Source: a virus
Reading direction: 5' to 3' (one strand)
Virus record (IMG/VR): IMGVR_UViG_3300039355_000071
DNA length: 64,000 nt
Shown: positions 1 to 64,000 of the stretch, piece by piece
Layout of the letters: the number at the start of each line of letters is the position of its first letter
How positions within the stretch are numbered: the stretch's first letter is position 1
Notes under the pieces: model-generated
Database searches by the model: none
The model's input: the letters and a program-made list of their open reading frames with translations, nothing else
What the model was told of the DNA's origin: nothing
Translations under genes and position numbers: made by a program

Positions 1-179
1 TATCCATAGAAATTTAAAACCTTTCTAAGCGTAATCCAACTATAATCCTCATATGACCTATATTTATCAATAAGGATGTATGTAATATAGAATTTTCGAC
101 TAACTCCATATTTTGTTTTGATGTTCCCTTGAATATAATCATTTGGGAAGCGAGTAAAGTATTCTGTTTTCTGTTGCAA
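1..179 (-). CDS. hypothetical protein, N-terminal part only (continues past window start)
   Basis: Minus-strand open frame from TTG (reverse complement of 177-179), preceded by AAGGAGG (reverse complement of 188-194). Translation begins MQQKTEYFTRFPNDYIQGNIKTKYGVSRKFYITYILIDKY and is open to position 1. Confidence 0.3.
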   Translation of the reverse strand, partial: MQQKTEYFTRFPNDYIQGNIKTKYGVSRKFYITYILIDKYRSYEDYSWITLRKVLNFYG

Positions 180-501
180 TAAAAAATTCCTCCTTGTATG
201 TGATATTTATTTATTCTCCATTTGAGATTAAGTGGACGATGAACTTACGAGCGTTCAGTAAAGTAGGTCTGAACCCCCACTTGTTTGTTTTATTTTTGAA
301 ATTGGTAGGGGTTGAAACCAACTTTGCCGAACTGAAAGAAGATATATAACATTATTAATAAGACAGACTATTCCGTTTGTATTTCGCTTACGCTACATAC
401 AAACTCCATAATTTTTTGGTTGATTGTTATTGGTTGGTTTAGATATATGGTGTTTTGAATTAATACTTTCATTTGGGTACATGTATGATGTACCTATAAT
501 T

Positions 502-918
502 TTATTCTCCATCTGAAGTATTATTCTGTTCCAAATCAACATACTTCTCTGTGAAGATATTATCTACAAAAAATACTGGTAGCTTATCATGATACATTTT
601 ATAAATTTCTTCACCTGATATACTTATCCAAAAATTACTACCTATTTGTCTTTGTTTCTGCAATGTTTCAATCTCTTTCCGATATTTACTATTTTTAATT
701 ATTCCTCCAATTTTTCCACAGATAGTACAGTAACTGCATAATGATGTATGAATACGTTCTTTTTCTTCTTGAGTAAATGCATTACTTTTAAAATTCCATT
801 TATATTGGATTAAACATTCTTCATAATGGTGTTTGTGCTTTGATTTTTTATTGGCTTTGGATATATTGCTTTCTCTCTGTTTAAGATATTTTGGTATCTC
901 TATTTCATATTTGTTCAT
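502..918 (-). CDS. hypothetical Cys-containing protein
   Basis: 138-aa ORF. It is the only sizeable minus-strand frame in the left arm. CSYCTICGK motif. No family recognised. Confidence 0.35.
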   Translation of the reverse strand: MNKYEIEIPKYLKQRESNISKANKKSKHKHHYEECLIQYKWNFKSNAFTQEEKERIHTSLCSYCTICGKIGGIIKNSKYRKEIETLQKQRQIGSNFWISISGEEIYKMYHDKLPVFFVDNIFTEKYVDLEQNNTSDGE

Positions 919-1240
919 TTTGTTTTTTTTATTCCTTTCTATGTTTGTGCTTATATATTCTCTGTTTGGAATTTTATTTTTGCGTATCCTTTTATTGGTA
1001 GTAATGGGATATGAGAGGGATTTATTATGTGGTTTTTACGTACCCCCTATGTATGGGGTTAAATTAAAGAAAATGAGTGTGATTTTCGATTTTAGATTGT
1101 TAGGTATGAATTTATCATTGAAGTGGTTTTGATTGAAATTTGAGTCGATTTCGTGCGATTTAGTCTAAAGATTGGGTATTGAAATTAGTTGGGTGAGTAC
1201 TTAGTTATGATGTAAGAAATTAAATATGAGAGTTTTTATT

Positions 1241-1270
1241 TTTTGAATTAAATTTTGAATTAAATTTGGT
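1241..1270. repeat. tandem direct repeat TGAATTAAATTT x2
   Basis: ttttgaattaaattttgaattaaatttgg read directly. Confidence 0.5.
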
Positions 1271-1363
1271 CTGAGAATTTATATCACGATTATTGGATAA
1301 TTTTTCATGAAAACTGGTTATCGGTGAAAATGCTTATATATAAGGAAGATTTTGAGATTGATG

Positions 1364-1465
1364 GTGTGATTTTAGTGTGATGGGATTTTGAAAATTAGGG
1401 GTTGAAGTGGATAAAAGGCTTGTAAAATAAGTGGATTGACGATATTGGGTACGATAAGTGGTTTG
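1364..1465. repeat. iteron-like direct repeats in a GT-skewed non-coding region
   Basis: GTGTGAT at 1364 and 1375. (A/T)AAGTGG(A/T)TT at 1404, 1428 and 1456, spaced about 26 bp. No ORF across this region. Confidence 0.4.
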
Positions 1466-1794
1466 AAGGATGAAATTTTGGATTTTGCTTGATTTTCTTG
1501 GGAATTTTGAGGTTGGAAATAAGGTTACATTTTTGAGTTAGTGTGTGGAATAACCAGCTATGCAGATGCTGCCAAAATGTGACTATCATTTTAGTTTTAA
1601 GTACCCCCATCATATAAAAACGATGGTTAATAGATATATATTGACCACTGTTTTTACTATTAAGTTGATGTAGTTTTTTAAACTATATGAGATAGTATTG
1701 ATATTATTATCTGACATAGTTTAAAGCTATGTTTTATCGTTTATCATAGTTTTAATCTATACTAATCAATTTATAATAAAATCATAAAAATGTG

Positions 1795-1823
1795 TTGACA
1801 ATCATACAAACATATGATAAAGT
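1795..1823 (+). promoter_or_regulatory. sigma-A-type promoter P1 with embedded palindromic operator
   Basis: TTGACA, 17-nt spacer, TG-n-TAAAGT. The spacer contains ATCATAcaaacaTATGAT. Confidence 0.55.
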
Positions 1824-1873
1824 GTAGACAGTTAAGAACGAACCACACGAACAACTGACTAGAAAAAAAGTTC

Positions 1874-1902
1874 TTGACAATCGCAAGTTCTTGTGATAAG
1901 AT
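1874..1902 (+). promoter_or_regulatory. promoter P2 with embedded near-palindromic operator
   Basis: TTGACA, 17 nt, TGaTAAGAT. The spacer contains ATCGCAAGttcTTGTGAT. Confidence 0.55.
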
Positions 1903-1978
1903 AATCTCAACAAAACAAAGAAAAGCAACAAAGTGCTAAGGCTCGGCAAACTCACATAGTTGCAATCAAAAGTTTTTG

Positions 1979-2007
1979 TTGACAATCACACAAACGTGTG
2001 ATACAAT
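1979..2007 (+). promoter_or_regulatory. promoter P3 with embedded perfect palindromic operator
   Basis: TTGACA, 17 nt, TGaTACAAT. The spacer contains ATCACACaaacGTGTGAT. Confidence 0.6.
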
Positions 2008-2061
2008 CTAAGCAACAAATAAACAAGCACCAAGCAAGAAAGAAGGTTGATTCACTGAAAG

Positions 2062-2178
2062 ATGTATAATCCAAAAGGGTACTATGTACCTAGTGGATAC
2101 ATGGGTTATGTATCAGAAGAAAAGAGTTATATACTCTTTTCAACTGAGCAAGATTATCTTGAATACATAACCGACTAA
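2062..2178 (+). CDS. small protein (38 aa), paralog of the 5532 gene
   Basis: MYNPKGYYVPSGYMGYVSEEKSYILFSTEQDYLEYITD. It shares the pattern GY..P.GY.G.V....Y.LF.SE..Y.EY with the 5532..5645 product. Confidence 0.4.
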   Translation: MYNPKGYYVPSGYMGYVSEEKSYILFSTEQDYLEYITD

Positions 2179-2193
2179 CTCACAAATGAATTG

Positions 2194-2775
2194 TATAGAT
2201 AGTCCCTCAACAAGTCTATTCTATCACAATTCGTGAGTTAATTCCACACCAAAAATATAAACAGTTCTATTCATGTATAGGTACTGCTTGCAATTCCTAG
2301 AGTTGTAAGCAAAAGACTAGAAGTGCGTAGGGTTGCTAGTGGTTTTAATATCCAACGTTTCCACTATACAAAGCAGTCCCAAAAGGATGAATATAAAATG
2401 GTTATATGGTTTTACCTAGAAAAAACCTAGTCTGTCAGCTTATTACTTTGCGGACGAACCTACAATATTTTTGTAGGAATAGGGTAGTTCCCTTTAGTGG
2501 TATAGGGTTCACGTTCTTAGATTATTTTCTAGGAGTGGTTAACGATAGAACAAGCAACCGACACATAGATAAATAACTTACGCTAACAAATAAAAGCGTA
2601 CTCTTACAAGGTTCAATTAAAAACTTACTTGTAAGAAGAAATACATAAGAGACAGATACAAGTACAAAGTGGCAGATACTAGGGTAACACCTAGCATTCT
2701 TGATGTTGGGTAACTCCAACTCACATGACCGTTGTACCTCTGTGTTCTGTATGTCAAAGTTATACATAGTTAGAG
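2194..2775 (+). ncRNA. ORF-free, hairpin-rich transcribed segment downstream of P1-P3 (candidate structured RNA or long 5' leader)
   Basis: No ORF of 60 aa or more on either strand looks real. Higher local GC. Several 5-8 bp hairpins (CCTACAAtatttTTGTAGG, CTTACAAG..CTTGTAAG, CTAGGgtaacaCCTAG). Bounded by the terminator at 2776. Confidence 0.25.
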
Positions 2776-2808
2776 GAGCAGATCAGCACTACCAGTCTGC
2801 TCTTTTAT
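2776..2808 (+). terminator. Rho-independent terminator
   Basis: GAGCAGA, 13-nt loop, TCTGCTC, then TTTTAT. Followed by the motif TAGTGTGCAT. Confidence 0.6.
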
Positions 2809-2889
2809 AGTGTGCATAACACTATTACAACAAATACAATAAATCATATTATAGCACCGATTGCATTAAGTCGGAGAAAGAGGTATTTT

Positions 2890-3705
2890 ATGAAAACATT
2901 ATCAATCAATTTTTATGCAAAAAACATCACAGAAGAGTCTAAGTCTGAACTTATGATAGCAGTACAGCACGAGTCTTGCAACATGAATATTCAGTTACTC
3001 GATGATACAATCGCTAAACTTGAGAAGAAGATTGCTAACGAGAACGGCAATTATTCAGCAGAAGAAGTACAAGCTTTCCAGGTACAATTAGATTCTGCAA
3101 ATGAATCACGGAGTAAGTTTGTGGAGACACAGACGGACACATTAGAAGTATACAATAAAGTTATTTCTACTATGTCACAAAAAAATGCTGACCACTTTGG
3201 CAACTCTGCTGATGTTGTAAGAACTGTACTTCGTGTACTTGGCTCATGGGATAACTCTAAACTTGTAAAATATGCAATTATTCCTGCTTTTGAATCACCT
3301 GAACTTTATGAAGCTTTACAGGCAATTCATATTAACTCCAAAGCGGGGGATGACGGAAATCTTGTAATAAGCAAAGAGGTAAAAGAAGCCTATAAAAAGG
3401 CAAGCGCAGAACTCGAAACAATCATCAAGAAAACTTTCTCTCTGCCTTTTGAAACTCCGTATACAGATAAGACAAGAGTGAAACTGACCGCAGAGGATAA
3501 GAAACTTTTAAACGATTGCTACATTAAGGGATTTTCTAACAAATTTGACGTAGACGATGAAAAGGGAACTGTATCATTTAAAAAGCGTCAGATTAACACG
3601 CTTGTAAAGGCAAAAAAGAACCGCAAAACAGGTGAAATTACTTATGATTATAGCGGACTTGCAAGCACTATCAGCAATATTATAATCAAGCATTACTTCG
3701 CATAA
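2890..3705 (+). CDS. hypothetical protein (271 aa)
   Basis: Long ORF. Internal ATG 2890 has the RBS GAGAAAGAGG; the upstream ATG 2812 has none. Confidence 0.55.
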   Translation: MKTLSINFYAKNITEESKSELMIAVQHESCNMNIQLLDDTIAKLEKKIANENGNYSAEEVQAFQVQLDSANESRSKFVETQTDTLEVYNKVISTMSQKNADHFGNSADVVRTVLRVLGSWDNSKLVKYAIIPAFESPELYEALQAIHINSKAGDDGNLVISKEVKEAYKKASAELETIIKKTFSLPFETPYTDKTRVKLTAEDKKLLNDCYIKGFSNKFDVDDEKGTVSFKKRQINTLVKAKKNRKTGEITYDYSGLASTISNIIIKHYFA

Positions 3706-3732
3706 AAGCAACGTAAAATGTATAGTACGAAA

Positions 3733-3760
3733 GGCAGAATTTCGGTTCTGCCTTTTAATA
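3733..3760 (+). terminator. Rho-independent terminator
   Basis: GGCAGAAtttcggTTCTGCC then TTTT. Followed by AATAGTGTGCAT, the same motif as after the 2776 terminator. Confidence 0.65.
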
Positions 3761-3794
3761 GTGTGCATTTTATGTAAAGGAGAGTGAACGCAAA

Positions 3795-4190
3795 ATGAAA
3801 GTGCGAATCAGACGAACACTTGGAAATGAACTTTACCACGGAAAGCAATTTCCGATCAATACAATTGTCTTGCGTAGTGAAAACGGAGTAGAGATTTTCT
3901 GCTCTGATTTTAGAATGAGAAAAGGCAAAATTACTGTGCTTATTCATATTCCAGGTAGAAAGAAATTTCTCAAAACTGAAATGCGTAATGAATATACAAA
4001 GGTAATGTATGACTATACGCAGCAATTCAAAGACGATTCAAAGCGTTTGAATTATAAGCAAATGATGGCACACGATCGAAAACGGAAATGCGGATCTAGT
4101 GGCGTGCGTTTAGGGAAATTCTGTGGTCAAGTAACTGACTATGAATGCACGAAAAATCCATTACATGATTTTAGAAGAGTGTATTGCTAA
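3795..4190 (+). CDS. hypothetical basic protein (131 aa)
   Basis: RBS AAAGGAGAG, ATG start. Confidence 0.5.
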   Translation: MKVRIRRTLGNELYHGKQFPINTIVLRSENGVEIFCSDFRMRKGKITVLIHIPGRKKFLKTEMRNEYTKVMYDYTQQFKDDSKRLNYKQMMAHDRKRKCGSSGVRLGKFCGQVTDYECTKNPLHDFRRVYC

Positions 4191-4212
4191 TCACAAGATT
4201 TTGTGATAGAAT
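4184..4212 (+). promoter_or_regulatory. promoter P4 with perfect palindromic operator, directly upstream of the XRE regulator gene
   Basis: TTGCTA, 17 nt, TGaTAGAAT. The spacer contains ATCACAAgattTTGTGAT. Confidence 0.55.
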
Positions 4213-4241
4213 GGAGGCGTATAAAATGGAGGTGAAGTAAA

Positions 4242-4523
4242 TTGATAGTTTATTATAAATTGTCGAATATTTTAAAAGAACGTAATATGCAATGGAAAGA
4301 CTTATGCGAAGCAGGCATTTCTGTAAACACACCAACAAAATTTTCGCAAAATAAAACTATGAATACGGAAATGATAGATAAAGTTTGTGCATTTCTAAAG
4401 GTTCAACCAGGGGATATAATGGAATGGGTAAATGAATCAGACCAAAAGGAAAGAGAAATCCAAGCGAAAATTGATGCTTTACAAAAGCAACTCGCAGATG
4501 TAAGAGCAAGTAAATCAAATTAA
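4242..4523 (+). CDS. XRE-family helix-turn-helix transcriptional regulator
   Basis: LSNILKERNMQWKDLCEAGISVNTPTKF..ICAFLKVQPGDIMEW matches the Cro/cI-type HTH pattern. TTG start after GGAGGTGA. Confidence 0.6.
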   Translation: MIVYYKLSNILKERNMQWKDLCEAGISVNTPTKFSQNKTMNTEMIDKVCAFLKVQPGDIMEWVNESDQKEREIQAKIDALQKQLADVRASKSN

Positions 4524-4600
4524 ACAATCATAACCCAAAGCACCCACGTAGGCAAAACTACTAGGTGCTATTTTTATACCCAAAATTAAGGAGGCAAACT

Positions 4601-4774
4601 ATGTCAGAAAAAGCAAAAGCAATCCACAATGCCTATTGTGATTATGAAGTTGCAAAGGCAAAACAACCATCACGGATCTATTCAGTCCGGGTAGAAATTA
4701 AAACTAAAAGCGGTGTCAAAACACACAACATGAGCAAGGCAATGTTAGCAAGACAGTTGGCTTTGCTTTATTAA
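4601..4774 (+). CDS. small hypothetical protein (57 aa)
   Basis: RBS AAGGAGG, ATG. Confidence 0.45.
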   Translation: MSEKAKAIHNAYCDYEVAKAKQPSRIYSVRVEIKTKSGVKTHNMSKAMLARQLALLY

Positions 4775-4808
4775 TGTGGTGGAATAAAAAGAAAAAGGAG
4801 GAATTAGC

Positions 4809-5120
4809 ATGAAAACAATGGTCTTATTGGAAACAGAAAACGGTGCAAGATACACACATTTATTGGACGATGTACCAACAAGAGAAATTGAAACGAATGT
4901 GTTATCCGAACTTTCACGGAAAGAGTTTGAAGAGAAATTCCCGGATAAAAACACATGCAATTTATCACAATTCCAACCTGTTTCCCTCGAAAATGGAGAA
5001 GTTCTCATTCAGAAAGAATGGAACGGAGAATGTTACAACACAGGAAGCAAAAACTATTATCCTGTGTATAATCAGTGTGATGAAGATGATTTTGAAATCA
5101 TTGGATATTATCAGAACTAA
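4809..5120 (+). CDS. hypothetical protein (103 aa)
   Basis: RBS AAAGGAGGAA, ATG. Confidence 0.5.
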   Translation: MKTMVLLETENGARYTHLLDDVPTREIETNVLSELSRKEFEEKFPDKNTCNLSQFQPVSLENGEVLIQKEWNGECYNTGSKNYYPVYNQCDEDDFEIIGYYQN

Positions 5121-5199
5121 AACAACATATTAAATCATTAAAGGCAACTTACAATTTGTAGGTTGTCTTTTTTGTGTACAAAAAAAGGAGAATAAGTAA

Positions 5200-5340
5200 A
5201 TGAAAAAAGCAAGATATGATGCAATTCGTATTGCGAAAGAATTACGTTACAACGAAAACACAATCAGCAAAATCAAAGTAGCAACATCAGAAAGTGAAAT
5301 TACACGGATTTTGCATGATGCAAGGGAGGCGATGGAATGA
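5200..5340 (+). CDS. small hypothetical protein (46 aa)
   Basis: RBS AAAAGGAGAATAAG. Stop overlaps the next start (ATGATG). Confidence 0.4.
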   Translation: MKKARYDAIRIAKELRYNENTISKIKVATSESEITRILHDAREAME

Positions 5341-5510
5341 TGCAGAAAGCAATAATATTCCGTGCTTACAACGGAGTTGAAATCATAGACACTCGCCCAG
5401 AAGCAGAAATAGCGTATGAAAATATGCGCTATACAGAGGAACGGGCAAAGAGAAACAAGAAAAGTAAAGAACATAAAAGTTTTGCAGAAATATTATCTGC
5501 ATTGCTTTAG
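5337..5510 (+). CDS. small hypothetical protein (57 aa)
   Basis: Overlapping start, coupled to the previous gene. Confidence 0.4.
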   Translation: MMQKAIIFRAYNGVEIIDTRPEAEIAYENMRYTEERAKRNKKSKEHKSFAEILSALL

Positions 5511-5531
5511 ATAAAATCAAGGAGGTAAAAC

Positions 5532-5645
5532 ATGAAAGGCTATAACACGCCAGAAGGTTATAGAGGGCTTGTAAAAGGTAAATATATGCTTTTCGCAAGC
5601 GAAACTGAATATTATGAATATATGTTAGAGAAGGAGGAAGTATGA
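5532..5645 (+). CDS. small protein (37 aa), paralog of the 2062 gene
   Basis: RBS AAGGAGGTAAAAC. MKGYNTPEGYRGLVKGKYMLFASETEYYEYMLEKEEV. Confidence 0.45.
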   Translation: MKGYNTPEGYRGLVKGKYMLFASETEYYEYMLEKEEV

Positions 5646-5764
5646 CTGAAAAACAGGTAAGGGAAATAAAATGCAACATTTGTGTGAATTGCGGTGACAG
5701 GATTTGTTGCCACGGAATGCAGAGTTGTAAAGATGCAAATGAATATATTCAGAAAGGGAAGTGA
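5642..5764 (+). CDS. small Cys-rich protein (40 aa)
   Basis: ATGA overlap with the previous gene. CNICVNCGDRICCHGMQSC. Confidence 0.4.
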   Translation: MTEKQVREIKCNICVNCGDRICCHGMQSCKDANEYIQKGK

Positions 5765-5770
5765 AACAAA

Positions 5771-5929
5771 ATGAAATATATCACTTATGAAGAACCACTA
5801 AAAGGCAAAACATTCACAGAAAATCAGATGCATGAAGTTTATAGAGACTTAGCAGACAAAACAGAATATCCCGATTTTGAATGTTGGAAAACAGATATGG
5901 TTAAATCTGGTGTATTTGAAGAAGTTTAG
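5771..5929 (+). CDS. small hypothetical protein (52 aa)
   Basis: RBS GGGAAGTGAAAC, ATG. Confidence 0.4.
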   Translation: MKYITYEEPLKGKTFTENQMHEVYRDLADKTEYPDFECWKTDMVKSGVFEEV

Positions 5930-5935
5930 TAACTA

Positions 5936-5966
5936 AACGGCAAGCGAAAGCAAGCCGTTATTTTTA
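5936..5966 (+). terminator. Rho-independent terminator
   Basis: AACGGCaagcgaaagcaaGCCGTT then ATTTTT. Confidence 0.55.
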
Positions 5967-6007
5967 TGTAAAAAATTAAAACAAGAAAGGTTAAAAAGGT
6001 AAAAGTT

Positions 6008-6940
6008 ATGTGTTATTCAAGAAAAGTAGAACCATCAGTAATTGAAAGAGAAATGCAGGAAGCACGGAATAAGGAAGAATTTACAGATAAGGTTGAAACA
6101 ATCACAATTAAGCAGATTGTTGAAAATGCAAAAGTAAATTCACGGTTTGGCGACAAGATACTTGTCAATATCAATCCTTTACATATACATATTCCATCAT
6201 GGCAAAGAATGTGTGATGTAGTTGCAGCAACGGAAATCGGAACAAAGTACAACAAATATAAATGGGAAGTACCGAAGCTGTTATATCTTAATGGAAAACT
6301 TTGGTGTGTAGATGGTATGCATCGAATTTATGGGGCTTTTAAAGGGAAAATCGAATCCGTTATTTGTGAGATTATTGAATGTTCAGAAAAGGAAGCAATT
6401 AAATTATTTCTTGGTCAAGGTATTGATAGACGTAAGATGTCTCAGGTTGACTATTACAGAGCTGCAATCGAGTATGGAGACGAAAATTATATTCAGTTAA
6501 AAGAAGTTTGTAATAATCATAATGTAGCTGTAAAGGGAGATCCAATTGAAAACCAGGTAGGCATCTTTACACCAATTAAAGACGGAATCAAGTCAATTCG
6601 TAAGAATGGAACGGAATTGCTTGATAAAATCATTACTCTAATTACTGATTTACAGTGGAACGGATATGCAGATACATATAATGGGAAAGCATATACTGCA
6701 AAGTATATCAGAGTGATGCATTCACTATATGCGTATTATGAAGGCAGAACAGAGCAAATGGAGAATATCTTAAAAGAGAAATGCATTGGTACAGAGTTTT
6801 TTGTTGAAAATATTATGAACTTGGAACAGTGTGCAGTATTTGATTATCTGTCTGAAATTATTAGATATGAAATGGAAAGTCCATTCACAGAGAAGAAACG
6901 CAAAACTGCAAAGAAAACATTAAAGTCAAAAGCAATGTAA
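6008..6940 (+). CDS. ParB/Srx-like nuclease-domain protein
   Basis: LWCVDGMHRIYGA resembles the ParB N-terminal DGxHR motif. 310 aa. Confidence 0.45.
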   Translation: MCYSRKVEPSVIEREMQEARNKEEFTDKVETITIKQIVENAKVNSRFGDKILVNINPLHIHIPSWQRMCDVVAATEIGTKYNKYKWEVPKLLYLNGKLWCVDGMHRIYGAFKGKIESVICEIIECSEKEAIKLFLGQGIDRRKMSQVDYYRAAIEYGDENYIQLKEVCNNHNVAVKGDPIENQVGIFTPIKDGIKSIRKNGTELLDKIITLITDLQWNGYADTYNGKAYTAKYIRVMHSLYAYYEGRTEQMENILKEKCIGTEFFVENIMNLEQCAVFDYLSEIIRYEMESPFTEKKRKTAKKTLKSKAM

Positions 6941-7091
6941 CAGAGAATAAACAATTAGAAAGCGAGTGATGAAAAATGAAACATCGGTAACAGAAAATAT
7001 CAAAAAAGCAAACCAATATATACAACATATAAATACGAAGCTGTGATAACGGCTACACGGTCACATTATAATAAGGAAAGGATTGGTGTTA

Positions 7092-7286
7092 ATGACATAT
7101 AGAAGAACAAAACAGTTAAGAGAATTTGAACCAATTTTATATAGAAATGGTTATAGATTCGCACGGTGCAAAGGAAGTCATTTCATTTATATTAACAGGA
7201 CTTCTCATAAAATAATCACAGTCAACAAGGACTTAAATAGAATGGTAAGAGAAAGACTTATTAAGGAAATGGAGTTTGGAAAATAA
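7092..7286 (+). CDS. hicA: HicA-like mRNA interferase (type II toxin family)
   Basis: RCKGSHFIYINRTSHKIITVNKDLNRMVRERLIKE fits the HicA/YcfA pattern (KGSH, then a basic tail). The start could be GTG 7086 or ATG 7092. Confidence 0.5.
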   Translation: MTYRRTKQLREFEPILYRNGYRFARCKGSHFIYINRTSHKIITVNKDLNRMVRERLIKEMEFGK

Positions 7287-7287
7287 T

Positions 7288-7518
7288 ATGACAATTGAAG
7301 AATATGAGAACACAAAAAACGAATTAATAAATAATCTGGAATCAGAGCTTGAAAGATTAGCAGACGCTGCAAATGTTTCCTATGATAGTGAGGATGACAT
7401 TGAAAACATCATTGATAAGGCAGAATGTGATTTAGAATTGATTAACTCACAGATATATGATGTTAAAAATGCTTTATCTGAATTACGCAAAATGAGAAAT
7501 ACGAGAATAGAAGAGTAG
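7288..7518 (+). CDS. small acidic coiled-coil protein (possible cognate partner of the HicA-like gene)
   Basis: Immediately downstream and overlapping. It has no HicB-like RNase-H fold signature. Confidence 0.35.
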   Translation: MTIEEYENTKNELINNLESELERLADAANVSYDSEDDIENIIDKAECDLELINSQIYDVKNALSELRKMRNTRIEE

Positions 7519-7531
7519 GGAGGTGTAAAAG

Positions 7532-7915
7532 ATGAAATGGATAGAGTTATTACGGAAAGATAATTATGCATTATTACAAAGCGAAAGTGATACACAATAT
7601 GCGGTTGTAAGTGGTTACGATCCTGCACAGCCAGAGAATCAGCAGTGGTCACACGGAACATATTTTACTTATTGGAATAATGCAAAGAGAAAGGCAGATT
7701 GCTTGCAAAATGCTTTAGATTGTTTCAGAAGTAGAACAGAAGAGAATTATGTAACCAAAGGTCAGAAATACCTTGAAATCTACAGATATGACTATATGGA
7801 AGGCACGTTTAGGGAAATCTTACAGTCATTAGATTTAGATGATGACTTGGTTGGTGATTCGCTTGGATGCTACTGCATTGTGGATGAAAATAGTTTGAAA
7901 AGTAAGGAGAAATAA
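7532..7915 (+). CDS. hypothetical protein (127 aa)
   Basis: RBS GGGAGGTG. Confidence 0.5.
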   Translation: MKWIELLRKDNYALLQSESDTQYAVVSGYDPAQPENQQWSHGTYFTYWNNAKRKADCLQNALDCFRSRTEENYVTKGQKYLEIYRYDYMEGTFREILQSLDLDDDLVGDSLGCYCIVDENSLKSKEK

Positions 7916-7917
7916 TT

Positions 7918-8172
7918 ATGTCACGGAAAGCAGAAGAATATGTAGTGGGGATTTTATTTCCTTATGAAAATAGAACAGAAATCAAATATGTAACAAGCAT
8001 ATCAAGTAAATCAAAGGTTGCAAAGTGGGAGGATGGACAAAATGCAATGACTTTTTCAAAAGCATATGCAAAGGATCTTGCATGGGGATTAACATTAAAC
8101 GGAAACCCTGCAATTGCAATGTTGAAAGAATCGTATTTGCATTTGGAAAATCCTAAAATAGAAAGTGAGTGA
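7918..8172 (+). CDS. hypothetical protein (84 aa)
   Basis: Coupled to the previous gene. Confidence 0.45.
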   Translation: MSRKAEEYVVGILFPYENRTEIKYVTSISSKSKVAKWEDGQNAMTFSKAYAKDLAWGLTLNGNPAIAMLKESYLHLENPKIESE

Positions 8173-8177
8173 TTAAT

Positions 8178-8396
8178 ATGACAGTTGGAAAATTAAAAGC
8201 GATGTTGGAAGAATATAACGAAGATATGGAAATTATATTTCAGCCATCAGGGAATGCATATGGAGAGCGTATTGGACATGTTATTAAGGAAGGCAAGGGA
8301 ATAGCTCCGTTTAGAGGTAAAGACTACAAGGCGTTAATTCTTACTTCTGATGGACAATGTGGTGAAGTTTGTAACGAGGATGATTTAGATTTATAA
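8178..8396 (+). CDS. hypothetical protein
   Basis: ATG at 8178. Confidence 0.4.
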   Translation: MTVGKLKAMLEEYNEDMEIIFQPSGNAYGERIGHVIKEGKGIAPFRGKDYKALILTSDGQCGEVCNEDDLDL

Positions 8397-8409
8397 AAGG
8401 AGTGATAGT

Positions 8410-8589
8410 ATGTTAGATAAACTAACAGATGAACAGAAAGAGAAGATCGCTATTTTGTGCGAACAAATTAATTACATTTTCACAGAAGAAGACAATGGAT
8501 ACACAGAAGATAATATTGATGAATATTATAGAAGTTCTCTTTATAAGGGAGTTTCGGGTGTTATGTATGAACTTGGGAAATGGTGCTAG
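8410..8589 (+). CDS. small hypothetical protein (59 aa)
   Basis: RBS AAAGGAGTGA, ATG. Better supported than the overlapping track ORFs 8422..8604(-) and 8429..8620(+). Confidence 0.45.
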   Translation: MLDKLTDEQKEKIAILCEQINYIFTEEDNGYTEDNIDEYYRSSLYKGVSGVMYELGKWC

Positions 8590-8623
8590 AAACAGATATT
8601 TCAAGGTAAAAGGAGAATGAACA

Positions 8624-8917
8624 ATGGTAAGAATTGGTAGTATTGGAATAAATTTGCAGGATGAAACAAAAGAAGTTTCATCCGAAAATAAAGTTTTGAG
8701 TTTTCATCTTTTTGGTCAGTGTCCAAAATGCAAAAGAGAAATAGAACTTGTAGAATCTATGAAAACAGATTCTTGTGAATGCGAAGATTCATATTCATTC
8801 ACAGGTTGGAGATATAAATGTAAATGTGGTCATGTGGTGCAAATTCATGAAGATGCTTTTGATTCTGTCATTGATTCGTTTTATGAAGTTGGATTTGTAG
8901 AAGAAAACGCAGAGTAA
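8624..8917 (+). CDS. zinc-ribbon protein (97 aa)
   Basis: CPKCKRE...CKCGH. RBS AAAGGAGAA. Confidence 0.5.
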   Translation: MVRIGSIGINLQDETKEVSSENKVLSFHLFGQCPKCKREIELVESMKTDSCECEDSYSFTGWRYKCKCGHVVQIHEDAFDSVIDSFYEVGFVEENAE

Positions 8918-8945
8918 ATGGATATTTCATAAGGAGGTAAGCAAA

Positions 8946-9107
8946 ATGAAAGACGGAATCCACGGAAATAGAGAACAGGTTGAGAAATTATCAGCAAGCA
9001 GAATTTTAAGTGAATTATATGACAAGGCGAAAATCGAAAATGATGGGAAAGTTCATATTAGAGAAATCAAAAACGGACATGTCGGAGAAATGATTGAAAA
9101 ATATTAA
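8946..9107 (+). CDS. small hypothetical protein (53 aa)
   Basis: RBS AAGGAGGTAAGC. Confidence 0.45.
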   Translation: MKDGIHGNREQVEKLSASRILSELYDKAKIENDGKVHIREIKNGHVGEMIEKY

Positions 9108-9146
9108 CAAATAAATACGTGTTTTCATTAGAAAGGAGAAATAAAA

Positions 9147-9359
9147 ATGGCAAGAACAAATTTTGATATTATTAGAGGTTTAATGATTGCAGATAATACT
9201 CTTGACTCTTGGATTTGTGAAACAGAAGCAGAAGAGAAAAGAGATTTGACAGCAGAAGAAGAGAATGCATATATTCAGAATATTGTGGATATATGCGAAG
9301 AGATAATGCAGGGTTTGTCTTGCACTTTAGTGGAAGCATATAAAGAGATTTCGGAGTAA
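9147..9359 (+). CDS. small acidic protein (70 aa)
   Basis: RBS GAAAGGAGAA. Confidence 0.5.
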   Translation: MARTNFDIIRGLMIADNTLDSWICETEAEEKRDLTAEEENAYIQNIVDICEEIMQGLSCTLVEAYKEISE

Positions 9360-9373
9360 AGAGGAGAAACAGA

Positions 9374-9583
9374 ATGGATATTATTGAAGAAAAAGGGTAG
9401 ACAGTAACCTATATTCCTTGGGAAGATACGGAAGGCAGACCAAGAGTGGCAGGAAGATTCAAAACTACAAGGGAAAAAGATGAATTTTTAGAAAAGATTC
9501 ATGAACCTGATTCTGGATGGATGGATGAAGAACTTGCAATGATTAGTATAATCAATGATTACAATTACATGTTGCCAAGATAG
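9374..9583 (+). CDS. hypothetical protein interrupted by an in-frame TAG at codon 9 (9398-9400)
   Basis: Strong RBS AGAGGAGAAACAGA, then ATG. The frame stays open for 61 codons after the TAG. Confidence 0.3.
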
Positions 9584-9615
9584 GAAATTCGCATTTCAAA
9601 GGAAAGGAGCAAATT

Positions 9616-9786
9616 ATGGATAGATACTTAGTTGTGTGGTTAAGAGAAGGCAGAGAGAATGTTGATGTCATTGATAATGCTATCACTCCGCATGAAGCGG
9701 CTAATAAGGTAAAGGAAATGCATTTAAATGCTAACGTAGTAGCAGTAGGCATTATGTTAGATAACGAACAGTGGAATTATCTGTAG
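9616..9786 (+). CDS. small hypothetical protein (56 aa)
   Basis: RBS GGAAAGGAGC. Confidence 0.4.
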   Translation: MDRYLVVWLREGRENVDVIDNAITPHEAANKVKEMHLNANVVAVGIMLDNEQWNYL

Positions 9787-9829
9787 TAGTTAAAACTAAG
9801 ATTTCTTGGTATGATTGGAGGTAACTAAG

Positions 9830-10114
9830 ATGTTTAAAGTTGGTGATTTAGTATATGTATCTAATCCAGATACAGAATACGAAAAGGAATATGGAGAGAG
9901 AACACATAAAAGCTTCTTTGGTACAGTAACAGATGTTACAGAATATACAGATGAAATTTGTGTAGAAGTGAAATTTCCAGCAACACCAAACGGATGTGCA
10001 ATGGAATGGAGCTATAATACAAACGAATTATCACTTGCAAAGAAACTTAAAGATATGACTATTGAAGAGTTGAGCAACAAATTCAACCTTCAGATTTTTG
10101 CTGAATATCTATAA
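9830..10114 (+). CDS. hypothetical protein
   Basis: RBS GGAGGTAA, ATG at 9830. Confidence 0.5.
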   Translation: MFKVGDLVYVSNPDTEYEKEYGERTHKSFFGTVTDVTEYTDEICVEVKFPATPNGCAMEWSYNTNELSLAKKLKDMTIEELSNKFNLQIFAEYL

Positions 10115-10205
10115 TGTTTAGTAACTAAACAAAATAATGCAAACGCAAAGGCAGTTAGGAGAATAATCTACTAGCTGCCTATTTTATTACAAGGAGGAAA
10201 CGAAT

Positions 10206-10475
10206 ATGAGCAGATGGCTATATGATCCTGAAACGGATTCACGGAATGGGAAAGAGTTTACTTACAATTTGCCAATACATGAAAATGAGGACTTACTTTT
10301 AGGTTTTACATATAGGCAAATTATGGATGAAGTGATTGCAAATTACGGTCACAATGTAACAGAAAAAGAAATCAGAAAACAGGTAAACGAACATCTGGAA
10401 ATGGTTAAAGAAAATATGGAAGAAAATTTAATGTTGTGTATCGACAGTATGTTGAAAGGAATTAAGGAGGCGTAA
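10206..10475 (+). CDS. hypothetical protein (89 aa)
   Basis: RBS AAGGAGGAAAC. Confidence 0.5.
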   Translation: MSRWLYDPETDSRNGKEFTYNLPIHENEDLLLGFTYRQIMDEVIANYGHNVTEKEIRKQVNEHLEMVKENMEENLMLCIDSMLKGIKEA

Positions 10476-10477
10476 TT

Positions 10478-11209
10478 ATGTATAAAATCATTAACCCATG
10501 TAAATGTAAAGTTTACACAAGAACAGGAAACGAAGTAGATGGAAATGCATTTGTGAAAATTGAATATAAAGATTCAAAATTAAGTATGAGTGGTGTAGTT
10601 GCGCCATTATCAAACGGAGATTGTCTTGGCTCTGCTGGTCAGTGTGTAGATGAAATTAGAAATGGTTCACCAACAGATGAGTGGACAACGGAAATGCTTA
10701 ACAAATTATGTGATATTTGGGACAGATGGCATTTGAATGATATGTGTCCTTATTGTGAACACATGAGAGAACTTGGATGGACAGAACACACTCAGGATAA
10801 AGTTAAAATTGAGAAATGGACTTTAACAAAAGAAGCTTGTCAGAAAAAAGATAACGCAAAGAAAAGAGCATTGGAATGTTTGAAAAATGGAGAACCATTT
10901 TATCCAACTAAAGAGGAAACAACATATGCAAATATGGAATATTCTATTGATGTTTATGATGGTGAAGAAGTCACTTATGGAGAAGCATACGAATTAAAAG
11001 AGAAAGATTGTTTAGGACATTCAAATACAGAATATAAGACAAGAGGTTGGATTTCATATAAAGATCACAAACTCGGTTTTATTGGTAGAGAATGCCCAGT
11101 GTGCGGTTATAAATACGGAACTGCTTGGAAGATGGAAGAAGTACCACAGGATATAATTGAGTGGCTGGAAAGTTTACCAGAAACTAAAGTAAAGCCAGCA
11201 TGGGTATAA
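10478..11209 (+). CDS. hypothetical Cys-rich protein (243 aa)
   Basis: RBS AAGGAGG. Several CxxC pairs. Confidence 0.55.
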   Translation: MYKIINPCKCKVYTRTGNEVDGNAFVKIEYKDSKLSMSGVVAPLSNGDCLGSAGQCVDEIRNGSPTDEWTTEMLNKLCDIWDRWHLNDMCPYCEHMRELGWTEHTQDKVKIEKWTLTKEACQKKDNAKKRALECLKNGEPFYPTKEETTYANMEYSIDVYDGEEVTYGEAYELKEKDCLGHSNTEYKTRGWISYKDHKLGFIGRECPVCGYKYGTAWKMEEVPQDIIEWLESLPETKVKPAWV

Positions 11210-11220
11210 GGAAGTCTAGT

Positions 11221-11460
11221 ATGAGAGAAATTGAAGTAAACAATGGATGTAAGATTGTATTAGAGAATAAATCACAAGGTATAGAAGTTATTCATTGTGA
11301 CAGTAAGGGAGGTATTGCATATAGTTACAATATTCCTGATGGCGAACTTGTAATGTTGCTGAATTATTACAGAAACTGTAAGAGTGGCAGAGAAAAATCT
11401 GATTATATATTAGAAGGTAAAATTAGAAATACGAACACGGATATCGTTGAATATATATAG
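11221..11460 (+). CDS. hypothetical protein
   Basis: RBS AAGGAAG. Confidence 0.4.
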   Translation: MREIEVNNGCKIVLENKSQGIEVIHCDSKGGIAYSYNIPDGELVMLLNYYRNCKSGREKSDYILEGKIRNTNTDIVEYI

Positions 11461-11560
11461 TCAAAGGAAATTGTAATTTCTCGGTAGAATAATTACAAGA
11501 TATAGTAGTAAATAAAACAAACAAACACAATATATAGTATAAGAAAAGGAGATTAAAATT

Positions 11561-12073
11561 ATGAGAGCAAACGAAGTAAAGGAAACAAGAGAAGTAGTAG
11601 TAAGAACAGAGTACATTGCAGAGGATGGAACTGTATTTAGAAGCGAAGAAGAGTGCAAGAAATATGAGGAATCAGCACTTTTTGCAATTAGTAAAGAGTT
11701 AAAGAGACTGACAAAAGATAATACATCTCAAAGTGAAATCAATGATAATTTTTCATATGATGATACTGTAGAAATTTTTGATGTACAGACAGAAAGAGAT
11801 TTAGAAAATCTTAGAAGATATTTATATCTTAAAGCAAGAAATAATGGAGCATCCGAAAGTAGTGTAAATGATTGTTTTAAGTCAACAGATGGAAAAAGAA
11901 ACAATTATGTGTTTAGTAATGTAACATATGGACACGAAGTAATGATCTTTTGGGATTATGAAGAACAGTGGTTCTGGGTATATGGAAATGGTAGCATTGA
12001 GGCATTTTGCAATTTCCATAAGGATAGAATCACAAAGCTTATTACACCAAAGGAGGAAAATGCAGATGCTTAA
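11561..12073 (+). CDS. hypothetical protein (170 aa)
   Basis: RBS AAAAGGAGAT. Preceded by the CACAATATATAGTAT motif. Confidence 0.55.
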   Translation: MRANEVKETREVVVRTEYIAEDGTVFRSEEECKKYEESALFAISKELKRLTKDNTSQSEINDNFSYDDTVEIFDVQTERDLENLRRYLYLKARNNGASESSVNDCFKSTDGKRNNYVFSNVTYGHEVMIFWDYEEQWFWVYGNGSIEAFCNFHKDRITKLITPKEENADA

Positions 12074-12221
12074 TATAACATTCAAATATAAAGATGCAAT
12101 GAGTAATTGGGAATGGAGAACACAAAGTTGTACAGTGTCATCTGTTGAAGAATGTAAGCGAGTTTACGGACTTGACAATGGCGATGTTGAATACGAGATT
12201 TTAGAAGTCAAAGAGGCATAA
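12060..12221 (+). CDS. small hypothetical protein
   Basis: RBS AAAGGAGGAAA. Confidence 0.4.
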   Translation: MQMLNITFKYKDAMSNWEWRTQSCTVSSVEECKRVYGLDNGDVEYEILEVKEA

Positions 12222-12232
12222 TACAGAGAATA

Positions 12233-12262
12233 ATAAGGCAGACGCAAACATATGTGTCTGTC
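12233..12262 (+). terminator. terminator-like hairpin
   Basis: GGCAGACgcaaacatatgtGTCTGTC then TTATTTG. Confidence 0.4.
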
Positions 12263-12399
12263 TTATTTGTTGGAAAGGAGAATGCGAAATGATTACACGG
12301 AATTATTTTGGAAGCTCGAACCACGAAAATGCATGCACAAGATAGTGTAAATCATATTATGGAAAAGAGATTTGGTGCAAGAAAGTGAGGTTGAGCAAT

Positions 12400-13086
12400 A
12401 TGTATATAGAACATGATTATCATTATATAAATGCAAATGAAAATTTACTAATAGAAAAAGGTTACGGAAAAATCTCAATACATTCTATTCATTTTGATAG
12501 GCATTATTCAGAAGAGCAGAAGGAAAAGAATAGACAGATTGCAGAATCCATGACAAGTGAGCAATGGAGTAGACACTGCGAAGAGGTCGCAAAAGATTTT
12601 TCAAAACCAATGGAAAATATTTTGAAAATCTTTTTAAACAAATATTCCATATTCCAAGCATCAGAAAATGTTTCATATGATAGTGATTGGGATTTATATT
12701 TTTGGAGTAATAAAGGATGGAATGGGAAAGATTATATGGACTGTTTCAAACTTGAGTTTAACACGAATAGAAGTGTAGAAAAGAATATGACTTTGTTAAA
12801 TGAAATTATTCCACTCGTTGAGTCTATGGAATATGAAAACATAGGTTGCCGTATACAATATAATGCTGTCTTAGACAAAGAAAAAATAGAAAGAGAAGCG
12901 AAAGAAATCTGCGAAAAGCTTACAGGAAAATTTATAACATATTGTGGAATTGAAGGAAAAATCAAAGTTGTGGATGAAGTTAATAACTATAAAATTTATG
13001 GATTTTTTAAGAAAGGTGCAAGAAGTAAGTATTACAAAGTATCAAATGTAGAAATATTAGCAATGAAATTACAAGAGGCAATTTAA
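12400..13086 (+). CDS. hypothetical protein (228 aa)
   Basis: RBS GTGAGG. Confidence 0.5.
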   Translation: MYIEHDYHYINANENLLIEKGYGKISIHSIHFDRHYSEEQKEKNRQIAESMTSEQWSRHCEEVAKDFSKPMENILKIFLNKYSIFQASENVSYDSDWDLYFWSNKGWNGKDYMDCFKLEFNTNRSVEKNMTLLNEIIPLVESMEYENIGCRIQYNAVLDKEKIEREAKEICEKLTGKFITYCGIEGKIKVVDEVNNYKIYGFFKKGARSKYYKVSNVEILAMKLQEAI

Positions 13087-13111
13087 TATGGAAGATAAGG
13101 AGATAACATAG

Positions 13112-13324
13112 ATGAAAAAGTATGTAGTTTCAAAAGATACAAAATCTGGTTTATGGTATGCACATAGAGAAGATCTTCCACACGTTCCGATTAGTGGGAG
13201 CTTTAGCGAAAAGAAATCAGAATCAAAGGAATATGCAAAAATGTATATGGGTTTACAGAATAAAGTAGAACAGATTGAAGAAAACAGACGTGAAAATTTT
13301 ATGAAGGAGATGGAATTAATATGA
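13112..13324 (+). CDS. hypothetical protein (70 aa)
   Basis: RBS AAGGAGATAAC. Confidence 0.45.
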   Translation: MKKYVVSKDTKSGLWYAHREDLPHVPISGSFSEKKSESKEYAKMYMGLQNKVEQIEENRRENFMKEMELI

Positions 13325-13494
13325 TGACAAGAGAAAGATTTGCAGAGACAAACTGGAAAATGAGTTATGAGGAATATCAGAAATGTGATTGTACTGAATG
13401 TAAAAAAGAAGAATGTCCACACAGAGGAGCATATAGAAGAGTACCTGAAATTGATGGTGGACTTGGTTTATGTCCTAATCTGAAGGGAGAGTGA
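13321..13494 (+). CDS. small Cys-rich protein (57 aa)
   Basis: Coupled start. CDCTECKKEECPH. Confidence 0.4.
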   Translation: MMTRERFAETNWKMSYEEYQKCDCTECKKEECPHRGAYRRVPEIDGGLGLCPNLKGE

Positions 13495-13499
13495 TTAAA

Positions 13500-13688
13500 A
13501 TGTACAAATTACAAATATATAAACTGTTTGGTTTAGATAAAGGCAATTTAGACCACGAAGAATTTTTTGATACTAAAGAACAGATGGACAAAAGATATGA
13601 TGAATTGTTTCAAAGAGATTTGTATGGCTTAAATCCTACAGCATGGGAACAGATTGACAATGAATGGAAACGATTGGAGGGATATTAA
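13500..13688 (+). CDS. small hypothetical protein
   Basis: RBS GGGAGAGTGA. Confidence 0.4.
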   Translation: MYKLQIYKLFGLDKGNLDHEEFFDTKEQMDKRYDELFQRDLYGLNPTAWEQIDNEWKRLEGY

Positions 13689-13689
13689 T

Positions 13690-13887
13690 ATGTTCAAATA
13701 TATAATTTGGTATAGTGGTGGATGGCTTAGAGATAGTTCAGGTTTGGGTTATCTCTATGAAACCGAAGAAGAAGCAAGAGAAGAGGGCGAACTTGCAAAA
13801 GAAGAATACATGAGAGATTGGGATATTGAAGGTAGTGAATATGATCCTGATGATTTCGAGATTGAAATTGTAGAGGTGTTAGCATGA
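13690..13887 (+). CDS. small acidic protein
   Basis: RBS GGAGGGATA. Confidence 0.4.
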   Translation: MFKYIIWYSGGWLRDSSGLGYLYETEEEAREEGELAKEEYMRDWDIEGSEYDPDDFEIEIVEVLA

Positions 13888-14102
13888 TTAAAATCTATCA
13901 GAACAAGAGAAATAAACGAAAATACATTGAAGTTCATAATGACGGACATTATCACAATTCTGTTCGTCAGTATATACAGTATGATCAGAAAGTTGCTGGT
14001 CATAAAGTTGGAGTTGTTAGAAATTACACTGGTGATGGAAAACTTCATCGGTGGAGAAAAGGAAACCTAAATGAGCTACTAGAAGATTACAAGGAGGCAT
14101 GA
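13884..14102 (+). CDS. small basic protein (72 aa)
   Basis: Coupled to the previous gene. Confidence 0.4.
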   Translation: MIKIYQNKRNKRKYIEVHNDGHYHNSVRQYIQYDQKVAGHKVGVVRNYTGDGKLHRWRKGNLNELLEDYKEA

Positions 14103-14104
14103 GT

Positions 14105-14284
14105 ATGTGTAGAATAGCAGGAATTGTAATCGAGCATGGTAGAGATGATTTCGGTTATTGGGAAGGATTTAGTCTTACCGAAGCTGAAGAAAATGCCATT
14201 TGGAATATCCTAAGTAATCATGATACAGAAGGTTGCTCAATTAGAGGATCACGAAAAGAAATTGCAGAAGAGATTGGAGAGTGA
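14105..14284 (+). CDS. small hypothetical protein
   Basis: RBS AAGGAGG. Confidence 0.4.
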   Translation: MCRIAGIVIEHGRDDFGYWEGFSLTEAEENAIWNILSNHDTEGCSIRGSRKEIAEEIGE

Positions 14285-14289
14285 TTTAT

Positions 14290-14670
14290 ATGTTAAAAGC
14301 AATAAATATTAAATGGGATACAGATGGAGATATGGAAGTATTTGATGAGCTTCCAACGGAAATGATTATTCCAAATGAATTGGAAGAACTGTACAAGGAA
14401 GATAAAGAATATGCACTTGAAGAGATTTCAGATTGGATATCAGATGAGATAGGATTTTGTCACGCTGGATTCGAAGTTGTAATGGAAATCACAAGACAAT
14501 CTGTTGAGAACGAATTGTTTGATTTCTTCAATGACAAAATGAAAACTGGCGATGCACCTGAAATTAAAAGAGTTGGTCGTTATCCGGAAGAATATATCAC
14601 AATAGATAGCGGAATTGTTATTGATTGTGTAGGTGGAAGGCAGATTAGATTGATTATTCAGGTAGATTAA
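14290..14670 (+). CDS. hypothetical acidic protein
   Basis: RBS GGAGAGTGA. Confidence 0.45.
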   Translation: MLKAINIKWDTDGDMEVFDELPTEMIIPNELEELYKEDKEYALEEISDWISDEIGFCHAGFEVVMEITRQSVENELFDFFNDKMKTGDAPEIKRVGRYPEEYITIDSGIVIDCVGGRQIRLIIQVD

Positions 14671-14683
14671 GGAGCGATGATAT

Positions 14684-14872
14684 ATGGATATTAAAGAAGT
14701 AATGCAAAAAGCAGTACGAGCCTTATTAAGTAGTGGATCATATGACGATTTGAATGAAGAACAGAATGCAGTTATTGTTGAATTTGAAACAGAATTATGG
14801 AAACCAAAAGTTGATGAATTGCGGAAGTCAATGTCGCCAGAAGAAATAAAGGAAACAATACATGATTGGTGA
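14684..14872 (+). CDS. small hypothetical protein
   Basis: RBS AAGGAGCGA. Confidence 0.4.
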   Translation: MDIKEVMQKAVRALLSSGSYDDLNEEQNAVIVEFETELWKPKVDELRKSMSPEEIKETIHDW

Positions 14873-14938
14873 TCAGATTATGAGATTGCAAACGGAACAG
14901 AAGATAATTTATTAGCTTATGTATAGGAGTGATGAGAT

Positions 14939-15256
14939 ATGTTAATTACAGATGAAGCAATTAAAAAAGTAGCAGAAGGAATTTCAAATTGTGTGTACTG
15001 GAATAACTTACAAGCAGTCAAAGAGTTAATGGAGTTATTCAATAAAATATCCCGAAGAGAATTACAGACAGCAGATGATTACATAAATATGTATGATGAT
15101 TGCTTTTATACATATCAAACATGGGAAGACCTTGTAGAAAGCGAAAAAGATCAGAGCGACGGTCTTACAGAAGAAGAACTGAAAAAAGAATTAGAAGATG
15201 ATGAACATGGTTCTGTATGGCAACTTCCTTGTGGATGGTATGTACAGTATGTGTAA
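14939..15256 (+). CDS. hypothetical protein (105 aa)
   Basis: RBS AGGAGTGA. Confidence 0.45.
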   Translation: MLITDEAIKKVAEGISNCVYWNNLQAVKELMELFNKISRRELQTADDYINMYDDCFYTYQTWEDLVESEKDQSDGLTEEELKKELEDDEHGSVWQLPCGWYVQYV

Positions 15257-15305
15257 GTAGTGGATTTGAAACAAGAGTTTCAAGTCTTTTAGAATGGAGG
15301 AAAAA

Positions 15306-15521
15306 ATGGATAATATATTTAGAATAGAAGTAGATACAGGAAGTGGTGGGTATGGTTTTACAGATACATTACCAGAACTTCTTGCAGATGTTGATATGGA
15401 ATATGGAACAAAAGAAGTCAAAAAAGTGTCTGAATGGACAAAGACATCAAAAGATGGTGACGAATATGTGAGTGAAGATGGGAAAATGCATATTTTTAAC
15501 ATGGGAAAAGAGATACAATGA
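15306..15521 (+). CDS. small hypothetical protein
   Basis: RBS GGAGGAAAAA. Confidence 0.4.
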   Translation: MDNIFRIEVDTGSGGYGFTDTLPELLADVDMEYGTKEVKKVSEWTKTSKDGDEYVSEDGKMHIFNMGKEIQ

Positions 15522-15554
15522 AATGAGGATTTGCTATGAAGATTGGAGAGTAAT

Positions 15555-15719
15555 ATGAACATAAACATTGGCGACAAAGTTAAAATTGAAGCAACAATCG
15601 TTGATTATAACGAAGGTGCGAAAACTGTGAAAATAAGAATAGAAGGCTTACAGGAAGATAATTACACACCAGCAGAAAGGTATATTCGTGTAAAATCTGG
15701 GAACTTTGAAAAACAATAG
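15555..15719 (+). CDS. small hypothetical protein (54 aa)
   Basis: RBS GGAGAGTAAT. Confidence 0.4.
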   Translation: MNINIGDKVKIEATIVDYNEGAKTVKIRIEGLQEDNYTPAERYIRVKSGNFEKQ

Positions 15720-15818
15720 AAGCATTAAGACAAGAATTGATAAATAGGGGTGAAAACTTATTGGTTATCATAACACATGAAACGATGATTTACTGAGTTT
15801 AGAAAGCGAGGAAACAAT

Positions 15819-16115
15819 ATGGTAAGAAAAATTAATAATAGATTGTATAAAGTTAATACATATGCTTCTGCACACATTATTGAAGTAGATGACAATTATG
15901 ATGAAGAAGTACAGAAGTTAAGAAAAGAAATCCAATTTGACAGCCTTGGGCATAAATTGAATTTACTTGTATATCTTGCTACATTAACGGTACAAGGATA
16001 TGCAATTTTAAGCGTAACAGAATTTAATATTGATGGAAGTAAGCCTAGAGTTGCTTATGCAAGCAATAAAGATTTTAAAAAGATTGTTAAGTATTATTTT
16101 GGGAAGAAAGCCTAA
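15819..16115 (+). CDS. hypothetical protein (98 aa)
   Basis: RBS AGCGAGGAAAC. Confidence 0.45.
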   Translation: MVRKINNRLYKVNTYASAHIIEVDDNYDEEVQKLRKEIQFDSLGHKLNLLVYLATLTVQGYAILSVTEFNIDGSKPRVAYASNKDFKKIVKYYFGKKA

Positions 16116-16145
16116 GAATCAGCGATTTAGAAAGGAGAATTAAAA

Positions 16146-16334
16146 ATGAAACAGAATCATTATATTGTAACTTTTAACAATGGGAAAACTGTATTTGCAT
16201 CTGGGTTTAATACAGAGGAAGTAGAAATCCTTGCAAAAGCCGTAATGATAAAGAGTGGATTATCTTATGACATTAAAAGTGTTAAGACAACAAGTAATTT
16301 ATCTGATATGGCAGATACAGATTTTGTAGCATAG
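16146..16334 (+). CDS. small hypothetical protein
   Basis: RBS AAAGGAGAAT. Confidence 0.4.
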   Translation: MKQNHYIVTFNNGKTVFASGFNTEEVEILAKAVMIKSGLSYDIKSVKTTSNLSDMADTDFVA

Positions 16335-16365
16335 GAAACGGAAATTTCAAAAGGATGGTGATTAA

Positions 16366-16692
16366 ATGATTTTATTATTAGGTAAAAATAATGCGGTTGA
16401 AAGGTATGCAAAAGAGATACTGAACATTGATATGGATGATGATATTGTTTATTATCCAGATGAAACAACACATTATACAGATTTGCCGAAATGGGTTGAA
16501 TTAGCGAGAGAAGAGAAACCATATGTAGTGACAACACAGAGACTAGACATGATTGATGCATTTCTTCATTCTGATTTGGAATTTAAAGTGATAACAGCTT
16601 TTGAAGTAAATGATAATATTAAAGGAAGAGTTCTTGAAAATAAAGAAAAAGCTATATACGTAAAAGAAATACTTGGATTAGAACTACGATGA
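16366..16692 (+). CDS. hypothetical protein (108 aa)
   Basis: RBS AAAGGATGGTGA. Confidence 0.45.
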   Translation: MILLLGKNNAVERYAKEILNIDMDDDIVYYPDETTHYTDLPKWVELAREEKPYVVTTQRLDMIDAFLHSDLEFKVITAFEVNDNIKGRVLENKEKAIYVKEILGLELR

Positions 16693-16761
16693 AAAGCACT
16701 TCTAGTCTTTTTAATAGGACACAACACATGATATAATTAAAGAAAAACGGAGGTAATTAAT

Positions 16762-16902
16762 ATGGCATATTTAATAGCATTTATTATTGTATTTGGTATT
16801 CCTTATTATCTTAATCAAAAGGAAGAATCTCGTAAGAGACAAGATATGTATAATAACTTAAACAAGAAGTCTGTAGATGAAATGGAAAAGTGGAGAAAAT
16901 AG
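16762..16902 (+). CDS. small single-TM membrane protein (46 aa)
   Basis: RBS ACGGAGGTAA. MAYLIAFIIVFGIPYYL is a hydrophobic N-terminus. Confidence 0.4.
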   Translation: MAYLIAFIIVFGIPYYLNQKEESRKRQDMYNNLNKKSVDEMEKWRK

Positions 16903-16927
16903 TAATATAAAATAAGAAGGGTGGTTG

Positions 16928-17554
16928 ATGAATATGTTCGGAGGACTATTAGCGTTCTTAGGAATTTATGCAGGAAGTGCTGCAAAGGCAGCTAAAGATA
17001 ACTATGATATGAAGAAAATTACTCGTACAGTTGATGAAAAAGGAAATGTTCATTATGCAGACAGATTGTGTAATGATTACATCAATGGAGAGCGAGTAAA
17101 GAGAGTTGAAACTACTGATAGAAACGGAGTTAAGTTGTATTCTACAGTTGGTGTGAACAGTAGTAAAGTATATGATACTTCTTACGGAAGGGGTACACAG
17201 CAGTTATTCGAAATGAGTGAACATGATAAACAGGAAAATTTGAAATACGGGAAAAATGTATATAGTCAATACAATCCATATTTCGGAAAAACTGTTACAA
17301 CTGAAATTAGTTCAGGCAGAACAATTACCTGTTTGTTTAGTGGTAAAAATAGTAAGACTGGTAAAGAGTTCTATAGAGTATGGTATTTTCGTCCAGAATG
17401 TCAAGGAAAGCTTGATTACAATACTACTGTTGATGGAGATATGGGAATTGAAATTACAAAAGAAGAATTTAATAAGTTGAAATTTGGAGCTTTGACATGT
17501 ACATGCATGCCAAGTGATTATGATGTAGTCCATGCATTATGGGGTGATAGGTAA
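16928..17554 (+). CDS. hypothetical protein with a hydrophobic N-terminus (signal-peptide-like)
   Basis: MFGGLLAFLGIYAGSAAKAAK. 208 aa. Confidence 0.45.
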   Translation: MNMFGGLLAFLGIYAGSAAKAAKDNYDMKKITRTVDEKGNVHYADRLCNDYINGERVKRVETTDRNGVKLYSTVGVNSSKVYDTSYGRGTQQLFEMSEHDKQENLKYGKNVYSQYNPYFGKTVTTEISSGRTITCLFSGKNSKTGKEFYRVWYFRPECQGKLDYNTTVDGDMGIEITKEEFNKLKFGALTCTCMPSDYDVVHALWGDR

Positions 17555-17802
17555 TGAATAAACAGAGAAGAGAAAAAATAGGTAAACTTAAAACAAGGAT
17601 TCAGAGTACAAAAATTGAGTTAAAACAAGTTTCAAGTGAGTTATCTTCTATATTAAGTGAAGAACAGGATGCATTTGATAATATGCCAGAAGGATTACAA
17701 AGCAGTTATAGAGGAATGTGTTCTGAAGATGCAATTGATAGTATGGAAGAAGCGAGTGAAAAACTTGATGAAGCGATTGAGTTGTTGGATGATATTGTGT
17801 AG
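17554..17802 (+). CDS. small coiled-coil protein
   Basis: ATGA overlap with the previous gene. Confidence 0.4.
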   Translation: MNKQRREKIGKLKTRIQSTKIELKQVSSELSSILSEEQDAFDNMPEGLQSSYRGMCSEDAIDSMEEASEKLDEAIELLDDIV

Positions 17803-17859
17803 AATAGAAGGCACAATAAATAATAGTTTACTATGGAAAGTAAAGGAAAATAGTAGTGT

Positions 17860-18138
17860 ATGAAAATGACAGTAAGCGATATATTAACAATAACAGGTGG
17901 AAATACAAGCTTTTATATTCAAGGAACAACAGAAAAAGACGAAATTGTTCAGTTAGCTTATGGAAAAGTTGATGATATTAAATTTCCGTTAGTTCCATAT
18001 GGGAAATATGAAGTACAACACATTTCAGTAGATGAAAATTATTTATATATTTGCATAGATGATAATATCAACTTTGCACAAATAAATCCAGAATTAACAG
18101 ATATTACTTGCGATGGGTTTACAGGCTATATAATATAA
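17860..18138 (+). CDS. hypothetical protein (92 aa)
   Basis: ORF with ATG start. Confidence 0.4.
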   Translation: MKMTVSDILTITGGNTSFYIQGTTEKDEIVQLAYGKVDDIKFPLVPYGKYEVQHISVDENYLYICIDDNINFAQINPELTDITCDGFTGYII

Positions 18139-18188
18139 AAATACCAAGTAAATTTAACTTTCTTAGGTTGTGAAAGGAGAAATTATAT

Positions 18189-18395
18189 ATGATTAACGAA
18201 AAGAAATTCTTTTATAAAGCTAGAAGATATGAAGATAATAAAGAGGTAATAGGAAGAGTTGGAAGTTCTCACTCAACAGAAGACGGAAAAGAAGTGACAA
18301 CTTATTTTAATGAGTATATTGGAGATAACAGTCCAAATGCAAATTGGAAAAGCTGCGTTGTTAAAACAGATTCAATACAGCCATATAAATTATAA
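18189..18395 (+). CDS. small hypothetical protein
   Basis: RBS AAAGGAGAAAT. Confidence 0.4.
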   Translation: MINEKKFFYKARRYEDNKEVIGRVGSSHSTEDGKEVTTYFNEYIGDNSPNANWKSCVVKTDSIQPYKL

Positions 18396-18621
18396 TCATA
18401 AGAAAGAATGATTTACTTGGAAGATTGGAAGAGGTAATATAAATGGATAGAAAACGAAATAATCCTACATGGTGTTGTGATCAAATTGAAGAGAAAATTA
18501 AAGATTATAAAATATCTCTTACAGAAATTAAAGGAGAAGAAGTAAAAAGACAGATGGAAATTGTGATTAATGATTTGGAAACAATTCTATACAGGTAGAT
18601 TAGAGGGGAGGGTGATATAAA

Positions 18622-18858
18622 ATGACTAATGGCATTAAAGAGAAAGACATTCGTGATATGCAAAAATGCTTTGATAAAATGAGATATATTCTAAAAAGGA
18701 TTCAGGTATATAATCCTGAAGCACAAATTATTTGTATTGAAAGTGATACAATAGCTCTAGTTAATTTCAATGGTGAGTTTATTGATTCAGCTCCACAAAT
18801 AAAAGATGAACATATTGTTGCAAGTCAAGACATACCAGCAATGGATAACTATTGTTAA
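18622..18858 (+). CDS. hypothetical protein (78 aa)
   Basis: RBS GGGGAGGGTGA. Confidence 0.45.
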   Translation: MTNGIKEKDIRDMQKCFDKMRYILKRIQVYNPEAQIICIESDTIALVNFNGEFIDSAPQIKDEHIVASQDIPAMDNYC

Positions 18859-19009
18859 AAGAAATGACGATTTCATCGGGAAGGGAGATATTAATATGAC
18901 AAATTATTCAAAATTTGAAGGTAAAATTATTCGAATGAATAAACCTTATCCGATTACAAATGATGAAGATGAAATTTTAGGATATACATAAGTTGGTGAT
19001 ATGGCGGTT

Positions 19010-19273
19010 ATCACTTTTTCTGAACTTAAAAACAAAATTGGATATAGAAAAGTGGCAGATATTTCAGACGAATTAGGTATAGTCATTCCATTTGATACAG
19101 GGAAAGAGGAAGGATATTTTGAAACGGTTATAGTATCTGGGAAATTTATTGGAGTTGATTCTTTAGCATTAGATTTAACTGATATAAAGGAATCTACTTT
19201 TATATTCAATAACAAGGATAAAAATGGAATAGCAGTTATAGATAATAGAGAAATTAATTACGAATATATTTGA
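19010..19273 (+). CDS. hypothetical protein
   Basis: ATG at 19010 inside the track ORF. Confidence 0.35.
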   Translation: MTFSELKNKIGYRKVADISDELGIVIPFDTGKEEGYFETVIVSGKFIGVDSLALDLTDIKESTFIFNNKDKNGIAVIDNREINYEYI

Positions 19274-19289
19274 TAATCCAAAGAAAAAT

Positions 19290-19372
19290 TGCTTTCTTGT
19301 TGAAAGCAAATCAAATATAGAAATGAGTATTAGAAGCAGAAATCAACTGCTTCTTTTTTGTTGCAAAAAAAT
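19290..19372 (+). terminator. two tandem Rho-independent terminators
   Basis: TTGCTTTCttgtTGAAAGCAA, then GAAGCAGaaatcaaCTGCTTC followed by TTTTTTG. Confidence 0.65.
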
Positions 19373-19381
19373 GAGGTGATG

Positions 19382-19684
19382 AATATGTGTAAACGACATG
19401 ACAATACAAACAGATCAAGTGAATTTATCTGTTTAAGATGTCTTAGTAAAAATCAAGTTGGTGATAAAATGCGTAGACCGAATATGAGAGAAAAAGATCA
19501 TGTAAAAAACTTGTGTTGTCTATGTACAAAGTTGCAAATGAGAACTAAAAATCTTGAAGTTAGGTGGTGCGATGATTTTGACGAGCGTATGGAATACGCA
19601 AAGAAAATTAAACCCAGATATTATGATGAGAATAATGAACTGCTACCTGAATGGCAAACGGAGAATATGTATGTAGGAAAGTGA
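19382..19684 (+). CDS. Cys-rich zinc-finger protein (100 aa)
   Basis: RBS GAGGTGA. CLRCLSKN..CCLCTKL. Confidence 0.45.
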   Translation, partial: NMCKRHDNTNRSSEFICLRCLSKNQVGDKMRRPNMREKDHVKNLCCLCTKLQMRTKNLEVRWCDDFDERMEYAKKIKPRYYDENNELLPEWQTENMYVGK

Positions 19685-19689
19685 GGTTG

Positions 19690-20715
19690 ATGAACATGTG
19701 TTACAAAATAGAAGTACAAAACAAAAATGCTGAAAAGCTTAATATGAAGTTGGATGAGTTAAACGCACCACAGTTTTTAAGAGGTTACTTGAATGAATTG
19801 GAAAGTAAAAGTGGAGCGTTAAATTATTTAGTGGCAATTAAAGATTTTTTACAGTGGTTGATTGAAAGTAATATCATTAATAAAAAATCAATTTCTGAAA
19901 TAGAAGTTTCTGATTTTAGTGACTTACGACCACAAAATATTAGTTCATACCTTAGATATAAAGAAACAAATGGAATGTCACCAACCACAACGGAAACAAG
20001 AAAGAATATTATAAAAAGTTTTATAAAAAATGTATATTCATATAGAGAATGTTTATTGAGAGAACTCTATAACAGTATGGAAGATTTTAGTAAACAAATA
20101 AAATATAAAGGAATATCTTCTAAAAACAACTTAACACAAAAACTTCCAACAGAAAATCAGCTTAATGATATGGAAGAAAAAATAATGTGGAAAAAGGATG
20201 AATGTGTAAGGAATAGAAATATTGCTATTTTTCGTGTCTTAAGAGGAACTGGAATAAGAGAGTCTGAACTTGCTGGCTTGGATTTATCAGATTTGCATTT
20301 AGATGAAAATAATGAATATATTGATCTTAATGATATGTCACATATTATGGTTTTACCAAAAGGATATCAAAGAGAAACTGAAAAAAGACCTGTGTATCTT
20401 ACTGGATCTGCTCTGAAAGCATTAAGAGAATGGTTAGAGTATAGAAATACATTGGATAATATTGTAGACAAAGAAGCTGTGTTCGTAAATAAAAATGGTA
20501 CACGTACAACAGAGAGAAATATCAAACAGATATTTGAGAATTATGGAAATGGTATTACTCCACATATGATGCGACATTATTATGCTAGTATAATGAACAG
20601 AAATGGAAATCTTGCATTTGTTCAGCAGCAGTTGGGGCATAGTAGTGTAAATACAACAGTTAATAATTATGCCAATGGAGCTGTGGGAATGAAAACAGTT
20701 TTGGAGAATATGTAA
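19690..20715 (+). CDS. int: tyrosine site-specific recombinase/integrase (XerC/D-like)
   Basis: TGIRESELAGLDLSDL (Arg box), HMMRHYYAS and LGHSSVNTTVNNYAN (His-x-x-Arg and the catalytic Tyr region). RBS GTGAGG. Confidence 0.8.
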   Translation: MNMCYKIEVQNKNAEKLNMKLDELNAPQFLRGYLNELESKSGALNYLVAIKDFLQWLIESNIINKKSISEIEVSDFSDLRPQNISSYLRYKETNGMSPTTTETRKNIIKSFIKNVYSYRECLLRELYNSMEDFSKQIKYKGISSKNNLTQKLPTENQLNDMEEKIMWKKDECVRNRNIAIFRVLRGTGIRESELAGLDLSDLHLDENNEYIDLNDMSHIMVLPKGYQRETEKRPVYLTGSALKALREWLEYRNTLDNIVDKEAVFVNKNGTRTTERNIKQIFENYGNGITPHMMRHYYASIMNRNGNLAFVQQQLGHSSVNTTVNNYANGAVGMKTVLENM

Positions 20716-20933
20716 TGAAAGTAATAAGCACAAGAGAAATGATAGAGACGCTGCAAAAATACGAAAAGAATTACGGCGTAGGCATAATAATTGGGTTCAG
20801 CAACGAGATCGTTGAACCCAATTATACCATTAAAATAGCTAATAGAAATGAATTTGGATTAATTAAAAATCCACAATATCAACCATTGGAAATACCAATT
20901 TCTATGGTTAGCTTAAGTGAAATATTTATTTAA
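20715..20933 (+). CDS. small protein downstream of the integrase (excisionase-position gene)
   Basis: ATGA overlap with the integrase stop. 72 aa. Confidence 0.35.
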   Translation: MKVISTREMIETLQKYEKNYGVGIIIGFSNEIVEPNYTIKIANRNEFGLIKNPQYQPLEIPISMVSLSEIFI

Positions 20934-21160
20934 TTATTTTGGATAAGTGATTGCATTCTGATATTTGACGACTTGAAAAGTTCATTTGGAGAACATTCTA
21001 ACGCAATGCAAATCTTTTCAAGAGTATCAAATCGTATATTAGTTGTCTCGCAATTATATATTTTATTTATTGCGTTAGGTGCTATACCAGTTTCTTTTGC
21101 AAGCCAATATTGTGTTTTATTTTTATTTATAAGAATGGATTTTATGTCTAGCTGTAACAT
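20930..21160 (-). CDS. XRE-family HTH repressor (cI-like position)
   Basis: TQYWLAKETGIAPNAINKIYNCETTNIRFDTLEKICIALECSPNELF. Divergent from the toxin-gene promoter. Confidence 0.7.
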   Translation of the reverse strand: MLQLDIKSILINKNKTQYWLAKETGIAPNAINKIYNCETTNIRFDTLEKICIALECSPNELFKSSNIRMQSLIQNN

Positions 21161-21226
21161 ATTTTACCTCCTATACATTTTTGTAAATAGATTATCATAA
21201 AATATTATATTTTACAATAATATATC

Positions 21227-21255
21227 TTGACATATATCATTTGCAGGTATATAAT
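21227..21255 (+). promoter_or_regulatory. consensus sigma-A promoter for the MazF-like gene, with flanking inverted repeats
   Basis: TTGACA, 17 nt, TATAAT (a perfect match). TTGTAAA..TTTACAA inverted repeat just upstream. Confidence 0.65.
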
Positions 21256-21306
21256 GCATAGTATCAAAGGTAATCCATTACATAAATATAAGAGAGGAGG
21301 ATACAT

Positions 21307-21687
21307 ATGGATTTACAAAGATACGATATAATTAAGGCAAACGTAAAATATGAAGGTGGATCAGTCCAAACAAAAGAACGTCCATATGTTATCGTGTCGA
21401 ATCCGATTGGAACAAAACACGCTACGATAATCACAGTGATGCCTTTGACTTCAAAAATAAAGAAATTGAATATGCCAGTTCACGGTTGTATTAATGCAGA
21501 TGATAAAAATGGATTGACAGAATATTCAATGCTACTTGGTGAACAGTTAATTACTATTTCAAAAGAAGAAGTAATTAACAAATTAGGAACTGTTACAGAT
21601 GAAAAAGAGAAAAAGTTAATTGATAAGGTTTGTTTTAATTCTTTATTTTTTGGAACAGAATATAGACTAGAGGAGGTAACTGCGTAA
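21307..21687 (+). CDS. mazF: MazF/PemK-family endoribonuclease toxin homolog
   Basis: KERPYVIVSNPIGTKHATIITVMPLTSKIKKLNMPVHGCI..EYSMLLGEQLITISKEEV aligns along its length with NdoA/MazF (RPVLVIQND..PT.IVAAITSQ..K..LPTHV). Confidence 0.7.
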   Translation: MDLQRYDIIKANVKYEGGSVQTKERPYVIVSNPIGTKHATIITVMPLTSKIKKLNMPVHGCINADDKNGLTEYSMLLGEQLITISKEEVINKLGTVTDEKEKKLIDKVCFNSLFFGTEYRLEEVTA

Positions 21688-21941
21688 TGTATGTAAGTAA
21701 AGAAATGGCAAAAAAGATTATTGATGAAGCACCTGGAAAAATTTGGATAGATTCATTTAATGGACTTACATTTATTCATACAAAACCAAGACAAATCAGT
21801 ATTGATGAAGGAAAGAATATGATAAATAATGCATCTACAGTTGATTATCAAGACAATGAAATCTTCGGAAGATTATGTTTGGAGGGAATTCAAGAACTAA
21901 TGATACACAATATAAATTTTCCGCTTAAACTTAGAGAATAA
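21687..21941 (+). CDS. hypothetical protein (84 aa), translationally coupled to the MazF-like gene
   Basis: TAATG overlap. Confidence 0.4.
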   Translation: MYVSKEMAKKIIDEAPGKIWIDSFNGLTFIHTKPRQISIDEGKNMINNASTVDYQDNEIFGRLCLEGIQELMIHNINFPLKLRE

Positions 21942-22018
21942 ATGTCCATTTTATCGGACTGAAAATGTGATAAATATATTTACAGAGCAAAAAAGCAAAC
22001 ACACGTTCGAAAAAACAG

Positions 22019-22047
22019 TTGACAAAAACAAACATACGTTCTAATAT
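22019..22047 (+). promoter_or_regulatory. promoter of the same family as P1-P3, upstream of the tRNAs
   Basis: GTTGACAAaaACAAACATacgttc then TAATAT. 17-nt spacer. Confidence 0.5.
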
Positions 22048-22264
22048 TGTTCTTGTAAAACAAAAAAGATAGAGTTAAGCGGTGCTGGAACACCAAATGC
22101 TCAACTCTATCCAACCAATACATACAACAGCATAAGCTATCGTAAGGCAGAACAAAAGTTCTACGTTAAATTATAATACATAGATTTTCTTTGAAAGTCA
22201 AGTGGTTCGAGTATTTCTGCTTTAAAAATCCATTTTTTACAATTTAATATGGAAAATAACTTAT

Positions 22265-22336
22265 AGGGCATTTGCCAAGCGGTAAGGCACAGGATTTTGA
22301 TTCCTGCATTCACCAGTTCGAATCTGGTATGCCCTG
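22265..22336 (+). tRNA. tRNA-Gln (anticodon UUG)
   Basis: Manual cloverleaf. Acceptor AGGGCAT/ATGCCCT. Anticodon stem CAGGA/TCCTG with loop TTTTGAT. T arm ACCAG-TTCGAAT-CTGGT. 72 nt. Confidence 0.85.
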
Positions 22337-22593
22337 CTATGTAACATTCCACCCGGTATGTTTCAGAACGCAGATTTAAAATCTGTAAGCGCAGACTGTA
22401 AGCTGCGTAAGTTCTTATGGAGAATAACTCACTAAAGAGTTACATAGTCAACAGTTCGTTTCTTGATTTAAAATTTGTTGGCAAGCCTAGCGGTCGGCTA
22501 GTTGTGGATTACAGGTCACATTAATTCTTGTAAAGCTTTGTCCACTTACGGATGTATCCAATGTCAATACCCGTCAGTCTTGGCATTGGTTAT

Positions 22594-22667
22594 GGATCAT
22601 TAGCTCAGTTGGTCAGAGCAACCGGCTCATACCCGGTAAGTCGTAGGTTCGAGTCCTATATGATCCA
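22594..22667 (+). tRNA. tRNA-Met (anticodon CAU; elongator, initiator or Ile-lysidine type not resolved)
   Basis: Acceptor GGATCAT/ATGATCC. D arm GCTC-AGTTGGTCA-GAGC. Anticodon loop CTCATAC. T arm GTAGG-TTCGAGT-CCTAT. 74 nt. Confidence 0.85.
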
Positions 22668-22691
22668 TTACAAAATAATAGTAGAAGGGAG

Positions 22692-23309
22692 ATGAATGTA
22701 TTGGCTCAATATGTTATTACTGATGGAACTCGCTGGGTTATGCGTGACAGAAATAATAAATACGTTCCAACATCTAATGAAGCACTTGCTGATGTATTTG
22801 GAAATAAAGAAGCTAATTCTGTGTATCAAAATAATTTACCAAAGGCATTGAAATCGGTCTTTCATATTCAGAAAATCGACACGCCACCAAAGTTGGTAAA
22901 ACAAATCACACATGCAGAAGTGCAAGAGAATACAGAAACGGTGTCAGTTGCAGAAAATATCCAATATTGGATGGATAAGATATCTGGATTAAACGGACTT
23001 GCTTCTGAAGCATTACATAGAAAAGAAGAATTGATTAATCAGTTAAGCGAAGTTGATAAGGAGCTTTGTGACATAAACCATTACATAGAATTCTGTAACC
23101 TTAATGCAGCACAAGGCTATAAGGCATACAAAATGATAAAAGATAGGAGAGTGAAAAGGAGAAGTATTAAGAATGAGTTAGATGTTCTAAATGTTATTCT
23201 TGGAAAGAAGATATCTGAATCGGTAAGTGATGAATTACAAAAGATGATTAACGGATTAGATGGAAGAAAATATGAACCAAGAGTTATGAATGAACTGTTC
23301 GATTTTTAA
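22692..23309 (+). CDS. hypothetical protein (205 aa)
   Basis: ORF after the tRNAs. RBS AGAAGGGAG. Confidence 0.45.
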   Translation: MNVLAQYVITDGTRWVMRDRNNKYVPTSNEALADVFGNKEANSVYQNNLPKALKSVFHIQKIDTPPKLVKQITHAEVQENTETVSVAENIQYWMDKISGLNGLASEALHRKEELINQLSEVDKELCDINHYIEFCNLNAAQGYKAYKMIKDRRVKRRSIKNELDVLNVILGKKISESVSDELQKMINGLDGRKYEPRVMNELFDF

Positions 23310-23323
23310 GCGAGGTGATGAAA

Positions 23324-23512
23324 ATGATTATTTGTAGAAATTGTAACACTCCAATGGAAAATGTAATGTCATTCTCGAAAGATAAGAATGAGAAATTTTC
23401 ACGATGTCCCAAATGCTTTAGTGAAACAAAGTACACAAATATACAAGTTGGTGAATTGACTTTTGGAGAGTATTTACATAGAGAATTAAATAAGAAGGGA
23501 CATATAAAATGA
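23324..23512 (+). CDS. zinc-ribbon protein
   Basis: CRNCNT..CPKCFSE. RBS GAGGTGA. Confidence 0.45.
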   Translation: MIICRNCNTPMENVMSFSKDKNEKFSRCPKCFSETKYTNIQVGELTFGEYLHRELNKKGHIK

Positions 23513-24165
23513 TAACAAAAGAAACTATGTTAATCATTAAATCCAATCAAAAAATGTTGGACATCATTAATACATACATGCAGGATGACATGAAAAAGTT
23601 AAAACCAATATGTCATAAGGTTTGGGAAGGGAAAGTTAGCACAAGCGAATACGAGGATTTATATGATGTAGCAACGGATTGTCTTATAGAATCAGTTGTT
23701 CAATATGATCATTCAAAGTCTTCTTTTAAGACTTTTCTTACTGGAAATATTATGCGAAAGACAAGCACATGGATAAGAGATAATAAATATACTCTTAAAT
23801 CAAGTAATCTGGAAAGAGATAAAAATGGAAAGATCCTACGGGATGAGGATGATATTCATAAAAGACCTAAAAGAATTGAGAATATATCACTAGATGATCC
23901 AATGGAAGATGGTGGAGACTTAAAAGAAATGATACCTGGTACATTTAAAAATCTGTATGATGAATTATTTTATGAAGATTTAAGTGATATTAAGATACGA
24001 AATTATTTAAGCAAACTATCAGATATTCAAAAAGAAATTTTATCATATTTGATAAAAGGTTATGAAACTAAAGACATACAAGAGTTATTACATATTTCTA
24101 AAAAAGATTATGGTAATCATATAGCAGCTATTCAGGCTTATGAAAACGTTAGAGAATTAATGTAA
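23509..24165 (+). CDS. phage-encoded sigma-70-family sigma factor
   Basis: Region-2-like FKTFLTGNIMRKTSTWIRDN. Region-4 HTH EILSYLIKGYETKDIQELLHISKKDYGNHIAAIQAY. Confidence 0.6.
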   Translation: MITKETMLIIKSNQKMLDIINTYMQDDMKKLKPICHKVWEGKVSTSEYEDLYDVATDCLIESVVQYDHSKSSFKTFLTGNIMRKTSTWIRDNKYTLKSSNLERDKNGKILRDEDDIHKRPKRIENISLDDPMEDGGDLKEMIPGTFKNLYDELFYEDLSDIKIRNYLSKLSDIQKEILSYLIKGYETKDIQELLHISKKDYGNHIAAIQAYENVRELM

Positions 24166-24183
24166 AAATGGGAGGAATTTATT

Positions 24184-25590
24184 ATGGCAAAGAAAGTAAG
24201 GGAACAAGCAATCGCATTATCTTCATATTTAAAAAGTGTAAATAGTGAAGATATATCGGAGAATCAGGATGTACAGAGAATGTTTTGTTGGGACAATCCG
24301 GCAATAAATGAACTTATTGTTACTGTACTTACAGATGATTACATTCCTCCTATTATTCTTGGCGAAGAGGAGCTTGGTGGAGATTTAACACAACAATATA
24401 TTGTTGATGGTATTCAAAGAACTACAGCTTTAAATAAGTTCCGTCATATGAATTGGAAAACAACAAAATCATTTGAAAATAGTGTTATTCAGTATCAAGC
24501 GAAAATGAGGGATAGTGAAGGACATCTTATCAAGGATAAAGATGGTAGTATTCTTTGGGAAAATCGGGAGTTTGATATTAAAAATAAAACTTTCGAACAG
24601 TTACCAGATGAACTTAAGAAGAAATTCGATGATTATCAGATTCGTATTGTAATTCATCAAAATTGCACTATGCAGGAAATAAGCAAGCTTGTAAGACGTT
24701 ATAACCGCAACAAGAGTATGGGTTCAAACCAGAAGGCTCTAACATGGATTCCTACATATGCAAGAAAAATTAAGAACATTGCTAATAACGAGTTCTACAA
24801 AAATTGTGTTTCTTACTCAAAGTCAATGCGTAAGAACGGTACATACGAGCAAACAGTTGCAAATTCTGTGATGGCAACATTTCATCTTAATGATTGGAAA
24901 AAGACACCAAACGATAGAAATGAGTACCTTGAAGAGAACTCTTCGTTTGATGAATTTGAAAAGGTAAATGAATATGGAAATCGTATTGCAAAAGTTTGTG
25001 GAAACAAATTTCAGAATATATTCGTATTTAAGGATATTCTTTGTTGGATTGCAACATTCTACAATTTTACAAAATTTGGACTCAAAGATGAGAAATTCGC
25101 AGAGTTTGTAAATGCTCTTGTAAATGAATTACATGGGAAAGTAGTTGGTGAATGGAGTTATGACATGCTTGATAAAGAAGCTGGTACATCTGATAAAAAG
25201 ATTATTCAAGCCAAAATTGAAACATATACCACTTTAATGATGAATTATTTACATATTAATCCAGAAACAGCAATAGAAAATTCAGAAGAAACAACTCTTT
25301 CTTTTGTTCAGGAAAATGCAAATCCTGACGCTACAGAAGAGGATATTGAGTTTTACAGAGATATGGTTGAGGATTGCGTAAGGGTGGACGAGCCTGTATA
25401 TCAGCAGTGTGAAAGGGCTGTAATTGCTATTATGGCTTATGCTTGTATGAAAGAACAAGATGAGGAATTTGAAAAATGGATTCAGAGATATAAAAATCAG
25501 ATAAATTTCAGTCCTTCACAGAAAACAAATTTTACATATATGAAAAATAGTTTTGATAAATATGTTCAGAAAGGAGCTAGTGGGAAATAA
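24184..25590 (+). CDS. DUF262 (ParB/Srx-fold, GmrSD N-terminal-like) domain protein
   Basis: YIVDGIQRTTALNKF matches the DGQQR signature of DUF262. 468 aa. No HNH/DUF1524 C-terminal nuclease motif seen. Confidence 0.5.
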   Translation: MAKKVREQAIALSSYLKSVNSEDISENQDVQRMFCWDNPAINELIVTVLTDDYIPPIILGEEELGGDLTQQYIVDGIQRTTALNKFRHMNWKTTKSFENSVIQYQAKMRDSEGHLIKDKDGSILWENREFDIKNKTFEQLPDELKKKFDDYQIRIVIHQNCTMQEISKLVRRYNRNKSMGSNQKALTWIPTYARKIKNIANNEFYKNCVSYSKSMRKNGTYEQTVANSVMATFHLNDWKKTPNDRNEYLEENSSFDEFEKVNEYGNRIAKVCGNKFQNIFVFKDILCWIATFYNFTKFGLKDEKFAEFVNALVNELHGKVVGEWSYDMLDKEAGTSDKKIIQAKIETYTTLMMNYLHINPETAIENSEETTLSFVQENANPDATEEDIEFYRDMVEDCVRVDEPVYQQCERAVIAIMAYACMKEQDEEFEKWIQRYKNQINFSPSQKTNFTYMKNSFDKYVQKGASGK

Positions 25591-25642
25591 AAGATAGCAC
25601 AATTTATGTAGATGAAATGAGCATTTAGATAGGAGTGATTAT

Positions 25643-25822
25643 ATGCGTATAAAAGATCTTATAGATAAGTCAAAACACATTCAGTTTATTTGGATTCATA
25701 ATCATGGTGAATCGAAGTTAGCTGAGATTAATGAACTTACTGAAAAAGATTTATCTTATAAATTTGAATGGTTTGAGATTACAGAATATCATGGGAAACC
25801 TTGTATTGAATTTAATTTGTAA
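25643..25822 (+). CDS. small hypothetical protein (59 aa)
   Basis: RBS AGGAGTGA. Confidence 0.4.
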   Translation: MRIKDLIDKSKHIQFIWIHNHGESKLAEINELTEKDLSYKFEWFEITEYHGKPCIEFNL

Positions 25823-25864
25823 TAGGAATAGGAAATTTATTATCAAGATGTTGGGAGAAATATT

Positions 25865-26038
25865 ATGTCAGATAAAGAAAGTTTAGAATCAATTTTGAAT
25901 GGTTTTGATTCACTATTATTAAAAGATGTTGAAAAGGAATTATATTGTGATCGAATGACTTTTCAAGAACTTAGGGAATGGCAGAAAAACATTCAAGAAA
26001 TTAATATTAGGCTTCATAAGTTATTATAATCAGAAAAT
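25865..26038 (+). CDS. small hypothetical protein (57 aa)
   Basis: RBS GGGAGAAATATT. Confidence 0.35.
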
Positions 26039-26184
26039 TTGGAGGAAAAGAAAATGATTCAGTTAAAAGATATGAACGAAACTTTATCAACAAAAACAGC
26101 CAATTAGACTGGTTTATCCTACAGGTGAAAGTAATATAGCGAATATTTGGAATTTTGAAAATTAGAATTTAAGGAGGATGAAAA

Positions 26185-26427
26185 ATGAAATACAGTATTG
26201 AGACAACAGAAAATGGTGTAAATGAAATATTAGAGGTAGATGGAAATTTATATAAAAAAGAGTGGTGCAGAGAGGAAAGCGGTATTTTTAGATGCAAACA
26301 AAAAAACTTTGCAGATCAAATGGAAAATGATGGATATGATAACGAACCATTACTTGAAAAAATTGATGAAGTTTTTGATAGCTTCCTTGCTAGTTCAGTT
26401 GACGATATAAGAGACTACTTAGATTAA
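26185..26427 (+). CDS. hypothetical acidic protein (80 aa)
   Basis: RBS AAGGAGGATGA. Confidence 0.45.
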   Translation: MKYSIETTENGVNEILEVDGNLYKKEWCREESGIFRCKQKNFADQMENDGYDNEPLLEKIDEVFDSFLASSVDDIRDYLD

Positions 26428-26584
26428 TAAATTTCAGAGGCAAAGAAAACATGGCATGGTATGCGCTTTATAAATGGTATAGGGATTGGAGCAGAATAGG
26501 ATACCCTAATATGATTAGATGGTATTCCGAAAAGTTGAATCCACCAAAATTTACAATATTAAAATTCAAGTGAGGTAGAAGTAA

Positions 26585-26800
26585 ATGGAAGTGTCGGAAA
26601 AATTTGAAAATATCATTTGTCCTGTATGTTCCGGGAATGGAAAAATACAACATTCAAGACAAATAACATTTGATGAAGATGAATATTGGGAAGAAAAATG
26701 TAGTTATTGTAATGGAAAAAGAATAGTAAAGAGAAGAACTTTAATAGAAGATTTGCAAGTAGAAGAGTTGATAATAGATACAAATATCCATGTTTGCTAG
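26585..26800 (+). CDS. zinc-ribbon protein
   Basis: CPVCSGNG...CSYCNGK. Confidence 0.45.
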   Translation: MEVSEKFENIICPVCSGNGKIQHSRQITFDEDEYWEEKCSYCNGKRIVKRRTLIEDLQVEELIIDTNIHVC

Positions 26801-26877
26801 AATAATGAGTCACTTTTTCTTTGCATAAAGGAAAGAGAACATTTATTGCTCACATGAACTTTGCGATGAGGTGAAAA

Positions 26878-27090
26878 ATGAGAACGCAAGATATTATAAA
26901 TAAAATTAATTCAAATCAACAATTAAATCAAGACGAACTTCAATTTATTGCGATGATGTGGAGTTCAACTTCATTAATCAGAAATGAAAAATATAATTCA
27001 AATAGATGCCCAAAATGTAACGAGGTAATAATGTATAGAAGTTACCATTATTGCCCAAACTGCGGAAAGAAAGTAAAAATAGTCGTGTAA
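26878..27090 (+). CDS. zinc-ribbon protein
   Basis: CPKCNEV..CPNCGKK. Confidence 0.45.
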   Translation: MRTQDIINKINSNQQLNQDELQFIAMMWSSTSLIRNEKYNSNRCPKCNEVIMYRSYHYCPNCGKKVKIVV

Positions 27091-27128
27091 CTGGCGAAGA
27101 ACTTGAGAGATGATTAAGAGGTGAAAAT

Positions 27129-27305
27129 ATGTCAAAATTAAAAGACATATCAAATTATGAAGACGATATATTAGAAATATTTCATACAAAATTTAGCGAT
27201 CTACCTTCAAAATATTTATCTGATGATGGAAGCGCATTGTTTACAAGCACTGAAGCATTGATGGTATTGGAAGATACATTGAATTGTATTTTTAAAGATA
27301 AATAA
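27129..27305 (+). CDS. small hypothetical protein (58 aa)
   Basis: RBS AGAGGTGAAAAT. Confidence 0.4.
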   Translation: MSKLKDISNYEDDILEIFHTKFSDLPSKYLSDDGSALFTSTEALMVLEDTLNCIFKDK

Positions 27306-27336
27306 ATTCTCTTTCTTTGGATTGTGAGGTGAAAAT

Positions 27337-27708
27337 ATGCAAATAAATATTAGTTATACATTATATACAGACGGGGATTACAGTTTAATGAATGCCGAAG
27401 ATTTTGGTTGTACTAATAGAGATGTAGTAGTTAATGATTTTGAATATTATGATTATGTTGGCTCTATGGAATTTAAATATGAAGAAGAGTGGCGTTGTAA
27501 AAGCGAAGCAAAAAATTTTCTTTGGAGATTTTTATGTGATGGAATTCATATATCTTATACACATCCTTGGTTGCTTAAAGATTTTTATGACATTATGGAA
27601 TCTTTAGAGAATGTCATTAATGAATATCAAGAGGGAATATCTGTAGCCAAAAGGCATATAACAGGTAACTATGATGGAACAGAAATTAAAATAGAAATAT
27701 CGAAGTAA
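27337..27708 (+). CDS. hypothetical protein (123 aa)
   Basis: RBS TGTGAGGTGAAAATATG, a repeat shared with the next gene. Confidence 0.5.
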   Translation: MQINISYTLYTDGDYSLMNAEDFGCTNRDVVVNDFEYYDYVGSMEFKYEEEWRCKSEAKNFLWRFLCDGIHISYTHPWLLKDFYDIMESLENVINEYQEGISVAKRHITGNYDGTEIKIEISK

Positions 27709-27734
27709 AGTTCTTTGGACTGTGAGGTGAAAAT

Positions 27735-27908
27735 ATGTTAAATAGCGATTTTAAAGGTCGTAAATGTTCAGGGTGTGGTGAGTGTAAACATGCGGATCAC
27801 GATAAAATGAAATGCTATCCTGAATCAGAAGATTGTAAGAGTGAATATGATTTAACGGAGGAAGATTTTAACAAAGAGGCAAGATGTGATTTCTTCCATC
27901 ATAAGTAA
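27735..27908 (+). CDS. small Cys-rich protein (57 aa)
   Basis: Identical upstream context TGTGAGGTGAAAATATG. Confidence 0.4.
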   Translation: MLNSDFKGRKCSGCGECKHADHDKMKCYPESEDCKSEYDLTEEDFNKEARCDFFHHK

Positions 27909-27950
27909 AAGACAAATAAAGTTCGATTTCTTGAGAAGAGAGGTAAAGTA

Positions 27951-28280
27951 ATGGAAAATATAAGAAGATGGTTTGAAAATGATCAAGTAAATAATGGTCA
28001 AAATTATGAGATTGACGAATACGAAGGTCACTTAGAAGCAAGAACAGGTACAGTTATTTTTATGGTAGTAGAACCTCATAGCGGAACAAAAAATAGATGG
28101 ATGCTTAGAGTTTCAACGGAAAGTGCTTTTGATAGATGGGCTAATTCCACAGCCATTGAAAAGTTTTTCGATAGTGACATTGAATTATGTAATTATTTAT
28201 ACGAACATCAATTAGATATTTATAAGGATTTAGTTGAATATTTATCAAGAGAATATGATGATGTAGCAGAAGTTTACTAA
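27951..28280 (+). CDS. hypothetical protein (109 aa)
   Basis: RBS GAGAGGTAAAG. Confidence 0.45.
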   Translation: MENIRRWFENDQVNNGQNYEIDEYEGHLEARTGTVIFMVVEPHSGTKNRWMLRVSTESAFDRWANSTAIEKFFDSDIELCNYLYEHQLDIYKDLVEYLSREYDDVAEVY

Positions 28281-28319
28281 GAAAACTTCGTTTCATGTGA
28301 AAGTTAGAAAGGAGACAAT

Positions 28320-28631
28320 GTGTTAAATATAGGAGATTATGTAGCACAGATCAACAAAGATTCATCTGGCGTATGGAAGTTATATAAGGATAAGATAAAT
28401 AAAATTACTACAACAAAGAAATATGGTAGAAGATATTTTACCAAGACAGTGTTTCGACCATTAGATGCAGATGATGTAGATAACAATACAAAAGATATGG
28501 AAGAGTCGATTGGCAAAGGATATATACTCACAAGAGAAGTGTTTGGATTAAATAATAAAACTGAATCTTATGCTGAAAGATGGATAAAATGGGCTAATAA
28601 GAATCCAGATAAGGCAACTGGTTTGATATAA
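28320..28631 (+). CDS. hypothetical protein (103 aa)
   Basis: GTG start after AAAGGAGACA. Confidence 0.4.
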   Translation: MLNIGDYVAQINKDSSGVWKLYKDKINKITTTKKYGRRYFTKTVFRPLDADDVDNNTKDMEESIGKGYILTREVFGLNNKTESYAERWIKWANKNPDKATGLI

Positions 28632-28694
28632 ACGGAGAATATAACGATAGAAACAATTAACAAAAATAAATATAAGAAAGAAGAGGTACAAAAC

Positions 28695-30752
28695 ATGGAT
28701 GGATTTATGATGTTTAAGAAGGCTTTACAGAAGCACTTCGATGAAATGCAGAAAGAGGCAACACATTTATTTGAGGTAAATGTAGATAAGGATGAATTAT
28801 GGAATACATATCTTGATAGCTTCCCTGCTGGTACAAATGAGATTTTCAGAGAGCGTAGAGAACATGATTGTAGTTGTTGTAGACAGTTTATTAAGAATAT
28901 TGGTTCTGCTGTCACTATCAAGGATAACCAAATTCATACGATTTGGGAACTGAATCTTGGTGATACAACATATCAACCAGTATGTGATGCACTTGATGCT
29001 TTTGTAAAAGCTCATACAGTTACAGATATTTATACAACTAAGTTCCCTAAGATTGGTACAGATTTTAACTTTGAGGAAATCAATGGAAAGTCTCATCAGT
29101 GGGATCATTTCTTCTTAGAGCTTCCAAATAAGTTTGTAAATAGAAGTAGTCGTTCTAATGAGGAAGTTAAAGGACAGTTCAGAGATACAAGAAATGTATT
29201 TAAGCGTTCTCTCGATGAAATTACTATGGATGCACTTGATACAATTCTTGAACTTATCAACTCAAATACACTTTACAAGGGCGAAGAGTGGAAAGGCGTA
29301 CTCACAGAGTTCAAGAAGTATAAGAAGGAATACGATAAGCTGACTTCTGATACTGAAAAGGATTTATATGCTTGGGAGAAGTCGGTAACAGCAGGTATGG
29401 CTATCGGAAGAATTAGAAATCATTCTATCGGAACACTTCTTATTAATGTAAGTGAGGATATGGATCTTGACACAGCAGTTAAGAAGTATGAGCAGATTGT
29501 CGCTCCAAGCAATTATAAGCGTCCAAAGGCTATTTTTACAAAGAAGATGCTTGAGGATGCAAAGAAGACTATTACAGAACTTGGATATATGGATTCATTA
29601 CAGAGAAGATTTGCTAATCTGAATGATATTACTGTAAATAATGTACTGTTCTCAAATAAGAGTGCTGCAAGAAGAATGGTTGGTGCAGATGATATTTTTG
29701 GACAGATGGAAAAGGATGTTGCTGTAAGTCCTAAGAAGTTTTCTAAGGTTGAAGAGATTTCAGCACAGAATTTCATTGATAAGGTACTTCCAACTGCAAA
29801 GGAGATTGAAGCTTTTGTAGAGAATAAACATGAGAAGAACTTTGTTTCTATGATTGCACCTGTTAATCCAGACGCTAAGACAATGTTCAAGTGGAATAAT
29901 GGATTATCTTGGGCTTATTCAGGAAACATTACTGACTCTGATATGAAGCAAAATGTAAAAGCTGCTGGCGGTAATGTCGATGGTGTACTCAGATTTTCTA
30001 TTCAGTGGAATGAAGATGGTCATGATAATTACGACCTTGATGCACATTGTATTGAGCCAGATAAGAATGAAATTTTCTTTAGTAATTGTAGAAAGCCAAA
30101 TGTTTCAAGAATGGGTGGTCAGTTAGATGTTGATATTATTCATCCAAATGGAAAGGTTGCAGTAGAGAATATTACTTGGGAAGACCTGTCAAGAATGAAA
30201 CCAGGTGTTTATAAATTCTTTGTACATCAGTATTCGGGAAGCGTAAGGCATGGATTTAGAGCTGAGATTGAATTTAATGGAGAAATTTACAAGTTTGATT
30301 ACGATAAGTCAATGAGAACTGATGAAAAGGTTCAGGTTGCAGAAGTAACACTCGATGAGAATGGAAACTTCTCAATTAAGGAGAAATTAGCAGGAAATTC
30401 ATCTATTTCAAGCCGTGAGATTTGGGGTGTAAATACAAATCAGTTCGTTCCTGTATCAGTAATCAGTTATAGTCCAAACTATTTTGACGAGCAGGATGGA
30501 ATTGGTCATAGACATTTATTCTTCTTCCTGAAAGATTGTGTAAATAGCGAAGAGCCTAATGGATTCTATCTTGAGTTCCTTGATAATGATTTAATGAAGC
30601 ATAAGAGAGTGTTCGAGGCTTTAGGTGCTAAGTGTCATGTAGAAGATACTGATGATCAGCTTTCAGGAATTGGTTTTTCGATGACAAAGAGAGCAGATTT
30701 AGTTGTTAAGGTTAAGGGTGCAACAGAGCGTGTAATGAAGATTAAGTTTTAA
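28695..30752 (+). CDS. large hypothetical protein (685 aa), family not recognised
   Basis: RBS GAAGAGGTAC. No P-loop and no ligase KxDG motif found by eye. Confidence 0.6.
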   Translation: MDGFMMFKKALQKHFDEMQKEATHLFEVNVDKDELWNTYLDSFPAGTNEIFRERREHDCSCCRQFIKNIGSAVTIKDNQIHTIWELNLGDTTYQPVCDALDAFVKAHTVTDIYTTKFPKIGTDFNFEEINGKSHQWDHFFLELPNKFVNRSSRSNEEVKGQFRDTRNVFKRSLDEITMDALDTILELINSNTLYKGEEWKGVLTEFKKYKKEYDKLTSDTEKDLYAWEKSVTAGMAIGRIRNHSIGTLLINVSEDMDLDTAVKKYEQIVAPSNYKRPKAIFTKKMLEDAKKTITELGYMDSLQRRFANLNDITVNNVLFSNKSAARRMVGADDIFGQMEKDVAVSPKKFSKVEEISAQNFIDKVLPTAKEIEAFVENKHEKNFVSMIAPVNPDAKTMFKWNNGLSWAYSGNITDSDMKQNVKAAGGNVDGVLRFSIQWNEDGHDNYDLDAHCIEPDKNEIFFSNCRKPNVSRMGGQLDVDIIHPNGKVAVENITWEDLSRMKPGVYKFFVHQYSGSVRHGFRAEIEFNGEIYKFDYDKSMRTDEKVQVAEVTLDENGNFSIKEKLAGNSSISSREIWGVNTNQFVPVSVISYSPNYFDEQDGIGHRHLFFFLKDCVNSEEPNGFYLEFLDNDLMKHKRVFEALGAKCHVEDTDDQLSGIGFSMTKRADLVVKVKGATERVMKIKF

Positions 30753-30774
30753 ATTAGAAAAGGAGATTATTATT

Positions 30775-31164
30775 ATGACAAACAATGAATTATTTATTAA
30801 TGCAACGAGAAATAATTATCAGTTTCCATTCAGAGGAATGATTAACGTAATTGATTTGTGGGATTTATCTCTCACAAATCTGGACTCAGTATTTAAAACA
30901 CTCAATGCAGAAGTAAAGAAGTCTGAGGAAGAAAGTCTTTTGAATACTAAGTCAAAGGAAGATGAGGAGATTTCTAATAAGATTGAAATTGTCAAGTATA
31001 TTGTTAGTGTGAAGCTGGATGAGAAGAAGAAGAGAGAAGACGCTAAGAAAAATGCTGAGATAAGACAGAGATTGCTTGAAATCAAGGCTAAGAGACAGGA
31101 TGCAGCACTTGAAAACATGTCTGACGAGGAGCTGGATAAGGCACTTGCCGAGTTGGGAGAATAA
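30775..31164 (+). CDS. Glu/Lys-rich coiled-coil protein (129 aa)
   Basis: RBS AAAAGGAGAT. Confidence 0.5.
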   Translation: MTNNELFINATRNNYQFPFRGMINVIDLWDLSLTNLDSVFKTLNAEVKKSEEESLLNTKSKEDEEISNKIEIVKYIVSVKLDEKKKREDAKKNAEIRQRLLEIKAKRQDAALENMSDEELDKALAELGE

Positions 31165-31171
31165 GATAATT

Positions 31172-31196
31172 AGGTCGGTTGATAAATGACCGACCT
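31172..31196 (+). terminator. terminator-like hairpin
   Basis: AGGTCGGTtgataaatgACCGACCT. Confidence 0.45.
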
Positions 31197-31223
31197 TAAT
31201 ATAAAAGAAAAGGAGACAAAAAG

Positions 31224-32804
31224 ATGAGTAGTATTTTAAGTAACTTAGGAATGGTAATTCCGATTGTAGCAATTGTATTAGTTGTAGTTGGTTTGTTAGT
31301 GGCAGGTTATGTAAAGGCTTCACCTGATAGAGCATACATAATTTCTGGACTTAGAAAAGAACCAAAGGTGTTAATTGGTAAAGCTGGAATCAAAATTCCG
31401 TTTTTAGAAAAGAAAGATGAACTGAATTTGCAGTTGATTCCAATTGATGTAAAGACAAGTAGTGCAGTTCCAACAGCAGATTATATTAACATCAATGTAG
31501 ATGCTGCGGTCAACGTAAAGGTAAGTTCAGACAATACAAGATTACAGCTTGCAGCTCAGAACTTTTTAAATAAACCAGTTGATTATATTGGAAGCGTAGC
31601 AAGAGAAGTTCTTGAAGGAAATATGAGAGAAATTGTTGGTAAGATGAATTTAGAGGAAATGGTTTCAGATAGACAGAAGTTTGCCGAACTTGTAAAAGAG
31701 AATGCAGAACCTGATCTTGCAGCTATGGGACTTGATATTGTAAGTTTCAATGTACAGAACTTTGTTGATGAAAATGGTGTTATTGAGAACCTTGGTGTAG
31801 ATAATATTGTTAAGATTCAGAAAAATGCAGCTATTTCAAGAGCTGAAAGTGAAAAAGAGATTGCAAAAGCAAGAGCTATCGCAAAGAAGGAAGCAAATGA
31901 TGCGGAAGTAAGTTCTGAATTAGAGATTGCAAATGCACAGGCTGAAGCTCAGAAGAAGAAAGCAATCGTTCAGGCTAATGCAAATCGAGAATCACAGGAA
32001 GCTCAGATTGAAGCAGATACTCTTATTGCCCAGAAAGAGAATGAACTTGCGATTAAAAAGGCAGAATTACAGAAAGATGCTGATACAAAGAAAGCAAGTG
32101 CAGATGCAGCATATAATATTCAGCAGGAAACAGAGAGAAAGACAGTTGAGATTGCAACGGCTGATGCAAATCTTGCTCGTCAGGAAAAGGCTATTGCTTT
32201 AAAAGAGAAAGAAGTAGAACTTACAGAGAGAACTCTTGAAGCAACAGTAAAGAAACAGGCAGAAGCTGATAAATATGCAAAACAGCAGGAAGCAGATGCC
32301 AAGTTATACGAAACTCAGAGACAGTCGGAAGCAAAACTGTTTGAGAGACAGAAGAATGCCGAAGCAGAAAAGTTTGAACAGGAAAAGAAAGCAGAAGCTG
32401 AAAAAGCAACAGCAGATGCCAACAGATACACAATGGAACAGGAAGCAGAAGGTATTCGTAGTAAAGGACAGGCAGAAGCGGATGCCATTAAAGCAAAAGC
32501 GTTAGCAGAAGCAGAAGGTATCGAAAAGAAAGCAGAAGCCATGAAACAGATGGGCGAAGCCGCTGTATTAGAGATGTACTTCAAAGCAATGCCTGAGATT
32601 GCTAAGAATATTGCAGAGCCACTTGCGAAGGTTGATAAGATTACAATGTACGGTGATGGCAATTCATCTAAGCTGATGAAAGATATTATGAACACTCTCA
32701 ATCAGGTAACAGATGGAATGAAAGAGTCTACTGGTATTGATCTTAGTTCTGTACTTGCTGGTTTTGCAGGTGCAAAGATTGCAGATAATACACAGAATAA
32801 GTAA
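31224..32804 (+). CDS. flotillin/SPFH (band-7) family membrane protein
   Basis: N-terminal transmembrane helix GMVIPIVAIVLVVVGLLVAG. SPFH-like core. Long Ala/Glu/Lys coiled coil with EAEAEK repeats. This is the YqiK/FloT architecture. Confidence 0.65.
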   Translation: MSSILSNLGMVIPIVAIVLVVVGLLVAGYVKASPDRAYIISGLRKEPKVLIGKAGIKIPFLEKKDELNLQLIPIDVKTSSAVPTADYININVDAAVNVKVSSDNTRLQLAAQNFLNKPVDYIGSVAREVLEGNMREIVGKMNLEEMVSDRQKFAELVKENAEPDLAAMGLDIVSFNVQNFVDENGVIENLGVDNIVKIQKNAAISRAESEKEIAKARAIAKKEANDAEVSSELEIANAQAEAQKKKAIVQANANRESQEAQIEADTLIAQKENELAIKKAELQKDADTKKASADAAYNIQQETERKTVEIATADANLARQEKAIALKEKEVELTERTLEATVKKQAEADKYAKQQEADAKLYETQRQSEAKLFERQKNAEAEKFEQEKKAEAEKATADANRYTMEQEAEGIRSKGQAEADAIKAKALAEAEGIEKKAEAMKQMGEAAVLEMYFKAMPEIAKNIAEPLAKVDKITMYGDGNSSKLMKDIMNTLNQVTDGMKESTGIDLSSVLAGFAGAKIADNTQNK

Positions 32805-32959
32805 TACAAGTAAAATTCAAGAGTTGGTAGGTGTCATAGCCTACTGACTCTATCAATATACCATATATAGCAACTATAAAACACAATATATACTATATAT
32901 GGTATATAAATTATATTAGAAGGAAACGCACATTTCTTATGGAATTTCGGAGGTGAAAT

Positions 32960-33139
32960 ATGAATATTTTAAACATTATTTTATTGATTATGGGAATTTT
33001 CAATTTGATTATGGGGATAACATGGTCGAAAAAGAATGTTCTCAACCTTGTATTCAAATTATTATTCTTGGCAGGTGGTGGCTATTTAGTATTCTATGCT
33101 TTATATCTGAGCAACATTTTGATTGTTTTGAATAAGTAA
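32960..33139 (+). CDS. small two-TM membrane protein (59 aa)
   Basis: RBS CGGAGGTGAAAT. MNILNIILLIMGIFNLIMGI... Confidence 0.4.
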   Translation: MNILNIILLIMGIFNLIMGITWSKKNVLNLVFKLLFLAGGGYLVFYALYLSNILIVLNK

Positions 33140-33151
33140 GAGGAGAATAGT

Positions 33152-33313
33152 ATGTATAAATCCACAATAAGATTTTTAATATGGCTTATGACATTAAATT
33201 TATTAATGAATTTTATTTTTCCAGAACCAGTTGAGTTATGGAAATTTATATTAATAGAGATATGTTTAGGATTTTTGTCATTTATTATGGTTGATTGGAA
33301 AGAAGATAAGTGA
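33152..33313 (+). CDS. small membrane protein (53 aa)
   Basis: RBS AAGAGGAGAAT. Confidence 0.4.
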   Translation: MYKSTIRFLIWLMTLNLLMNFIFPEPVELWKFILIEICLGFLSFIMVDWKEDK

Positions 33314-33320
33314 GGTAAAT

Positions 33321-33542
33321 ATGAAATATGTTGTTATTTTAATTGGTCTATTATTCTTGCTATTTGTACCATACATGTTAGCAGACTATATTAAACCATT
33401 ACAAAAGTTCTTTTGTAAAATAGGATGGCATTGTCACCAAAAGGATTATATTACTGAGAGTTTTGATGGTGCTTCCATGCACTGCAAATGTAAATGGTGT
33501 GGTTACAAAGGTATGGTAGATAGTCAAGGAAATTTATTTTAG
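33321..33542 (+). CDS. small membrane protein with Cys-rich tail (73 aa)
   Basis: RBS GTGAGGTAAAT. HCKCKWCGYKG. Confidence 0.45.
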   Translation: MKYVVILIGLLFLLFVPYMLADYIKPLQKFFCKIGWHCHQKDYITESFDGASMHCKCKWCGYKGMVDSQGNLF

Positions 33543-33554
33543 GAGATTAAGACA

Positions 33555-34583
33555 ATGACAATTGAACAGATTAAGGACAAATTAAAATCAAAAGAGTATG
33601 ACTTCCTGAGAACAGATAAGAATTTGGGTAACAATATCATTATCTTAACTCTTGGTGGAAGTCATGCATATGGAATGGATAAAGAAGGATCTGATTTAGA
33701 TGTGAGAGGTATTGCACTCAACAGCAAATCAGATATTTTACTTGGAACAGACTTTGAACAGGTCGTAGATGTTGATACGGATACAACTATGTATTCGTTT
33801 AATAAAATGATACAGCTTTTAGCATCAAGTAATCCTAATACAATTGAACAACTTGGCTGTTTGCCTGAGCATTATTTACATTTATCTAAAATTGGTAAAG
33901 AATTATTGGATAATAGAAAAATGTTTCTTTCGCAGATTTGTGTTCATACCTTTGGAGGATATGCTGGTTCTCAGCTCAGACGTATGGAAAACAAGGCTGC
34001 AAGATTGGTTGGTCAGGCAGAAAATGAAGCCTACATTTTAAAAAGCATCAATAATGCAAGATATGAATTTAAAAACAGATATTACCCTCATGAAAATAGT
34101 GATGTGAAACTATATATTGATAAGGCTGTTCAAGAAGGATATGATAGTGAGATTTTTATGGATGTAAACTTGCAACATTATCCGTTAAGAGATTGGGCTG
34201 GCATGTGGAACGAAATGAAGTCCATTGTTAGTAGTTATAGCAAATTTGGTAAAAGAAATGAAAAGGCTGTAGCCCATGATAAATTAGGAAAACATATGGC
34301 TCATTTGATTCGATTATATATGATGTGTATTGATATTCTGGAAAAGGAAGAGATTATCACTTATAGATCAGATGAACACGATTTACTTATGAGTATTAGA
34401 AATGGAGAATATTTAGATGAAAATAGACAACCTATTTCTGAGTTCTATGATTTATTGAATGAATATGAAAAACGTTTTGAATACGCAAAAGAAAATACAT
34501 CTTTGCCTGATAAACCTGATTATAAGAAAATCAATGAATTTAAGATGTATGTAAATGAGAGAATTGTGAAAGGAGATATCTGA
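33555..34583 (+). CDS. Pol-beta-superfamily nucleotidyltransferase
   Basis: LTLGGSHAYGMDKEGSDLDVRGI is the GS-x(9-13)-DxD signature. First gene of the overlapping four-gene operon. Confidence 0.55.
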   Translation: MTIEQIKDKLKSKEYDFLRTDKNLGNNIIILTLGGSHAYGMDKEGSDLDVRGIALNSKSDILLGTDFEQVVDVDTDTTMYSFNKMIQLLASSNPNTIEQLGCLPEHYLHLSKIGKELLDNRKMFLSQICVHTFGGYAGSQLRRMENKAARLVGQAENEAYILKSINNARYEFKNRYYPHENSDVKLYIDKAVQEGYDSEIFMDVNLQHYPLRDWAGMWNEMKSIVSSYSKFGKRNEKAVAHDKLGKHMAHLIRLYMMCIDILEKEEIITYRSDEHDLLMSIRNGEYLDENRQPISEFYDLLNEYEKRFEYAKENTSLPDKPDYKKINEFKMYVNERIVKGDI

Positions 34584-35545
34584 TGGAAATATCAAATAGA
34601 GCAAAAGAAAGATTCTGTAAGGATTGCAATATACCAATTAGATTATTCCAAGAGCCATATTTTTTAGATAGAATTAAGCTTTTTGATGAGTTTTATGGAA
34701 CTGTTGACAAGTGGATTAGATTTGTAAGCGAATTACAGGAGTATAATTGTGAGCAGGATTATTTTGAAGAATATAATCATGTAAAGGATGCAGCTATTAC
34801 AAGTATCAAAGAGTCAGAGGCATATCAGAGATTTAATGCGGAAGATATGAACAAATTCACTGTGATTCATAAAAATTTATCTAATAAAGATATATTTAAG
34901 TCAACTAATACTGGAAGAGTTTTTATCAGTATTGATATGAGAAAGGCTAATTTTTCATCTTTACACGAATATGATAAGAATATATTTCGTGGGACTGATA
35001 CATGGGAAGATTTTATTTCTCAATTCACGGATAACGAACATATTGCAAATAGTAAATATATTCGCCAGGTTATTCTTGGTAATTGTAATCCTAAAAGACA
35101 TATCACCTATGAAAAATACCTTATGGATCAGACATTATCGTTATTATATGACATCATTGGTGAAGAGAGAATTGTATTCTTTTCAAATGATGAGATCGTT
35201 TATGATATGACAACTGCAAGTAATTTGCACATGTTAAGTCTTGTGAGAAATTGTGTTGAAGAAAGATTAAATACAAAATCTAATATTCCATTCAGAGTAG
35301 AGTTATTTTCACTCCACAAGATCAATGGTACTGACGGATACTGTAAGAAAATCTATAAAGAAAATGGAGAATATAATATTGAATTTAAGTGTTTGGATAA
35401 TTATATGATGCCATTCGTACTTAGATATTTCTTAGGAGAAGAAATTACTGAAAGTGACAAGGTGTTCTACCATGAAGGGCTATTGGCAAAGTTTATTGAA
35501 GAACCGAAAATTGAGGTGAATTTGGATGAAAAGATTGAAAATTGA
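34583..35545 (+). CDS. hypothetical protein (320 aa), operon partner
   Basis: ATGG overlap with the upstream stop. Confidence 0.5.
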   Translation: MEISNRAKERFCKDCNIPIRLFQEPYFLDRIKLFDEFYGTVDKWIRFVSELQEYNCEQDYFEEYNHVKDAAITSIKESEAYQRFNAEDMNKFTVIHKNLSNKDIFKSTNTGRVFISIDMRKANFSSLHEYDKNIFRGTDTWEDFISQFTDNEHIANSKYIRQVILGNCNPKRHITYEKYLMDQTLSLLYDIIGEERIVFFSNDEIVYDMTTASNLHMLSLVRNCVEERLNTKSNIPFRVELFSLHKINGTDGYCKKIYKENGEYNIEFKCLDNYMMPFVLRYFLGEEITESDKVFYHEGLLAKFIEEPKIEVNLDEKIEN

Positions 35546-36935
35546 AATTCCATCTGGTGCAAATGAAATTATCCATAGTCTACAAAATAATGGATATGAG
35601 GCATTTTTATGTGGCGGTGCAGTAAGAGATAGTATTCTTGGCAGAACAATTCACGATTATGACATTACAACTTCTGCCACACCAGATGAAATGATGGAAG
35701 TATTCAAGGATAAAAGAATTATTGAAACTGGATTACAACATGGAACTATTACCATTGTAATTGACGGTGAAGGATATGAATGTACCACTTACAGAATTGA
35801 CGGTAATTACTCAGATAGTCGTAGACCTGATAGCGTAACATTTACACGAAATCTTAAAGAAGATTTAAAGCGTAGAGATTTTACAATCAATGCGATGGCA
35901 TACAATGATGAAGTTGGACTTGTAGATCCATTTAATGGCATGGAAGATATTGAGCATTATAAAATCAGATGTGTTGGTAGAGCAGAGGATAGATTTTCAG
36001 AAGATGCTTTAAGGATTTTACGTGCTATTCGGTTTGCTTCACAATTGGGATTTGTAGTTGACTCTGATGTAAGTTTGAACATTCATAAAATGTATAAGAA
36101 TTTAGAGAATATATCTATTGAGAGAATCAACAGTGAGTTCTGTAAAATTGCATTATCAAGCGAGTTTTATATACAGATAGGATTATTCCGTGAAGTATTC
36201 TCGTTATTTATTCCTGAAATAAAAGATATGTTTGATTTTCCGCAGAATAATCCATATCACATCTATGATGTATGGAATCATACAGTACATGCAGTACATG
36301 CTTATGAATGTGATTGTGAACCCGACTTGAATCCAAGGGATTTGATTACATCATTGGCTGTATTTTTTCATGATATTGGAAAGCCACATTGTTATCAAGA
36401 TGGCGAGGATGGCATTAGACATTTCAAAGGTCATGGAAGAGTCAGTGCTGATATGACTGATACAATTATGAAAAGACTTCGTTTTGATAATGATACAAGA
36501 GAAAAGGTAATGCAGCTTGTTTATTATCATGATGCAACTTTTGAAGTGGGTGAAAAGTATATCAAGAGATGGCTCAATAAGATTGGAGAAGAACAATTTA
36601 GAAGATTACTGAATGTTCGTAGAGCAGATATTAAAGCGCAGGCTTATACAGATCAAGAAAGTAGGCTTCAGAAAATTGACAATATCGAATATATCTTAGA
36701 GGAAGTTTTACAGAAAGACGAATGTTTCTCACTGAAAGATTTGGCTGTTGATGGCAATGATTTGATTGAGATTGGATATAAGCCAGGAAAAGAAATAGGG
36801 AATACACTGAATTGTCTTTTGCAGTTAGTAATTGAAGGTGTATATCTAAACGAGAAAAGTGAGTTACTTAAATATGTTGAAACAACAAAAGAATGGATGA
36901 AGTTAGGAGAGAATTATAATGGTAAGATTATTTAG
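35526..36935 (+). CDS. cca: CCA-adding enzyme (tRNA nucleotidyltransferase with C-terminal HD domain)
   Basis: LCGGAVRDSILGRTIHDYDITT (GGAVRD plus DxD) and FFHDIGKPH (HD). Confidence 0.8.
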   Translation: MKRLKIEIPSGANEIIHSLQNNGYEAFLCGGAVRDSILGRTIHDYDITTSATPDEMMEVFKDKRIIETGLQHGTITIVIDGEGYECTTYRIDGNYSDSRRPDSVTFTRNLKEDLKRRDFTINAMAYNDEVGLVDPFNGMEDIEHYKIRCVGRAEDRFSEDALRILRAIRFASQLGFVVDSDVSLNIHKMYKNLENISIERINSEFCKIALSSEFYIQIGLFREVFSLFIPEIKDMFDFPQNNPYHIYDVWNHTVHAVHAYECDCEPDLNPRDLITSLAVFFHDIGKPHCYQDGEDGIRHFKGHGRVSADMTDTIMKRLRFDNDTREKVMQLVYYHDATFEVGEKYIKRWLNKIGEEQFRRLLNVRRADIKAQAYTDQESRLQKIDNIEYILEEVLQKDECFSLKDLAVDGNDLIEIGYKPGKEIGNTLNCLLQLVIEGVYLNEKSELLKYVETTKEWMKLGENYNGKII

Positions 36936-37842
36936 CCACAGTGATTTAGACGGAATCGGTTGTGGTATTTTAGCACAACTTGCATTTGGTAAAGATAATG
37001 TAGAAATTTCATATTGTGATTATGACAATATTGATTCAACTGTAAAGAAATATTTGGAAATAGAACAGGACGACACAATTCCAATTTATATTACCGATAT
37101 TCGTGTCAATGAAGAAACTGCTGAGTTGCTGAATAAAAGAGGCAATGTTCAGTTATTAGATCATCATCCAACAGCTCTTGGATTAAATAAGTATGATTGG
37201 TGTGATGTAGTTATCGAAGATTCCAAAGGAATTAAAACATCGGGAACTATGTTGTTTTATCATTACTTAGGTATGAATGGTTGTCTGAGTGAAGAGTTAG
37301 AGAATAATAAAGCGTTAGAGAGATTTGCTGAACTTGTGAGAGATTATGACACTTGGAGATGGTCAGAACTCGGTGATGAAGGTGTTATTTGTAAGCAGGT
37401 AAATGATTTATTATATCTTTACGGTAGAGATGATTTTATTCATTGGTGCATTTCAGAAATCCATGATGAGGTATTTCCAAGATTATATGCTAAAGATGAG
37501 GTTATTCTGAAGATTAAGCAGGATGAAATTGATAGATATATCGAAGAGAAGAATGAAACTATGTTTACCAGTCCTATGTGTGGTAAGGTTTGTGGTTTTG
37601 TATTTGCAGATAGGTTTGTTAGCGAATTAGGTAATAGACTTTGTAAAATGCATCCTGAAATTGATTTTGTGGCTATGATTGATATTGATGGTTGTACGGT
37701 ATCTTATAGAACCGTTAAAGAAGATATTGATCTTGGTAAAGATGTAGCAAGTTTATTTGGTGGCGGTGGTCATCCAAAAGCTGTTGGTTTAGAATTTAGT
37801 CAGAATATTAAGTCGAAAGTTATTGAGGAAATTTTTGAATAG
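36919..37842 (+). CDS. DHH/DHHA1 phosphoesterase (NrnA-like nanoRNase / pAp phosphatase family)
   Basis: SHSDLDGIGCG (motif I), LLDHHP (motif III), GGGGHPKAVG (DHHA1). Confidence 0.7.
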   Translation: MVRLFSHSDLDGIGCGILAQLAFGKDNVEISYCDYDNIDSTVKKYLEIEQDDTIPIYITDIRVNEETAELLNKRGNVQLLDHHPTALGLNKYDWCDVVIEDSKGIKTSGTMLFYHYLGMNGCLSEELENNKALERFAELVRDYDTWRWSELGDEGVICKQVNDLLYLYGRDDFIHWCISEIHDEVFPRLYAKDEVILKIKQDEIDRYIEEKNETMFTSPMCGKVCGFVFADRFVSELGNRLCKMHPEIDFVAMIDIDGCTVSYRTVKEDIDLGKDVASLFGGGGHPKAVGLEFSQNIKSKVIEEIFE

Positions 37843-37854
37843 TGAGGTAATAGA

Positions 37855-38052
37855 GTGAATAAAAGCAAATTTACATATCCAAAATGTCCATATTGCAATG
37901 AAGAATATCAAGATGGAGTTATGGAATATGATTTGATGAATTTAGTAACTCAAGGTTGGTGCAAAGAAGTAAACGTAAAATGTCATAGTTGTGGTGAGTA
38001 TTTCAAAGTGAAGGCACACATTACTTATTATGGTTCAAAGTTAGCGAGGTAA
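37855..38052 (+). CDS. zinc-ribbon protein
   Basis: CPYCNEE...CHSCGEY. GTG start. Confidence 0.4.
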   Translation: MNKSKFTYPKCPYCNEEYQDGVMEYDLMNLVTQGWCKEVNVKCHSCGEYFKVKAHITYYGSKLAR

Positions 38053-38056
38053 AAGA

Positions 38057-38281
38057 GTGTTAGATTACAGTAATGCAGATTTCCCTAAAGAAACTTATTA
38101 CATAAGACATCCAAATCGCATATATTTTCCTACAGATTTTTATGATGGTGAAAAAATATTCTATTATGGAAAACATACTAAACCAAGTAGTAATGCGAGA
38201 GGATATAGATGGTATCGAAATGTGCATGGTTTAATGAAACTTGTTCATTGGACTGATATTAAACATAGTAAATTATTTTAA
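38057..38281 (+). CDS. small hypothetical protein
   Basis: GTG start after GCGAGGTAAAAGA. Confidence 0.35.
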   Translation: MLDYSNADFPKETYYIRHPNRIYFPTDFYDGEKIFYYGKHTKPSSNARGYRWYRNVHGLMKLVHWTDIKHSKLF

Positions 38282-38365
38282 AGATAGTTAATATAAATAG
38301 AGAATAATCTAATATAGAAGTAATTCTATTCACGGCTGATCAGCCAAATTAAGCGAGGTGATAAA

Positions 38366-38665
38366 GTGAAGAAGTATTGGGAAACAGGTAAAAAGAATGA
38401 TTTTGGTAAGGAATGTTATAAATTACATTTTAGTCAATTTTATGAAGAAGATGATGAAAATGTAGTAGCTGGTTTTGTACAAGATGAGGCAGACGAAAAC
38501 ATATTTATATATGTATCAAAAGAACTAAATGTTGAATATGATACATTGTTTGCAGACAGTATAGAAGATGCAAAGCATCAAATCGAAGACATGTTAATAG
38601 ACCATTGGAATGATGAGATTGATTATTTAGAAAATCGAATTAAATCATTTCAAGACGAAGAATAA
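38366..38665 (+). CDS. hypothetical acidic protein
   Basis: GTG start after GCGAGGTGATAAA. Perfect palindrome GGCTGATCAGCC upstream. Confidence 0.4.
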   Translation: MKKYWETGKKNDFGKECYKLHFSQFYEEDDENVVAGFVQDEADENIFIYVSKELNVEYDTLFADSIEDAKHQIEDMLIDHWNDEIDYLENRIKSFQDEE

Positions 38666-38858
38666 TCATATATAGAAATTTCTATCTTGGCGATTCAGCC
38701 AAAATTTCCAAATAAAAGTAACAAGAAATATTTTTTTCCTATGGTTTTAGCAGACGTGTTAATTCCATAGAATTTTACAACAAAATAAGTAAGAAGAAAG
38801 GATTTAACAGTAACTCCTAGGTAAAAATGATTGCGCAATCTCTGTAGATTAAAAGATT

Positions 38859-40364
38859 TTGACAGAGAATAAAGAAAAAAATAATTATTGTGAGTTAAGT
38901 GTAATTGAGCTTTGTAGTGGTATTGGTGCGCAGATGAAGGGAATTGATAATACTCATCTATTTAATGCAAATATGATTGCAACAGCAGATTTAGACAAAG
39001 AAGTAGTAGTTAGTTATGCTGCAATGCATTGTGGTTTGACTAATGAGATGATTGAAAACTATGAAGATTATCCAAGCAAAGAAGAAATGGTAAGACAGCT
39101 TACAGATAAGAGACTTGGATATGATTTTAAAAAAGATGTTCCGTATGATTGGGAAAAACTTTCACGAAAGAAGAACAAGACAAAAGGTATTGAGAAATAT
39201 TGGTTAGCAGACCATATTTCACATAATCTTGGCGATATGATGCAGATTGAGTCACTGCCATATAGTGATTTACTTACATACTCGACTCCATGCACAGATT
39301 TGTCAATCGCCGGTAAACAGGAAGGATTAAAGTGGACATGTCATGATTGTGGTTGTGAATATGATCCATCAGAATTAGATGTAGATACTCGTTATACTTG
39401 CCCTAATTGTGGCAGTCACAACATTAAATCAACTCGTTCAGGTTTATTGTATGAAGTTGAGAGACTTCTTGTAAAAGCAAAAGAGAATAACACATTGCCA
39501 AAGTATTTGCTTATGGAGAATGTAGATGCTCTTGTATCAAAGAAGTATATTGACAGTTTTAAGGATTGGCTGATTCGGCTTGATAACTTGGGATATAACT
39601 CATATTATCAGACAATCAATGCAAAGAACACAGGTGTTCCACAGAATCGTAATAGAATCTTCTGTATCTCTATTCGTAAGGATATTGATACCAAGTCTTT
39701 TGAATTTCCACAGCCTTTTGACACAGGAATCAGATTAAAGGATTTATTAGAAACAGATAGCAGTGTTTTGGCGAAATATTTCTTATCTGATGAAGTACAG
39801 AAAAGACTTCAGATAACAGATCCAAAATTTAAAAAAAATATTGTTGGCACTACAAAACCTGAATTCAGAACTATCGGTCAGAGAGATTTAGTTTATCAGC
39901 AGGATTCAGTAATGGGTACTTTAGTGGCAACTGATTATAAACAGCCAAAACAGATTCTTGCAGATTCAAATAATATAAAAAGACTTTTTAATATTTATGG
40001 TGAAAATAAAGGAACTGGATTCGCAGGAAATGTTTGGGACAAAGATTATATTTCTCCAACAATAACAACATGCCAGGGAGGAAATCGGCAACCAATGGTC
40101 GAAGAAGATAGAGACAATTTAAGAGTTGTGAGAAAGCTCACACCAAAAGAGTGCCACAGGCTCATGGGATTCGATGATATTGATTATGAGAACTGTAAAG
40201 CAGTTGGAATGTCTGATACCCAGGGATATAAACAAAGCGGTAACAGTATAGTGACAACTTGCATCTCTTTGTTGATTGAGCATTTATATAAGGCTCAGTA
40301 TGACAATACATATATTTGTACAGATGAGAAGATGGCAAATTTTCATCAGCCACAAGTGGATTAA
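38859..40364 (+). CDS. DNA (cytosine-5)-methyltransferase with an inserted zinc ribbon
   Basis: Motif I ELCSGIGAQ, IV PCTDLSIAGK, VI ENVDALV, VIII QNRNRIFCISIRKD, X GNSIV. CHDCGCEY..CPNCGSH lies between motifs IV and VI. TTG start as annotated; the true start is uncertain. Confidence 0.75.
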   Translation: MTENKEKNNYCELSVIELCSGIGAQMKGIDNTHLFNANMIATADLDKEVVVSYAAMHCGLTNEMIENYEDYPSKEEMVRQLTDKRLGYDFKKDVPYDWEKLSRKKNKTKGIEKYWLADHISHNLGDMMQIESLPYSDLLTYSTPCTDLSIAGKQEGLKWTCHDCGCEYDPSELDVDTRYTCPNCGSHNIKSTRSGLLYEVERLLVKAKENNTLPKYLLMENVDALVSKKYIDSFKDWLIRLDNLGYNSYYQTINAKNTGVPQNRNRIFCISIRKDIDTKSFEFPQPFDTGIRLKDLLETDSSVLAKYFLSDEVQKRLQITDPKFKKNIVGTTKPEFRTIGQRDLVYQQDSVMGTLVATDYKQPKQILADSNNIKRLFNIYGENKGTGFAGNVWDKDYISPTITTCQGGNRQPMVEEDRDNLRVVRKLTPKECHRLMGFDDIDYENCKAVGMSDTQGYKQSGNSIVTTCISLLIEHLYKAQYDNTYICTDEKMANFHQPQVD

Positions 40365-40681
40365 GTTCTGCTTGTGGTGATAAGCCACAGTTAGTTGGAG
40401 GTATTGGTGAGATAAATTTTGGAAAGCAATTTCGCCAGGGTAATAGGGTATATGATTCAGACCATGTAGCAATGTGTTTATTAGCACAGCCTGTAGGTAA
40501 TGCTGGTGGATTTAGTTATTTATATGTGGTTAGAAAATAAAATGGAGAATAATACAATAAGTAGTTGAAAACAAAATAGCATATACAATATATAGTATTA
40601 AATAATTACAACAAATACTATATATTGTATAAAAATCAAGACCGAAAGAAAGCGGATTTTCTTACGATGAAAGGAGATAAT

Positions 40682-41404
40682 ATGTATCCAGAATACGATG
40701 ATTTTTATGAGCCAAGTGAAGTCGAAATGTTTTTTGATGAAATGAAAGAAAAGTTCAGAGAGATTTTACGTGAAGATGTAAACTCTGAAATCAGCAGATT
40801 AACAAAAGAAAATATAGAATTAAGGCAAAAGGTTAAAGAGTACAATGATAAAAATTTAGATTTTTCTTGTAGAGAAAGAGATTTGCAGTACAAGATAGAT
40901 AATTACAAACGAGAGGTAGAAAAAGACTTTTACAATAAAACAATGGAAGAAGTTTTTGAGAAACTTTTAGAAGACTCAGAAGTGTGGTACGCAGAACGTG
41001 TTCCTCATGAGAAACCAAAATGTAATTTATGCAACGAAGAAAGAAAACTTGTTGCAGTATATCCAAATGGTGAAACTGTAACCAAGGAGTGTGAATGTTC
41101 TCGACCAATATATATCTATGAGCCAGTTATTTCATTGAATAAGGAGATTAAATTTCATAAAGCATATAAACCAAAGTGCGGCGATAAAAAGAAAGTCTAT
41201 TTTACTAAAAATCACGAGCCAAACAAGGATTATGCAGATGCGTATGATTATTACAGTGAATTCAGAATAGAAAATATTTTTGATGATTTTAATGATGATG
41301 TAATTGCATATCACAATGGTAAAAGATATGGAGAGAAAATCGCATTCAGAAGTAAAGAGGCTTGTCAGAAATATTGTGATTGGCTTAATAAGGAGAATAA
41401 GTAG
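40682..41404 (+). CDS. hypothetical protein (240 aa)
   Basis: RBS GAAAGGAGATAAT. Preceded by the inverted ATACAATATATAGTAT motifs. Confidence 0.5.
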   Translation: MYPEYDDFYEPSEVEMFFDEMKEKFREILREDVNSEISRLTKENIELRQKVKEYNDKNLDFSCRERDLQYKIDNYKREVEKDFYNKTMEEVFEKLLEDSEVWYAERVPHEKPKCNLCNEERKLVAVYPNGETVTKECECSRPIYIYEPVISLNKEIKFHKAYKPKCGDKKKVYFTKNHEPNKDYADAYDYYSEFRIENIFDDFNDDVIAYHNGKRYGEKIAFRSKEACQKYCDWLNKENK

Positions 41405-41602
41405 ATGGTAGACATTCAGTGTAAAGACGGAAAATATATTATTGAGGCAAGGATTCATAGTGAAGTTGATACAAATGATATTGCAAAAGTGCAGGAAAGA
41501 TTTACTTCTGATTGTGCTTATGAGTTTGCAGAAGCTATGAGAGAAGCAGTAAACGTTAGCCATTTGGTAATGAAAGAACAAAGAAAAGAGGTAACAAAAT
41601 GA
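41405..41602 (+). CDS. small hypothetical protein (65 aa)
   Basis: RBS AAGGAGAATAAG. Confidence 0.45.
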   Translation: MVDIQCKDGKYIIEARIHSEVDTNDIAKVQERFTSDCAYEFAEAMREAVNVSHLVMKEQRKEVTK

Positions 41603-42111
41603 GCAAAACATTAATCGTAGTAGATATGCAGAATGATTTTATTGATGGCTCACTCGGTACAAAGGAAGCACAGACAATTGTATCGAATGTAGCAAAGAAA
41701 ATTAAGGAGTACAAGGATGCTGGTAAACAGGTAATCTTTACAAGAGACACACACCCTGAGAATTATTTGGAAACATATGAGGGTAAGCATCTTCCTGTTA
41801 CTCACTGTGTAAAGAATACTGTTGGTTGGCAGATTTCAGATAGGTTAGATTTTGATATTGAGAACGATATTCTGATTGATAAGCCTACTTTTGGTTGGTT
41901 AAACTGGAAGGATTTTGGATTTGAAAGTGTTGAGGTTTGCGGATTATGCACCGACATCTGTGTGGTTTCAAATGCACTTATTATTAGAGCAAATTATCCT
42001 GAGATTGATATTACAGTAGATGCAAGCTGTTGTGCAGGTGTCACACCTGATACTCACAATGCTGCATTAGCAACTATGAAGATGTGTCAGATCGAAGTGA
42101 TTGGAGAGTAG
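41599..42111 (+). CDS. isochorismatase-family cysteine hydrolase (nicotinamidase PncA-like)
   Basis: LIVVDMQNDF and CGLCTDICV (catalytic Asp and Cys context). 170 aa. Confidence 0.6.
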   Translation: MSKTLIVVDMQNDFIDGSLGTKEAQTIVSNVAKKIKEYKDAGKQVIFTRDTHPENYLETYEGKHLPVTHCVKNTVGWQISDRLDFDIENDILIDKPTFGWLNWKDFGFESVEVCGLCTDICVVSNALIIRANYPEIDITVDASCCAGVTPDTHNAALATMKMCQIEVIGE

Positions 42112-42114
42112 AAT

Positions 42115-42951
42115 ATGATTAAAATTAATGGCGAAATTGTAACAATCAACAAGTTTCCAGATGGAACACCAAGAGTAAATATTGATATAAACAACATTGA
42201 GGAAGACTCTTATGATGGCTCTCCTTGTATTTGGATTGAATGGATTTATGAGAGTAACGATGAGATATTTTATCTGATGTTAGTAAAGAAACATCTTGAA
42301 AGATTTTTTACTAATGTGGATTATTATTTGTCTCTTCCATATATTCCTAATGCACGAATGGATAGAGTAAAAAATGATGATGAAGTATTCACATTGAAGT
42401 ATTTTTGCGATTTTATCAATTGGTTAGGATTTTCATCAGTTTATGTTTTAGATGCTCATAGCGATGTTTCTACTGCATTACTCAATAATTGTGTAAAAGA
42501 AAATCCAAAAGAGTATGTTGATAAAGCTATTTCAAAGATTGGTATGAGAAATCTTGTACTTTATTTCCCAGATGCAGGTGCAGCTAAGAGATATTCAGAT
42601 TTATTTCCTGAGTTACCATATTGTTATGGTGAAAAGAAGAGAGATTGGAAGACTGGTAAAATCCTTGGATTAGACATTAGAACAAATGGTATTGATTTGA
42701 AAGATAAAGCTGTGTTAATGATTGATGATATTATCGCATATGGCGGTTCACTTTATTATAGTGCAGAAGAATTGAAGAAACATGGTGTAACTGAGATTTA
42801 TGCATATGCCACTCATACAGAGAATTCAATTCTTAATAAAGAAAAAGGAACATTAATCAAATCTTTGGAGAATAATACTGTGAACAGATTATTTACCACA
42901 AACAGTTTATTTAATGGTAGTCATGAAAAAATTACGGTTATGGAGGTTTAA
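42115..42951 (+). CDS. ribose-phosphate pyrophosphokinase (Prs)-like enzyme; candidate ADPR-pyrophosphate synthetase (Adps) of a NARP1 module
   Basis: KFPDGT (N-terminus), VLDAHSDV, FPDAGAAKRY, VLMIDDIIAYGGSL (PRPP-binding-like loop). Confidence 0.65.
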   Translation: MIKINGEIVTINKFPDGTPRVNIDINNIEEDSYDGSPCIWIEWIYESNDEIFYLMLVKKHLERFFTNVDYYLSLPYIPNARMDRVKNDDEVFTLKYFCDFINWLGFSSVYVLDAHSDVSTALLNNCVKENPKEYVDKAISKIGMRNLVLYFPDAGAAKRYSDLFPELPYCYGEKKRDWKTGKILGLDIRTNGIDLKDKAVLMIDDIIAYGGSLYYSAEELKKHGVTEIYAYATHTENSILNKEKGTLIKSLENNTVNRLFTTNSLFNGSHEKITVMEV

Positions 42952-42955
42952 AATT

Positions 42956-44416
42956 ATGGATAACACAATGGCTTTATTATTATCAGATACTTATAAACAG
43001 TGTCATGATCGCATGTACCCAAATGGTTTGACTAAATTGGTGTCGTATTGGGTGCCTCGAAAATCAATGTTAGAGAATCAGAATGAAATGGTTTTCTTTG
43101 GATTGCAGGCATTTATCAAAGAATATTTAATGGGAGATTTTCAGAAAAATTTCTTCGATTTATCGGAAGATGAGATGTTAACTCTTTATACAGATTCGAT
43201 GGATGTACAGATTGGTAGAGACAACTATGATTTAGATAAAATTGTAGAGCTTCACAGATTAGGATATTTACCACTTGAGATTAGAGCATTGCCAGAAGGT
43301 ACACTTGTTCCTATGGGTGTTCCTTGTATTGAGATTACAAATACGGATGATAAATTTGCTTGGCTTGTTCAGTGGATTGAATGTATTCTTCAGGTAGAAT
43401 TATGGAAACCTTGTTGTCATGCAACTATCGGTCATATGTATCGTGAAATTGCAGATTATTGGTATAACAAGACAACAGACGGATTGCCTGGAAATATGGC
43501 TTGTGCGGATTTTGGCATGAGAGGAATGTCTTGTATGGATGAAGCTACAAGATGTTCAGCATCATGGTTGCTTTCATTTAATAAGACATCTACAATTCCA
43601 GCAATTAATTATATTGATAGATATTACAATGCCGATTGTAAGAATAATGGTATTGGAATCGGTGCTGTCTCAACTGAGCATTCTGTAATGGGTGCTAATT
43701 TCTCAATTGATGGAGATGAGATTACGTTTGTTAAAAGACTTTTAACAGAGTTATATCCAAATACATCATTTAGTATGGTTTCAGATACTTATGATTATTG
43801 GAATATGGTAAATAATATTCTTCCACAGTGTAAAGAAGAGATTATGAATCATAATGGAAAGCTCTTGGTTCGTCCTGATAGTGGTGATATTGTAGAGATT
43901 TCAGTTAAAACAGTTGAAAGGTTGTGGGAGATTTTTGGTGGTTCTGTAAATGGTAAAGGTTATAAGGTATTAAATCCGCATATCGGTATTATTTATGGTG
44001 ATGGCTGCACACTTTCTAATGTAGAAACTATTTGGAAAGAATTAGAAAAGCGTGGTTTCGCAGCTAATAATATTGCTTATGGTGTAGGAGCTTTTTGCTT
44101 CACTGCAATCGTTGAAAACGGCAAGATGATTGTTGTTACAAGAGATACTTTTGGTATTGCAATGAAAGCTACATATGGAGTAATTGATGGCAAGAAGTTA
44201 ATGATTTTCAAAGATCCTAAGACAGATACAAGTCACTTAAAGAAATCTCATAAAGGATGTTGTAGAGTATACGATGATAACGGTGAATTAAAGTGTCAAG
44301 ATCAGTTACTTGAAATGAGTGATAACAGTTTACTTACTACCGTATTTAAAGATGGAGAATTAGTAAGAGAAGATACATTTGCGGATATTAGAAACAGAAT
44401 GTACGGAGGTAAGTAA
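42956..44416 (+). CDS. NAMPT-family type II phosphoribosyltransferase; candidate nicotinamide-ADPR transferase (Namat)
   Basis: N-terminal LLLSDTYKQCH (the D-[ST]-Y-K motif of NAMPT/PncB). About 487 aa from the RBS-supported ATG 42956. Confidence 0.65.
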   Translation: MDNTMALLLSDTYKQCHDRMYPNGLTKLVSYWVPRKSMLENQNEMVFFGLQAFIKEYLMGDFQKNFFDLSEDEMLTLYTDSMDVQIGRDNYDLDKIVELHRLGYLPLEIRALPEGTLVPMGVPCIEITNTDDKFAWLVQWIECILQVELWKPCCHATIGHMYREIADYWYNKTTDGLPGNMACADFGMRGMSCMDEATRCSASWLLSFNKTSTIPAINYIDRYYNADCKNNGIGIGAVSTEHSVMGANFSIDGDEITFVKRLLTELYPNTSFSMVSDTYDYWNMVNNILPQCKEEIMNHNGKLLVRPDSGDIVEISVKTVERLWEIFGGSVNGKGYKVLNPHIGIIYGDGCTLSNVETIWKELEKRGFAANNIAYGVGAFCFTAIVENGKMIVVTRDTFGIAMKATYGVIDGKKLMIFKDPKTDTSHLKKSHKGCCRVYDDNGELKCQDQLLEMSDNSLLTTVFKDGELVREDTFADIRNRMYGGK

Positions 44417-44877
44417 TGATTAAAATTATTGATGGAGACTTACTCACTTCGAACACTGATATTATTGCACACCAGGTTAATTGCAAAGGTGCTTTTAATT
44501 CTGGTGTTGCAAAAGCGATCCGTGATTATGATGTGCAAGTATATAAAGATTATCATAGTTTTTGTTCGATTAATACACCTGAACAATTATTGGGTTCTGT
44601 TAGATATTTTCAGTCTAATATTGACGCAAGAATATATGCAAATTTATTTGCACAAAAATCATATGGCTATGACGGAAAACAGTATACAGATATTGACGCT
44701 TTAAGAAAATGTTTTGAAAATTTGAGATCATATGCAGTTTTGGAAAATATGAGTATTGCAATGCCATATAAAATTGGATGTGTTCGTGGCGGTGCAAATT
44801 GGGAAGAAGTGTATCAAATGATAAATGATATATTTGAAAATTGTAATATTGAATTATGGAGGTTAGATAAAGGATGA
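44416..44877 (+). CDS. macro-domain (ADP-ribose-binding/processing) protein
   Basis: IIDGDLLTSNTDIIAHQVNCKGAFNSGVAKAI. Confidence 0.65.
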   Translation: MIKIIDGDLLTSNTDIIAHQVNCKGAFNSGVAKAIRDYDVQVYKDYHSFCSINTPEQLLGSVRYFQSNIDARIYANLFAQKSYGYDGKQYTDIDALRKCFENLRSYAVLENMSIAMPYKIGCVRGGANWEEVYQMINDIFENCNIELWRLDKG

Positions 44878-45632
44878 GTAATTTTGATGCTAAGAAAGTA
44901 AAGAATGAGATCGTAGAGTGGATTAGAGATTGGTTTGAACAGAATGGTAAAGATTGTATGGCAGTAGTTGGAATTTCTGGCGGTAAGGATTCAAGCGTTG
45001 TTGCTGGCTTATGTTGTGAAGCTCTTGGAAAAGATAGAGTTTTTGGTGTAATGATGCCACAGGGAGAACAGCCAGATATTGATTATTCTCGAATGCTTAT
45101 AGACCATCTTGGAATCGACAGTTGTGTTGTAAATATAGGCAATACAGTTCGCACTTTAAAGCATGAGATTAAACCACAGTTGGGAGATCATTGGTCAAAG
45201 CAGACTTCTACAAATCTCCCTGCTCGTATTCGTATGACTACGCTTTATGCAGTATCGCAGACAGTAAATGGTCGTGTCGCTAATACGTGTAATCTTTCAG
45301 AAACATTACTATCTTGGGAAACCAGATGGGGTGATGCAGTTGGAGATTTTGCACCAATTAGCGACTTAACAGTAAAAGAAGTGAAAGCTATTGGATATGA
45401 ACTTGGATTGCCAAATGAATTAATCGAAAAAATTCCGTCTGATGGACTGTGTGGAAGTACAGATGAAGATGCATTGGGATTTAAATACTCTGTTATGGAT
45501 AGATATATTAGAACAGGCGAGATTGACGACAAAGATATTAAAAAGAAAATTGATAATCGAGTAGAAAAATATCGGTTTAAGAGAATGCCTATTCCTTATT
45601 ATAAAACAGGTATGGAAAGATATGTAGACTAA
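44874..45632 (+). CDS. nadE: NH3-dependent NAD+ synthetase
   Basis: VVGISGGKDSSVVAGL (PP-loop SGGxDS). 252 aa. Confidence 0.7.
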   Translation: MSNFDAKKVKNEIVEWIRDWFEQNGKDCMAVVGISGGKDSSVVAGLCCEALGKDRVFGVMMPQGEQPDIDYSRMLIDHLGIDSCVVNIGNTVRTLKHEIKPQLGDHWSKQTSTNLPARIRMTTLYAVSQTVNGRVANTCNLSETLLSWETRWGDAVGDFAPISDLTVKEVKAIGYELGLPNELIEKIPSDGLCGSTDEDALGFKYSVMDRYIRTGEIDDKDIKKKIDNRVEKYRFKRMPIPYYKTGMERYVD

Positions 45633-45633
45633 A

Positions 45634-46833
45634 ATGGCAGAAGACTTAACTAATTTACAATTTGGAAAATTAACAGTCATCAAACGTGGAGACAACGATA
45701 AAAGCGGACATGTGAGATGGTGGTGTAAATGTGACTGTGGCAACCCTAAATTGATTTTAGTTGCCGCAGGACATTTAAAATCAGGACATACTCAATCATG
45801 TGGATGTATAAGAAGAGATAATATTAAACCACAAAAGAATTTAGAAGGAAAAAGATTTGGGAAATTAATTGTAAAAGAATTTCTTGGTATAAAAAATCAT
45901 AGATCATTATGGAGTTGTGATTGTGATTGTGGTAAGAAAATTAACGCTTTATCATCGTCTTTAACTTCTGGAAAACTTAAGTCATGTGGATGTTTATCTT
46001 CTGTAGCTGAGTTCGAATTAAGCCAGTTCTTGACAGATGAACAAATTATATTTGATACGCAATATAAGTTTGATGATTGTAAATATAAAAGAAGATTGCC
46101 ATTCGATTTTGCAATTTTTCATCCACAAAATAAGAAACTCTTATTTTTAATTGAACTACATGGAGAACAGCATTATTTTCCGTTTACATTTAATAGTGAG
46201 TCTGATATGCAAAAGAAGGAAAATTTTTTGCATAGAAAACATTTGGATAAATTAAAAGAAGATTATTGTAGTGAAAATAATATTCCATTGTTAATTATTA
46301 GATATACAAATTTTCAAACAAAAGAAAAAATTGTAAAAGGGTTTTATGAAAAGCTCTTGCAAAAGAATATTACATTTGATGATTATATATTTTCATCAAA
46401 ACAAATAAAGGATGATTTACAAGTAAAGCATAAACGTGTCTATAAAAGAAAAGTAGTCCAAATAGATATACCCAACAAGAATATTATAAGAGAATATAAT
46501 AGTATGGAAGAGGCATATAAGATAACTGGAATATCATCTGGACAGATTTCGGATTGTTGTAAGGGTAATTGTAAAACAGCAGGTGGATATGCCTGGGCAT
46601 ATAATAACGGAAACGTTAATATTGAAGAAGTAATTAAACGTGCAACAATTCCAAATAGAACAAATGCAGTTGTGATTTTCCAAAAAGATAAAAATGGAAA
46701 TATTATAAAAGAGTGGCAAAGTATAACAGAAGCAGCACATTCTTTGGGAGTAAGTCATCAAGGTATTCAAGCGTGTTGTTCAGGAAAGCAGAAAACTTGT
46801 AAAGGATTTGTTTGGAATTATAAGAAAGATTGA
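45634..46833 (+). mobile_element. homing-endonuclease-like gene: zinc-ribbon repeats, DUF559/Vsr-like PD-(D/E)xK nuclease core, C-terminal NUMOD-like DNA-binding repeats
   Basis: FGKLxV..W.C.CDCG..SCGC repeated twice. LPFDFAIFHPQNKKLLFLIELHGEQHY. Duplicated EY.S..EA...TGIS...I..CC.GK.KT..G..W.Y modules. Confidence 0.45.
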
Positions 46834-46914
46834 TTCAATGCATGAGAAAAATCTGTTTAAATTACAGCCGATGCCAAGTTTTGTGTATCAGGCGTAAATG
46901 AGATACTATATATA

Positions 46915-47328
46915 GTGCTTATAGAAAATATGGACACTATATATAGTAATATTTTTACCAAGAAACATAGATTTCATTTGAGACGAAAAGAGGTGAAGTT
47001 TTTGAAAATCGTACAGAATAAATCGCATTGCGATTTTAGAATAAAAATCGGAAATAACTATGTAACTGTTGCAACGCTTCATCCGTGGTTATTTAGTAAA
47101 CATAATCATAAATACAATCTGTATTTTTATTACTATGGAGCTGAATATGAGGAAGGAACGTATGCTTGCTGTCATAGAAATGGAAATGAAAAGATGGTGG
47201 TGTATGAGCAGGAAGATGAACTTCATAAAGAATTCCTTGAAAGAGTAAGAAGAATAATTTCAAAGAAGTTGTATGTAATAGGAAGTTCGATCCTGGAAGA
47301 AATAAAATACATTGAAGATGAAGATTAG
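46915..47328 (+). CDS. hypothetical protein (137 aa)
   Basis: Start uncertain (GTG 46915 or ATG 46930). Flanked by two ACTATATATAGT palindromes. Confidence 0.4.
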   Translation: MLIENMDTIYSNIFTKKHRFHLRRKEVKFLKIVQNKSHCDFRIKIGNNYVTVATLHPWLFSKHNHKYNLYFYYYGAEYEEGTYACCHRNGNEKMVVYEQEDELHKEFLERVRRIISKKLYVIGSSILEEIKYIEDED

Positions 47329-47337
47329 GAGGCAATA

Positions 47338-47598
47338 ATGGCAGGATTCGTATCAAAACAGCCAAACGGATTATATTGTAGATTTTCAACCGTCACAGAT
47401 TGCCCTACGGCATGGAACATGACCAGAGAAGATTATATCAATATGAAAATGCAGGAAGCAAAAGAAGATGCTGAAGATGTGTTGGATAATTATTTGAAGC
47501 CATTTGATATGGTGGTGGATATGTATTATCCAAACAATATGACAAAAGAGGAATTTGATAAATTTCTTGAAGAGACTGGATATAGAAAAGGAGAATAA
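47338..47598 (+). CDS. hypothetical protein (86 aa)
   Basis: RBS TAGGAGGCAATA. Confidence 0.5.
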   Translation: MAGFVSKQPNGLYCRFSTVTDCPTAWNMTREDYINMKMQEAKEDAEDVLDNYLKPFDMVVDMYYPNNMTKEEFDKFLEETGYRKGE

Positions 47599-47603
47599 AC
47601 AAC

Positions 47604-47876
47604 ATGAAGAAGAAAATTTTAGCAGTTGTATTAGGATTAACATTATGTTTTGGAATGACTGGATGCCAGTCTGTTACAAAAGATTTTGGTGGATCAACAA
47701 CAATTGAGCTTGAACCAAACCAGAAACTTGAAGAGATTACATGGAAAGATGATTCATTATGGTATCTTACAAGACCTATGACAGATGACGACATTGCGGA
47801 GACACATACATTTCAACAGTCATCAAATTTTGGAGTGTTTGAGGGTACTGTAACTATTATTGAGAAGAAGGAATAA
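47604..47876 (+). CDS. lipoprotein (90 aa)
   Basis: MKKKILAVVLGLTLCFGMTGC is a signal peptide plus lipobox. Confidence 0.55.
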   Translation: MKKKILAVVLGLTLCFGMTGCQSVTKDFGGSTTIELEPNQKLEEITWKDDSLWYLTRPMTDDDIAETHTFQQSSNFGVFEGTVTIIEKKE

Positions 47877-48021
47877 TATGATAGACAACGAATTACGTCA
47901 GCAATATAGACAAGCTGTTGATGATTTGAAAATAGCATTTAAGAAGACTTGTTTGTATATATTTTGCGAAGAAGTTGTGAAGAGATTAAGTAAGATTTTG
48001 AGATAGTAAGGAGTAAATTAT

Positions 48022-48423
48022 ATGAAAAAGAAAATTTTAGTAGTAATGTTAGCCGTTGGAATGGTAGCAACATCATTAACTGGGTGTGCTTTTGAAACTG
48101 AATCAAAAAAGGTTACATATAATATGAAACAGGAAGCTGAGAACTTTAATGTTCTTAGAAGATTTGCAGTAATTAACACTCGTACTGATAAGGTTGAGTT
48201 TGAAATGATTGGTGCATTTAGTAGAGAGGATGCGACAAATGATCAGGTGACGCTTGTTGTAGAGATGGAAGATGGTACATATAAGAGACATATTATTGGG
48301 CTGAATGAAGATACAATGTATGTCATTGAGGATTTGGGTGGTGCTGAAGTGAATAAGTACAAGTATGAGGTTAATTATATTCCAGAGTCAATTGTACCAT
48401 TTGAGATTACAGATAAAAAGTAA
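48022..48423 (+). CDS. lipoprotein (133 aa), paralogous N-terminus
   Basis: MKKKILVVMLAVGMVATSLTGC. Confidence 0.55.
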   Translation: MKKKILVVMLAVGMVATSLTGCAFETESKKVTYNMKQEAENFNVLRRFAVINTRTDKVEFEMIGAFSREDATNDQVTLVVEMEDGTYKRHIIGLNEDTMYVIEDLGGAEVNKYKYEVNYIPESIVPFEITDKK

Positions 48424-48467
48424 GCGCAAGAATCCGAAATTTTTTGTGGTCGTAGGGAGGTAAAGCA

Positions 48468-48905
48468 GTGAAAATTAAAGATAAGATACGAGACAAGTTA
48501 AGACAGTGGTTATTGGCAGATGAGTTATTAAAATTTGATTTAGCCGAAGATAAATATAAAGAAGCCAGAAAATTACTTACATATTCTAATGCCGAATTAT
48601 CAAGAGCAATAGACCAGCATAGTGCTTCATTTAAATTAGTCGATGATTGTCATCAGCTTATGAATTCTATGATGGACGTTGGGACAGATGTAGGATTTCA
48701 TTCTGATGACCATTCGTGGGCAGTTATATGTATTAAAGGTCATCCAGAATATTTGAAATTTATTCCATTGTCGCATAAAGACGCACGAGATGTATTAGAT
48801 TTTCTGAAACGATTTAGATATTCAGACAGAGTTGTAGATTCTCCATTTGCGTTTAGAGATATGATTGATCATTGTATTATGGAAAATTCATTTTTTGAAA
48901 AATAA
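48468..48905 (+). CDS. hypothetical protein (145 aa)
   Basis: GTG start after GGGAGGTAAAGCA. Confidence 0.45.
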   Translation: MKIKDKIRDKLRQWLLADELLKFDLAEDKYKEARKLLTYSNAELSRAIDQHSASFKLVDDCHQLMNSMMDVGTDVGFHSDDHSWAVICIKGHPEYLKFIPLSHKDARDVLDFLKRFRYSDRVVDSPFAFRDMIDHCIMENSFFEK

Positions 48906-49410
48906 AGTTATAATGAAATTTTGGTTTCGGATGGTTAGTCCAAATATCTGTAGGCTTCATCCGAGTATCACCGTATTTACAATATGTAACCGTATATCGT
49001 GGAAGGTCTTGCATCCAAGTCATCTTTCTCATACCACCACGAGGATTTTCAATAAAATAATAAGTTGGGTTTAATTCTTTGATTAAAGAAACGACATGCT
49101 GATCAGTTGCATCACAGAATTTTGCATAATCACTGATTGGATCAAGATTACCAGTCTCAGGATTCTTTCTTCTATGATGACTTATTGCAGCAATACTGAA
49201 CGTTGTACAGTCAGGCGATGCCCAGATAACATCGGGATGACCAAACTTTTCTAAGATATCTTGTGCAGTTACTTGACTAATATCTGCATATAAATCAATG
49301 TTTTCAAAATCTTTATTCCATTCTACGCTGTACACTTCATGACCTCTTGCTTCAAAAGCTTTGCCAATTGAACGTGTGCCAGCAAATAACTCTAATACTT
49401 TAATAGTCTC
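48877..49410 (-). pseudogene. C5-cytosine DNA methyltransferase, N-terminal half only (truncated, split or pseudogenised)
   Basis: Minus-strand frame encodes ETIKVLELFAGTRSIGKAFEARGHEVYSVEW (motif I F-x-G-x-x-S-x-G), ASPDCTTFSIAA (motif IV), FIENPRG (motif VI). There is no in-frame ATG/GTG/TTG upstream of motif I before the stop. No TRD or motifs IX-X. The far end overlaps a + strand gene. Confidence 0.5.
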
Positions 49411-49882
49411 TTACCGATAGTGGTGCGCACCTTTAACTCATGAGACTATATTTTCCTTTCTTATAAAATTATATCTACATTGTTACTTAGTTTCGTGACA
49501 AGCCAAGAAACCAAAATTTCTGCCTATGTGTAAGAATGGAGATCCATGTCATGTATCAGCTCCAAGAGGAAGTAGAACAGGCACACAAGGATTAAAAGGA
49601 GCAAAAGAAAGAAGTGTAATACCACAGAAATTGTGTGAACACATTGTAGATATTTGCGAAGAAGGACTTGCTGAAAATAATTTACATGACAAGTGTAAGT
49701 CGTGTGATAACAAGTGGTCTTCATTTGAATGTGATATGTGTGAAAATTTCGACATGTATGAGAACAAAAAAGAGAATAATGAGGTGTAACTGATAATTTG
49801 TAAAACTCCAACCTCTGAAATGCCCTAAAATCAAGGCTTTCAGATGTTGAAAAAGCCAAGGAAAACCACGTTTCTTTTGGTT

Positions 49883-50350
49883 ATGAAAGTAGGTGAGAAA
49901 TTGAAAAATATATTTTTAGAAGCTGCTATGAACTATAACAAGATGAGTAATTCAGAAAAAGCAAAAGCGAATAATATAATTCGAGAAAATGTCAAAGAAA
50001 TCATGAAGCCTCGTTCAAAAACTGAACGAGAAAAAGAACTTGACAGATTAGCGAAGGAAGAAAAGGAAGAGTATGAAAGAAACAAAAATGCTTTCTATGC
50101 TGATCCTATTCATTGGAACAACAATAAGCGTAGAAGACATGGATTATCTGTATTAAGAGGGAATGTTAATAAATACCGTTTAAAGAAATATCCAGCGTTT
50201 TATCCTTCTGTAAAATTCTTTGGTCGCTTGGATGATATTATTACCGAAAAATTAGAAGATAATTTTAAGAATAATGAGTATTTTAATTCTTTTATTGAAG
50301 AAAAAGATTTGGCAGTTGGTGATGCAAATGTATTTAGAGTGAGTAAATAG
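49883..50350 (+). CDS. hypothetical basic protein
   Basis: Start uncertain (ATG 49844, ATG 49883 or TTG 49895). Confidence 0.4.
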   Translation: MKVGEKLKNIFLEAAMNYNKMSNSEKAKANNIIRENVKEIMKPRSKTEREKELDRLAKEEKEEYERNKNAFYADPIHWNNNKRRRHGLSVLRGNVNKYRLKKYPAFYPSVKFFGRLDDIITEKLEDNFKNNEYFNSFIEEKDLAVGDANVFRVSK

Positions 50351-50360
50351 GAGAATAACA

Positions 50361-50864
50361 ATGAGTAAATCATTAGAATTTGTAAAAGAACGAATTGCAT
50401 CAGGTCAGTGTAATGGCATGGAGAATAATAAATATGAATCCATGATTGAACAGGATATACGAGAGTTATTTACGGTTATTACTTACACCAAAGATGGAAC
50501 AATTTTAATAGATGTTCCTTATCTTAAAGGTGACAAACCTTATTTTAATGTAATTATTAAGCATGATCCAGATGCAGATTTTGAATATTTCACAATGCAG
50601 CGTTGCAATTGTGATGGAACGTTTGTATTCTTTCAAGATTTAATGGGTGAGTGCATAGATAAAATGATTCATCTTAAAACCTGTAATGTAAATAAGGAGA
50701 TTCCAAAAGATTTAACTGGATATTCTATTGTCTACACTGTCGGAGATTTTGTATTAGCAGAAGAATTTGGTGATCAATTTGCAACAAAAGAAAAACCTTG
50801 GATGAAGAGTAGATTTACGGCTATGTTACCAATTAAGTTTAATGTAGTAAGGAATGAAGAATAA
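50361..50864 (+). CDS. hypothetical protein (167 aa)
   Basis: RBS AATAGGAGAATAACA. Confidence 0.5.
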   Translation: MSKSLEFVKERIASGQCNGMENNKYESMIEQDIRELFTVITYTKDGTILIDVPYLKGDKPYFNVIIKHDPDADFEYFTMQRCNCDGTFVFFQDLMGECIDKMIHLKTCNVNKEIPKDLTGYSIVYTVGDFVLAEEFGDQFATKEKPWMKSRFTAMLPIKFNVVRNEE

Positions 50865-51256
50865 TGTATTTTGATTTAAATATTGAAGAATGGAATTTTA
50901 AAAATGATTATGAAGACATCTATTTTCTGCTTCATTGTTTATACAATGCAAAAACTGAGTTATACGACAGAACTCTTACTGATATGAGAAGCAGATATGA
51001 TCCGACTGAAGCATTTATAGATAACGGGATTAATGGCTGGAATAGAAGGAGATCGAATTGGTATTCCAAGAAATTATACGATAAATGTGTGAAATGTATT
51101 GAGTTAAAAACAAGAGGTCATTTTATACACAGACATTGGAAAGAATGCGTTTGGAGGTACAAAGGTCTTTCAGCACAAGAATGGATAAATTTATATCAGC
51201 AATTAATTAAAGAAAATAAATACGACAGTTGGATATTGGAATATATAGAAGCGTAG
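50864..51256 (+). CDS. hypothetical protein (130 aa)
   Basis: ATGT overlap. Confidence 0.45.
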   Translation: MYFDLNIEEWNFKNDYEDIYFLLHCLYNAKTELYDRTLTDMRSRYDPTEAFIDNGINGWNRRRSNWYSKKLYDKCVKCIELKTRGHFIHRHWKECVWRYKGLSAQEWINLYQQLIKENKYDSWILEYIEA

Positions 51257-51268
51257 GATGGTGTCAAT

Positions 51269-51514
51269 ATGGAAGAAACAACAGAATTAGAGAAGAAATA
51301 TTATAAGCTTCTAATAGGCGAAACGTTTCATTGCTATGATATTACATTAAACGAATTACTGATTATTATGAACGCAGAGCTTAATATTAATACATTATCT
51401 TTGCAGAAGTCAGGAAGACATAATTTTTATTGTAGAGTCGATGATAAAACCAAACAGTACTATTTACGAAAATTTGGTTTGTTGGATAATGACCATGTAG
51501 AAATAGGAGAATAA
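51269..51514 (+). CDS. hypothetical protein (81 aa)
   Basis: ORF with a weak RBS. Confidence 0.4.
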   Translation: MEETTELEKKYYKLLIGETFHCYDITLNELLIIMNAELNINTLSLQKSGRHNFYCRVDDKTKQYYLRKFGLLDNDHVEIGE

Positions 51515-51518
51515 CAGT

Positions 51519-51770
51519 ATGGAGTTATCACAAGATGAAAGACAAAAATTTTTAGAGTTAATAGATAAAGTAAGTCCATGTGCTGCAATTTCTGAAAAAG
51601 AAAATCTTAAAAAGTTTAAAGAGTGGCTGGATAGTGATAGCTCAAAAAGAGTTACATTTGTTGAAGCCCCAAAAATATTTAAAGATCAGGTTGGAAATGA
51701 CAAAGTGCTTCTTATACCAACAAATGACGAAGCCATAAAGCCCATAAGAGTAATATTCGAAGGAGAATAA
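51519..51770 (+). CDS. hypothetical protein (83 aa)
   Basis: RBS AATAGGAGAATAACAGT. Confidence 0.45.
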   Translation: MELSQDERQKFLELIDKVSPCAAISEKENLKKFKEWLDSDSSKRVTFVEAPKIFKDQVGNDKVLLIPTNDEAIKPIRVIFEGE

Positions 51771-51774
51771 CAGT

Positions 51775-51984
51775 ATGAGAACATATGAATTACGACAACA
51801 TGACGTGATTTCTTATTATCCTCCATAACCACACAAACAGGAATACAAACTTGGAGAACATATTTCTATTAACGAATTAGCCGAAGCAATGTTTGGTTCA
51901 CCTGCTTTAAGGTTAGATAGAGATAAAAATGAGGACAAGATGCTTCGAGTTATAGAAATAGAATATGTGAAATTTCCGTGGTGA
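51775..51984 (+). CDS. ORF with an in-frame TAA at codon 18 (51826-51828), then 50 open codons
   Basis: Same GGAGAATAACAGTATG initiation context as the upstream gene. Confidence 0.25.
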
Positions 51985-52055
51985 AAGTTTTGGAAGAAAA
52001 GAAAATATGTTGAAGAATATCATTTAGAAGTAATGTAAAGGAGACAAATTAAATT

Positions 52056-52334
52056 ATGAACAATAGACAGAAAAAGAAATTATTTAAGCAGACACTTATT
52101 AAGGTTAGAAAACTGCATCCACAGAAAGGTGATGTGATTTGTTTTCAACCAGATTTAGATTGGATTGATGTTGAAACTATGTACCAGTTTATGAAAGTTT
52201 ATTCGAATAATGATGTTTTCGGTGAATCGAAGTTGGCTTTTGTACCTGCTGATATTAAGCAACTTAAATATAAAAAGAACGCTCAGATATATATTAACAA
52301 GTTGCAGAGTATTGTAGATCAGATGGGAGAATAA
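52056..52334 (+). CDS. hypothetical protein (92 aa)
   Basis: RBS AAAGGAGACAAAT. Confidence 0.5.
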   Translation: MNNRQKKKLFKQTLIKVRKLHPQKGDVICFQPDLDWIDVETMYQFMKVYSNNDVFGESKLAFVPADIKQLKYKKNAQIYINKLQSIVDQMGE

Positions 52335-52443
52335 ATAATCCAATTAAAGAAGCATTTCCTGTTAATTTTGTCTAAGAGCATTTCTACACACGGTTTTCCA
52401 AAATAAAAAAGAGAGAATAACTAAATATAAGGAGGTATAGAAC

Positions 52444-52701
52444 TTGCATATAAGAATTGTTGGTTTTAGCGACAGATATGATGATTATAAACTTCTTGGA
52501 TATACAGAAGTAGAGAATATATCAGAAGTTTTTAAGACGCTAGATTATATGAGAAAGAACGAAATTCCATTAATAATCAATACTAATGATGTCATTGATA
52601 CAGACGGAGAAGAATATTACATAGATAGTATTACAATGGTATTCCCAAAAGTGAGTGGTGAGATTGGAAGTTGTATTACTGTTTATGTGGAAGATGTTTA
52701 G
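52444..52701 (+). CDS. hypothetical protein (85 aa)
   Basis: TTG start after AAGGAGGTATAGAAC. Confidence 0.4.
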   Translation: MHIRIVGFSDRYDDYKLLGYTEVENISEVFKTLDYMRKNEIPLIINTNDVIDTDGEEYYIDSITMVFPKVSGEIGSCITVYVEDV

Positions 52702-52713
52702 AAGGATAAAGAT

Positions 52714-53193
52714 ATGAAAATAGAATTAATCAAATTAAAATTCAATGATACTTGTGCATATAAGCATAAGCCATTCACTTATTGCTGTGATGAAATTCAG
52801 AATGATAAAGCTATTGTATTTACAGGTGAAGATTTGGTATGCAACGATACTTTTGGATTAGTAGTAAGAGATTCAGATGATACTATAATTCCTCAATTTT
52901 GTAATTCATACACAGAAACATTTAACTCTTGGGGTGATGAGTATGAGCAGACAGACAATTATCCAATTCAGTTATGCCCTCACTGCGGAGAGAAGATTGA
53001 GATTTCAGTCGTAGATGAGATAGATGTATCTGATAAGTATAATGAATTATCTAAGCAGCGTGAGGAATTGTGGAAGAAATGTCAGAAAACAGATAGTAAA
53101 AAAGAAGAGAGTGAGTTGAGAAAACAGGTTAGAAAGTTAGATGACCAGATAAACGACTTCTATGAATTAGGTGAGTGGAAAGGAGAATATTAA
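52714..53193 (+). CDS. hypothetical protein with CxxC pairs (159 aa)
   Basis: CPHCGEK. Confidence 0.45.
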   Translation: MKIELIKLKFNDTCAYKHKPFTYCCDEIQNDKAIVFTGEDLVCNDTFGLVVRDSDDTIIPQFCNSYTETFNSWGDEYEQTDNYPIQLCPHCGEKIEISVVDEIDVSDKYNELSKQREELWKKCQKTDSKKEESELRKQVRKLDDQINDFYELGEWKGEY

Positions 53194-53194
53194 A

Positions 53195-53533
53195 ATGGAG
53201 AACAGATTATTGTTTGAAAGTGATGTAATCGAAGCAATTGACAAACATATGGATGAATATGGTGAACTTGATGCTGATATTAGCTGTATTCTTGAAGAAT
53301 TAAAATCACCAGTCTTTGTAGGTTCAAAAGACGCATTAAATAACTTGAAGGTAGAGAATGAACCAATGCAGAAACAGAAACGAGTTCAACTATTTGAGAA
53401 TGAGGATGTTGTTTTAGAGCAACGTGGTAACAGATATTATTTATCACTTTATGATAAGGAAGGAAAATTTCAGAGAGAAGTAACCATTGATGTAAAGGAC
53501 GACTATAAAGTTGGACTTGGGAATGGTAAGTAG
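53195..53533 (+). CDS. hypothetical protein
   Basis: RBS GAAAGGAGAATATT. Confidence 0.45.
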   Translation: MENRLLFESDVIEAIDKHMDEYGELDADISCILEELKSPVFVGSKDALNNLKVENEPMQKQKRVQLFENEDVVLEQRGNRYYLSLYDKEGKFQREVTIDVKDDYKVGLGNGK

Positions 53534-53542
53534 AGGAGCTTT

Positions 53543-53731
53543 ATGAGATCAGAGATTAAAAGACGACAATTTTCTGAAAATCATCAATCTTGGTTCTCCC
53601 ATGATTATGCTTGTTGGGCAAATAATCACAATGGTTGGAGAAAGATGAAAAAGAAGAATCGTAGATTATTTAAAAAGAAGCATAGAAGAGAAGTTGAGAA
53701 AGATATTAATAAAGAATTAAGTGATATGTAA
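53543..53731 (+). CDS. small basic protein
   Basis: RBS GTAGAGGAGC. Confidence 0.4.
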   Translation: MRSEIKRRQFSENHQSWFSHDYACWANNHNGWRKMKKKNRRLFKKKHRREVEKDINKELSDM

Positions 53732-53796
53732 TAACAGTAAATTCAGGTTTCTTTTGGTTACAAAGAGAGAATATTAAAACAAGGAGGTAAGCAAAA

Positions 53797-54525
53797 TTGA
53801 AAAGACAGATTCGTAGAGGTGTTTTCGAGACAAATTCAAGTAGTCAGCATTCGCTTTGTATTATGAAGAAAGATGAGCATTATACGCCAGATGAGATTGC
53901 AAAGGATTTTTATTTATGGGATGACAAAGAAACTGGTGAAAAAGATTGTGAATGGCATATTTGGGATCATGATATGGAGTTTGGTAGAAGTCCATTTAGA
54001 GCATTAGGTAATTTTCATGACAAATGGTTGTATGCTTGTGCTTCATTGGTACATGAGTATAATGACGAAAATTATAAAAAGCTTGAATCGCTTGCATTAA
54101 AATATGTTCCTGGTCTTAAAAAGATTGTTGTTCCTATGATTTCAGATTCAATCGCTGATAAAAATCATCCAGAGAATAAAGATAGTGATTTTGCACAGGA
54201 ATATGGCAAGACAGAGAATGAATTTAACGAGTGGATTGAACAGAAAGAAAAGGATTGGGGAATTGATACAATCGAATATTGGGAAACAGACAATGGATAT
54301 TTTCATTTTGAGAAGCCATGTACAGGATATGTTGATGTAGATATACTTAGTGGATTCCTTAAAAAAGAGAATATATCATTAGAGGAATATCTGACAAATA
54401 AGAAGTATGTTGTTATTCAAGATGGTGACGAATATGGATATTTTGGAGATATGAAACGTAGTGGGTTGATTAATTTTGATGCTATTGATCATGAGTATCC
54501 AAGAGCATATGGAACGGAGGATTAA
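53797..54525 (+). CDS. hypothetical protein (242 aa), paralog A with conserved MKRQIRRGVFETNSSSQHSL N-terminus
   Basis: TTG start after AAGGAGGTAAGC. Confidence 0.5.
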   Translation: MKRQIRRGVFETNSSSQHSLCIMKKDEHYTPDEIAKDFYLWDDKETGEKDCEWHIWDHDMEFGRSPFRALGNFHDKWLYACASLVHEYNDENYKKLESLALKYVPGLKKIVVPMISDSIADKNHPENKDSDFAQEYGKTENEFNEWIEQKEKDWGIDTIEYWETDNGYFHFEKPCTGYVDVDILSGFLKKENISLEEYLTNKKYVVIQDGDEYGYFGDMKRSGLINFDAIDHEYPRAYGTED

Positions 54526-54528
54526 TTT

Positions 54529-54942
54529 ATGAAGAGACAGATTAGACGAGAAGTTTATGAAACTAACTCATCAAGCACACATTCACTTACAATATGTAGT
54601 GAGGAAGAATTTGAACAGTGGAAGAATGGCGAACTTCTTTTTGATGAATGGGGTTCTGAGTCATTTGTAAAAGCAAATAGTTTATCAGATGATGATAAGA
54701 AATATGCAGCACAAGACTATGAAAATCATAAAGATGAATTTTCTAAAGATTGGTCAGACTTGTCAGAATCTGCGAAAGAAAAGTATTATTCCAAATATGC
54801 AAAAGAGAACAATATTGTAGACGAGGATGCTAAAACCTATGAGGAGTGGGAGCACGATGATCTTGAAACATTTGTAAATAGATATACAAGTAAAAGTGGA
54901 GATAAAATTGTTGCGTTTGGCAAGTATGGATACGATGGTTGA
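54529..54942 (+). CDS. hypothetical protein (137 aa), paralog B with N-terminus MKRQIRREVYETNSSSTHSL
   Basis: RBS ACGGAGGATTAAT. Confidence 0.5.
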   Translation: MKRQIRREVYETNSSSTHSLTICSEEEFEQWKNGELLFDEWGSESFVKANSLSDDDKKYAAQDYENHKDEFSKDWSDLSESAKEKYYSKYAKENNIVDEDAKTYEEWEHDDLETFVNRYTSKSGDKIVAFGKYGYDG

Positions 54943-54965
54943 TTTAATTTAGGAGGATTTTAAGA

Positions 54966-55856
54966 ATGGAATTATTAGGAAGATACATAAATGGTAACTT
55001 TAAAACTACAATTTTTAGCGATGGAACAAAGATCAGAGAGACAGAAGATGATGAGTTTGTACCAGTTTTTGCGGAGAATATGGATATAAAAATTTGTAAT
55101 TTTTGCGATATGGGATGTCCATTCTGCCATGAAGGTAGTACAACAGATGGAAAATTTGGAGATATTTTGAATGAGAAATTCATTAATACACTTCATCCAT
55201 ATCAGGAAGTTGCTCTTGGTGGTGGAGATGCTACAAGTCATCCTGACTTAATTCCATTCTTACAGAAACTCAAAGATAGAAAAGTTATTGTAAACATGAC
55301 GGTAAATCAGATTCATTTTGAGAAGAAACAGGATTTAATCAAAAAGCTTGTTGATGAAAAACTTATCTATGGTCTTGGCGTATCGCTCGTAAATCCAACA
55401 AAGAATTTTATTGAACTTATTAAGCAATATCCAAATGCGGTCATTCATGTAATCAACGGGGTATTAAAACCATCGGACGTAGAAGCTTTAGAGAATAATA
55501 ATCTGAAGATGCTGATTCTTGGTTATAAACATTTAAGACGTGGTGATGATTTTTATTCAGAAGATCATGAAAACATTGTTGTAAAGCAGAATTGGCTATA
55601 TGAAAATCTTGCAGATATTATTGAGAAATTTAAGGTAGTTAGTTTTGATAATCTTGCCATCGACCAGTTAAATGTTAAGAGATTGATGTCTGATGATGAA
55701 TGGAATGAGTTTTATATGGGCGATGATGGAACAATGACTTACTACATCGACATGGTTGAGCGTAAATTTGCAAGAAGCTCAACAGCAGCATTTGATAAGA
55801 GATATGACTTATTGGACTCAGTAGATGATATGTTCCAGAAGATTTTATCTGAGTAA
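54966..55856 (+). CDS. radical SAM enzyme (4Fe-4S, CxxxCxxC)
   Basis: ICNFCDMGCPFCHEG and GGGDATSHPDL (Gly-rich SAM motif). 296 aa. Confidence 0.6.
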   Translation: MELLGRYINGNFKTTIFSDGTKIRETEDDEFVPVFAENMDIKICNFCDMGCPFCHEGSTTDGKFGDILNEKFINTLHPYQEVALGGGDATSHPDLIPFLQKLKDRKVIVNMTVNQIHFEKKQDLIKKLVDEKLIYGLGVSLVNPTKNFIELIKQYPNAVIHVINGVLKPSDVEALENNNLKMLILGYKHLRRGDDFYSEDHENIVVKQNWLYENLADIIEKFKVVSFDNLAIDQLNVKRLMSDDEWNEFYMGDDGTMTYYIDMVERKFARSSTAAFDKRYDLLDSVDDMFQKILSE

Positions 55857-55903
55857 CTTCACAGGAAAGCAACATTTCACAACTTTAGAAAGGACAAGTA
55901 CAA

Positions 55904-56383
55904 ATGAATTTAAAGAAGATTAAAAGTGAAGATTTGATTTTTAGCAATGAAATTGAAGACGATAGAACTAATACATATCTCACATTAAATGATTATGACT
56001 GGATGAATTATAATCTGTCTACTCGTTTTAAAACAGAAGAGATGGGTGTATTAGAAGTCGAGTTTGAATATTTCGGTATGGTTACTTCACAGATGAAAGT
56101 AAAGCAGACGTTAAATGGTAAAATGCAGAAAATTACCTATGAATATCCAACTGATATCTTCAGTAAGAATTTGATTAAGTTCTTGGATAAGCATATTAGA
56201 TACTGGAACGAGAAATATGCATTTAATGGCGAAGAAGAAGTTATAGATTTCTTTAATGAAGTTCTCGATAAAGGGACTGTCAAAGATATTGCTGAAATCA
56301 ATAAAGATGACAACAAACCACAATGTTGCATAGACCACGATAAGTATTTCTCGACATGTGACACTTGTGAGTTTGGAGAATAA
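55904..56383 (+). CDS. hypothetical protein (159 aa)
   Basis: RBS GAAAGGACAAG. Confidence 0.45.
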   Translation: MNLKKIKSEDLIFSNEIEDDRTNTYLTLNDYDWMNYNLSTRFKTEEMGVLEVEFEYFGMVTSQMKVKQTLNGKMQKITYEYPTDIFSKNLIKFLDKHIRYWNEKYAFNGEEEVIDFFNEVLDKGTVKDIAEINKDDNKPQCCIDHDKYFSTCDTCEFGE

Positions 56384-56401
56384 TATACTGGAGGTGAAAT
56401 T

Positions 56402-56794
56402 ATGTATCAGAATTGTTGTAAGAAATGTGGAAGTATTTCACTACATACAGAAGTAAAAGGCAATAACACAGGACTTTATTGTGATGATTGCGGTGCATGG
56501 ATCAAATGGCTTGGTAAAGATGAGCTGAGAGCTTTTGAACATGCGAATAAATCAAGAGGTTTGAGGGCGACTGCAAAACTATATGATGAAGCGTTTGTCA
56601 ATAATCCAATAGATAATGAAAGCATTAGCGATTGTTTGATTGTTGGATTTGATAAACATAAGGGAGAACAAACTTGGATGTCTATTGGTAGAAAAGATGG
56701 AGACACATTGAATATCGTAAACATGATTAAGGATGAGAGAGCAGAAGAATTATATAAGCAACTACTTTCAACTCAAAAATCAGTTTCACAGTAA
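56402..56794 (+). CDS. hypothetical protein with N-terminal zinc ribbon (130 aa)
   Basis: CCKKCGS..CDDCGAW. Confidence 0.45.
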   Translation: MYQNCCKKCGSISLHTEVKGNNTGLYCDDCGAWIKWLGKDELRAFEHANKSRGLRATAKLYDEAFVNNPIDNESISDCLIVGFDKHKGEQTWMSIGRKDGDTLNIVNMIKDERAEELYKQLLSTQKSVSQ

Positions 56795-56895
56795 ACCAAT
56801 CTTTCTTTTGAAAATTTTTAATCATATCTAAGCCATTCGGCTATGGGAATCCCAGTAAATAAGAGAATAAAATATCAGAAAGGTGGTGAAAAGTA

Positions 56896-57252
56896 GTGCA
56901 TCCAAGTGATTTTTTTGAAAATTGCTCATTGAGGACTGGAATTGATACATTTGAAATTTTTGATGAAGATTTGAAACAAAAATTAAAAAGTATTCATCCT
57001 AAAAATTTCTTAAAAACAAAAATTACCCTACCAGTTTATAAGATAAATCTATCTTATGTGACAGAAAAAGGAAATTACAAGACAGTTGATAGATATACTG
57101 TAATGGATTCGGAGTCAGATGATGAGTATGTAGATTTTTGGATAGATATGTTTATTCAGGATTATAACAAAGATAATCCAAATCATAAAATGACAAAATG
57201 CGAAGTCAACAGTATTGAACGAATCTGCGAGGTTGTGCTGCCACTTGGTTAG
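56896..57252 (+). CDS. hypothetical protein (118 aa)
   Basis: GTG start after AAAGGTGGTGA. Confidence 0.4.
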   Translation: MHPSDFFENCSLRTGIDTFEIFDEDLKQKLKSIHPKNFLKTKITLPVYKINLSYVTEKGNYKTVDRYTVMDSESDDEYVDFWIDMFIQDYNKDNPNHKMTKCEVNSIERICEVVLPLG

Positions 57253-57429
57253 CTTTTCACCATATGTATTTAATGCCTTTGATTAGCAAAGGTTGTCACA
57301 ATGATTCATAAAACGGATCATTGGTTTATATGAATCGAAAAAGTAATGTGATAGTGACGTAAAAAGACACTCACTAAGTATGGCTTTACCTCATTGAAAT
57401 GAAATTAATTTCAGTGAGGAAAGTACATA

Positions 57430-58440
57430 TTGGTACAGAAAGCTAATACAATTGAAGAATTATTACAGGATTGTCCTGTAAACTCAATAATAGGAGACAA
57501 TTTAATAAGAGCGTGGTCAAAAATTAACAGCCACAAATATTTATATATACTATGTTCTATTTCAGGTGGATCAGATAGTGATGATATGTTGGATATTGTT
57601 TATAGATGCGATAAAAGCAATAAAGTGAAGTATGTCTGGTTTGATACTGGATTAGAATATTCTGCAACAAAAGAGCATCTCAAATATTTAGAAAATAAAT
57701 ATGATATAACAATTGATTCATATAAAGCAATTAAGCCAATTCCACTATCGTGTAAACGATATGGACAACCATTTCTATCTAAGCAAGTCAGTGAATTTAT
57801 CCAAAGATTACAAAAACATAACTTCCAATGGGAAGACGAGGATTTTGATACGCTATATAAGAAGTATCCGAAGTGCAAATCTGCATTGGAATGGTGGTGT
57901 GGAATAAAAGGTAATGGTAGTCAATTTAATATCACTCATAATAAATGGCTAAAAGAATTTATGATTGAAAACCCACCAACATTTAAAATTTCTAACAAAT
58001 GCTGTCAATATGCGAAGAAAGATGTCTCACATAAGCTTTTAAGAGAAGGTGTATATGGCGATGGAAAAATACCATTTGACCTAAATATTGTAGGTGTAAG
58101 AAAAGCCGAAGGTGGAGCAAGAGCAACTGCATATAAAAGTTGTTTTGATGAAAATGATTCTGGTTGTGATAATTATAGACCTTTATTTTGGTATAAAGAC
58201 TCAGACAAAATAGACTATGAAAATTCTTATGACATTGAGCACAGCAAGTGTTATACAGAATATGGACTGAAAAGAACTGGTTGTGCAGGTTGCCCATTTG
58301 GTAGAGATTTTGAATACGAATTAGAAGTAATTCAAAAGTATGAACCGAAACTTTATAAGGCTGTTAATAATATTTTTGGAGATTCTTACGAATATACAAG
58401 GAAGTATCGTGAATTTGTAAAGAATATGAATAAAAAGTAG
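57430..58440 (+). CDS. PAPS-reductase-family PP-loop ATP-pyrophosphatase-like protein
   Basis: LCSISGGSDSD (PP-loop) and IVGVRKAEGGARA (the G-x-R-x-x-E-S/G-x-x-R signature of CysH/DndC-like enzymes). CAGCPFG near the C-terminus. Confidence 0.5.
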   Translation: MVQKANTIEELLQDCPVNSIIGDNLIRAWSKINSHKYLYILCSISGGSDSDDMLDIVYRCDKSNKVKYVWFDTGLEYSATKEHLKYLENKYDITIDSYKAIKPIPLSCKRYGQPFLSKQVSEFIQRLQKHNFQWEDEDFDTLYKKYPKCKSALEWWCGIKGNGSQFNITHNKWLKEFMIENPPTFKISNKCCQYAKKDVSHKLLREGVYGDGKIPFDLNIVGVRKAEGGARATAYKSCFDENDSGCDNYRPLFWYKDSDKIDYENSYDIEHSKCYTEYGLKRTGCAGCPFGRDFEYELEVIQKYEPKLYKAVNNIFGDSYEYTRKYREFVKNMNKK

Positions 58441-58569
58441 AGAATAACAAATTGAGAGGTTACGAAAGCCTTGAAAAATAAGGCTTTTAGAACCTCAAAA
58501 TATAAAAATATTACATATAAAGGAGATTTTAAATTAGGATTTTTCTTTCAAGTGAGGTTAGAGGATATA

Positions 58570-58905
58570 ATGACAAAGAAACAATTATTAAAAGAAAAAG
58601 AAAATTTAGAGTACAAATTATCAATTATAAATAAGGCGTTGAACCAAGATAATATAGAAAATCCAAAATGTTTTATTCTTGATACAATTCCTTGGCGTCA
58701 TGATATTTTGTGGCTAATTGCAGATATTGTCAGAACATCTCCGATAGTTAATAAAAATTATCCTTATGGATATGATTGTAACATTTGTGAAGAATGTGGA
58801 AATGAATGTTCTACGGATGGAGATGGCATAGATTGTAATTGGGCATTTGTAGAATATTTTGAAAAAGAACTTCGTGAACGAGGCTATTACGAAAGCAGAG
58901 CATGA
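58570..58905 (+). CDS. hypothetical Cys-containing protein (111 aa)
   Basis: RBS GTGAGGTTAGAGG. Confidence 0.45.
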   Translation: MTKKQLLKEKENLEYKLSIINKALNQDNIENPKCFILDTIPWRHDILWLIADIVRTSPIVNKNYPYGYDCNICEECGNECSTDGDGIDCNWAFVEYFEKELRERGYYESRA

Positions 58906-58974
58906 AGAATTTAGCAGATGTAATACTGATTGGAGTGGTCTTCGAGGTGGATTTTGATTTAAAGGAGAGAATAA

Positions 58975-59613
58975 ATGAGCAGTAGTAGTATTTATGGAAT
59001 AAGAAAAGATTATACAGGAGAAGAAATATTTGAATATAAAAACTCATGGTTGTTTTCTCCTATAATTTGGGGCGTCTTACCAGATAAATATATTCATGAT
59101 TACATTCAAACACCATTTGGTTTTAAAAAGGGAATTATTGGAATGGACGGAAACGATGTATGGACAAGAACTAACAAATTCATTAATGAGTGCGATAACA
59201 CACCTGATAGGGTTTGTTGGGAGATGTCAAATCAACAGATTTTTCATACTTGTGATAAACAGATTATTTCAAATTCTATTATGCAATTCTTAAAACAAAA
59301 TGATACTTATGATGTATCAGAAGAAGATAATATCCCAGTTTTAAAAAGAGAACATATTATTGAAAGATTTACCGAAATAGCAAATGATATTTTGTCAATT
59401 GACGAAAATGAATTTCCATATTTTGTTTTTAAAAATACAACAGTTGATGATGGCGTTGAGAGATGGTTTGAAAAATATGATGAAGAATCTGATGAGTATG
59501 TTTCATGTGCAATGTCAGAAAATACAGATGATTTTTATGCAGAATTTGTATTTTTCAAAGATGGAAAAATTGACAAATTTGTAAGTAACAAAAATTATCA
59601 GTTTGAATCATAG
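58975..59613 (+). CDS. hypothetical protein (212 aa)
   Basis: RBS AAAGGAGAGAATAA. Confidence 0.5.
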   Translation: MSSSSIYGIRKDYTGEEIFEYKNSWLFSPIIWGVLPDKYIHDYIQTPFGFKKGIIGMDGNDVWTRTNKFINECDNTPDRVCWEMSNQQIFHTCDKQIISNSIMQFLKQNDTYDVSEEDNIPVLKREHIIERFTEIANDILSIDENEFPYFVFKNTTVDDGVERWFEKYDEESDEYVSCAMSENTDDFYAEFVFFKDGKIDKFVSNKNYQFES

Positions 59614-59652
59614 CAAGAAATTTTTCTTTCTTGTGAAGATTGGAGGTATTAT

Positions 59653-59841
59653 ATGTCTTTTACAGTAGATTTTAGTTCAATAAGAACAGTTAGAGTTCAC
59701 AAAGAACAATTTGACGCAATAGACAATAAAGCAAATGTCGTAATGATTACTTGCATTGAGGATGGAAGAGTTATTCCATTCAATAGAGCTGATAGCGAAA
59801 AAGATAAAATTGATAGATTGAACAGGAATAGTGGAGAATAA
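59653..59841 (+). CDS. small hypothetical protein
   Basis: RBS TTGGAGGTATT. Confidence 0.4.
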   Translation: MSFTVDFSSIRTVRVHKEQFDAIDNKANVVMITCIEDGRVIPFNRADSEKDKIDRLNRNSGE

Positions 59842-59845
59842 CATT

Positions 59846-60589
59846 ATGGATAATTTAACACGTAGAGAAGAAGTAAATCTTCATGAAGCAATTCAGAAAT
59901 CTTTTCCTAAAATTCTTATCAAGGATCTGACAGAACATGAAAGAATCTGTCCTGTCTGTAATGGTCTTGGTATGATCATTGAAAACAATATTTATGGAAT
60001 CAAAGGTGACAAGTCCGAAGCTGCGAAACGAGAACCCTTCCCATATAAACATCAAGCACTTTCGTTTTGTGGAAGTTGTTTTAATGGTGTACAGATATTA
60101 TGTCCTTATTGTGGACAACCCTATGTAAATCAAGCGTATATGCATTGCGGCTGCGAAGGACAGAAGAAAGCCGATGAAGAGGAGAGAATAAAGAAGTGGA
60201 ATGAGAAAGTTTCTAAAGCAGTTCCAGTTGACGAAAAAGATGTAGACACAATGCTTTACTGTGAAGAGTTTGATGAGTATTACGATACTGTTGATGATTT
60301 CTTTTACGATTATTTTGGGCGTTATACAGATGAAGAATTTAATAATGATGGCAGACCTGAGAGATTATGGGTGTGCAGCGTGGAGAAGATTCATATTGAT
60401 GCTGATAATGTAGTTGACAATGCTTGCGAAGAGTTACATGAAGATGCTTATGAACAGTGTGATATTGGTGGTCTGCAAAATTTGTTAGATACCTGGTGTA
60501 AAGATCAGACAGGAGCTACTACATATTATCCATATTATAAGCAGTATGTAGAAATTGATTGGAGTGAATATGAAGATTGTAGCAGGTAA
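59846..60589 (+). CDS. multi-zinc-finger protein (247 aa)
   Basis: CPVCNGLG..CGSCFNG..CPYCGQ..CGCEG. Confidence 0.5.
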   Translation: MDNLTRREEVNLHEAIQKSFPKILIKDLTEHERICPVCNGLGMIIENNIYGIKGDKSEAAKREPFPYKHQALSFCGSCFNGVQILCPYCGQPYVNQAYMHCGCEGQKKADEEERIKKWNEKVSKAVPVDEKDVDTMLYCEEFDEYYDTVDDFFYDYFGRYTDEEFNNDGRPERLWVCSVEKIHIDADNVVDNACEELHEDAYEQCDIGGLQNLLDTWCKDQTGATTYYPYYKQYVEIDWSEYEDCSR

Positions 60590-60884
60590 TTATTTCGGTA
60601 AAAATATTCAGTTTGTATGTAGATGCTGCAACTGTGTATATGAAGTTGAATCAAAGGATGATTGGAATGTTCAGATGATATTTCCTAACTATTGTAGTTT
60701 TAAATATAAAGTTCCTGAATATGGAGTAACTTGTCCTAATTGTGGTCATGAAGAATATCTTGGTTGCGATCAAGATGACTTGATAGGAACTGAATCTGAA
60801 AACCTACACTGTCCTTGGATTCCATTATTAAAGAAGAGAGCAGATTGGAATGAACGATATAGGGTTGAGCCAATAAGAGAATAA
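60570..60884 (+). CDS. Cys-rich protein
   Basis: CRCCNC..CPNCGHE. Confidence 0.4.
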   Translation: MKIVAGNYFGKNIQFVCRCCNCVYEVESKDDWNVQMIFPNYCSFKYKVPEYGVTCPNCGHEEYLGCDQDDLIGTESENLHCPWIPLLKKRADWNERYRVEPIRE

Positions 60885-60903
60885 GTATTTGTGAGGTGAG
60901 TAG

Positions 60904-61127
60904 ATGAGAGCATACAAATGTGATGTTTGTGGTAAGTATTGTGAAGATTGTTTTGAAATTAATGATGATACATTTGATGTATTCCCATCAGATTTCGTTG
61001 ACAGAGGACAATATGATAAAAAAAGGTGGAAGTACGAGATTTGTGTTCTGAATGTTATGTAGATATTAAAAATTATATTCATAACAAAGTATTCAATAGG
61101 TTTAAGAAAGAGGAAGAATCGAAGTAA
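60904..61127 (+). CDS. zinc-ribbon protein needing a -1 shift at an A7 run (61018-61024) to join its two CxxC halves
   Basis: Frame 0 gives CDVCGKYC..DKK then junk and a stop at 61062. The frame reached by one extra A continues VEVRDLCSECYVDIKNYIHNKVFNRFKKEEESK to 61127. Confidence 0.4.
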
Positions 61128-61180
61128 AGATTCGATTCTTGCGGAAATTTTTACAGAGAATATAAGAATAGGAGGTACAA

Positions 61181-61789
61181 ATGGGAACACGAAATTTAAC
61201 AATTGTACATAGTAATGGCGAATATAAAGTTGCACAGTATGGACAGTGGGATGGGTATCCTGAAGGTTTAGGCGTACAATTGCTTGAATATCTTAAAGGA
61301 ATAAATATTAACGAATTAAGAAATTCAGTGAATGATTGTACATATTTGTCTAAGGAAGATTTTGATGAGATAAATAAAAATATTGATGAAGCAATGAAGG
61401 ATAATCCAAGATTTCCTTGGCAGAAGTTTTATCCAGAATTATCAAGAGATACAGGTGGAGATATTTTAAAGTTAATTATGTTTAAGAATAAAACAAAGTT
61501 GAAAAACTCATTAAACTTTGCAGCAGATAGCCTTTTCTGTGAGTGGGCTTATGTTATTGATTTGGATAAGAATACTTATGAAGTATACAAAGGTTTTAAT
61601 AAAGAGCCACTAGATGAATCTGAAAGGTTTTATTTTTTAACACCAATTGCAGAGAAAGAGTATCGAGAAAATCCCAAAGAATATTATCCTGTTAAATTTG
61701 TTACAGAATATAGTCTTAGTAGTCTTCCTGACGAAAAAGATTTCCTCGAAGATATTAGTAAAATCTGTGGTTTTGATGAGGAAGAGTAG
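61181..61789 (+). CDS. hypothetical protein (202 aa)
   Basis: RBS AATAGGAGGTACAA. Conserved upstream repeat. Confidence 0.55.
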   Translation: MGTRNLTIVHSNGEYKVAQYGQWDGYPEGLGVQLLEYLKGININELRNSVNDCTYLSKEDFDEINKNIDEAMKDNPRFPWQKFYPELSRDTGGDILKLIMFKNKTKLKNSLNFAADSLFCEWAYVIDLDKNTYEVYKGFNKEPLDESERFYFLTPIAEKEYRENPKEYYPVKFVTEYSLSSLPDEKDFLEDISKICGFDEEE

Positions 61790-61855
61790 ACTTGGCATAT
61801 CGGTTTTCCTTGCGGAAATTTAAAAGGAGAATATAAGAGTAGGAGGTAAAATTAA

Positions 61856-62434
61856 ATGCATTATTGCGTTCATTTACTCACAAAAGAATTACCAAGTGAG
61901 AATAAAATTGCAGCAATTATGAAGCCATACAATTCAGAACTTGTATATGGCTCAGATGAAGAAGACGAACAGATTGATTATCCAGTTTTTACATGGGATT
62001 ACTACCGAATTGGTGGCAGGTATAAGGCTGAATTAAAACTAAAAGTAGATGAAGAAGGATCTGCAAACAGAGAATATTATAATTGGGGCTACTATGACAG
62101 ACAAGATAGAAACGGCAGATTGTTTTGGTCAAGTCTTTTATCAACATTAAAAGAGAATATTACACCTGAATGGATGTATCATGAGGAAGATTGGTTCATG
62201 AATATGGGTTTTGGCGATGGATATATTCTTGTTGATGGAGCAAAGCAAAGTGATGTTTTAAATATTGGCAAGCTTGGATGTTACATATGTATTCTTCCTG
62301 ATGGTTCAGCTATTGCAAGAGATTCATGGAATGGTAAAGATATTATCAAAGATGAAAAATTCGATGAAAAATATAAACAGGCTATAACAGATAATATGGA
62401 TGGATTTATTACAGTGCTTGATATCCATGATTAA
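61856..62434 (+). CDS. hypothetical protein (192 aa)
   Basis: RBS GTAGGAGGTAAAAT. Same upstream repeat. Confidence 0.55.
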   Translation: MHYCVHLLTKELPSENKIAAIMKPYNSELVYGSDEEDEQIDYPVFTWDYYRIGGRYKAELKLKVDEEGSANREYYNWGYYDRQDRNGRLFWSSLLSTLKENITPEWMYHEEDWFMNMGFGDGYILVDGAKQSDVLNIGKLGCYICILPDGSAIARDSWNGKDIIKDEKFDEKYKQAITDNMDGFITVLDIHD

Positions 62435-62467
62435 GAAGAAGTATCGGTTTCCATGGGAGGTGAAAAA

Positions 62468-62752
62468 GTGAGAATAGAAGAAATTGCTTTAAGACAAGAA
62501 GCAAGACAAATGTTATGTGAAGCTGGTTTAAGTAAAGAGGAACTTAAAGAACTGGTATTGAAAGATATAGATGATAAAGTAATTCAAGCGATTGAAAGTA
62601 AAATCAAGGGTGTTGATTTTGAACAAATGATTATGGATAGAGTTGATAGAGCTTTAACCAAAGCAGTTGATGATATTGTTCGAAGAGAAGTAGAGGGATA
62701 TTTTTATAACAGAAGGCTCAATATTCGTGCAACTGCTTCATTTGAAGAATAA
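62468..62752 (+). CDS. hypothetical protein
   Basis: GTG start after GGGAGGTGAAAAA. Confidence 0.4.
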   Translation: MRIEEIALRQEARQMLCEAGLSKEELKELVLKDIDDKVIQAIESKIKGVDFEQMIMDRVDRALTKAVDDIVRREVEGYFYNRRLNIRATASFEE

Positions 62753-62794
62753 AAAATCGCAGTAAATTTCGATTTCTTGCGAGGAGGTGAAATC

Positions 62795-63208
62795 TTGGAG
62801 AAAGTAATTAAATATAGATGTTCTGAATGTGGAAAATTATTTGACACACCTGATGATGCTTTTGATTGTGAATCAAGACACAAAAGAATTGAGAGAGCTA
62901 ATGAGATGCTTAAGAAAGGATATACATTAAAACAAATCAATGATGAGTGTGAGATTTGGGATTCTATACCAGAATATTTAGAAAATGTAAACAAGGATAA
63001 TTGCTTCAAAATCAGTTATTGGCAATATTGTGACAAACCTGCATATCAAATTGTTAACATCTATTTTGACGGAAGAGTATATATAAGAGGTTGTGGTTCA
63101 CGGAGTGGATATTATGGTAATAGTCTTAGATTAGATAATAGTATTTTGAAAGATCCAAGACCAAAGGAAGAGTTATTTATAGATAGTAGATATACAAGTA
63201 GATGGTAA
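62795..63208 (+). CDS. zinc-ribbon protein (137 aa)
   Basis: TTG start after GAGGAGGTGAAATC. CSECGKLF..C.CESRH. Confidence 0.4.
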   Translation: MEKVIKYRCSECGKLFDTPDDAFDCESRHKRIERANEMLKKGYTLKQINDECEIWDSIPEYLENVNKDNCFKISYWQYCDKPAYQIVNIYFDGRVYIRGCGSRSGYYGNSLRLDNSILKDPRPKEELFIDSRYTSRW

Positions 63209-63248
63209 TTGTATTTGGAGAATAATATATTGAAAGAGAGGTACATAT

Positions 63249-64000
63249 ATGCCAGTACATGATGATTTAGGCTGTCGCATGAAGACATTTTATGAGCAGA
63301 TTCCTAAGACAAAATTAATGAGAAGATGCCCAGTTGCTATCCGCATTGATGGAAAAGCGTTTCATACATTCACAAGAGGATTCCAGAAACCGTTTGATGA
63401 AGTGTTAATCAGGTCTATGCAGGAAACAATGAAATACTTATGCGAGAATATTCAAGGCTGTGTTCTTGGTTACACACAATCAGACGAGATTACATTAATC
63501 CTTGTTGATTATAAGAAGCTCACATCTTCAGCATGGTTTGATTATGAGGTGCAGAAAATTTGTAGTATTACAGCAAGTATGACTACGATGGCATTTAATA
63601 AATTTTTTGAAAAGTATGTTGACGAATATAGATTTAGTAAATGGGATGGTGTTTCAAAATATGAGGATGGTACATGGGGATATATTCAGACATTACTAAA
63701 TGCAGTTGACAAAGGTGCAATGTTTAATGCTCGTTGCTTCAATATTCCAAAAGAAGAAGTAACAAATCTCGTATATTGGCGACAACTTGACGCTTCTCGT
63801 AACTCAATTCAGATGGTAGGTCAAGCCAATTTCTCACACAAAGAATTACAGAATAAGTCATGTAATGATATTCAGGATATGCTTATGATTCAAAAAGGTA
63901 TTAACTGGAATGATTTGCCGACTTATCAGAAGAGGGGAAGCTGTTGTGTAAAACGTGAATTCTGGGTTGATAAAAATGATGGCGAAGAGTTTAGTAAAGA
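63249..64000 (+). CDS. Thg1-like protein (tRNA-His guanylyltransferase family 3'-5' polymerase), truncated by the window end
   Basis: RBS AGAGAGG. AIRIDGKAFHTF, YTQSDEITLIL and YWRQLDASRNSI match the Thg1 signatures VVRLDGRNFHRF, YGQSDEYSFVF and SWRQADCHINNL. Confidence 0.7.
   Translation, partial: MPVHDDLGCRMKTFYEQIPKTKLMRRCPVAIRIDGKAFHTFTRGFQKPFDEVLIRSMQETMKYLCENIQGCVLGYTQSDEITLILVDYKKLTSSAWFDYEVQKICSITASMTTMAFNKFFEKYVDEYRFSKWDGVSKYEDGTWGYIQTLLNAVDKGAMFNARCFNIPKEEVTNLVYWRQLDASRNSIQMVGQANFSHKELQNKSCNDIQDMLMIQKGINWNDLPTYQKRGSCCVKREFWVDKNDGEEFSK

Follow-up and report, generated by a model that had tools for sequence, protein, structure and literature searches.

Stl, VanU-G and CylR2 are small repressors that act on inverted repeats at promoters. 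The controller (C) proteins of restriction-modification systems time gene expression after DNA entry, activating and then repressing through two adjacent boxes that lie upstream of the −35 or overlap it, and dyads in promoter spacers are the classical targets of MerR-type proteins. CRP/FNR sites read TGTGA-N6-TCACA and are found near −41.5, and NrdR uses paired, AT-centred 16-bp boxes before nrd genes. Anti-CRISPR-associated (Aca) autorepressors act on an inverted repeat placed inside a near-consensus, strong core promoter (PMC9410906), and the N-terminal domain of AcrIIA1 provides an “anti-anti-CRISPR” precedent, a homologue being host-encoded next to CRISPR-Cas (bioRxiv 10.1101/787200). HTH_26/PF13443 goes unmentioned in a 2026 survey of Aca families. 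Omega/ParB of pSM19035 recognizes 5'-WATCACW-3' heptads in sites that overlap promoters, at least 2–4 contiguous heptads being needed (PMC9499535).

Here we report on 64 kb (the window) of a viral genome of approximately 157 kb, in which an XRE regulator gene lies behind one of four promoters that share a palindromic dyad; the features detailed below between positions 1795 and 4577 are all on the + strand. A preliminary description had located these promoters at 1795, 1874, 1979 and 4184, and all four were found at those positions. P1 (1795..1823) reads TTGACA, ATCATACAAACATATGAT and AAAGT, that is, a −35 TTGACA (1795-1800), the dyad ATCATA-N6-TATGAT (1801-1818) and an extended −10 TGaTAAAGT; an identical copy of this 29-mer is present in 17 related loci. 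P2 (1874..1902; TTGACA, ATCGCAAGTTCTTGTGAT, AAGAT) has a −35 TTGACA, the dyad ATCGCAAG-TT-CTTGTGAT (1880-1897) and a −10 TAAGAT. P3 (1979..2007; TTGACA, ATCACACAAACGTGTGAT, ACAAT), with −35 TTGACA, dyad ATCACAC-AAAC-GTGTGAT (1985-2002) and −10 TACAAT, is the consensus copy: it has no mismatch, 11 of 12 hexamer matches plus the TG, and is the promoter nearest to the RNA described below. P4 (4184..4212; TTGCTA, ATCACAAGATTTTGTGAT, AGAAT), the XRE gene's own promoter, combines a weak −35 TTGCTA with the dyad ATCACAA-GATT-TTGTGAT (4190-4207) and a −10 TAGAAT. The shared architecture noticed earlier, a −35, a 17-nt spacer and an extended −10, holds in all four sites, the −35 being TTGACA in P1-P3 and TTGCTA in P4. 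P1-P4 rank among the best sigma-A-like sites of region 1-9000, and only five such sites there have a TG before the −10, four of them being P1-P4.

The 18-bp dyad, ATCACA-N6-TGTGAT, covers −29 to −12 in P1-P4 and is centred at −20.5. It had been described as lying precisely between the −35 and the −10; it is in the spacer, but ends on a base that also opens the −10 (the first T), and the TGTG within it is at once the −16 (TRTG) element. Similarly, the palindrome with a 4-6 bp centre was seen correctly, its arms being 6-7 bp long, but the P1 copy, still symmetric, is a weaker variant (ATCATA/TATGAT), and one arm of P2 departs from the consensus at a single base (ATCGCA); relatives have ATCACAAGTTCTTGTGAT at the equivalent position. 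When both strands of the 64 kb were scanned with the 29-nt consensus at up to 3 mismatches, a check suggested at the outset, exactly four matches were obtained, P1-P4, and none in 100 dinucleotide shuffles. An independent scan of the window for ATC...GAT palindromes gave no further dyad of the P1-P4 type. GTGTGAT occurs nine times in the window, including the copies at 1364 and 1375 that had been proposed as half-sites; related phages do not keep these two (GGTGAATTTTTGATGAGAT and similar), and a role for them as auxiliary half-sites was rejected. Compared with CRP/FNR and NrdR sites, the arms are reversed (TCACA...TGTGA), the centre is at −20.5 and the middle is variable. A genome match before nrdD, at locus L179, resembles a true NrdR box and is unrelated to the phage dyad. 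A literature search for the dyad motif returned nothing relevant.

The XRE gene (4242..4523, TTG start) encodes a 93-aa protein that matches Pfam HTH_26 (E = 2e-14, 54 bits against a cut-off of 22), the only strong helix-turn-helix among the 122 ORFs of the window. C-terminal to the helix-turn-helix is a 28-residue helix in which hydrophobic residues repeat at a 3-4 spacing; in the AF2 monomer model, I73, I77, L80, L84 and V87 follow this pattern along helix 65-92, which may form a coiled coil. Model pLDDT is 80.6, and lowest (about 59) at the recognition region, residues 31-40. The predicted fold matches XRE repressors and resembles small dimeric ones, its nearest neighbours being the N-terminal domain of SaPI2 Stl (8q86), VanU-G (3tyr) and CylR2 (1utx/2xiu), with which it shares the compact helix-turn-helix fold at 18-32% identity over about 65 residues. 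However, these proteins have other C-terminal parts, and their operators and biological contexts are unrelated. The fold also matches the C proteins (C.BclI, C.AhdI), small XRE-fold dimers with palindromic boxes in their own promoter, but here a single dyad occupies the spacer and no restriction-modification genes follow. Searching PDB sequences, which include Aca1, Aca2 and Aca10, returned no Aca at E ≤ 1.

Outside the window, the exact dyad core was found in 112 viral contigs, mostly from gut phages of 80-220 kb, often as two or three tandem copies. Among the 94 different 29-mers they hold, the arms never change and the centre varies; the seed pattern biases their logo towards invariant arms. 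Related phage DNA totalling 967 kb contains 207 dyads, 204 of them with a TTG at the −35 position, and the dyad occurs there almost exclusively in promoter spacers. Essentially two targets of dyad promoters exist across the family, the RNA locus and the XRE gene. These phages are uncultured and undeposited: a near-identity search of positions 1-12000 against 50,697 deposited phages gave no match.

The dyad and the XRE gene travel together. All 55 viral loci holding an XRE homologue (45-99% identity) carry the dyad about 50 nt upstream of it, 44 exactly and 11 with a one-arm mismatch, and P4-type promoters were not selected by the search pattern that had gathered these loci. Among the 35 unique upstream regions carrying it, the dyad starts 50-56 nt before the XRE start codon, and the −35 is non-consensus in 31. 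In the reciprocal, protein-first search, the dyad was present where the recognition region read [IL]S[VTQ]N[TM]P..[KR]FS[QK]N and absent upstream of paralogues with a different helix 3, the recognition helix. Three XRE relatives (L252-L254) have a near-canonical recognition region and no dyad upstream. The same dyad promoters also flank a second subfamily of HTH_26 genes, which belongs to Lachnospiraceae elements.

A copy of the cassette was also found in a bacterial genome. A 75%-identical XRE gene, with its dyad promoter and terminators, forms a 454-nt “giant spacer” in the type III-A CRISPR array of a gut bacterium, in the order terminator, dyad promoter, XRE gene, terminator. In each of the 24 contigs read, the XRE homologue was inside a type III-A array, and the cassette is intact on at least 189 contigs. 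Ordinary spacers of the same arrays match the phage family at 34/34 and 35/35 positions. Literature searches for a gene or a repressor inside a CRISPR array returned nothing relevant, and no report of a working phage repressor gene stored in one.

Since the dyad accompanies XRE proteins that keep the same recognition region and is missing from those with a changed helix 3, an autoregulated XRE repressor is well supported. The gene at 4242 had been singled out as the candidate, a proposal that its synteny with the dyad, the reciprocal search, the absence of the dyad where helix 3 differs and the mobile cassette now strongly back at the comparative level. Most likely, then, the dyad is the binding site of the neighbouring small XRE repressor.

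Concerning what P1-P3 transcribe, the picture differs from what had been expected. The repressor-controlled early promoter set that had been proposed gains comparative evidence, but P1-P3 head a 38-aa ORF and a structured RNA rather than early protein genes. The ORF (MYNPKGYYVPSGYMGYVSEEKSYILFSTEQDYLEYITD, 2062..2178), at the 5' end of the P1-P3 transcript, has tblastn matches in 43 loci (53-97% identity); it has no Pfam or PHROG family, and the peptide is kept in most relatives and absent from the L104/L054/L092 group. The RNA, of approximately 0.8 kb (2015..2806; 5' end deduced from the P3 −10, 3' end at T1), has a fold z of −6.1 and compensatory changes in 24 of 43 pairs. In the alignment, 96.6% of cells are paired, versus 35-47% when partners are slid, and two hairpins with GGGUAA loops (2678-2694 and 2706-2721) are conserved. 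Several relatives have no ORF in this stretch, and public gene calling places no gene in it. Rfam gave no match at E ≤ 1 for positions 1-6000, nor at E ≤ 0.1 for four related loci. This is an undescribed structured RNA with clear covariation, and probably the phage's first and most abundant transcript. It ends at the intrinsic terminator T1 (2774..2806; GAGCAGA...TCUGCUC UUUU; −18.1 kcal/mol, z = −3.4), the stem of which covaries across phages. Directly 3' of T1 lies a conserved palindrome, TATAGTGTGCATAACACTAT (2806..2825), one half of which, TAGTGTGCAT, is repeated after T2 at 3759. As a genome-wide promoter motif TAGTGTGCAT was rejected (only two exact copies, not above chance); it is a local element that follows terminators.

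Two genes separate the RNA from P4. orf2890 (2890..3705, 271 aa) is syntenic 3' of the RNA in relatives (43-99% identity) and is followed by the intrinsic terminator T2 (3729..3757; −16.3 kcal/mol, z = −4.2). orf3795 (3795..4190, 131 aa) has its stop codon inside the P4 −35 hexamer, and no terminator lies between it and the XRE gene. Neither is of a known family, and no Pfam, PHROG or PDB match was found for them; most small early ORFs also have no Pfam or PHROG family. A terminator-like hairpin with a U-run, T3 (4539..4577; −13.7 kcal/mol, z = −3.6), follows the XRE gene, which can therefore form a self-contained promoter-gene-terminator unit. An equivalent hairpin follows the CRISPR-embedded copy.

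We consider it probable that these elements form a phage repressor-operator switch, in which XRE 4242 would control P1-P4 through ATCACA-N6-TGTGAT. From the sequences we infer binding, repression and the timing of events as follows. A dimer of the 93-aa XRE/HTH_26 protein would bind the dyad. As the dyad fills the spacer from the base following the −35 to the first −10 base, the bound dimer should shut out sigma-A RNA polymerase. Once DNA is available, the three tandem consensus promoters P1-P3 would fire, yielding an mRNA for the 38-aa peptide fused to the 0.8 kb structured RNA and ending at T1. P4, with the same operator and a weak −35, would make the repressor, which on accumulating would close P1-P3 and limit P4 by negative feedback.

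This type of switch is already known, being Cro/Aca-like; the unusual parts are the RNA and the CRISPR-embedded cassette. With the Aca proteins (Aca1-13 and the AcrIIA1 N-terminal domain) the proposed system shares a small helix-turn-helix dimer (here predicted), one inverted repeat in a near-consensus core promoter (at P1-P4), a putative negative feedback on a very strong immediate-early promoter, and a link with CRISPR-Cas, in this case an XRE homologue in a host III-A array that also holds phage-matching spacers. It differs in that the host copy is inside the array and not beside cas genes, that no known acr gene (Pfam, PHROG) lies upstream and the main product to be regulated is a non-coding RNA, and that the repressor has its own operator-promoter in addition to three tandem ones. 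Lambda Cro/CI, 434, P22 and PBSX Xre also combine an XRE fold, palindromes of about 18 bp over early promoters, several operators and autoregulation. Unlike in these phages, neither a divergent PR/PRM pair nor a second repressor acting as antagonist is evident, the operators are unclustered, one per promoter and exactly in the spacer, and XRE 4242 has no cleavable C-terminal domain.

We prefer to see the switch as a transient early brake, Cro/Aca-like, rather than as a CI-like device. If XRE instead maintained lysogeny, P1-P3 would be kept off for generations in an integrated prophage of 150-200 kb, which we regard as possible though rather unlikely. A tyrosine integrase gene in the window (19687-20715), a window ORF matching a recombination directionality factor family, and the exact XRE protein lying mid-contig on metagenome contigs of 250-606 kb are what such a prophage could show, and P4-XRE-T3 can form an autonomous, self-limiting unit. 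However, the layout is not the divergent one of CI and Cro, a 93-aa protein leaves no sensor or cleavage domain, and the XRE gene is co-directional within the early region, with no terminator after orf3795. Moreover, only one of 185,579 species-representative genomes (L114, L207) contains the tandem promoters with XRE, few for a common prophage, and lytic, SPO1-like Bacillus phages of similar size encode proteins that share 61-63% identity with one window ORF.

The early brake by XRE was also weighed against other readers of the dyad. The same −35/dyad/−10 arrangement precedes about 18 DUF1836/MerR-like genes, about 10 flotillin/NfeD genes and 6 rplJ genes in genomes of Clostridia, the rplJ cases being in Acutalibacteraceae. 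None of these host-gene copies has an XRE gene nearby, so that another protein could read these arms. A host regulator, DUF1836/MerR-like for instance, might then read the phage dyad as well, which would make the first phage promoters answer to a signal of the host. MerR-type proteins are classical binders of spacer dyads, and the phage encodes its own flotillin (31224-32804), but we hold the idea to be improbable. The DUF1836/MerR-like and flotillin/NfeD promoters carry ATCACATGACC[AG]TGTGAT, and conservation in this host regulon extends to the central bases TGACC[AG], whereas the centre varies freely in the phages. All four phage sites have a 17-nt spacer, versus the over-long 19-20 nt typical of MerR promoters, and no MerR or DUF1836 gene is present in the window, nor any DUF1836 homologue in the phage loci. 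A host reader would also leave unexplained the strict synteny of XRE and dyad, the loss of the dyad where helix 3 is changed, and the capture of the cassette together with XRE.

Alternatively, another phage protein would bind the dyad, the XRE gene being a target and not the repressor, which appears very improbable. With 64 kb of approximately 157 kb in view, other DNA-binding proteins or sites may exist, and most small early ORFs are without a family. In addition, the half-site with its flanks (AATCACA/TATCACA) fits the WATCACW heptad of the omega repressor of pSM19035. But omega, a ribbon-helix-helix protein, needs contiguous heptads, and the dyad is an inverted pair 6 bp apart beside a helix-turn-helix gene. 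Neither a ribbon-helix-helix nor a second helix-turn-helix family was found among the 122 ORFs, and the CRISPR cassette, which is intact on all those contigs, holds only XRE and the dyad promoter.

The dyad could finally be part of the promoter itself. In ordinary promoters of the host loci, TRTG is present at −16 but the left 6-mers are random; the left arm is therefore a specific addition, and a promoter-intrinsic origin of the whole dyad was rejected for this arm. The right arm serves at the same time as the Gram-positive −16 TRTG element and first −10 base, which leaves the left arm alone as pure operator. No variation is seen at arm positions 1-6, and position 7 is complementary more often than expected (63% vs 33%), which simple half-site recognition does not predict and shared ancestry could produce. 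That no protein binds, and that the dyad acts through promoter sequence or shape, or as a hairpin of RNA or single-stranded DNA, is a most remote reading: the right arm is a genuine promoter element, position 7 covaries, and transcription from upstream promoters runs through P2 and P3, the dyads of which would exist as RNA, but the left arm is missing from ordinary host promoters, no dyad promoter lies upstream of P1 or P4 to transcribe them, and the hairpin was rejected on the invariance, without covariation, of positions 1-6 and on weak predicted folding (P1, −3.2 kcal/mol, z = −0.24, no better than shuffles).

With XRE as the preferred reader, the place of the cassette in the arrays can be considered. 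Tentatively, and with more doubt than confidence, we suggest that the switch is a brake on an immediate-early counter-defence locus with the RNA as its chief product, and that the host-captured cassette encodes a domesticated repressor which would silence the first promoters of an incoming phage. Capture would possibly have occurred by recombination between two neighbouring spacers and the protospacers flanking the XRE gene. The separate idea that the RNA is an anti-CRISPR was rejected, no stretch of the window matching the CRISPR repeat within 3 mismatches.

Early promoters that carry the operators of a repressor are, taken alone, textbook biology. For an uncultured family of gut Clostridia phages that is both large and abundant, the locus adds a precise, testable regulatory code, ATCACA-N6-TGTGAT and one 93-aa protein. 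The reuse of the −16 element as an operator arm is a compact design that could serve in engineered Firmicute promoters, and the switch points to an undescribed structured RNA. Finally, a repressor cassette is fixed in a host type III-A array that also bears ordinary anti-phage spacers. If our suggestion is true, this would be a protein-based “anti-anti-defence” kept within adaptive immune memory: should the host copy act as a repressor on the early promoters of the phage, a CRISPR array would serve bacteria as the store of a working phage repressor gene.

Four + strand promoters, P1 (1795), P2 (1874), P3 (1979) and P4 (4184), share a 17-nt spacer and a TG-extended -10. In all four, an 18-bp dyad (ATCACA-N6-TGTGAT) begins directly at the first base past the -35 hexamer, which is TTGACA in P1, P2 and P3, and TTGCTA in P4. 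Re-reading the sequence reproduced exactly the positions and architecture claimed in the preliminary description. The motif scan suggested there, run with a 29-nt consensus at up to 3 mismatches on both strands of the 64 kb, returned P1-P4 only; no match occurred in 100 shuffles, and an independent scan of the window for ATC...GAT palindromes revealed no further site of this type. A generic promoter scan was uninformative overall (46 sites versus 42 expected). P3, P1 and P2 ranked among its best matches, and only five of its sites in 1-9000 had an upstream TG, four of them being P1-P4.

The exact core, TTGACAATCACA-N6-TGTGATA, is present in 112 IMG/VR contigs, mostly of 80-220 kb, with many clustering at 150-160 kb. 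Sites in these relatives often occur as 2 or 3 tandem copies, some 80-200 bp apart. Among the 94 different 29-mers collected from viral loci, the central six bases vary freely and the arms are invariant, an invariance inflated by the seed pattern. TTG occupied the -35 position for 204 of the 207 dyads found in 967 kb of related DNA; the dyad is therefore never free-standing.

TRTG at -16 is a Gram-positive promoter element. In 790 kb of Clostridia DNA, ordinary sigma-A-like promoters have TGTGGT, TATGAT or TGTGTT directly before the -10, and a random 6-mer after the -35. TGTGAT, the right arm, is therefore formed by the -16 element of the promoter and the initial T of its -10, which explains the constant register of the dyad; the left arm, ATCACA, is a mirror image added to the promoter. 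A purely promoter-intrinsic origin of the dyad is ruled out by the random left 6-mer. As RNA hairpins the dyads are weak, that of P1 being no better than its own shuffles. Arm positions 1-6 are invariant and do not covary; position 7 is complementary in 63% of cases versus 33% expected, and is the sole such position.

The HTH gene at 4242 had been proposed as the autoregulated candidate. ORF 4242-4523 encodes an HTH_26/XRE protein (E = 2e-14), and carries the only strong HTH among the 122 window ORFs. Homologues (45-99% identity, tblastn) were found in 55 of the 112 viral loci, each of them with a dyad some 50 nt upstream (44 exact, 3 with TGTGGT, 8 with ATTACA), which at the sequence level speaks for the proposal. 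The P4-type promoters of relatives mostly have a non-consensus -35 (TTGCTA, TTGTGA, TTGAAA, TTGCGG), so they were not selected by the search pattern; a reciprocal, protein-first search gave the same XRE-dyad link in 44 loci. The dyad is kept with all recognition-region variants ISVNTPTKFSQNK, ISVNMPAKFSKNK, ISVNMPQRFSQNK and ISTNMPTRFSQNK, and paralogues with LSINMPKRLETNK, LSPTIIAKFQKNR, LSTNIISKISKNE or LSPSMTAKFTKNR have none. The exception is a small clade (L252-L254) with a near-canonical helix and no upstream dyad. A second HTH_26 subfamily, in Lachnospiraceae elements (genome loci L125, L155, L174, L178, L189, L195, L210, L219), has the same dyad promoters on both sides of the gene; the downstream one lies within the gene's own 3' end (...IDNH, encoded by aTTGACAATCACa).

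In the AF2 model of the XRE protein (pLDDT 80.6), an HTH core is followed by a C-terminal helix of 28 residues that shows a 3-4 hydrophobic repeat. Among solved structures, the closest folds are those of the SaPI2 Stl N-terminal domain, VanU-G and CylR2; DdrO, C-proteins and SinR come next. In the leader of the gene (4209-4241), a duplicated ATGGAGG[CT]G, conserved in relatives, forms two Shine-Dalgarno-like boxes and a 4-codon mini-ORF. Upstream of P4, many relatives (L001, L004, L019, L029 and others) carry an additional half-site, TATCACAAAT, some 21 nt before the left arm of the dyad; the window lacks it.

We consider it probable that an autoregulated XRE repressor controls P1-P4, a dimer occupying the spacer of each. 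Here, as for the phage lifestyle, we infer: the dimer would fill the promoter spacer, and strong P1-P3 together with a weak P4 would produce a burst, then shut-off.

Host genomes carry these arms too: 115 genome loci, mostly of Clostridia, match the pattern exactly. Some of the matches are due to chance or belong to unrelated boxes, and one ahead of nrdD resembles an NrdR box. Conservation is seen in three groups. Two of them, about 18 DUF1836/MerR-like genes and about 10 flotillin/NfeD genes, share cTATTGACA-ATCACATGACC[AG]TGTGAT-ATAAT, in which the central bases of the dyad are conserved as well; in Oscillospirales genomes (L113, L142, L151, L176 and others; L123, L137, L152, L169 and others), the shared promoter has the look of a host regulon that uses these arms. 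The third group consists of six Acutalibacteraceae promoters of rplJ, encoding ribosomal protein L10 (L121, L128, L156, L166, L170, L182), with TTGACA-ATCACA-N6-TGTGAT, conserved arms and a variable centre. Conservation at these three groups would favor reading of the dyad by a host factor rather than by the phage XRE protein; we hold this to be very unlikely, as it fits neither the variable centre of the phage sites, nor the 17-nt spacer, nor the XRE linkage.

Across the family, only three things follow dyad promoters in appreciable numbers: another dyad promoter, an ORF-free stretch or the XRE gene. In the window, P3 is followed by a 38-aa ORF, conserved as a peptide, then by about 630 nt without credible ORF up to a strong terminator, T1. 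The layout of 1-3 tandem promoters, 770-1240 nt and an orf2890 homologue (43-99% identity) was found in 36 distinct loci, several of which have no ORF of at least 30 aa anywhere in the promoter-to-orf2890 stretch, and public gene calling places no gene in the RNA stretch. The predicted main product of P1-P3 is a previously undescribed structured RNA of about 0.8 kb (2015-2806, + strand), with strong covariation, two GGGUAA-loop hairpins and a conserved terminator. Folding of the transcript is much more stable than that of shuffles (z = -6.1). RNAalifold, applied to 24 aligned sequences of the 3' 310 nt, gave 43 pairs, with compensatory double changes in 24; 96.6% of cells were paired, versus 35-47% when partners were slid by 1-3 columns. 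The covariation score was 0.48 versus 0.04-0.10, and none of 500 shuffles reached 0.48. In the two GGGUAA-loop hairpins the loop is invariant and the stem covaries; the window has no other GGGTAANNCC site. Rfam gave no match for this RNA.

Beyond T1 the order is orf2890, terminator T2, orf3795, P4, XRE gene, terminator T3; orf3795 ends with a stop codon inside the -35 hexamer of P4. A conserved palindrome, TATAGTGTGCATAACACTAT, stands directly after T1 (2806-2825), and half of it, TAGTGTGCAT, again after T2 (3759-3768); in relatives and in the CRISPR cassette described below, it lies between terminator and P4, and it may be a second regulatory site. A hairpin, CACCGAUUGCAUUAAGUCGG (2857-2876), extends into the first GGAG upstream of orf2890 and covaries across phages (CCGA/UCGG versus CCUA/UAGG); it may serve translation control or mark a processing site.

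The window has a G+C content of 32%, and nearly all plausible genes are on the + strand from about 2 kb on, as is typical of phages. No near-identical sequence was found among 50,697 deposited phages searched with 1-12000, and a 685-aa ORF has 61-63% identity to proteins from SPO1-like Bacillus phages of 155-165 kb. A tyrosine integrase (mid-window), one ORF matching a recombination directionality factor family, tRNA-Gln, tRNA-Met, an RlaP-type RNA-repair nucleotidyltransferase and a CCA-adding enzyme are encoded at 19687-20715 (the integrase), 22265-22668 and 33555-36935. The window also encodes a C5 methyltransferase, a flotillin (31224-32804), and an NAD+ salvage/re-synthesis cluster (41599-45632: isochorismatase/nicotinamidase-like, phosphoribosyltransferase/PRPP synthetase, NAMPT/NAPRTase, NAD synthase) which resembles phage counter-measures to NAD-depleting defences. 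Toxin-like genes of the early region encode HicA (7083-7286), whose partner may lie at 7276-7518, and a PemK/MazF-like protein (21307-21687). Of all the DNA at this locus, 1300-1650 is conserved most widely (60-69 of the 112 loci). It is non-coding and C-poor, in a divergent intergenic region just upstream of P1, with GC skew up to +0.65 and conserved blocks including GTTATCGGTGAAAA.GCTTATATATAAGGAAG and GACGATATGGGGTACGATAAG; candidate roles are origin, packaging site and leftward control region.

The exact XRE protein was found on 693 contigs, the longest of 606 kb. A 75%-identical homologue, P0110 (recognition region ISVNTPQKFSQNK), comes from many independent human-gut samples, including one 1.96-Mb contig, and lies between csm5 and cas1 of a type III-A locus in 24 of 24 contigs read (L277-L288, e.g. 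L278:4845-5335; NCBI CAXVQW010083806.1). Its cassette is in spacer position, as a single 454-nt unit flanked by two intact 36-nt repeats (ATTGAGATTAGATATGCCCCGGGAGGGGACGAAAAC), with 9-32 repeats upstream and 6-8 downstream. The unit comprises the 3'-terminal 55 nt of the phage RNA together with its terminator and TATAGTGTGCAT, a promoter TTGATA-ATCACATTATAATGTGAT-ATGAT, the XRE ORF and a terminator. It matches the window at 82% (2768-2822) and 76% (4184-4526), and has the same layout as phages L250 and L251. Upstream repeat number differs from sample to sample but the position of the cassette does not, pointing to an old and stable insertion.

Ordinary spacers of the cassette arrays (L287) match the phage family (L079, L036, L047, L249-L251 and others). 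One is identical over 34/34 nt to the P4 -35 and whole dyad of a sister clade, one is 93-96% identical to the XRE gene 3' end, antisense to the mRNA, and one matches 35/35 nt, also antisense, 3.5 kb downstream of the XRE gene. These matches make the cassette-bearing bacterium a host for this phage family, and the XRE region a source of spacers. No further dyad was found in the 10 kb examined at the CRISPR locus, and there is thus no sign that the host copy regulates cas genes through the dyad. The closest precedent is the 'anti-anti-CRISPR' role of the AcrIIA1 N-terminal repressor when encoded by a host (bioRxiv 10.1101/787200); Aca proteins generally bind a single inverted repeat located within a strong consensus promoter (PMC9410906). 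In the literature searched, we found no report of a repressor gene inside a CRISPR array.

This kind of switch is already known, and what is new is the instance at the level of this phage family. Its interest is raised beyond the switch itself by the regulated structured RNA and by the CRISPR-embedded cassette.

What the first reader, a model, noticed from the sequence alone, without database searches (positions are those of the whole stretch)
11526..46949. Recurrent promoter-like motif CAATATATAGTAT, often as inverted pairs, at scattered intergenic sites
Sites: 11526-11540, 32864-32921 (two copies in opposite orientation), 40580-40633 (a 16-bp perfect inverted pair, ATACAATATATAGTAT..ATACTATATATTGTAT) and 46905-46949 (two ACTATATATAGT palindromes). 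All are upstream of gene starts. This does not look like sigma-A and could be the recognition element of the phage-encoded sigma factor (23509) or of a dedicated regulator for a middle/late gene class.
Basis: seen in the sequence. Interest (0 to 1): 0.5.

Follow-up and report, generated by a model that had tools for sequence, protein, structure and literature searches.

The report
NrdR repressor boxes in a phage
The recurring AT-rich palindrome matches the binding site of NrdR, the bacterial repressor that senses dATP/ATP, and in this SPbeta-like gut phage it sits in front of replication, NAD-salvage and RNA-repair operons rather than directly in front of ribonucleotide reductase genes, which suggests that the phage ties much of its DNA-synthesis programme to the host's nucleotide sensor.

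Summary
The motif is a 16-bp palindrome, aTACwATATATwGTAt. It occurs at four intergenic sites in the window, always as two or three boxes whose centres are 31-32 bp apart.

It is not a sigma-factor promoter. In sequence and in layout it matches the operator of NrdR, the Zn-ribbon/ATP-cone repressor of ribonucleotide reductase genes:
- Experimentally tested Listeria boxes (ATACTATATATAGTAT, ACACAATATATAGTTA) are nearly identical to the phage boxes.
- A matrix built only from 16 tested bacterial boxes ranks the phage sites first in the window. Pair scores are 20.6-35.1, against at most 18.9 in 200 simulated sequences.
- The strict pattern lies directly upstream of nrdD in two unrelated bacteria.

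Across relatives of the phage, C4 and G13 are almost invariant and the spacing stays at 31-33 bp, while the spacer sequence drifts.

Two more pairs lie just past the window. One heads the replication module. The other heads a nucleotide module that ends in nrdDG.

No nrdR gene was found in about 103 kb of family sequence, so the host protein is the likely binder.

The inferred mechanism is that NrdR loaded with dATP and ATP blocks -35-less promoters that abut box 2, and that repression lifts when dATP falls. Binding and promoters are untested. I file this as new members of a known operator type in an unusual regulon.

The parts
11493..11508 (.). Site A, NrdR box 1 (TTACAAGATATAGTAG)
   Evidence: Matrix score 12.5. 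It pairs with 11525-11540 across a 16-bp spacer, pair score 31.5. The same pair is present in L161 and L162.
11525..11540 (.). Site A, NrdR box 2 (ACACAATATATAGTAT). The Shine-Dalgarno sequence (SD) of gene 11561-12073 starts about 6 nt after it.
   Evidence: Best single box in the window, score 19.0. It matches 14 of 16 positions of the tested Listeria nrdDG box 2, ACACAATATATAGTTA. Sequence.
11561..12073 (+). First gene after site A (170 aa, no family match)
   Evidence: ORF. No PHROG or Pfam hit.
32858..32873 (.). Site B, NrdR box 1 (ATACCATATATAGCAA). It follows a terminator-like hairpin at 32821-32852.
   Evidence: In relatives the box reads ATACCATATATAGTAT.
32881..32896 (.). Site B, extra overlapping box (ACACAATATATACTAT)
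   Evidence: Matrix score 12.7. It is not in phase with the other two boxes and is absent from relatives, so it is probably incidental.
32890..32905 (.). Site B, NrdR box 2 (ATACTATATATGGTAT)
   Evidence: Score 13.2; 16-bp spacer to box 1; pair score 20.6. Conserved in more than 15 relatives.
32960..37842 (+). Operon after site B: a 59-aa membrane peptide, an RlaP nucleotidyltransferase, a 320-aa protein, a CCA-adding/poly(A) polymerase-type tRNA nucleotidyltransferase and a DHH phosphoesterase
   Evidence: PHROG hits. Pfam annotations on the matching contig.
40552..40567 (.). Site C, box 0 (ATACAATAAGTAGTTG), a weaker third box in phase
   Evidence: Score 9.9. 15-bp spacer to box 1, pair score 27.1. 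Conserved in relatives as ATACAATAGATAGTTA.
40583..40598 (.). Site C, NrdR box 1 (ATACAATATATAGTAT)
   Evidence: Score 17.2. Sequence.
40615..40630 (.). Site C, NrdR box 2 (ATACTATATATTGTAT)
   Evidence: Score 17.9. 16-bp spacer; best pair in the window, 35.1. The pair is retained in relatives whose downstream protein is only 62% identical, while the spacer differs (L159).
40631..40636 (+). Inferred -10-like hexamer (AAAAAT) abutting box 2 of site C
   Evidence: Inference. Hexamers of the form nAwwwT occupy this position at most class-2 sites and in relatives. No transcription start has been mapped.
40646..40663 (+). Small leader hairpin AAGAAA-N6-TTTCTT ahead of the SD of gene 40682
   Evidence: Alignment of 12 leaders: 6 predicted pairs, 2 of them with compensatory changes. 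The hairpin is also present in relatives that lack the boxes. Its function is unknown.
40682..46833 (+). Operon after site C: a 240-aa protein, an isochorismatase-family protein, a ribose-phosphate pyrophosphokinase-like protein, nicotinamide phosphoribosyltransferase, a phosphatase, NAD synthetase and an HNH homing endonuclease
   Evidence: PHROG hits. Pfam annotations on the matching contig.
46903..46918 (.). Site D, NrdR box 1 (ATACTATATATAGTGC)
   Evidence: Score 18.1. It matches 14 of 16 positions of the tested Listeria nrdAB proximal box 2, ATACTATATATAGTAT.
46934..46949 (.). Site D, NrdR box 2 (ACACTATATATAGTAA)
   Evidence: Score 16.2. 15-bp spacer, pair score 34.3.
46950..46955 (+). 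Inferred -10-like hexamer (TATTTT) abutting box 2 of site D
   Evidence: Inference. One relative reads GTGATATTTT, which gives a TGn extended -10.
47002..47328 (+). First gene after site D (108 aa, no family match), followed by a run of small + strand genes

Best explanation
The motif is the operator of NrdR. Each site is a pair, or at site C a triple, of 16-bp palindromic NrdR boxes separated by 15-16 bp. That layout fits an NrdR tetramer touching two boxes three helical turns apart.

In this roughly 150-kb SPbeta-like gut phage the operators head at least six + strand transcription units:
- A: genes of unknown function.
- B: tRNA/RNA repair.
- C: NAD salvage.
- D: genes of unknown function.
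- E: DNA replication.
- F: a nucleotide module that runs through ThyX, NAD-dependent ligase and guanylate kinase to NrdD and NrdG.

The binder is most likely the host's NrdR. Loaded with dATP and ATP, it would sit on box 2, which abuts a -35-less -10-like hexamer, and on box 1, and so keep RNA polymerase off the promoter. When dATP falls relative to ATP, for example once DNA synthesis drains the pool, NrdR would leave the DNA and these operons would switch on.

Shown here: the sequence identity to tested boxes, the phasing, the conservation across relatives, the genomic positions, and the positive and negative controls. Inferred: that NrdR binds these sites, that the NrdR is the host's, where the promoters are, and the direction of regulation.
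For: 1. Match to the published operator. The NrdR site is described as two 16-bp palindromic boxes with a 15-16 bp spacer, about three turns between centres, with positions 4 and 13 critical. The window pairs have spacers of 16, 16, 16 and 15 bp and carry C4 and G13.

2. Near-identity to tested boxes. The Listeria nrdAB proximal box 2 (ATACTATATATAGTAT) and nrdDG box 2 (ACACAATATATAGTTA) each match a phage box at 14 of 16 positions.

3. Independent scoring. A matrix built only from 16 tested boxes of Listeria, Streptococcus and E. coli puts phage boxes in the top five single positions and the top five pairs of the window. Pair scores are 35.1, 34.3, 31.5, 27.1 and 20.6. The best pair in any of 200 Markov-simulated sequences scores 18.9.

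4. Conservation across relatives. Among 65 distinct family pairs, centre spacing is 31 bp (26 pairs), 32 bp (35) or 33 bp (4). C4 and G13 are present in 64-65 of 65. Spacers are variable. The pair persists at site C in relatives whose downstream protein is 62% identical.

5. Positive control. The strict pair pattern has 5 hits in 185,579 species genomes. One is this phage. Two of the other four lie directly upstream of nrdD or nrdDG, in a WOR-3 bacterium and a Defluviitaleaceae bacterium. An unrelated viral contig has a pair 88 bp upstream of nrdD.

6. Negative control. SPbeta itself (134 kb) has no pair; its best score is 13.9.

7. Functional coherence. Site E heads the replication genes. Site F heads a module that ends in nrdDG.

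8. Promoter context. A -10-like hexamer and a conserved leader follow box 2. This resembles the S. pneumoniae nrdDG arrangement described.

9. Precedent for the trigger. Phage infection is reported to derepress the host NrdR regulon.
Against: - No binding or transcription data exist for these sites.
- The host is unknown, and no nrdR gene was found in about 103 kb of family sequence, so the presence of NrdR is assumed from its near-universality in bacteria.
- NrdR is described as RNR-specific, yet none of the operators is directly upstream of an RNR gene. The phage's own nrdD has no proximal boxes.
- The C and F operators are missing in very close relatives, so they are dispensable.
- No convincing -35 element is present, and the polymerase that starts transcription at these sites is unidentified. 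Candidates are host sigma-A, the phage sigma, or the YonO-like polymerase.
- The conservation statistics come from sites that were selected by similarity to the consensus.
Confidence: 0.78

Rival explanations
1. NrdR sponge. The boxes are genuine NrdR sites, but their main role is to soak up host NrdR as the phage genome replicates. That would derepress the host ribonucleotide reductase operons and raise dNTP supply. Control of the adjacent phage genes would be secondary.
For: There are at least 13 near-consensus boxes per genome. Several score higher than many natural bacterial boxes. Phage infection is reported to induce the host NrdR regulon. The number of operators varies among close relatives, as expected for a dosage element.
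Against: Every pair sits at a fixed short distance upstream of a start codon and next to a -10-like hexamer and a conserved leader. A pure decoy does not need that placement. The phage carries its own nrdDG. The two roles are not mutually exclusive.
Confidence: 0.1
2. The boxes are the operator of a phage-encoded dimeric regulator that is not NrdR, for example one of the Cro/C1-type HTH proteins at 4242-4523 or 20930-21160. On this reading the resemblance to NrdR boxes is coincidence or mimicry.
For: Two HTH_26 genes lie in the early region. No nrdR gene has been found. The targets are not RNR genes.
Against: A coincidence would have to reproduce three things at once: the box sequence at 14 of 16 positions, the critical C4 and G13, and the 15-16 bp spacer. 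The same pattern marks nrdD promoters in unrelated bacteria. A different palindrome, TCACAAGATTTTGTGA at 4191-4206, lies just upstream of the HTH gene at 4242 and is a better candidate for that protein's own site.
Confidence: 0.06
3. The motif is the promoter recognised by the phage sigma factor (23509-24165) or by another phage polymerase, such as the YonO-like enzyme encoded upstream of the window.
For: The sites are intergenic, upstream of genes, and contain TATA-rich -10-like sequence. No sigma-A -35 element is visible. The phage encodes a sigma-like protein and a YonO-like polymerase.
Against: The motif is a perfect or near-perfect palindrome, although all the genes lie on one strand. It occurs as phased pairs 31-32 bp apart, not in a -35/-10 geometry. 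There are only four loci in 64 kb. The operator can be absent in close relatives while the gene and its leader remain.
Confidence: 0.04
4. The paired boxes work as RNA or DNA hairpins, for example RNase III sites, terminators or cruciforms, formed by pairing of box 1 with box 2.
For: Sites B, C and D would fold into stems of 14-18 bp, at -16.8 to -19.0 kcal/mol with z-scores of about -6 to -7. In one relative a flank change in box 1 is mirrored in box 2 (L141).
Against: Site A does not fold (-2 kcal/mol, z -0.8). The pairs at L159 and at site F are direct repeats rather than inverted ones. A hairpin does not explain why the same 16-mer recurs at unrelated loci, or why spacing is fixed at three helical turns. 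There is no Rfam match.
Confidence: 0.02

Closest known systems
NrdR box pairs of Listeria monocytogenes nrdAB and nrdDG (PMC12051234)
   Same: Both are 16-bp palindromes with C4 and G13. The core sequence is nearly identical (ATACTATATATAGTAT, ACACAATATATAGTTA). Spacers are 15-16 bp. Both lie at or next to the RNA polymerase site and can be close to the start codon; in Listeria nrdDG the start codon is 13 bp after box 2.
   Different: The Listeria sites control ribonucleotide reductase operons on a bacterial chromosome and have measured affinities. The phage sites precede replication, NAD-salvage, RNA-repair and unknown genes, and their binding is untested.
Three-box NrdR sites of Streptococcus pneumoniae nrdHEF and E. 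coli nrdAB (PMC12051234, PMC12176259)
   Same: More than two boxes occur in helical phase. Site C has boxes 0, 1 and 2, and relatives of site E also carry three boxes 31-32 bp apart. In S. pneumoniae nrdDG, box 2 covers the -35 region with the -10 downstream, as inferred here.
   Different: S. pneumoniae uses 24-26 bp spacers (four turns between centres). The phage uses only the three-turn spacing.
Streptomyces coelicolor NrdR-DNA complex (cryo-EM, PMC9110341)
   Same: It supplies the mechanism invoked here. A tetramer loaded with dATP and ATP holds two DNA-binding Zn-ribbon pairs about 80 Å apart, kinks each box, and blocks the promoter. The ATP-only form cannot bind DNA.
   Different: The organism is high-GC and its box flanks differ. 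No phage context is involved.
Phages that wire their genes to a host sensor-repressor, such as LexA boxes in temperate phages (from my own knowledge, not tested here)
   Same: A phage places operators for a host stress- or metabolite-sensing repressor in front of its own genes.
   Different: The sensor here would be the dATP/ATP ratio read by NrdR, not DNA damage read by LexA. The targets are replication and metabolic operons rather than lysis-lysogeny switches.
Bacillus phage SPbeta (NC_001884), the closest characterised genome type
   Same: Gene content is shared: a YonO-like polymerase, YorF, YorH and YopX families, Pol III alpha, an integrase-like protein and HTH genes in the early region.
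   Different: SPbeta has no NrdR box pair anywhere, not even at bnrdIEF. It carries a class Ib reductase, whereas this family carries class III NrdDG.

Membership tests
NrdR operator (NrdR box pair) | A 16-bp palindromic box with an AT-rich centre, C at position 4 and G at position 13 | tested here: met
   All eight paired boxes in the window have C4 and G13. Among 65 distinct family pairs the counts are C4 64/65 and 65/65, and G13 65/65 and 64/65 (the sites were selected by similarity to the consensus). The importance of positions 4 and 13 is stated.
NrdR operator (NrdR box pair) | Two boxes in tandem with a 15-16 bp spacer (14-17 tolerated), about three helical turns between centres | tested here: met
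   Window spacers are 16, 16, 16 and 15 bp. In family loci the spacing between neighbouring boxes is 31, 32 or 33 bp, apart from a few isolated values at 9, 45 and 62 bp.
NrdR operator (NrdR box pair) | Sequence recognisable by a model trained on experimentally bound boxes | tested here: met
   A matrix from 16 tested boxes ranks the phage boxes and pairs first in the window. Pair scores are 20.6-35.1, against a maximum of 18.9 in the simulations.
NrdR operator (NrdR box pair) | Located upstream of, or overlapping, the promoter of a ribonucleotide reductase operon (or of nrdR itself) | tested here: not met
   The first genes downstream are not RNR genes. The phage nrdD has no boxes within 500 bp. 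Only site F heads a co-directional gene run that reaches nrdDG about 10 kb downstream. In other genomes the same pattern does sit directly upstream of nrdD.
NrdR operator (NrdR box pair) | Bound by NrdR (Zn ribbon plus ATP-cone) in its dATP+ATP form, and released in the ATP-only form | not testable with these tools
   This needs a binding assay. No nrdR gene is present in the window or in about 103 kb of family loci, using a probe validated against PDB NrdR at E = 1e-38. The host genome is unknown.
Sigma-70-family promoter (host sigma-A or phage sigma) | Directional -35 and -10 elements separated by 16-18 bp | tested here: not met
   The motif is palindromic. The repeat distance is 31-32 bp. 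The consensus scan finds no promoter at these sites. A -10-like hexamer follows box 2 but has no -35 partner.
Structured RNA element (Rfam family, or a conserved hairpin between the boxes) | A fold shared by all copies, or a match to a known family | tested here: not met
   There is no Rfam hit at the sites. Sites B, C and D fold but site A does not. The pairs in L159 and at site F are direct repeats.

The most novel reading that the evidence does not exclude
The phage uses the host's dATP/ATP sensor NrdR as a master gate for its whole DNA-synthesis programme: replication, nucleotide synthesis including nrdDG, NAD salvage for its NAD-dependent ligase, and tRNA/RNA repair. These operons would fire only when the dNTP pool drops, whether through replication demand or through a host defence that depletes dNTPs. 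The many high-affinity boxes on replicating phage DNA might also titrate NrdR and derepress the host's reductases. That would extend NrdR from an RNR-specific repressor to a phage-exploited global timing signal, carried on swappable operator-promoter cassettes.
Probability: 0.35. Interest if true: 0.75.

Novelty: new member of a known kind. Interest (0 to 1): 0.55.

Why it matters
NrdR is treated in the literature as a repressor specific to ribonucleotide reductase genes. Here, canonical high-scoring NrdR operators head at least six operons of a large gut phage, and none of them begins with a reductase gene.

If NrdR binds these sites, several things follow:
- A phage would be reading the host's dATP/ATP ratio to schedule replication, nucleotide synthesis, NAD salvage and RNA repair. 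That is a metabolic timing mechanism distinct from sigma cascades and from LexA-type control.
- The NrdR regulon would be wider than currently described.
- The operators offer a simple handle, mutation of C4 and G13, for testing how dNTP pools shape phage development.
- The idea that phage DNA titrates a host repressor becomes testable.

In the 7 of my 10 permitted literature searches that I ran, I found no description of NrdR boxes controlling non-reductase phage genes. That search is limited to open-access text.

Tried and rejected
- Megablast of 20 kb of the window against known phages found no match. Only protein-level similarity to Bacillus myoviruses was seen, for one gene.
- The sigma-70 consensus scans found nothing at the sites.
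- A k-mer search of intergenic regions for another promoter motif mainly returned GAGAATA[AT]. This is mostly Shine-Dalgarno or gene-junction context and is not a clear promoter.
It was useful only for L010 and for family sites. The L019 pair lies inside a gene next to nrdD and was not pursued.
- I searched for a phage nrdR gene. tblastn with a probe written from memory and then validated gave nothing. A viral-contig scan with a two-sequence NrdR alignment used only N-terminal patterns, found six unrelated contigs, and is uninformative for this family.
- Walking downstream found nrdDG but no boxes next to it.
- A look-up of the last window ORF returned only a 3-kb contig.
- The RNA-hairpin reading was rejected because site A and the direct-repeat pairs do not fold.
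- Two Pfam/PHROG calls failed on wrong coordinates and were repeated.

Full report
**Observation**

The recurring unit is better described as a 16-bp palindrome, aTACwATATATwGTAt, with a 12-bp core ACWATATATWGT.

The core with up to one mismatch occurs 12 times in the window, against 2.3 expected; none of 100 shuffles reaches 12. Eight of these hits form four pairs. The four solitary hits (11450, 24393, 34109, 54589) are about what chance predicts.

- A: 11493-11508 and 11525-11540
- B: 32858-32873 and 32890-32905
- C: 40583-40598 and 40615-40630
- D: 46903-46918 and 46934-46949

The spacers are 16, 16, 16 and 15 bp, so the box centres are 31-32 bp apart. Site C has a weaker third box in phase at 40552-40567.

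**Context**

The window is positions 59042-123041 of a 301-kb ENA metagenome contig. IMG/VR holds dozens of relatives of about 150 kb.

Nearly all genes are on the + strand, and G+C is about 32%.

The gene content resembles SPbeta. A YonO-like polymerase lies just upstream of the window. YorF, YorH and YopX families and Pol III alpha lie downstream. An integrase-like gene and HTH genes sit in the early region.

Three strong sigma-A promoters with TG-extended -10 elements lie at 1795-2007.

The genes after the pairs are as follows:
- A: a 170-aa protein with no family match.
- B: a small membrane peptide, an RlaP nucleotidyltransferase, a CCA-adding-type tRNA nucleotidyltransferase and a DHH phosphoesterase.
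- C: an NAD-salvage operon with an isochorismatase-family protein, a Prs-like protein, nicotinamide phosphoribosyltransferase, a phosphatase and NAD synthetase.
- D: small genes with no family match.

**Identification**

The palindrome, its pairing and its spacing are those of the NrdR operator. The literature describes the NrdR site as two 16-bp palindromic boxes separated by 15-16 bp, about three helical turns between centres. Each half-box is bound by one Zn-ribbon of a tetramer, and positions 4 and 13 are critical.

Oligonucleotides used in binding assays include the Listeria nrdAB proximal box 2 (ATACTATATATAGTAT) and nrdDG box 2 (ACACAATATATAGTTA). Each matches a phage box at 14 of 16 positions.

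I ran three tests of this identification.

1. Independent matrix. A matrix built only from 16 tested boxes of Listeria, S. pneumoniae, S. thermophilus and E. coli was scanned over the window. The five best single positions are all phage boxes. The five best pairs are C (35.1), D (34.3), A (31.5), C box 0 with box 1 (27.1) and B (20.6). In 200 third-order Markov simulations the best pair never exceeded 18.9.

2. Positive control. The strict pattern ATACWATATATWGTAT-N14-18-ATACWATATATWGTAT has five hits in one genome each of 185,579 bacterial and archaeal species. One hit is this phage, binned into a Bacilli MAG. Two of the other four lie directly upstream of nrdD or nrdDG, in a WOR-3 bacterium and a Defluviitaleaceae bacterium. 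An unrelated 208-kb viral contig has a pair 88 bp upstream of its nrdD.

3. Negative control. The SPbeta genome has no pair; its best score is 13.9.

**Conservation**

In family loci the distance between neighbouring boxes is almost only 31, 32 or 33 bp.

Among 65 distinct pair sequences the spacing is 31 bp in 26, 32 bp in 35 and 33 bp in 4. C4 and G13 are present in 64-65 of 65. The spacer shows little conservation beyond being A-rich. These sites were collected by similarity to the consensus, which inflates the conservation of the core. The spacing result and the spacer drift are not affected.

At site C the pair persists in relatives whose downstream protein is only 62% identical, with a different spacer.

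**Further sites**

A fifth pair (E) lies about 150 bp beyond the window end, on the same contig. It heads the replication module: a DprA/YpsA-like protein, YopX, an AAA_24 protein, SSB, primase-helicase, a PD-(D/E)XK nuclease and Pol III alpha.

A sixth pair (F) follows Pol III alpha, an ERCC4 nuclease and an ExoX-like gene in many relatives. It heads a co-directional run containing ClpP, YpsA, ThyX, NAD-dependent ligase, guanylate kinase, NrdD and NrdG.

The phage nrdD itself has no boxes within 500 bp.

No pair occurs in the 10 kb upstream of the window, which holds the YonO-like gene.

**Who binds**

A tblastn probe for NrdR finds nothing in the window or in about 103 kb of family sequence. 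I wrote the probe from memory and then validated it against PDB NrdR chains at E = 1e-38.

NrdR is reported to be present in most bacteria, so the host protein is the likely binder. About 47 kb of the genome, probably late genes, was not examined.

**Promoter context (inferred)**

At sites B, C, D and E, and at their relatives, a hexamer of the form nAwwwT (AAAAAT, GAAAAT, TATTTT, TAAAAT) starts two bases after the box-2 core. In some copies the box flank supplies a TG. No -35 element is visible.

A conserved leader follows. It contains a small hairpin, AAGAAA-N6-TTTCTT, and then the Shine-Dalgarno sequence. An alignment of 12 leaders gives six predicted pairs, two with compensatory changes.

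Box 2 would then cover roughly -13 to -28 and box 1 roughly -45 to -60. A bound tetramer would exclude RNA polymerase. This is the arrangement described for S. pneumoniae nrdDG, where box 2 covers the -35 region and the -10 lies downstream.

At sites A and F the Shine-Dalgarno sequence follows box 2 within a few bases. Any transcription start there must lie inside box 2 or upstream of it.

Which polymerase initiates at these sites is unknown.

**Mechanism**

By analogy with the solved system, NrdR loaded with dATP and ATP forms a tetramer that binds both boxes and blocks transcription. With ATP alone it forms oligomers that cannot bind DNA.

The phage operons would therefore be held down while dATP is plentiful and released when it falls. 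Derepression of the host NrdR regulon during lytic infection has been reported for a pneumococcal phage. This shows that the signal changes during infection.

**Rivals**

- A sigma-factor promoter does not fit the palindromic symmetry, the 31-32 bp repeat distance or the small number of sites.
- An RNA hairpin between the boxes is possible at B, C and D (-17 to -19 kcal/mol). It is not possible at A (-2 kcal/mol), nor at the direct-repeat pairs in L159 and at site F. There is no Rfam match.
- A phage HTH protein as the binder would require a triple coincidence with the NrdR site.
- A titration role for the boxes cannot be excluded and is compatible with gene control.

**Variation**

The operator cassettes are not fixed. 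Only about a third of relatives carry a box pair at site C. In most of the others a 20-bp segment containing CATAAT replaces the roughly 95-bp box cassette, between the same flanks. Site F is likewise present in some close relatives and absent in others. The elements behave as exchangeable regulatory modules.

**Novelty**

The element type is well known. In seven literature searches I found no report of NrdR boxes governing non-reductase phage operons. One paper lists nrdR among the genes found in gut phages.

I classify the sites as new members of a known operator family in an unusual regulon. Binding and regulation remain to be shown.

Noticed in passing
L166 13963-16731 (about 13-16 kb upstream of window position 1, opposite strand): A 922-aa protein has a faint match to the RdRP family PF05183, as expected for a YonO-type single-subunit RNA polymerase. 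Together with YorF, YorH, YopX and Pol III alpha, this marks the phage as SPbeta-like.
   Followed up: partly
window 41599-45632: A complete-looking NAD-salvage operon: an isochorismatase-family (nicotinamidase-like) protein, a Prs-like protein, nicotinamide phosphoribosyltransferase, a phosphatase and NAD synthetase. An HNH homing endonuclease follows at 45634-46833. It could counter NAD-depleting defences or supply the phage's NAD-dependent ligase.
   Followed up: partly
window 33555-37842, 54966-55856, 57430-58440, 63249-64000: A cluster of RNA and tRNA repair or modification genes: RlaP, a CCA-adding-type nucleotidyltransferase, a DHH phosphoesterase, a radical SAM protein, a PAPS-reductase-like protein and Thg1. 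One relative (L171) carries an RNA ligase, a KTI12-family kinase-like protein and PTH2 instead.
   Followed up: no
window 1795-2007: Three tandem near-consensus sigma-A promoters (TTGACA, 17 bp, TAnnnT) with TG-extended -10 elements, at the head of the long + strand array of small genes. This is probably the early promoter cluster.
   Followed up: no
window, 57 sites on the + strand (for example 40545, 52413, 53767, 61156): GAGAATA[AT] occurs 57 times on the + strand and 4 times on the - strand. Most copies are at gene junctions, either as GGAGAATAAnnATG or 20-30 nt before a second Shine-Dalgarno sequence. One copy directly abuts box 0 of site C, and a related AGAATAAT abuts box 1 of site A.
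   Followed up: partly
window 32921-32938, 40646-40663, 46960-46977; L170 about 12355-12375; L221 about 16880-16900: A small leader hairpin (AAGAAA-N6-TTTCTT and variants such as ATGAAA..TTTCAT) lies about 10 nt before the Shine-Dalgarno sequence of several operons. It is also present in relatives that lack the NrdR boxes. A related ATTTCTTATGGAATT segment, without an obvious hairpin, precedes nrdD. Two of the six predicted pairs show compensatory changes. It could be a 5' stabiliser or a protein site.
   Followed up: partly
L121-L160 at locus position about 9900; L183-L228: The NrdR operator cassettes are present or absent among relatives whose flanking proteins are more than 90% identical. 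At site C a roughly 95-bp box cassette alternates with a 20-bp CATAAT-containing segment between the same flanks.
   Followed up: partly
window 19651-21687: An island with an integrase-family protein (354 aa), a divergent Cro/C1-type HTH gene (20930-21160, - strand) and a PemK-family toxin gene (21307-21687). The toxin gene has a perfect TTGACA-17-TATAAT promoter at 21227-21255. The layout resembles the yopP/yopR region of SPbeta.
   Followed up: no
window 4191-4206: A different palindrome, TCACAAGATTTTGTGA, lies about 35 bp upstream of the HTH_26 gene at 4242-4523. It may be that protein's own operator.
   Followed up: no
window 22265-22337 and 22593-22668: tRNA-Gln (TTG) and tRNA-Met (CAT) genes lie just upstream of the sigma-factor region.
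   Followed up: yes
window 23315-25590: A 65-aa Zn-ribbon protein overlaps the start of the sigma-like gene (23509-24165). A GmrSD_N (DUF262)-family protein follows at 24184-25590. It contains a solitary perfect palindrome, ACAATATATTGT, at 24393.
   Followed up: no
L220, L223, L227 (about 16.9-20.4 kb in each locus): In some relatives nrdD matches in two pieces separated by about 1.2 kb, which suggests an intron or intein insertion.
   Followed up: no
L173 (CAKPSO010000025.1): A 19.9-kb contig carrying site C of this phage is binned into an 'uncultured Bacilli bacterium' MAG from a Hadza gut sample. This is a weak hint about the host.
   Followed up: no
L177-L182: Six unrelated viral contigs encode matches to the N-terminal 40-65 residues of NrdR only, mainly its Zn-ribbon DNA-binding domain. 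Phage-encoded NrdR fragments could mimic or antagonise the host repressor.
   Followed up: no
L174 1419-1466 (Neisseria sp.) and L172 6027-6074 (Clostridia MAG): Perfect NrdR-type box pairs lie next to genes that are not reductases: a methyltransferase and mraZ in the Neisseria contig, and spoVAC in the Clostridia MAG. NrdR operators outside nrd loci may therefore not be confined to this phage.
   Followed up: no

What the first reader, a model, noticed from the sequence alone, without database searches (positions are those of the whole stretch)
19285..22670. Lysogeny-like module in which a MazF/PemK toxin occupies the Cro position, bracketed by tandem terminators and two tRNA genes
The order is two terminators, integrase, a small overlapping ORF, an XRE repressor on the minus strand, a perfect TTGACA-17-TATAAT promoter with inverted repeats, a MazF-like endoribonuclease and a coupled 84-aa ORF, then tRNA-Gln and tRNA-Met. 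No upstream antitoxin gene is visible, so the toxin may be held in check transcriptionally by the divergent repressor or by the downstream 84-aa protein. This is either an unconventional genetic switch or abortive-infection unit, or a small integrative island embedded in the phage with the tRNAs as attachment landmarks.
Basis: partly seen in the sequence, partly recalled or inferred. Interest (0 to 1): 0.6.

Follow-up and report, generated by a model that had tools for sequence, protein, structure and literature searches.

The report
Repressor-gated MazF cassette in gut phage
A family of large uncultured gut phages carries an RNA-cutting MazF toxin gene welded to a previously undescribed small partner gene, switched by a neighbouring repressor that closely related phages swap like a cassette; it is a new variant of a toxin-antitoxin or genetic-switch module, not an inserted island.

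Summary
About 80 related phage loci show what belongs together.

**Conserved core:** a consensus TTGACA-17-TATAAT promoter, a conserved leader, an active-site-intact MazF gene (21307-21687) and an overlapping 84-aa gene (21687-21941).

**The 84-aa protein:** it founds a new family of about 52 clusters. All 5 distant members I looked up lie directly after a PemK/MazF gene. AlphaFold gives a confident globular alpha/beta fold (pLDDT 95) with no significant structural match.

**The repressor:** the divergent gene plus the promoter spacer (about 20934-21248) is a swappable cassette. Nine non-homologous regulator types (XRE or RHH-like) each come with their own repeats inside the promoter spacer. 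The regulator is therefore a repressor of this promoter, not a co-evolving antitoxin.

**The recombinase:** it is Xer-like, always adjacent, and also swapped between relatives.

**The tRNAs:** they are ordinary conserved phage genes, not att landmarks. No tRNA repeats occur in the window, and no prophage or plasmid copy was found.

a conserved minus-strand RNA of about 115 nt (22055-22168, strong covariation), and a LexA-box promoter (22019-22047) leading to the tRNAs and the phage sigma factor gene.

**Best reading:** a three-component, repressor-gated MazF-partner cassette inside a dormancy-type control region. That the 84-aa protein is an antitoxin is inferred, not shown.

The parts
19289..19309 (-). 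Intrinsic-terminator-like hairpin with its U-run on the minus strand. It would stop leftward (antisense) transcripts.
   Evidence: sequence
19332..19354 (+). Intrinsic terminator for rightward transcripts coming from the upstream small-gene region.
   Evidence: 8-bp stem followed by TTTTTTG
19379..19684 (+). Cys-rich (zinc-ribbon-like) small protein found directly upstream of the recombinase gene, whichever recombinase type is present, in nearly all relatives whose upstream flank is held. Function unknown. The mechanical ORF starts at TTG 19358.
   Evidence: no family hit
19651..20715 (+). Tyrosine recombinase, Xer-like. The R..K..HxxR..H..Y motifs are visible by eye. The likely start is 19690 or 19696.
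   Evidence: PF00589 2e-27. Best NCBIfam hits are XerC, XerS and XerA, all far below their cut-offs. Relatives carry other recombinase types in the same position.
20715..20933 (+). 72-aa ORF coupled to the recombinase gene. It is present in only about 9 relatives. It contains a perfect 13-bp inverted repeat at 20787-20799 / 20813-20825.
20930..21160 (-). 76-aa XRE/HTH_26 DNA-binding protein, the type-specific repressor of the mazF promoter. It is little more than the HTH domain and has no extra toxin-binding domain.
20934..21248 (.). Swappable cassette: the regulator gene, its operators and the promoter spacer. Homology to relative L004 stops at the orf72 stop codon and resumes at the -10 box, although L004's MazF is 99% identical to the window's.
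21173..21255 (.). Control region. It holds P_mazF (-35 at 21227-21232, -10 at 21250-21255) and a back-to-back minus-strand promoter that shares the -35 region (21233..21204). It also holds inverted repeats TTGTAAA/TTTACAA and ATAATATAT-CTTGAC-ATATATCAT.
21262..21306 (+). Conserved mRNA leader TATCAAAGGTAATCCA..TACATAAA..GAGAGGAGGA..TACATATG. It has two UACAU motifs, at 21279 and 21302.
21307..21687 (+). MazF/PemK-family endoribonuclease, 126 aa. The B. subtilis EndoA R25 and T48 equivalents are retained.
21687..21941 (+). 84-aa partner protein, the first described member of a new family. It is translationally coupled, globular alpha/beta, and an inferred MazF inhibitor.
21996..22047 (+). Promoter TTGACA-17-TAATAT (22019-22047) with LexA (Cheo) box-like sites at 21996-22009 and 22029-22042. 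It reads into the tRNAs and onward toward the sigma factor gene.
   Evidence: consensus from PMC2248561
22055..22168 (-). Conserved structured small RNA of about 115 nt with three hairpins. The last hairpin is an intrinsic terminator followed by a U-run.
22173..22201 (-). Promoter TTGACT-17-TATTAT of the minus-strand RNA, convergent with P(+) at 22019.
22265..22337 (+). Phage tRNA-Gln (UUG).
22593..22668 (+). Phage tRNA-Met (CAU).

Best explanation
The locus is a three-part, repressor-gated MazF cassette inside the conserved control region of a clade of roughly 150-190 kb uncultured gut phages. Their hosts are probably Firmicutes.

**Step 1 (supported by comparative evidence).** The small divergent DNA-binding protein, XRE in this window, binds type-specific repeats that overlap the -35 box and 17-nt spacer of a consensus sigma-A promoter. 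This shuts the promoter. The regulator's own back-to-back promoter shares the -35 region, so it is probably autoregulated.

**Step 2 (shown by sequence).** When free, that promoter transcribes a bicistron. It consists of a conserved leader, an active-site-intact MazF endoribonuclease, and an overlapping 84-aa gene with its own strong ribosome-binding site.

**Step 3 (inferred).** The 84-aa protein is a compact alpha/beta protein of a new family seen only directly after these MazF genes. I infer that it is MazF's cognate inhibitor. The system would then work like the three-component toxin-antitoxin systems omega-epsilon-zeta and PaaR-PaaA-ParE, where the DNA-binding regulator is separate from the antitoxin. 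Here the toxin gene comes first and the regulator is divergent and exchangeable.

**Step 4 (inferred).** With repressor present, as in an established or dormant phage genome, the pair is silent. Without it, on entry into a naive cell or after loss of the repressor, a burst of MazF plus partner is made.

The neighbours are a Xer-like recombinase, a convergent antisense small RNA, and a LexA-box promoter feeding the tRNAs and the phage sigma factor gene. They suggest a dormancy, maintenance or exclusion role rather than a simple lytic nuclease.
For: **Repressor-promoter link**
- Across 79 loci, 9 regulator clusters (at 70% identity or more) each have their own spacer family, while the TTGACA box and the TATAAT-like -10 box stay fixed.
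- Each type has repeats or palindromes with one copy in or on the promoter spacer. Examples:
  - CAAGTTGATGACAACTTG
  - GGTTTATATAAACC
  - TTAAGATATA, three copies
  - ATATATTGTTAA, two copies
  - CAATATATAGTCT, two copies
- MazF that is 99% identical pairs with a regulator that is only 34% identical. The swap breakpoints lie at the orf72 stop codon and at the -10 box.
- The regulators are minimal DNA-binding domains of 56-99 aa, either XRE or RHH-like.

**mazF-orf84 unit**
- It is the most conserved block in the neighbourhood, present in 70-71 of 72 loci.
- The two genes are always adjacent and overlapping.
- The orf84 family has 52 representative clusters. All 5 distant members I looked up follow a PemK gene.
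- The partner in relative L001 is a remote member of the family (hhalign E=1.7e-4).

**MazF competence**
- R25, P26, N32, T48, H59 and E79 are kept in 125-127 of 127 family members.
- The best solved relatives are S. aureus MazF and B. subtilis EndoA.

**orf84 properties**
- AF2 pLDDT is 94.7 and pTM is 0.84.
- It has no DNA-binding fold and is mildly acidic (pI 5.6).

**Context**
- A structured minus-strand RNA occurs in 67 loci.
- A LexA box sits in the promoter spacer in 70 of 71 loci.
Against: - It is fully folded, unlike classical type II antitoxins.
- The toxin-first gene order is unusual for MazF.
- Single MazF-like genes with no visible antitoxin are common in Firmicute phages and may simply be phage RNases.
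- The operators of the window's own regulator type are the least clear of all types.
- No dormant state is documented. There is no copy in species-representative genomes or in plasmids.
- The rest of the window looks like a large lytic phage, with NAD salvage genes, a tRNA nucleotidyltransferase and a sigma factor.
Confidence: 0.55

Rival explanations
1. The locus is a true lysis-dormancy switch. The divergent regulator is the phage's immunity repressor. P_mazF is the first rightward lytic promoter, and its transcript runs on through the tRNAs to the sigma factor gene. MazF, with its partner, takes the place of Cro as the commitment factor. The recombinase integrates the genome or resolves multimers.
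For: - The layout is recombinase, then divergent repressor, then a consensus promoter.
- Repressor/operator types are swapped on a conserved backbone, as in heteroimmune temperate phages.
- No convincing plus-strand terminator lies between orf84 and the sigma factor gene.
- A LexA-box promoter and an antisense RNA sit next door.
- LexA-run lysogeny has a precedent in GIL01 (PMC4551915).
- Relatives carry other toxin-antitoxin genes (Phd/YoeB, HicA) and a Bro/ANT antirepressor gene.
Against: - No prophage or plasmid copy was found. No attP or dif-like site was found.
- The recombinase gene converges on the repressor gene rather than being co-oriented with it.
- Type-specific operator motifs did not appear at the downstream promoter when I read its sequences by eye. 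That promoter has its own consensus boxes, so the sigma factor gene need not depend on P_mazF.
- The regulators lack oligomerisation or cleavage domains.
Confidence: 0.3
2. MazF is an early host-takeover RNase of a strictly virulent phage. It is fired at once from a host sigma-A promoter and then shut off by the newly made regulator, acting as a delay timer like the C-proteins of restriction-modification systems. orf84 limits or redirects its activity.
For: - The promoter is a consensus host-type promoter, and the region is full of small early-type genes on one strand.
- Single MazF-like genes occur in virulent Firmicute phages, for example Lactiplantibacillus phage Gut-P1 and probably Perkons.
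- The regulator gives a weak hit to the PADLOC 'Control_protein' model.
- The window carries lytic-type auxiliary genes.
Against: - A timer does not explain why nine mutually non-homologous repressor/operator types are swapped among near-identical phages.
- It does not explain the adjacent recombinase gene or the LexA boxes.
- UACAU, the site cut by the closest characterised MazF enzymes, is not avoided in the phage's coding strand: 113 observed against 100 expected.
Confidence: 0.25
3. The XRE protein itself is the MazF antitoxin, a type II pair encoded divergently, and orf84 is unrelated cargo.
For: - XRE-type antitoxins exist in other toxin-antitoxin families such as HigA, MqsA and HipB (PMC3879964).
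- The regulator gives a weak NCBIfam hit to the PezA antitoxin (E=0.0067).
Against: - Nearly identical MazF proteins pair with non-homologous regulators, including RHH-like ones.
- Those regulators are bare DNA-binding domains of 56-76 aa with no room for a toxin-binding segment.
- It is orf84, not the regulator, that stays linked to MazF at all depths of divergence.
Confidence: 0.05
4. The locus is a small integrative island inserted into the phage, with the tRNA genes as attachment sites.
For: - A recombinase gene lies within 2 kb of two tRNA genes.
- G+C content is slightly lower at 18-22 kb: 0.29 against about 0.32.
Against: - The same gene order is found in about 80 relatives, including very distant ones.
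- The tRNAs are conserved phage genes, and some relatives that keep the cassette lack them.
- No 12 nt or longer stretch of either tRNA is repeated in the window.
Confidence: 0.03

Closest known systems
Three-component toxin-antitoxin systems (omega-epsilon-zeta of pSM19035; PaaR2-PaaA2-ParE2 of E. coli O157 prophage). This comparison rests on my own knowledge of the literature.
   Same: - Transcriptional control is carried out by a separate small DNA-binding protein. Omega is an RHH protein, and two regulator types here look RHH-like.
- A second small protein with no DNA-binding domain would neutralise the toxin.
   Different: - The toxin here belongs to the MazF family.
- The toxin gene precedes the putative antitoxin gene.
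- The regulator is divergent rather than first in the operon, and relatives exchange it together with its operators.
- Neutralisation by the 84-aa protein is inferred, not shown.
Classical type II MazEF / PemIK / EndoA-EndoAI
   Same: The toxin has the same fold and key residues. It hits PF02452, and its closest solved relatives are S. aureus MazF and B. subtilis EndoA.
   Different: - There is no upstream co-transcribed MazE, PemI or RHH antitoxin.
- The partner gene is downstream and unrelated to MazE.
- Autoregulation is handed to a separate gene.
immI region of Salmonella phage P22 (mnt | arc-ant, plus sar antisense RNA). This comparison rests on my own knowledge.
   Same: - A small divergent repressor with overlapping back-to-back promoters controls a strong promoter.
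- That promoter drives a two-gene operon whose product must stay off in the established state.
- A small antisense RNA is part of the region.
   Different: - No proteins are homologous between the two regions.
- The gated product is an RNase plus partner, not an antirepressor.
- The RNA lies downstream of the operon, not inside it.
- The phage type and the host phylum differ.
Lysogeny module of temperate Firmicute phages (int - cI | cro) and LexA-run dormancy of Bacillus phage GIL01 (PMC4551915, PMC6182141)
   Same: - A recombinase gene sits next to a divergent repressor and promoter pair.
- Repressor and operators are swapped as in heteroimmune phages.
- Firmicute SOS boxes lie inside a nearby early promoter.
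   Different: - The gene in the Cro position is MazF.
- The recombinase is Xer-like and its gene converges on the repressor gene.
- No att site and no prophage copies were found.
Single 'MazF-like growth inhibitor' genes of phages (PHROG 1936)
   Same: The window's MazF matches this family at E=2.5e-20. Like those genes, it has no upstream antitoxin gene.
   Different: In the examples I examined, those genes sit inside co-oriented gene runs (replication genes in Javan405 and NatCom_19828, unnamed genes elsewhere). No divergent regulator is annotated next to them, and no orf84-family gene is detectable in GenBank phage records.

Membership tests
MazF/PemK endoribonuclease toxins | PemK/MazF domain with the catalytic Arg and Thr (B. 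subtilis EndoA R25 and T48) | tested here: met
   PF02452 at E=2.9e-17. PDB hits to MazF/EndoA at 6e-10 to 7e-9. R25 is kept in 125 of 127 family members and T48 in 125 of 127.
MazF/PemK endoribonuclease toxins | Sequence-specific RNase activity and growth inhibition | not testable with these tools
   This needs expression and cleavage assays.
Classical type II MazEF/PemIK operon | Antitoxin gene (MazE/PemI, AbrB-type or RHH) immediately upstream and co-transcribed | tested here: not met
   The only upstream gene is on the opposite strand. No co-oriented ORF lies between the promoter and mazF.
Three-component toxin-antitoxin (omega-epsilon-zeta type) | A separate DNA-binding regulator controls the toxin-antitoxin promoter | tested here: met
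   Regulator type and promoter-spacer repeats co-vary one-to-one across 9 types in 79 loci. This is comparative evidence; binding was not measured.
Three-component toxin-antitoxin (omega-epsilon-zeta type) | A small antitoxin without a DNA-binding domain binds and neutralises the toxin | tested here: inconclusive
   orf84 is obligately linked to MazF and shows no HTH or RHH fold. No interaction test was possible.
Three-component toxin-antitoxin (omega-epsilon-zeta type) | All three genes in one operon | tested here: not met
   The regulator is transcribed divergently.
Temperate-phage lysogeny module | Integrase with an adjacent attP site, and prophage copies in host genomes | tested here: not met
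   - A recombinase gene is present.
- No tRNA or att repeats occur in the 64 kb.
- There is no relative in 185,579 species-representative genomes or in PLSDB.
- The window covers only part of the phage genome, and hosts may be unsampled.
Temperate-phage lysogeny module | Divergent repressor and Cro-type HTH genes around shared operators | tested here: not met
   The repressor and operators are present, but the first rightward gene is MazF, not an HTH protein.
Xer/dif multimer-resolution system | XerC/D/S/H-family recombinase | tested here: inconclusive
   The best NCBIfam hits are XerC (108 bits), XerS (105) and XerA (92). All are far below the curated cut-offs of 220-335 bits.
Xer/dif multimer-resolution system | A dif-like site of about 28-31 bp (two roughly 11-bp arms around a 6-8 bp spacer) near the gene | tested here: inconclusive
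   - No convincing site was found in 18900-22700.
- Two candidates of unknown meaning exist: a 13-13-13 palindrome at 20787-20825 and a 16-6-16 repeat at 22555-22592.
Integrative island using a tRNA gene as att site | Direct repeat of the tRNA 3' end at the other border, and patchy presence of the island among relatives | tested here: not met
LexA (SOS) regulated promoter of Firmicutes | Cheo box CGAACRNRYGTTYC (core GAAC-N4-GTTC) overlapping the promoter | tested here: met
   - A [GA]AAC-N4-GTT[CT] box lies in the spacer in 70 of 71 relatives, at two registers with a variable N4.
- The window has three boxes within 167 bp.
- The consensus is taken from PMC2248561.
- LexA binding itself was not tested.
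Type I toxin-antitoxin (antisense RNA plus small hydrophobic toxin) | A small membrane-peptide ORF on the RNA opposite the antisense RNA | tested here: not met
   I saw no conserved small ORF with a ribosome-binding site in 21942-22264 on either strand when reading the sequence and the alignment by eye.
Known RNA families (Rfam 15) | A match of the 22055-22168 RNA to a curated model | tested here: not met
   Only the two tRNAs pass any threshold. Nothing else scores below E=1 apart from chance hits.

The most novel reading that the evidence does not exclude
The cassette is the master dormancy-versus-growth switch of a large phage or phage-plasmid. An exchangeable immunity repressor gates an RNase rather than a Cro-type protein. 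Commitment would then be made at the RNA level: MazF cuts host or phage transcripts, possibly its own conserved UACAU-bearing leader, and is buffered by the new 84-aa inhibitor. Host LexA and a convergent antisense RNA control the adjacent sigma-factor operon.
Probability: 0.15. Interest if true: 0.8.

Novelty: new variant of a known kind. Interest (0 to 1): 0.6.

Why it matters
- **A new protein family.** The locus defines an uncharacterised family that is always welded to a phage MazF. It is a candidate new antitoxin or inhibitor of a much-studied RNase.
- **A ready-made orthogonality panel.** Nature has already done the swap experiment. At least nine repressor/operator cassettes sit on one constant consensus promoter. 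This gives a small repressor-promoter toolkit for Firmicutes and an unusually clean case of regulator exchange.
- **An open question becomes testable.** What phage-borne MazF genes without antitoxins are for has no settled answer. The cassette sits between a recombinase gene, an antisense RNA and an SOS-box promoter feeding the phage sigma factor gene. That position hints that these abundant, uncultured 150-190 kb gut phages have a regulated dormant state.

Tried and rejected
- **Avoidance of UACAU in the phage coding strand.** A MazF-using phage might avoid the site cut by the closest characterised MazF enzymes. It does not: 113 observed against 100 expected. The depleted words are palindromic restriction sites.
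- **UACAU enrichment in the regulator mRNAs.** This would suggest a double-negative loop. It is not seen: 5 sites against 6-9 expected.
- **A hairpin pairing the conserved leader with the start codon.** The fold is weak (-7.7 kcal/mol, z=-1.9) and the pairs never vary, so it is neither supported nor excluded.
- **att-like repeats of the tRNAs or of the recombinase-flanking DNA.** Only chance-level 12-13-mers were found.
- **Prophage or plasmid copies.**
  - There is no relative of the 84-aa protein in species-representative genomes, PLSDB or GenBank phages.
  - There is no nucleotide match to isolated phages.
- **Scaffolds of 0.2-0.5 Mb that carry the module.** They could not be inspected beyond 10 kb. 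Their sizes could equally reflect concatemer assemblies.
- **First AF2 model of the 84-aa protein.** The shallow alignment gave a poor model (pLDDT 67) and meaningless matches. I replaced it with a deep-alignment model.
- **PADLOC.** MazF and the 84-aa protein match no known defence system.
- **The 223-aa MazF of C. botulinum phage-plasmids.** I checked it as a possible natural MazF-orf84 fusion. Its tail looks unrelated by eye and was not tested further.
- **Herelleviridae affinity.** The 685-aa protein is 62% identical to Bacillus SPO1-like phage proteins, but the family (DUF8224) is spread over many phage groups. This is not taxonomic evidence.

Full report
**1. What is in the window**

- A plus-strand terminator lies at 19332-19354. 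A second hairpin at 19289-19309 has its U-run on the minus strand, so the two form a back-to-back pair rather than a tandem. The scan found 6 terminator-like sites against 1.2 expected.
- A tyrosine recombinase ORF lies at 19651-20715 (PF00589 2e-27). Its likely start is 19690 or 19696.
- A coupled 72-aa ORF lies at 20715-20933.
- The only minus-strand gene of the neighbourhood is a 76-aa XRE/HTH_26 protein at 20930-21160 (8e-16).
- The only 12/12 promoter match is at 21227-21255.
- A PemK/MazF gene lies at 21307-21687 (3e-17; PHROG 1936 'MazF-like growth inhibitor' 2.5e-20).
- An 84-aa ORF at 21687-21941 overlaps the MazF stop codon (TAATG).
- tRNA-Gln and tRNA-Met follow.

The window is AT-rich (about 32% G+C), with nearly all genes on one strand. 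It carries large-phage auxiliary genes:
- NAMPT and PRPP synthetase
- a tRNA nucleotidyltransferase
- DNA methyltransferases
- a sigma factor

It has no nucleotide-level relative among isolated phages.

**2. Relatives**
- One unannotated 176-kb human-gut phage record (MT835469) has the same order at 41% MazF identity: recombinase, minus-strand XRE, MazF, small overlapping ORF, tRNA-Met, sigma factor.
- IMG/VR holds 71 loci with MazF at 73-99% identity. The complete-looking contigs are mostly around 150-190 kb.
- Further contigs came from protein look-ups.

**3. What is constant and what is swapped**

tblastn across the loci and a nucleotide conservation map show that 21250-21950 is the one block present in 70-71 of 72 loci. 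This block is the -10 box, the leader, mazF and orf84. Both flanks are mosaic.

A small minus-strand gene always lies immediately upstream, but it belongs to at least nine mutually non-homologous clusters.
- Seven clusters are XRE/HTH types of 66-99 aa.
- Two clusters are RHH-like types of 56 and 72 aa. Their Pfam RHH_5 hits are below threshold at 18-22 bits, but the sequence pattern is typical.

Relative L004 has MazF at 99% identity and orf84 at 100% identity to the window, yet its regulator is only 34% identical. The pairwise alignment puts the breakpoints at the orf72 stop codon and at the -10 box. The exchanged unit in the window is therefore about 20934-21248.

**4. The regulator is a repressor of the mazF promoter**

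In 38 distinct upstream sequences the -35 box (TTGACA), a 17-nt spacing and a TATAAT-like -10 box stay fixed. The spacer changes with the regulator cluster, one spacer family per cluster.

Each type carries its own repeats, with one copy in or on the spacer and further copies towards the regulator gene:
- RHH type 1: CAAGTTGATGACAACTTG, plus TAAGTTG twice.
- RHH type 2: GGTTTATATAAACC, plus TATATAAAC twice.
- One XRE type: TTAAGATATA, three or four copies.
- Another XRE type: ATATATTGTTAA, two copies.
- MT835469: CAATATATAGTCT, two copies.

A site between the -35 and -10 boxes of a consensus promoter implies repression by occlusion. That is an inference from standard promoter biology.

The window's own type is the least clear. 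It has the TTGTAAA/TTTACAA inverted repeat around the regulator's -10 box and a 10-nt inverted repeat flanking the -35 box.

The regulator's predicted promoter (21233..21204) shares the -35 region with P_mazF, so the two are back-to-back.

These regulators are bare DNA-binding domains, and they are exchanged under an unchanged MazF. They are therefore not co-evolving protein antitoxins.

**5. MazF**

The closest solved relatives are S. aureus MazF and B. subtilis EndoA. The equivalents of EndoA R25 and T48, together with P26, N32, P57, H59 and E79, are kept in 125-127 of 127 family members. By sequence it is a competent endoribonuclease. Activity and specificity are untested.

**6. The 84-aa partner**
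- It has no hit in Pfam, PHROGs, NCBIfam, PADLOC or PDB sequences.
- A word-indexed search found only close relatives.
- A full HMMER scan of 1.84 billion representatives found 52 clusters of 80-100 aa proteins. They share the motifs VSKEEAK..IDEAPGD, YQDNDFFG and HNILFPQLE.
- All five distant members I looked up lie directly after a PemK gene, in most cases overlapping it. Where flanks exist, a divergent small gene lies upstream.
- The MT835469 partner is a remote member (hhalign E=1.7e-4).
- With the deep alignment, AlphaFold gives pLDDT 94.7 and pTM 0.84. The fold is a compact helix-strand-strand-helix-strand-strand-strand sandwich.

Shown: obligate genetic linkage and translational coupling to MazF, a folded non-DNA-binding protein, and pI 5.6.

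Inferred: that it binds and neutralises MazF.

**7. The leader**

The 5' untranslated region is more conserved than the coding sequence. It contains two UACAU motifs, which is the site cut by B. subtilis and S. aureus MazF (from my own knowledge of the literature). A UUACAUA motif persists in the leaders of distant relatives whose leaders are otherwise different.

This suggests self-cleavage or processing, but other tests do not back it.
- UACAU is not avoided in the phage.
- It is not enriched in regulator mRNAs.
- A leader-to-AUG hairpin is weak and invariant.

**8. Recombinase and lifestyle**

The recombinase scores best against XerC, XerS and XerA models, far below their cut-offs. In relatives the same position holds other tyrosine recombinase types of 243, 326, 343 and 370 aa. 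In nearly all relatives whose upstream flank is held, the Cys-rich protein gene precedes the recombinase gene. Recombinase types are freely reassorted with regulator types.

I found no att or dif-like site and no copy in species-representative genomes, plasmids or GenBank phages. Lifestyle is therefore open.

The pattern of swapped repressor/operator types, other toxin-antitoxin genes and an antirepressor gene in relatives, and the SOS boxes below all point towards a regulated persistent state. The auxiliary genes point towards a large lytic phage.

**9. tRNAs**

tRNA-Gln and tRNA-Met (or tRNA-Ile) occupy the same place in most relatives, at variable spacing. Some relatives that keep the cassette lack them. 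They are ordinary phage tRNAs, not attachment landmarks.

**10.

(a) **A conserved pair of convergent promoters.** P(+) at 22019-22047 and P(-) at 22201..22173 flank a minus-strand RNA of about 115 nt (22168 to 22055).
- It folds into three hairpins at -46.9 kcal/mol, z=-7.5.
- Its last hairpin is followed by a U-run.
- A covariance model finds it in 67 related loci, always 65-130 nt after orf84. This includes loci without tRNAs.
- The terminator helix is 98.5% paired, with compensatory changes in 9 of 13 pairs. Slid controls give 32-49% paired.
- Rfam has no match.
- It is antisense to the start of the P(+) transcript and to any read-through from mazF-orf84.

(b) **A LexA box in the P(+) promoter.** P(+) carries a Firmicute LexA (Cheo) box in its spacer in 70 of 71 relatives. 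The box appears at two registers and with a variable central tetranucleotide. Near-perfect examples are CGAACATATGTTCT and CGAACACCTGTTCG. The consensus is taken from PMC2248561. Three boxes cluster in the window at 21996-22162. This promoter leads to the tRNAs, a 205-aa protein, a 65-aa zinc-ribbon protein, the sigma factor gene and a GmrSD_N/DUF262-like protein.

**11. Verdict**

The divergent repressor does gate the toxin promoter, and the 84-aa gene is MazF's fixed partner. The island and tRNA-att idea is wrong.

The best-supported model is a three-component, repressor-gated MazF-partner cassette. It is closest in logic to omega-epsilon-zeta and PaaR-PaaA-ParE, and in layout to P22 immI. 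It is embedded in a control region that also holds an antisense RNA and an SOS-box promoter.

It is a new variant of a known kind, with one new protein family and one new candidate RNA. The antitoxin role of orf84 and the biological purpose (addiction or exclusion, lytic commitment, or host shut-off) remain to be tested.

Noticed in passing
window 22055-22168 (-), promoter 22201..22173: - A conserved structured small RNA of about 115 nt lies convergent to mazF-orf84.
- It is present in 67 related loci, including loci without tRNAs.
- Its terminator helix shows compensatory changes in 9 of 13 pairs.
- It has no Rfam match.
- Its target and role are unknown.
   Followed up: partly
window 21996-22047 and 22149-22162: - Firmicute LexA (Cheo) box-like sites lie in and around the promoter that leads to the tRNAs and the sigma factor gene.
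- A box sits in the promoter spacer in 70 of 71 relatives.
- This implies SOS-responsive control in a large phage.
   Followed up: partly
window 22338-22592: - A 255-nt G+C-richer insert separates the two tRNA genes. The same gap is 6-37 nt in some relatives.
- It is shared only with the closest relatives.
- It folds moderately well (z=-2.8).
- It ends in a 16-6-16 inverted repeat (22555-22592) that abuts tRNA-Met.
- Its nature is unknown.
   Followed up: partly
window 20787-20825: A perfect 13-bp inverted repeat with a 13-nt spacer lies inside the 72-aa ORF. The arms are unchanged in relative L004 while the spacer differs. It could be a protein-binding or recombination site.
   Followed up: partly
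window 19379-19684: A Cys-rich (CxxC...CCxC, NLEVRWCDD motif) small protein gene precedes the recombinase gene, whatever the recombinase type, in nearly all relatives whose upstream flank is held. It has no family hit. It could be a recombination directionality or DNA-binding factor.
   Followed up: no
L088 769-1926; L075 1067-2609: - Relatives carry further toxin-antitoxin genes (Phd/YoeB, HicA) in the same early region.
- They also carry a second divergent HTH pair followed by a Bro-N/ANT antirepressor gene.
- The window lacks these.
   Followed up: partly
whole window: Palindromic hexamers are strongly depleted: ATCGAT, CTGCAG and CAGCTG occur 0 times, and GATATC and GAATTC 9 times each. 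GGNCC sites are also depleted. The window carries at least one DNA methyltransferase gene. Both fit restriction avoidance.
   Followed up: no
window 24184-25590 and 23509-24165: The sigma-factor-like gene and the GmrSD_N/DUF262 (ParB-nuclease-like; PADLOC NsnA 1e-11) gene are separate here. In distant relatives (L001, L088) they are fused into one protein of 750-765 aa.
   Followed up: no
L085 (ENA ERZ28579015 scaffold_1, 470,424 bp); also contigs of 333-502 kb listed: Some contigs carrying the module are two to three times the usual genome length. They could be concatemer assemblies, larger relatives or host-linked copies. I could not inspect them beyond 10 kb from the gene.
   Followed up: no
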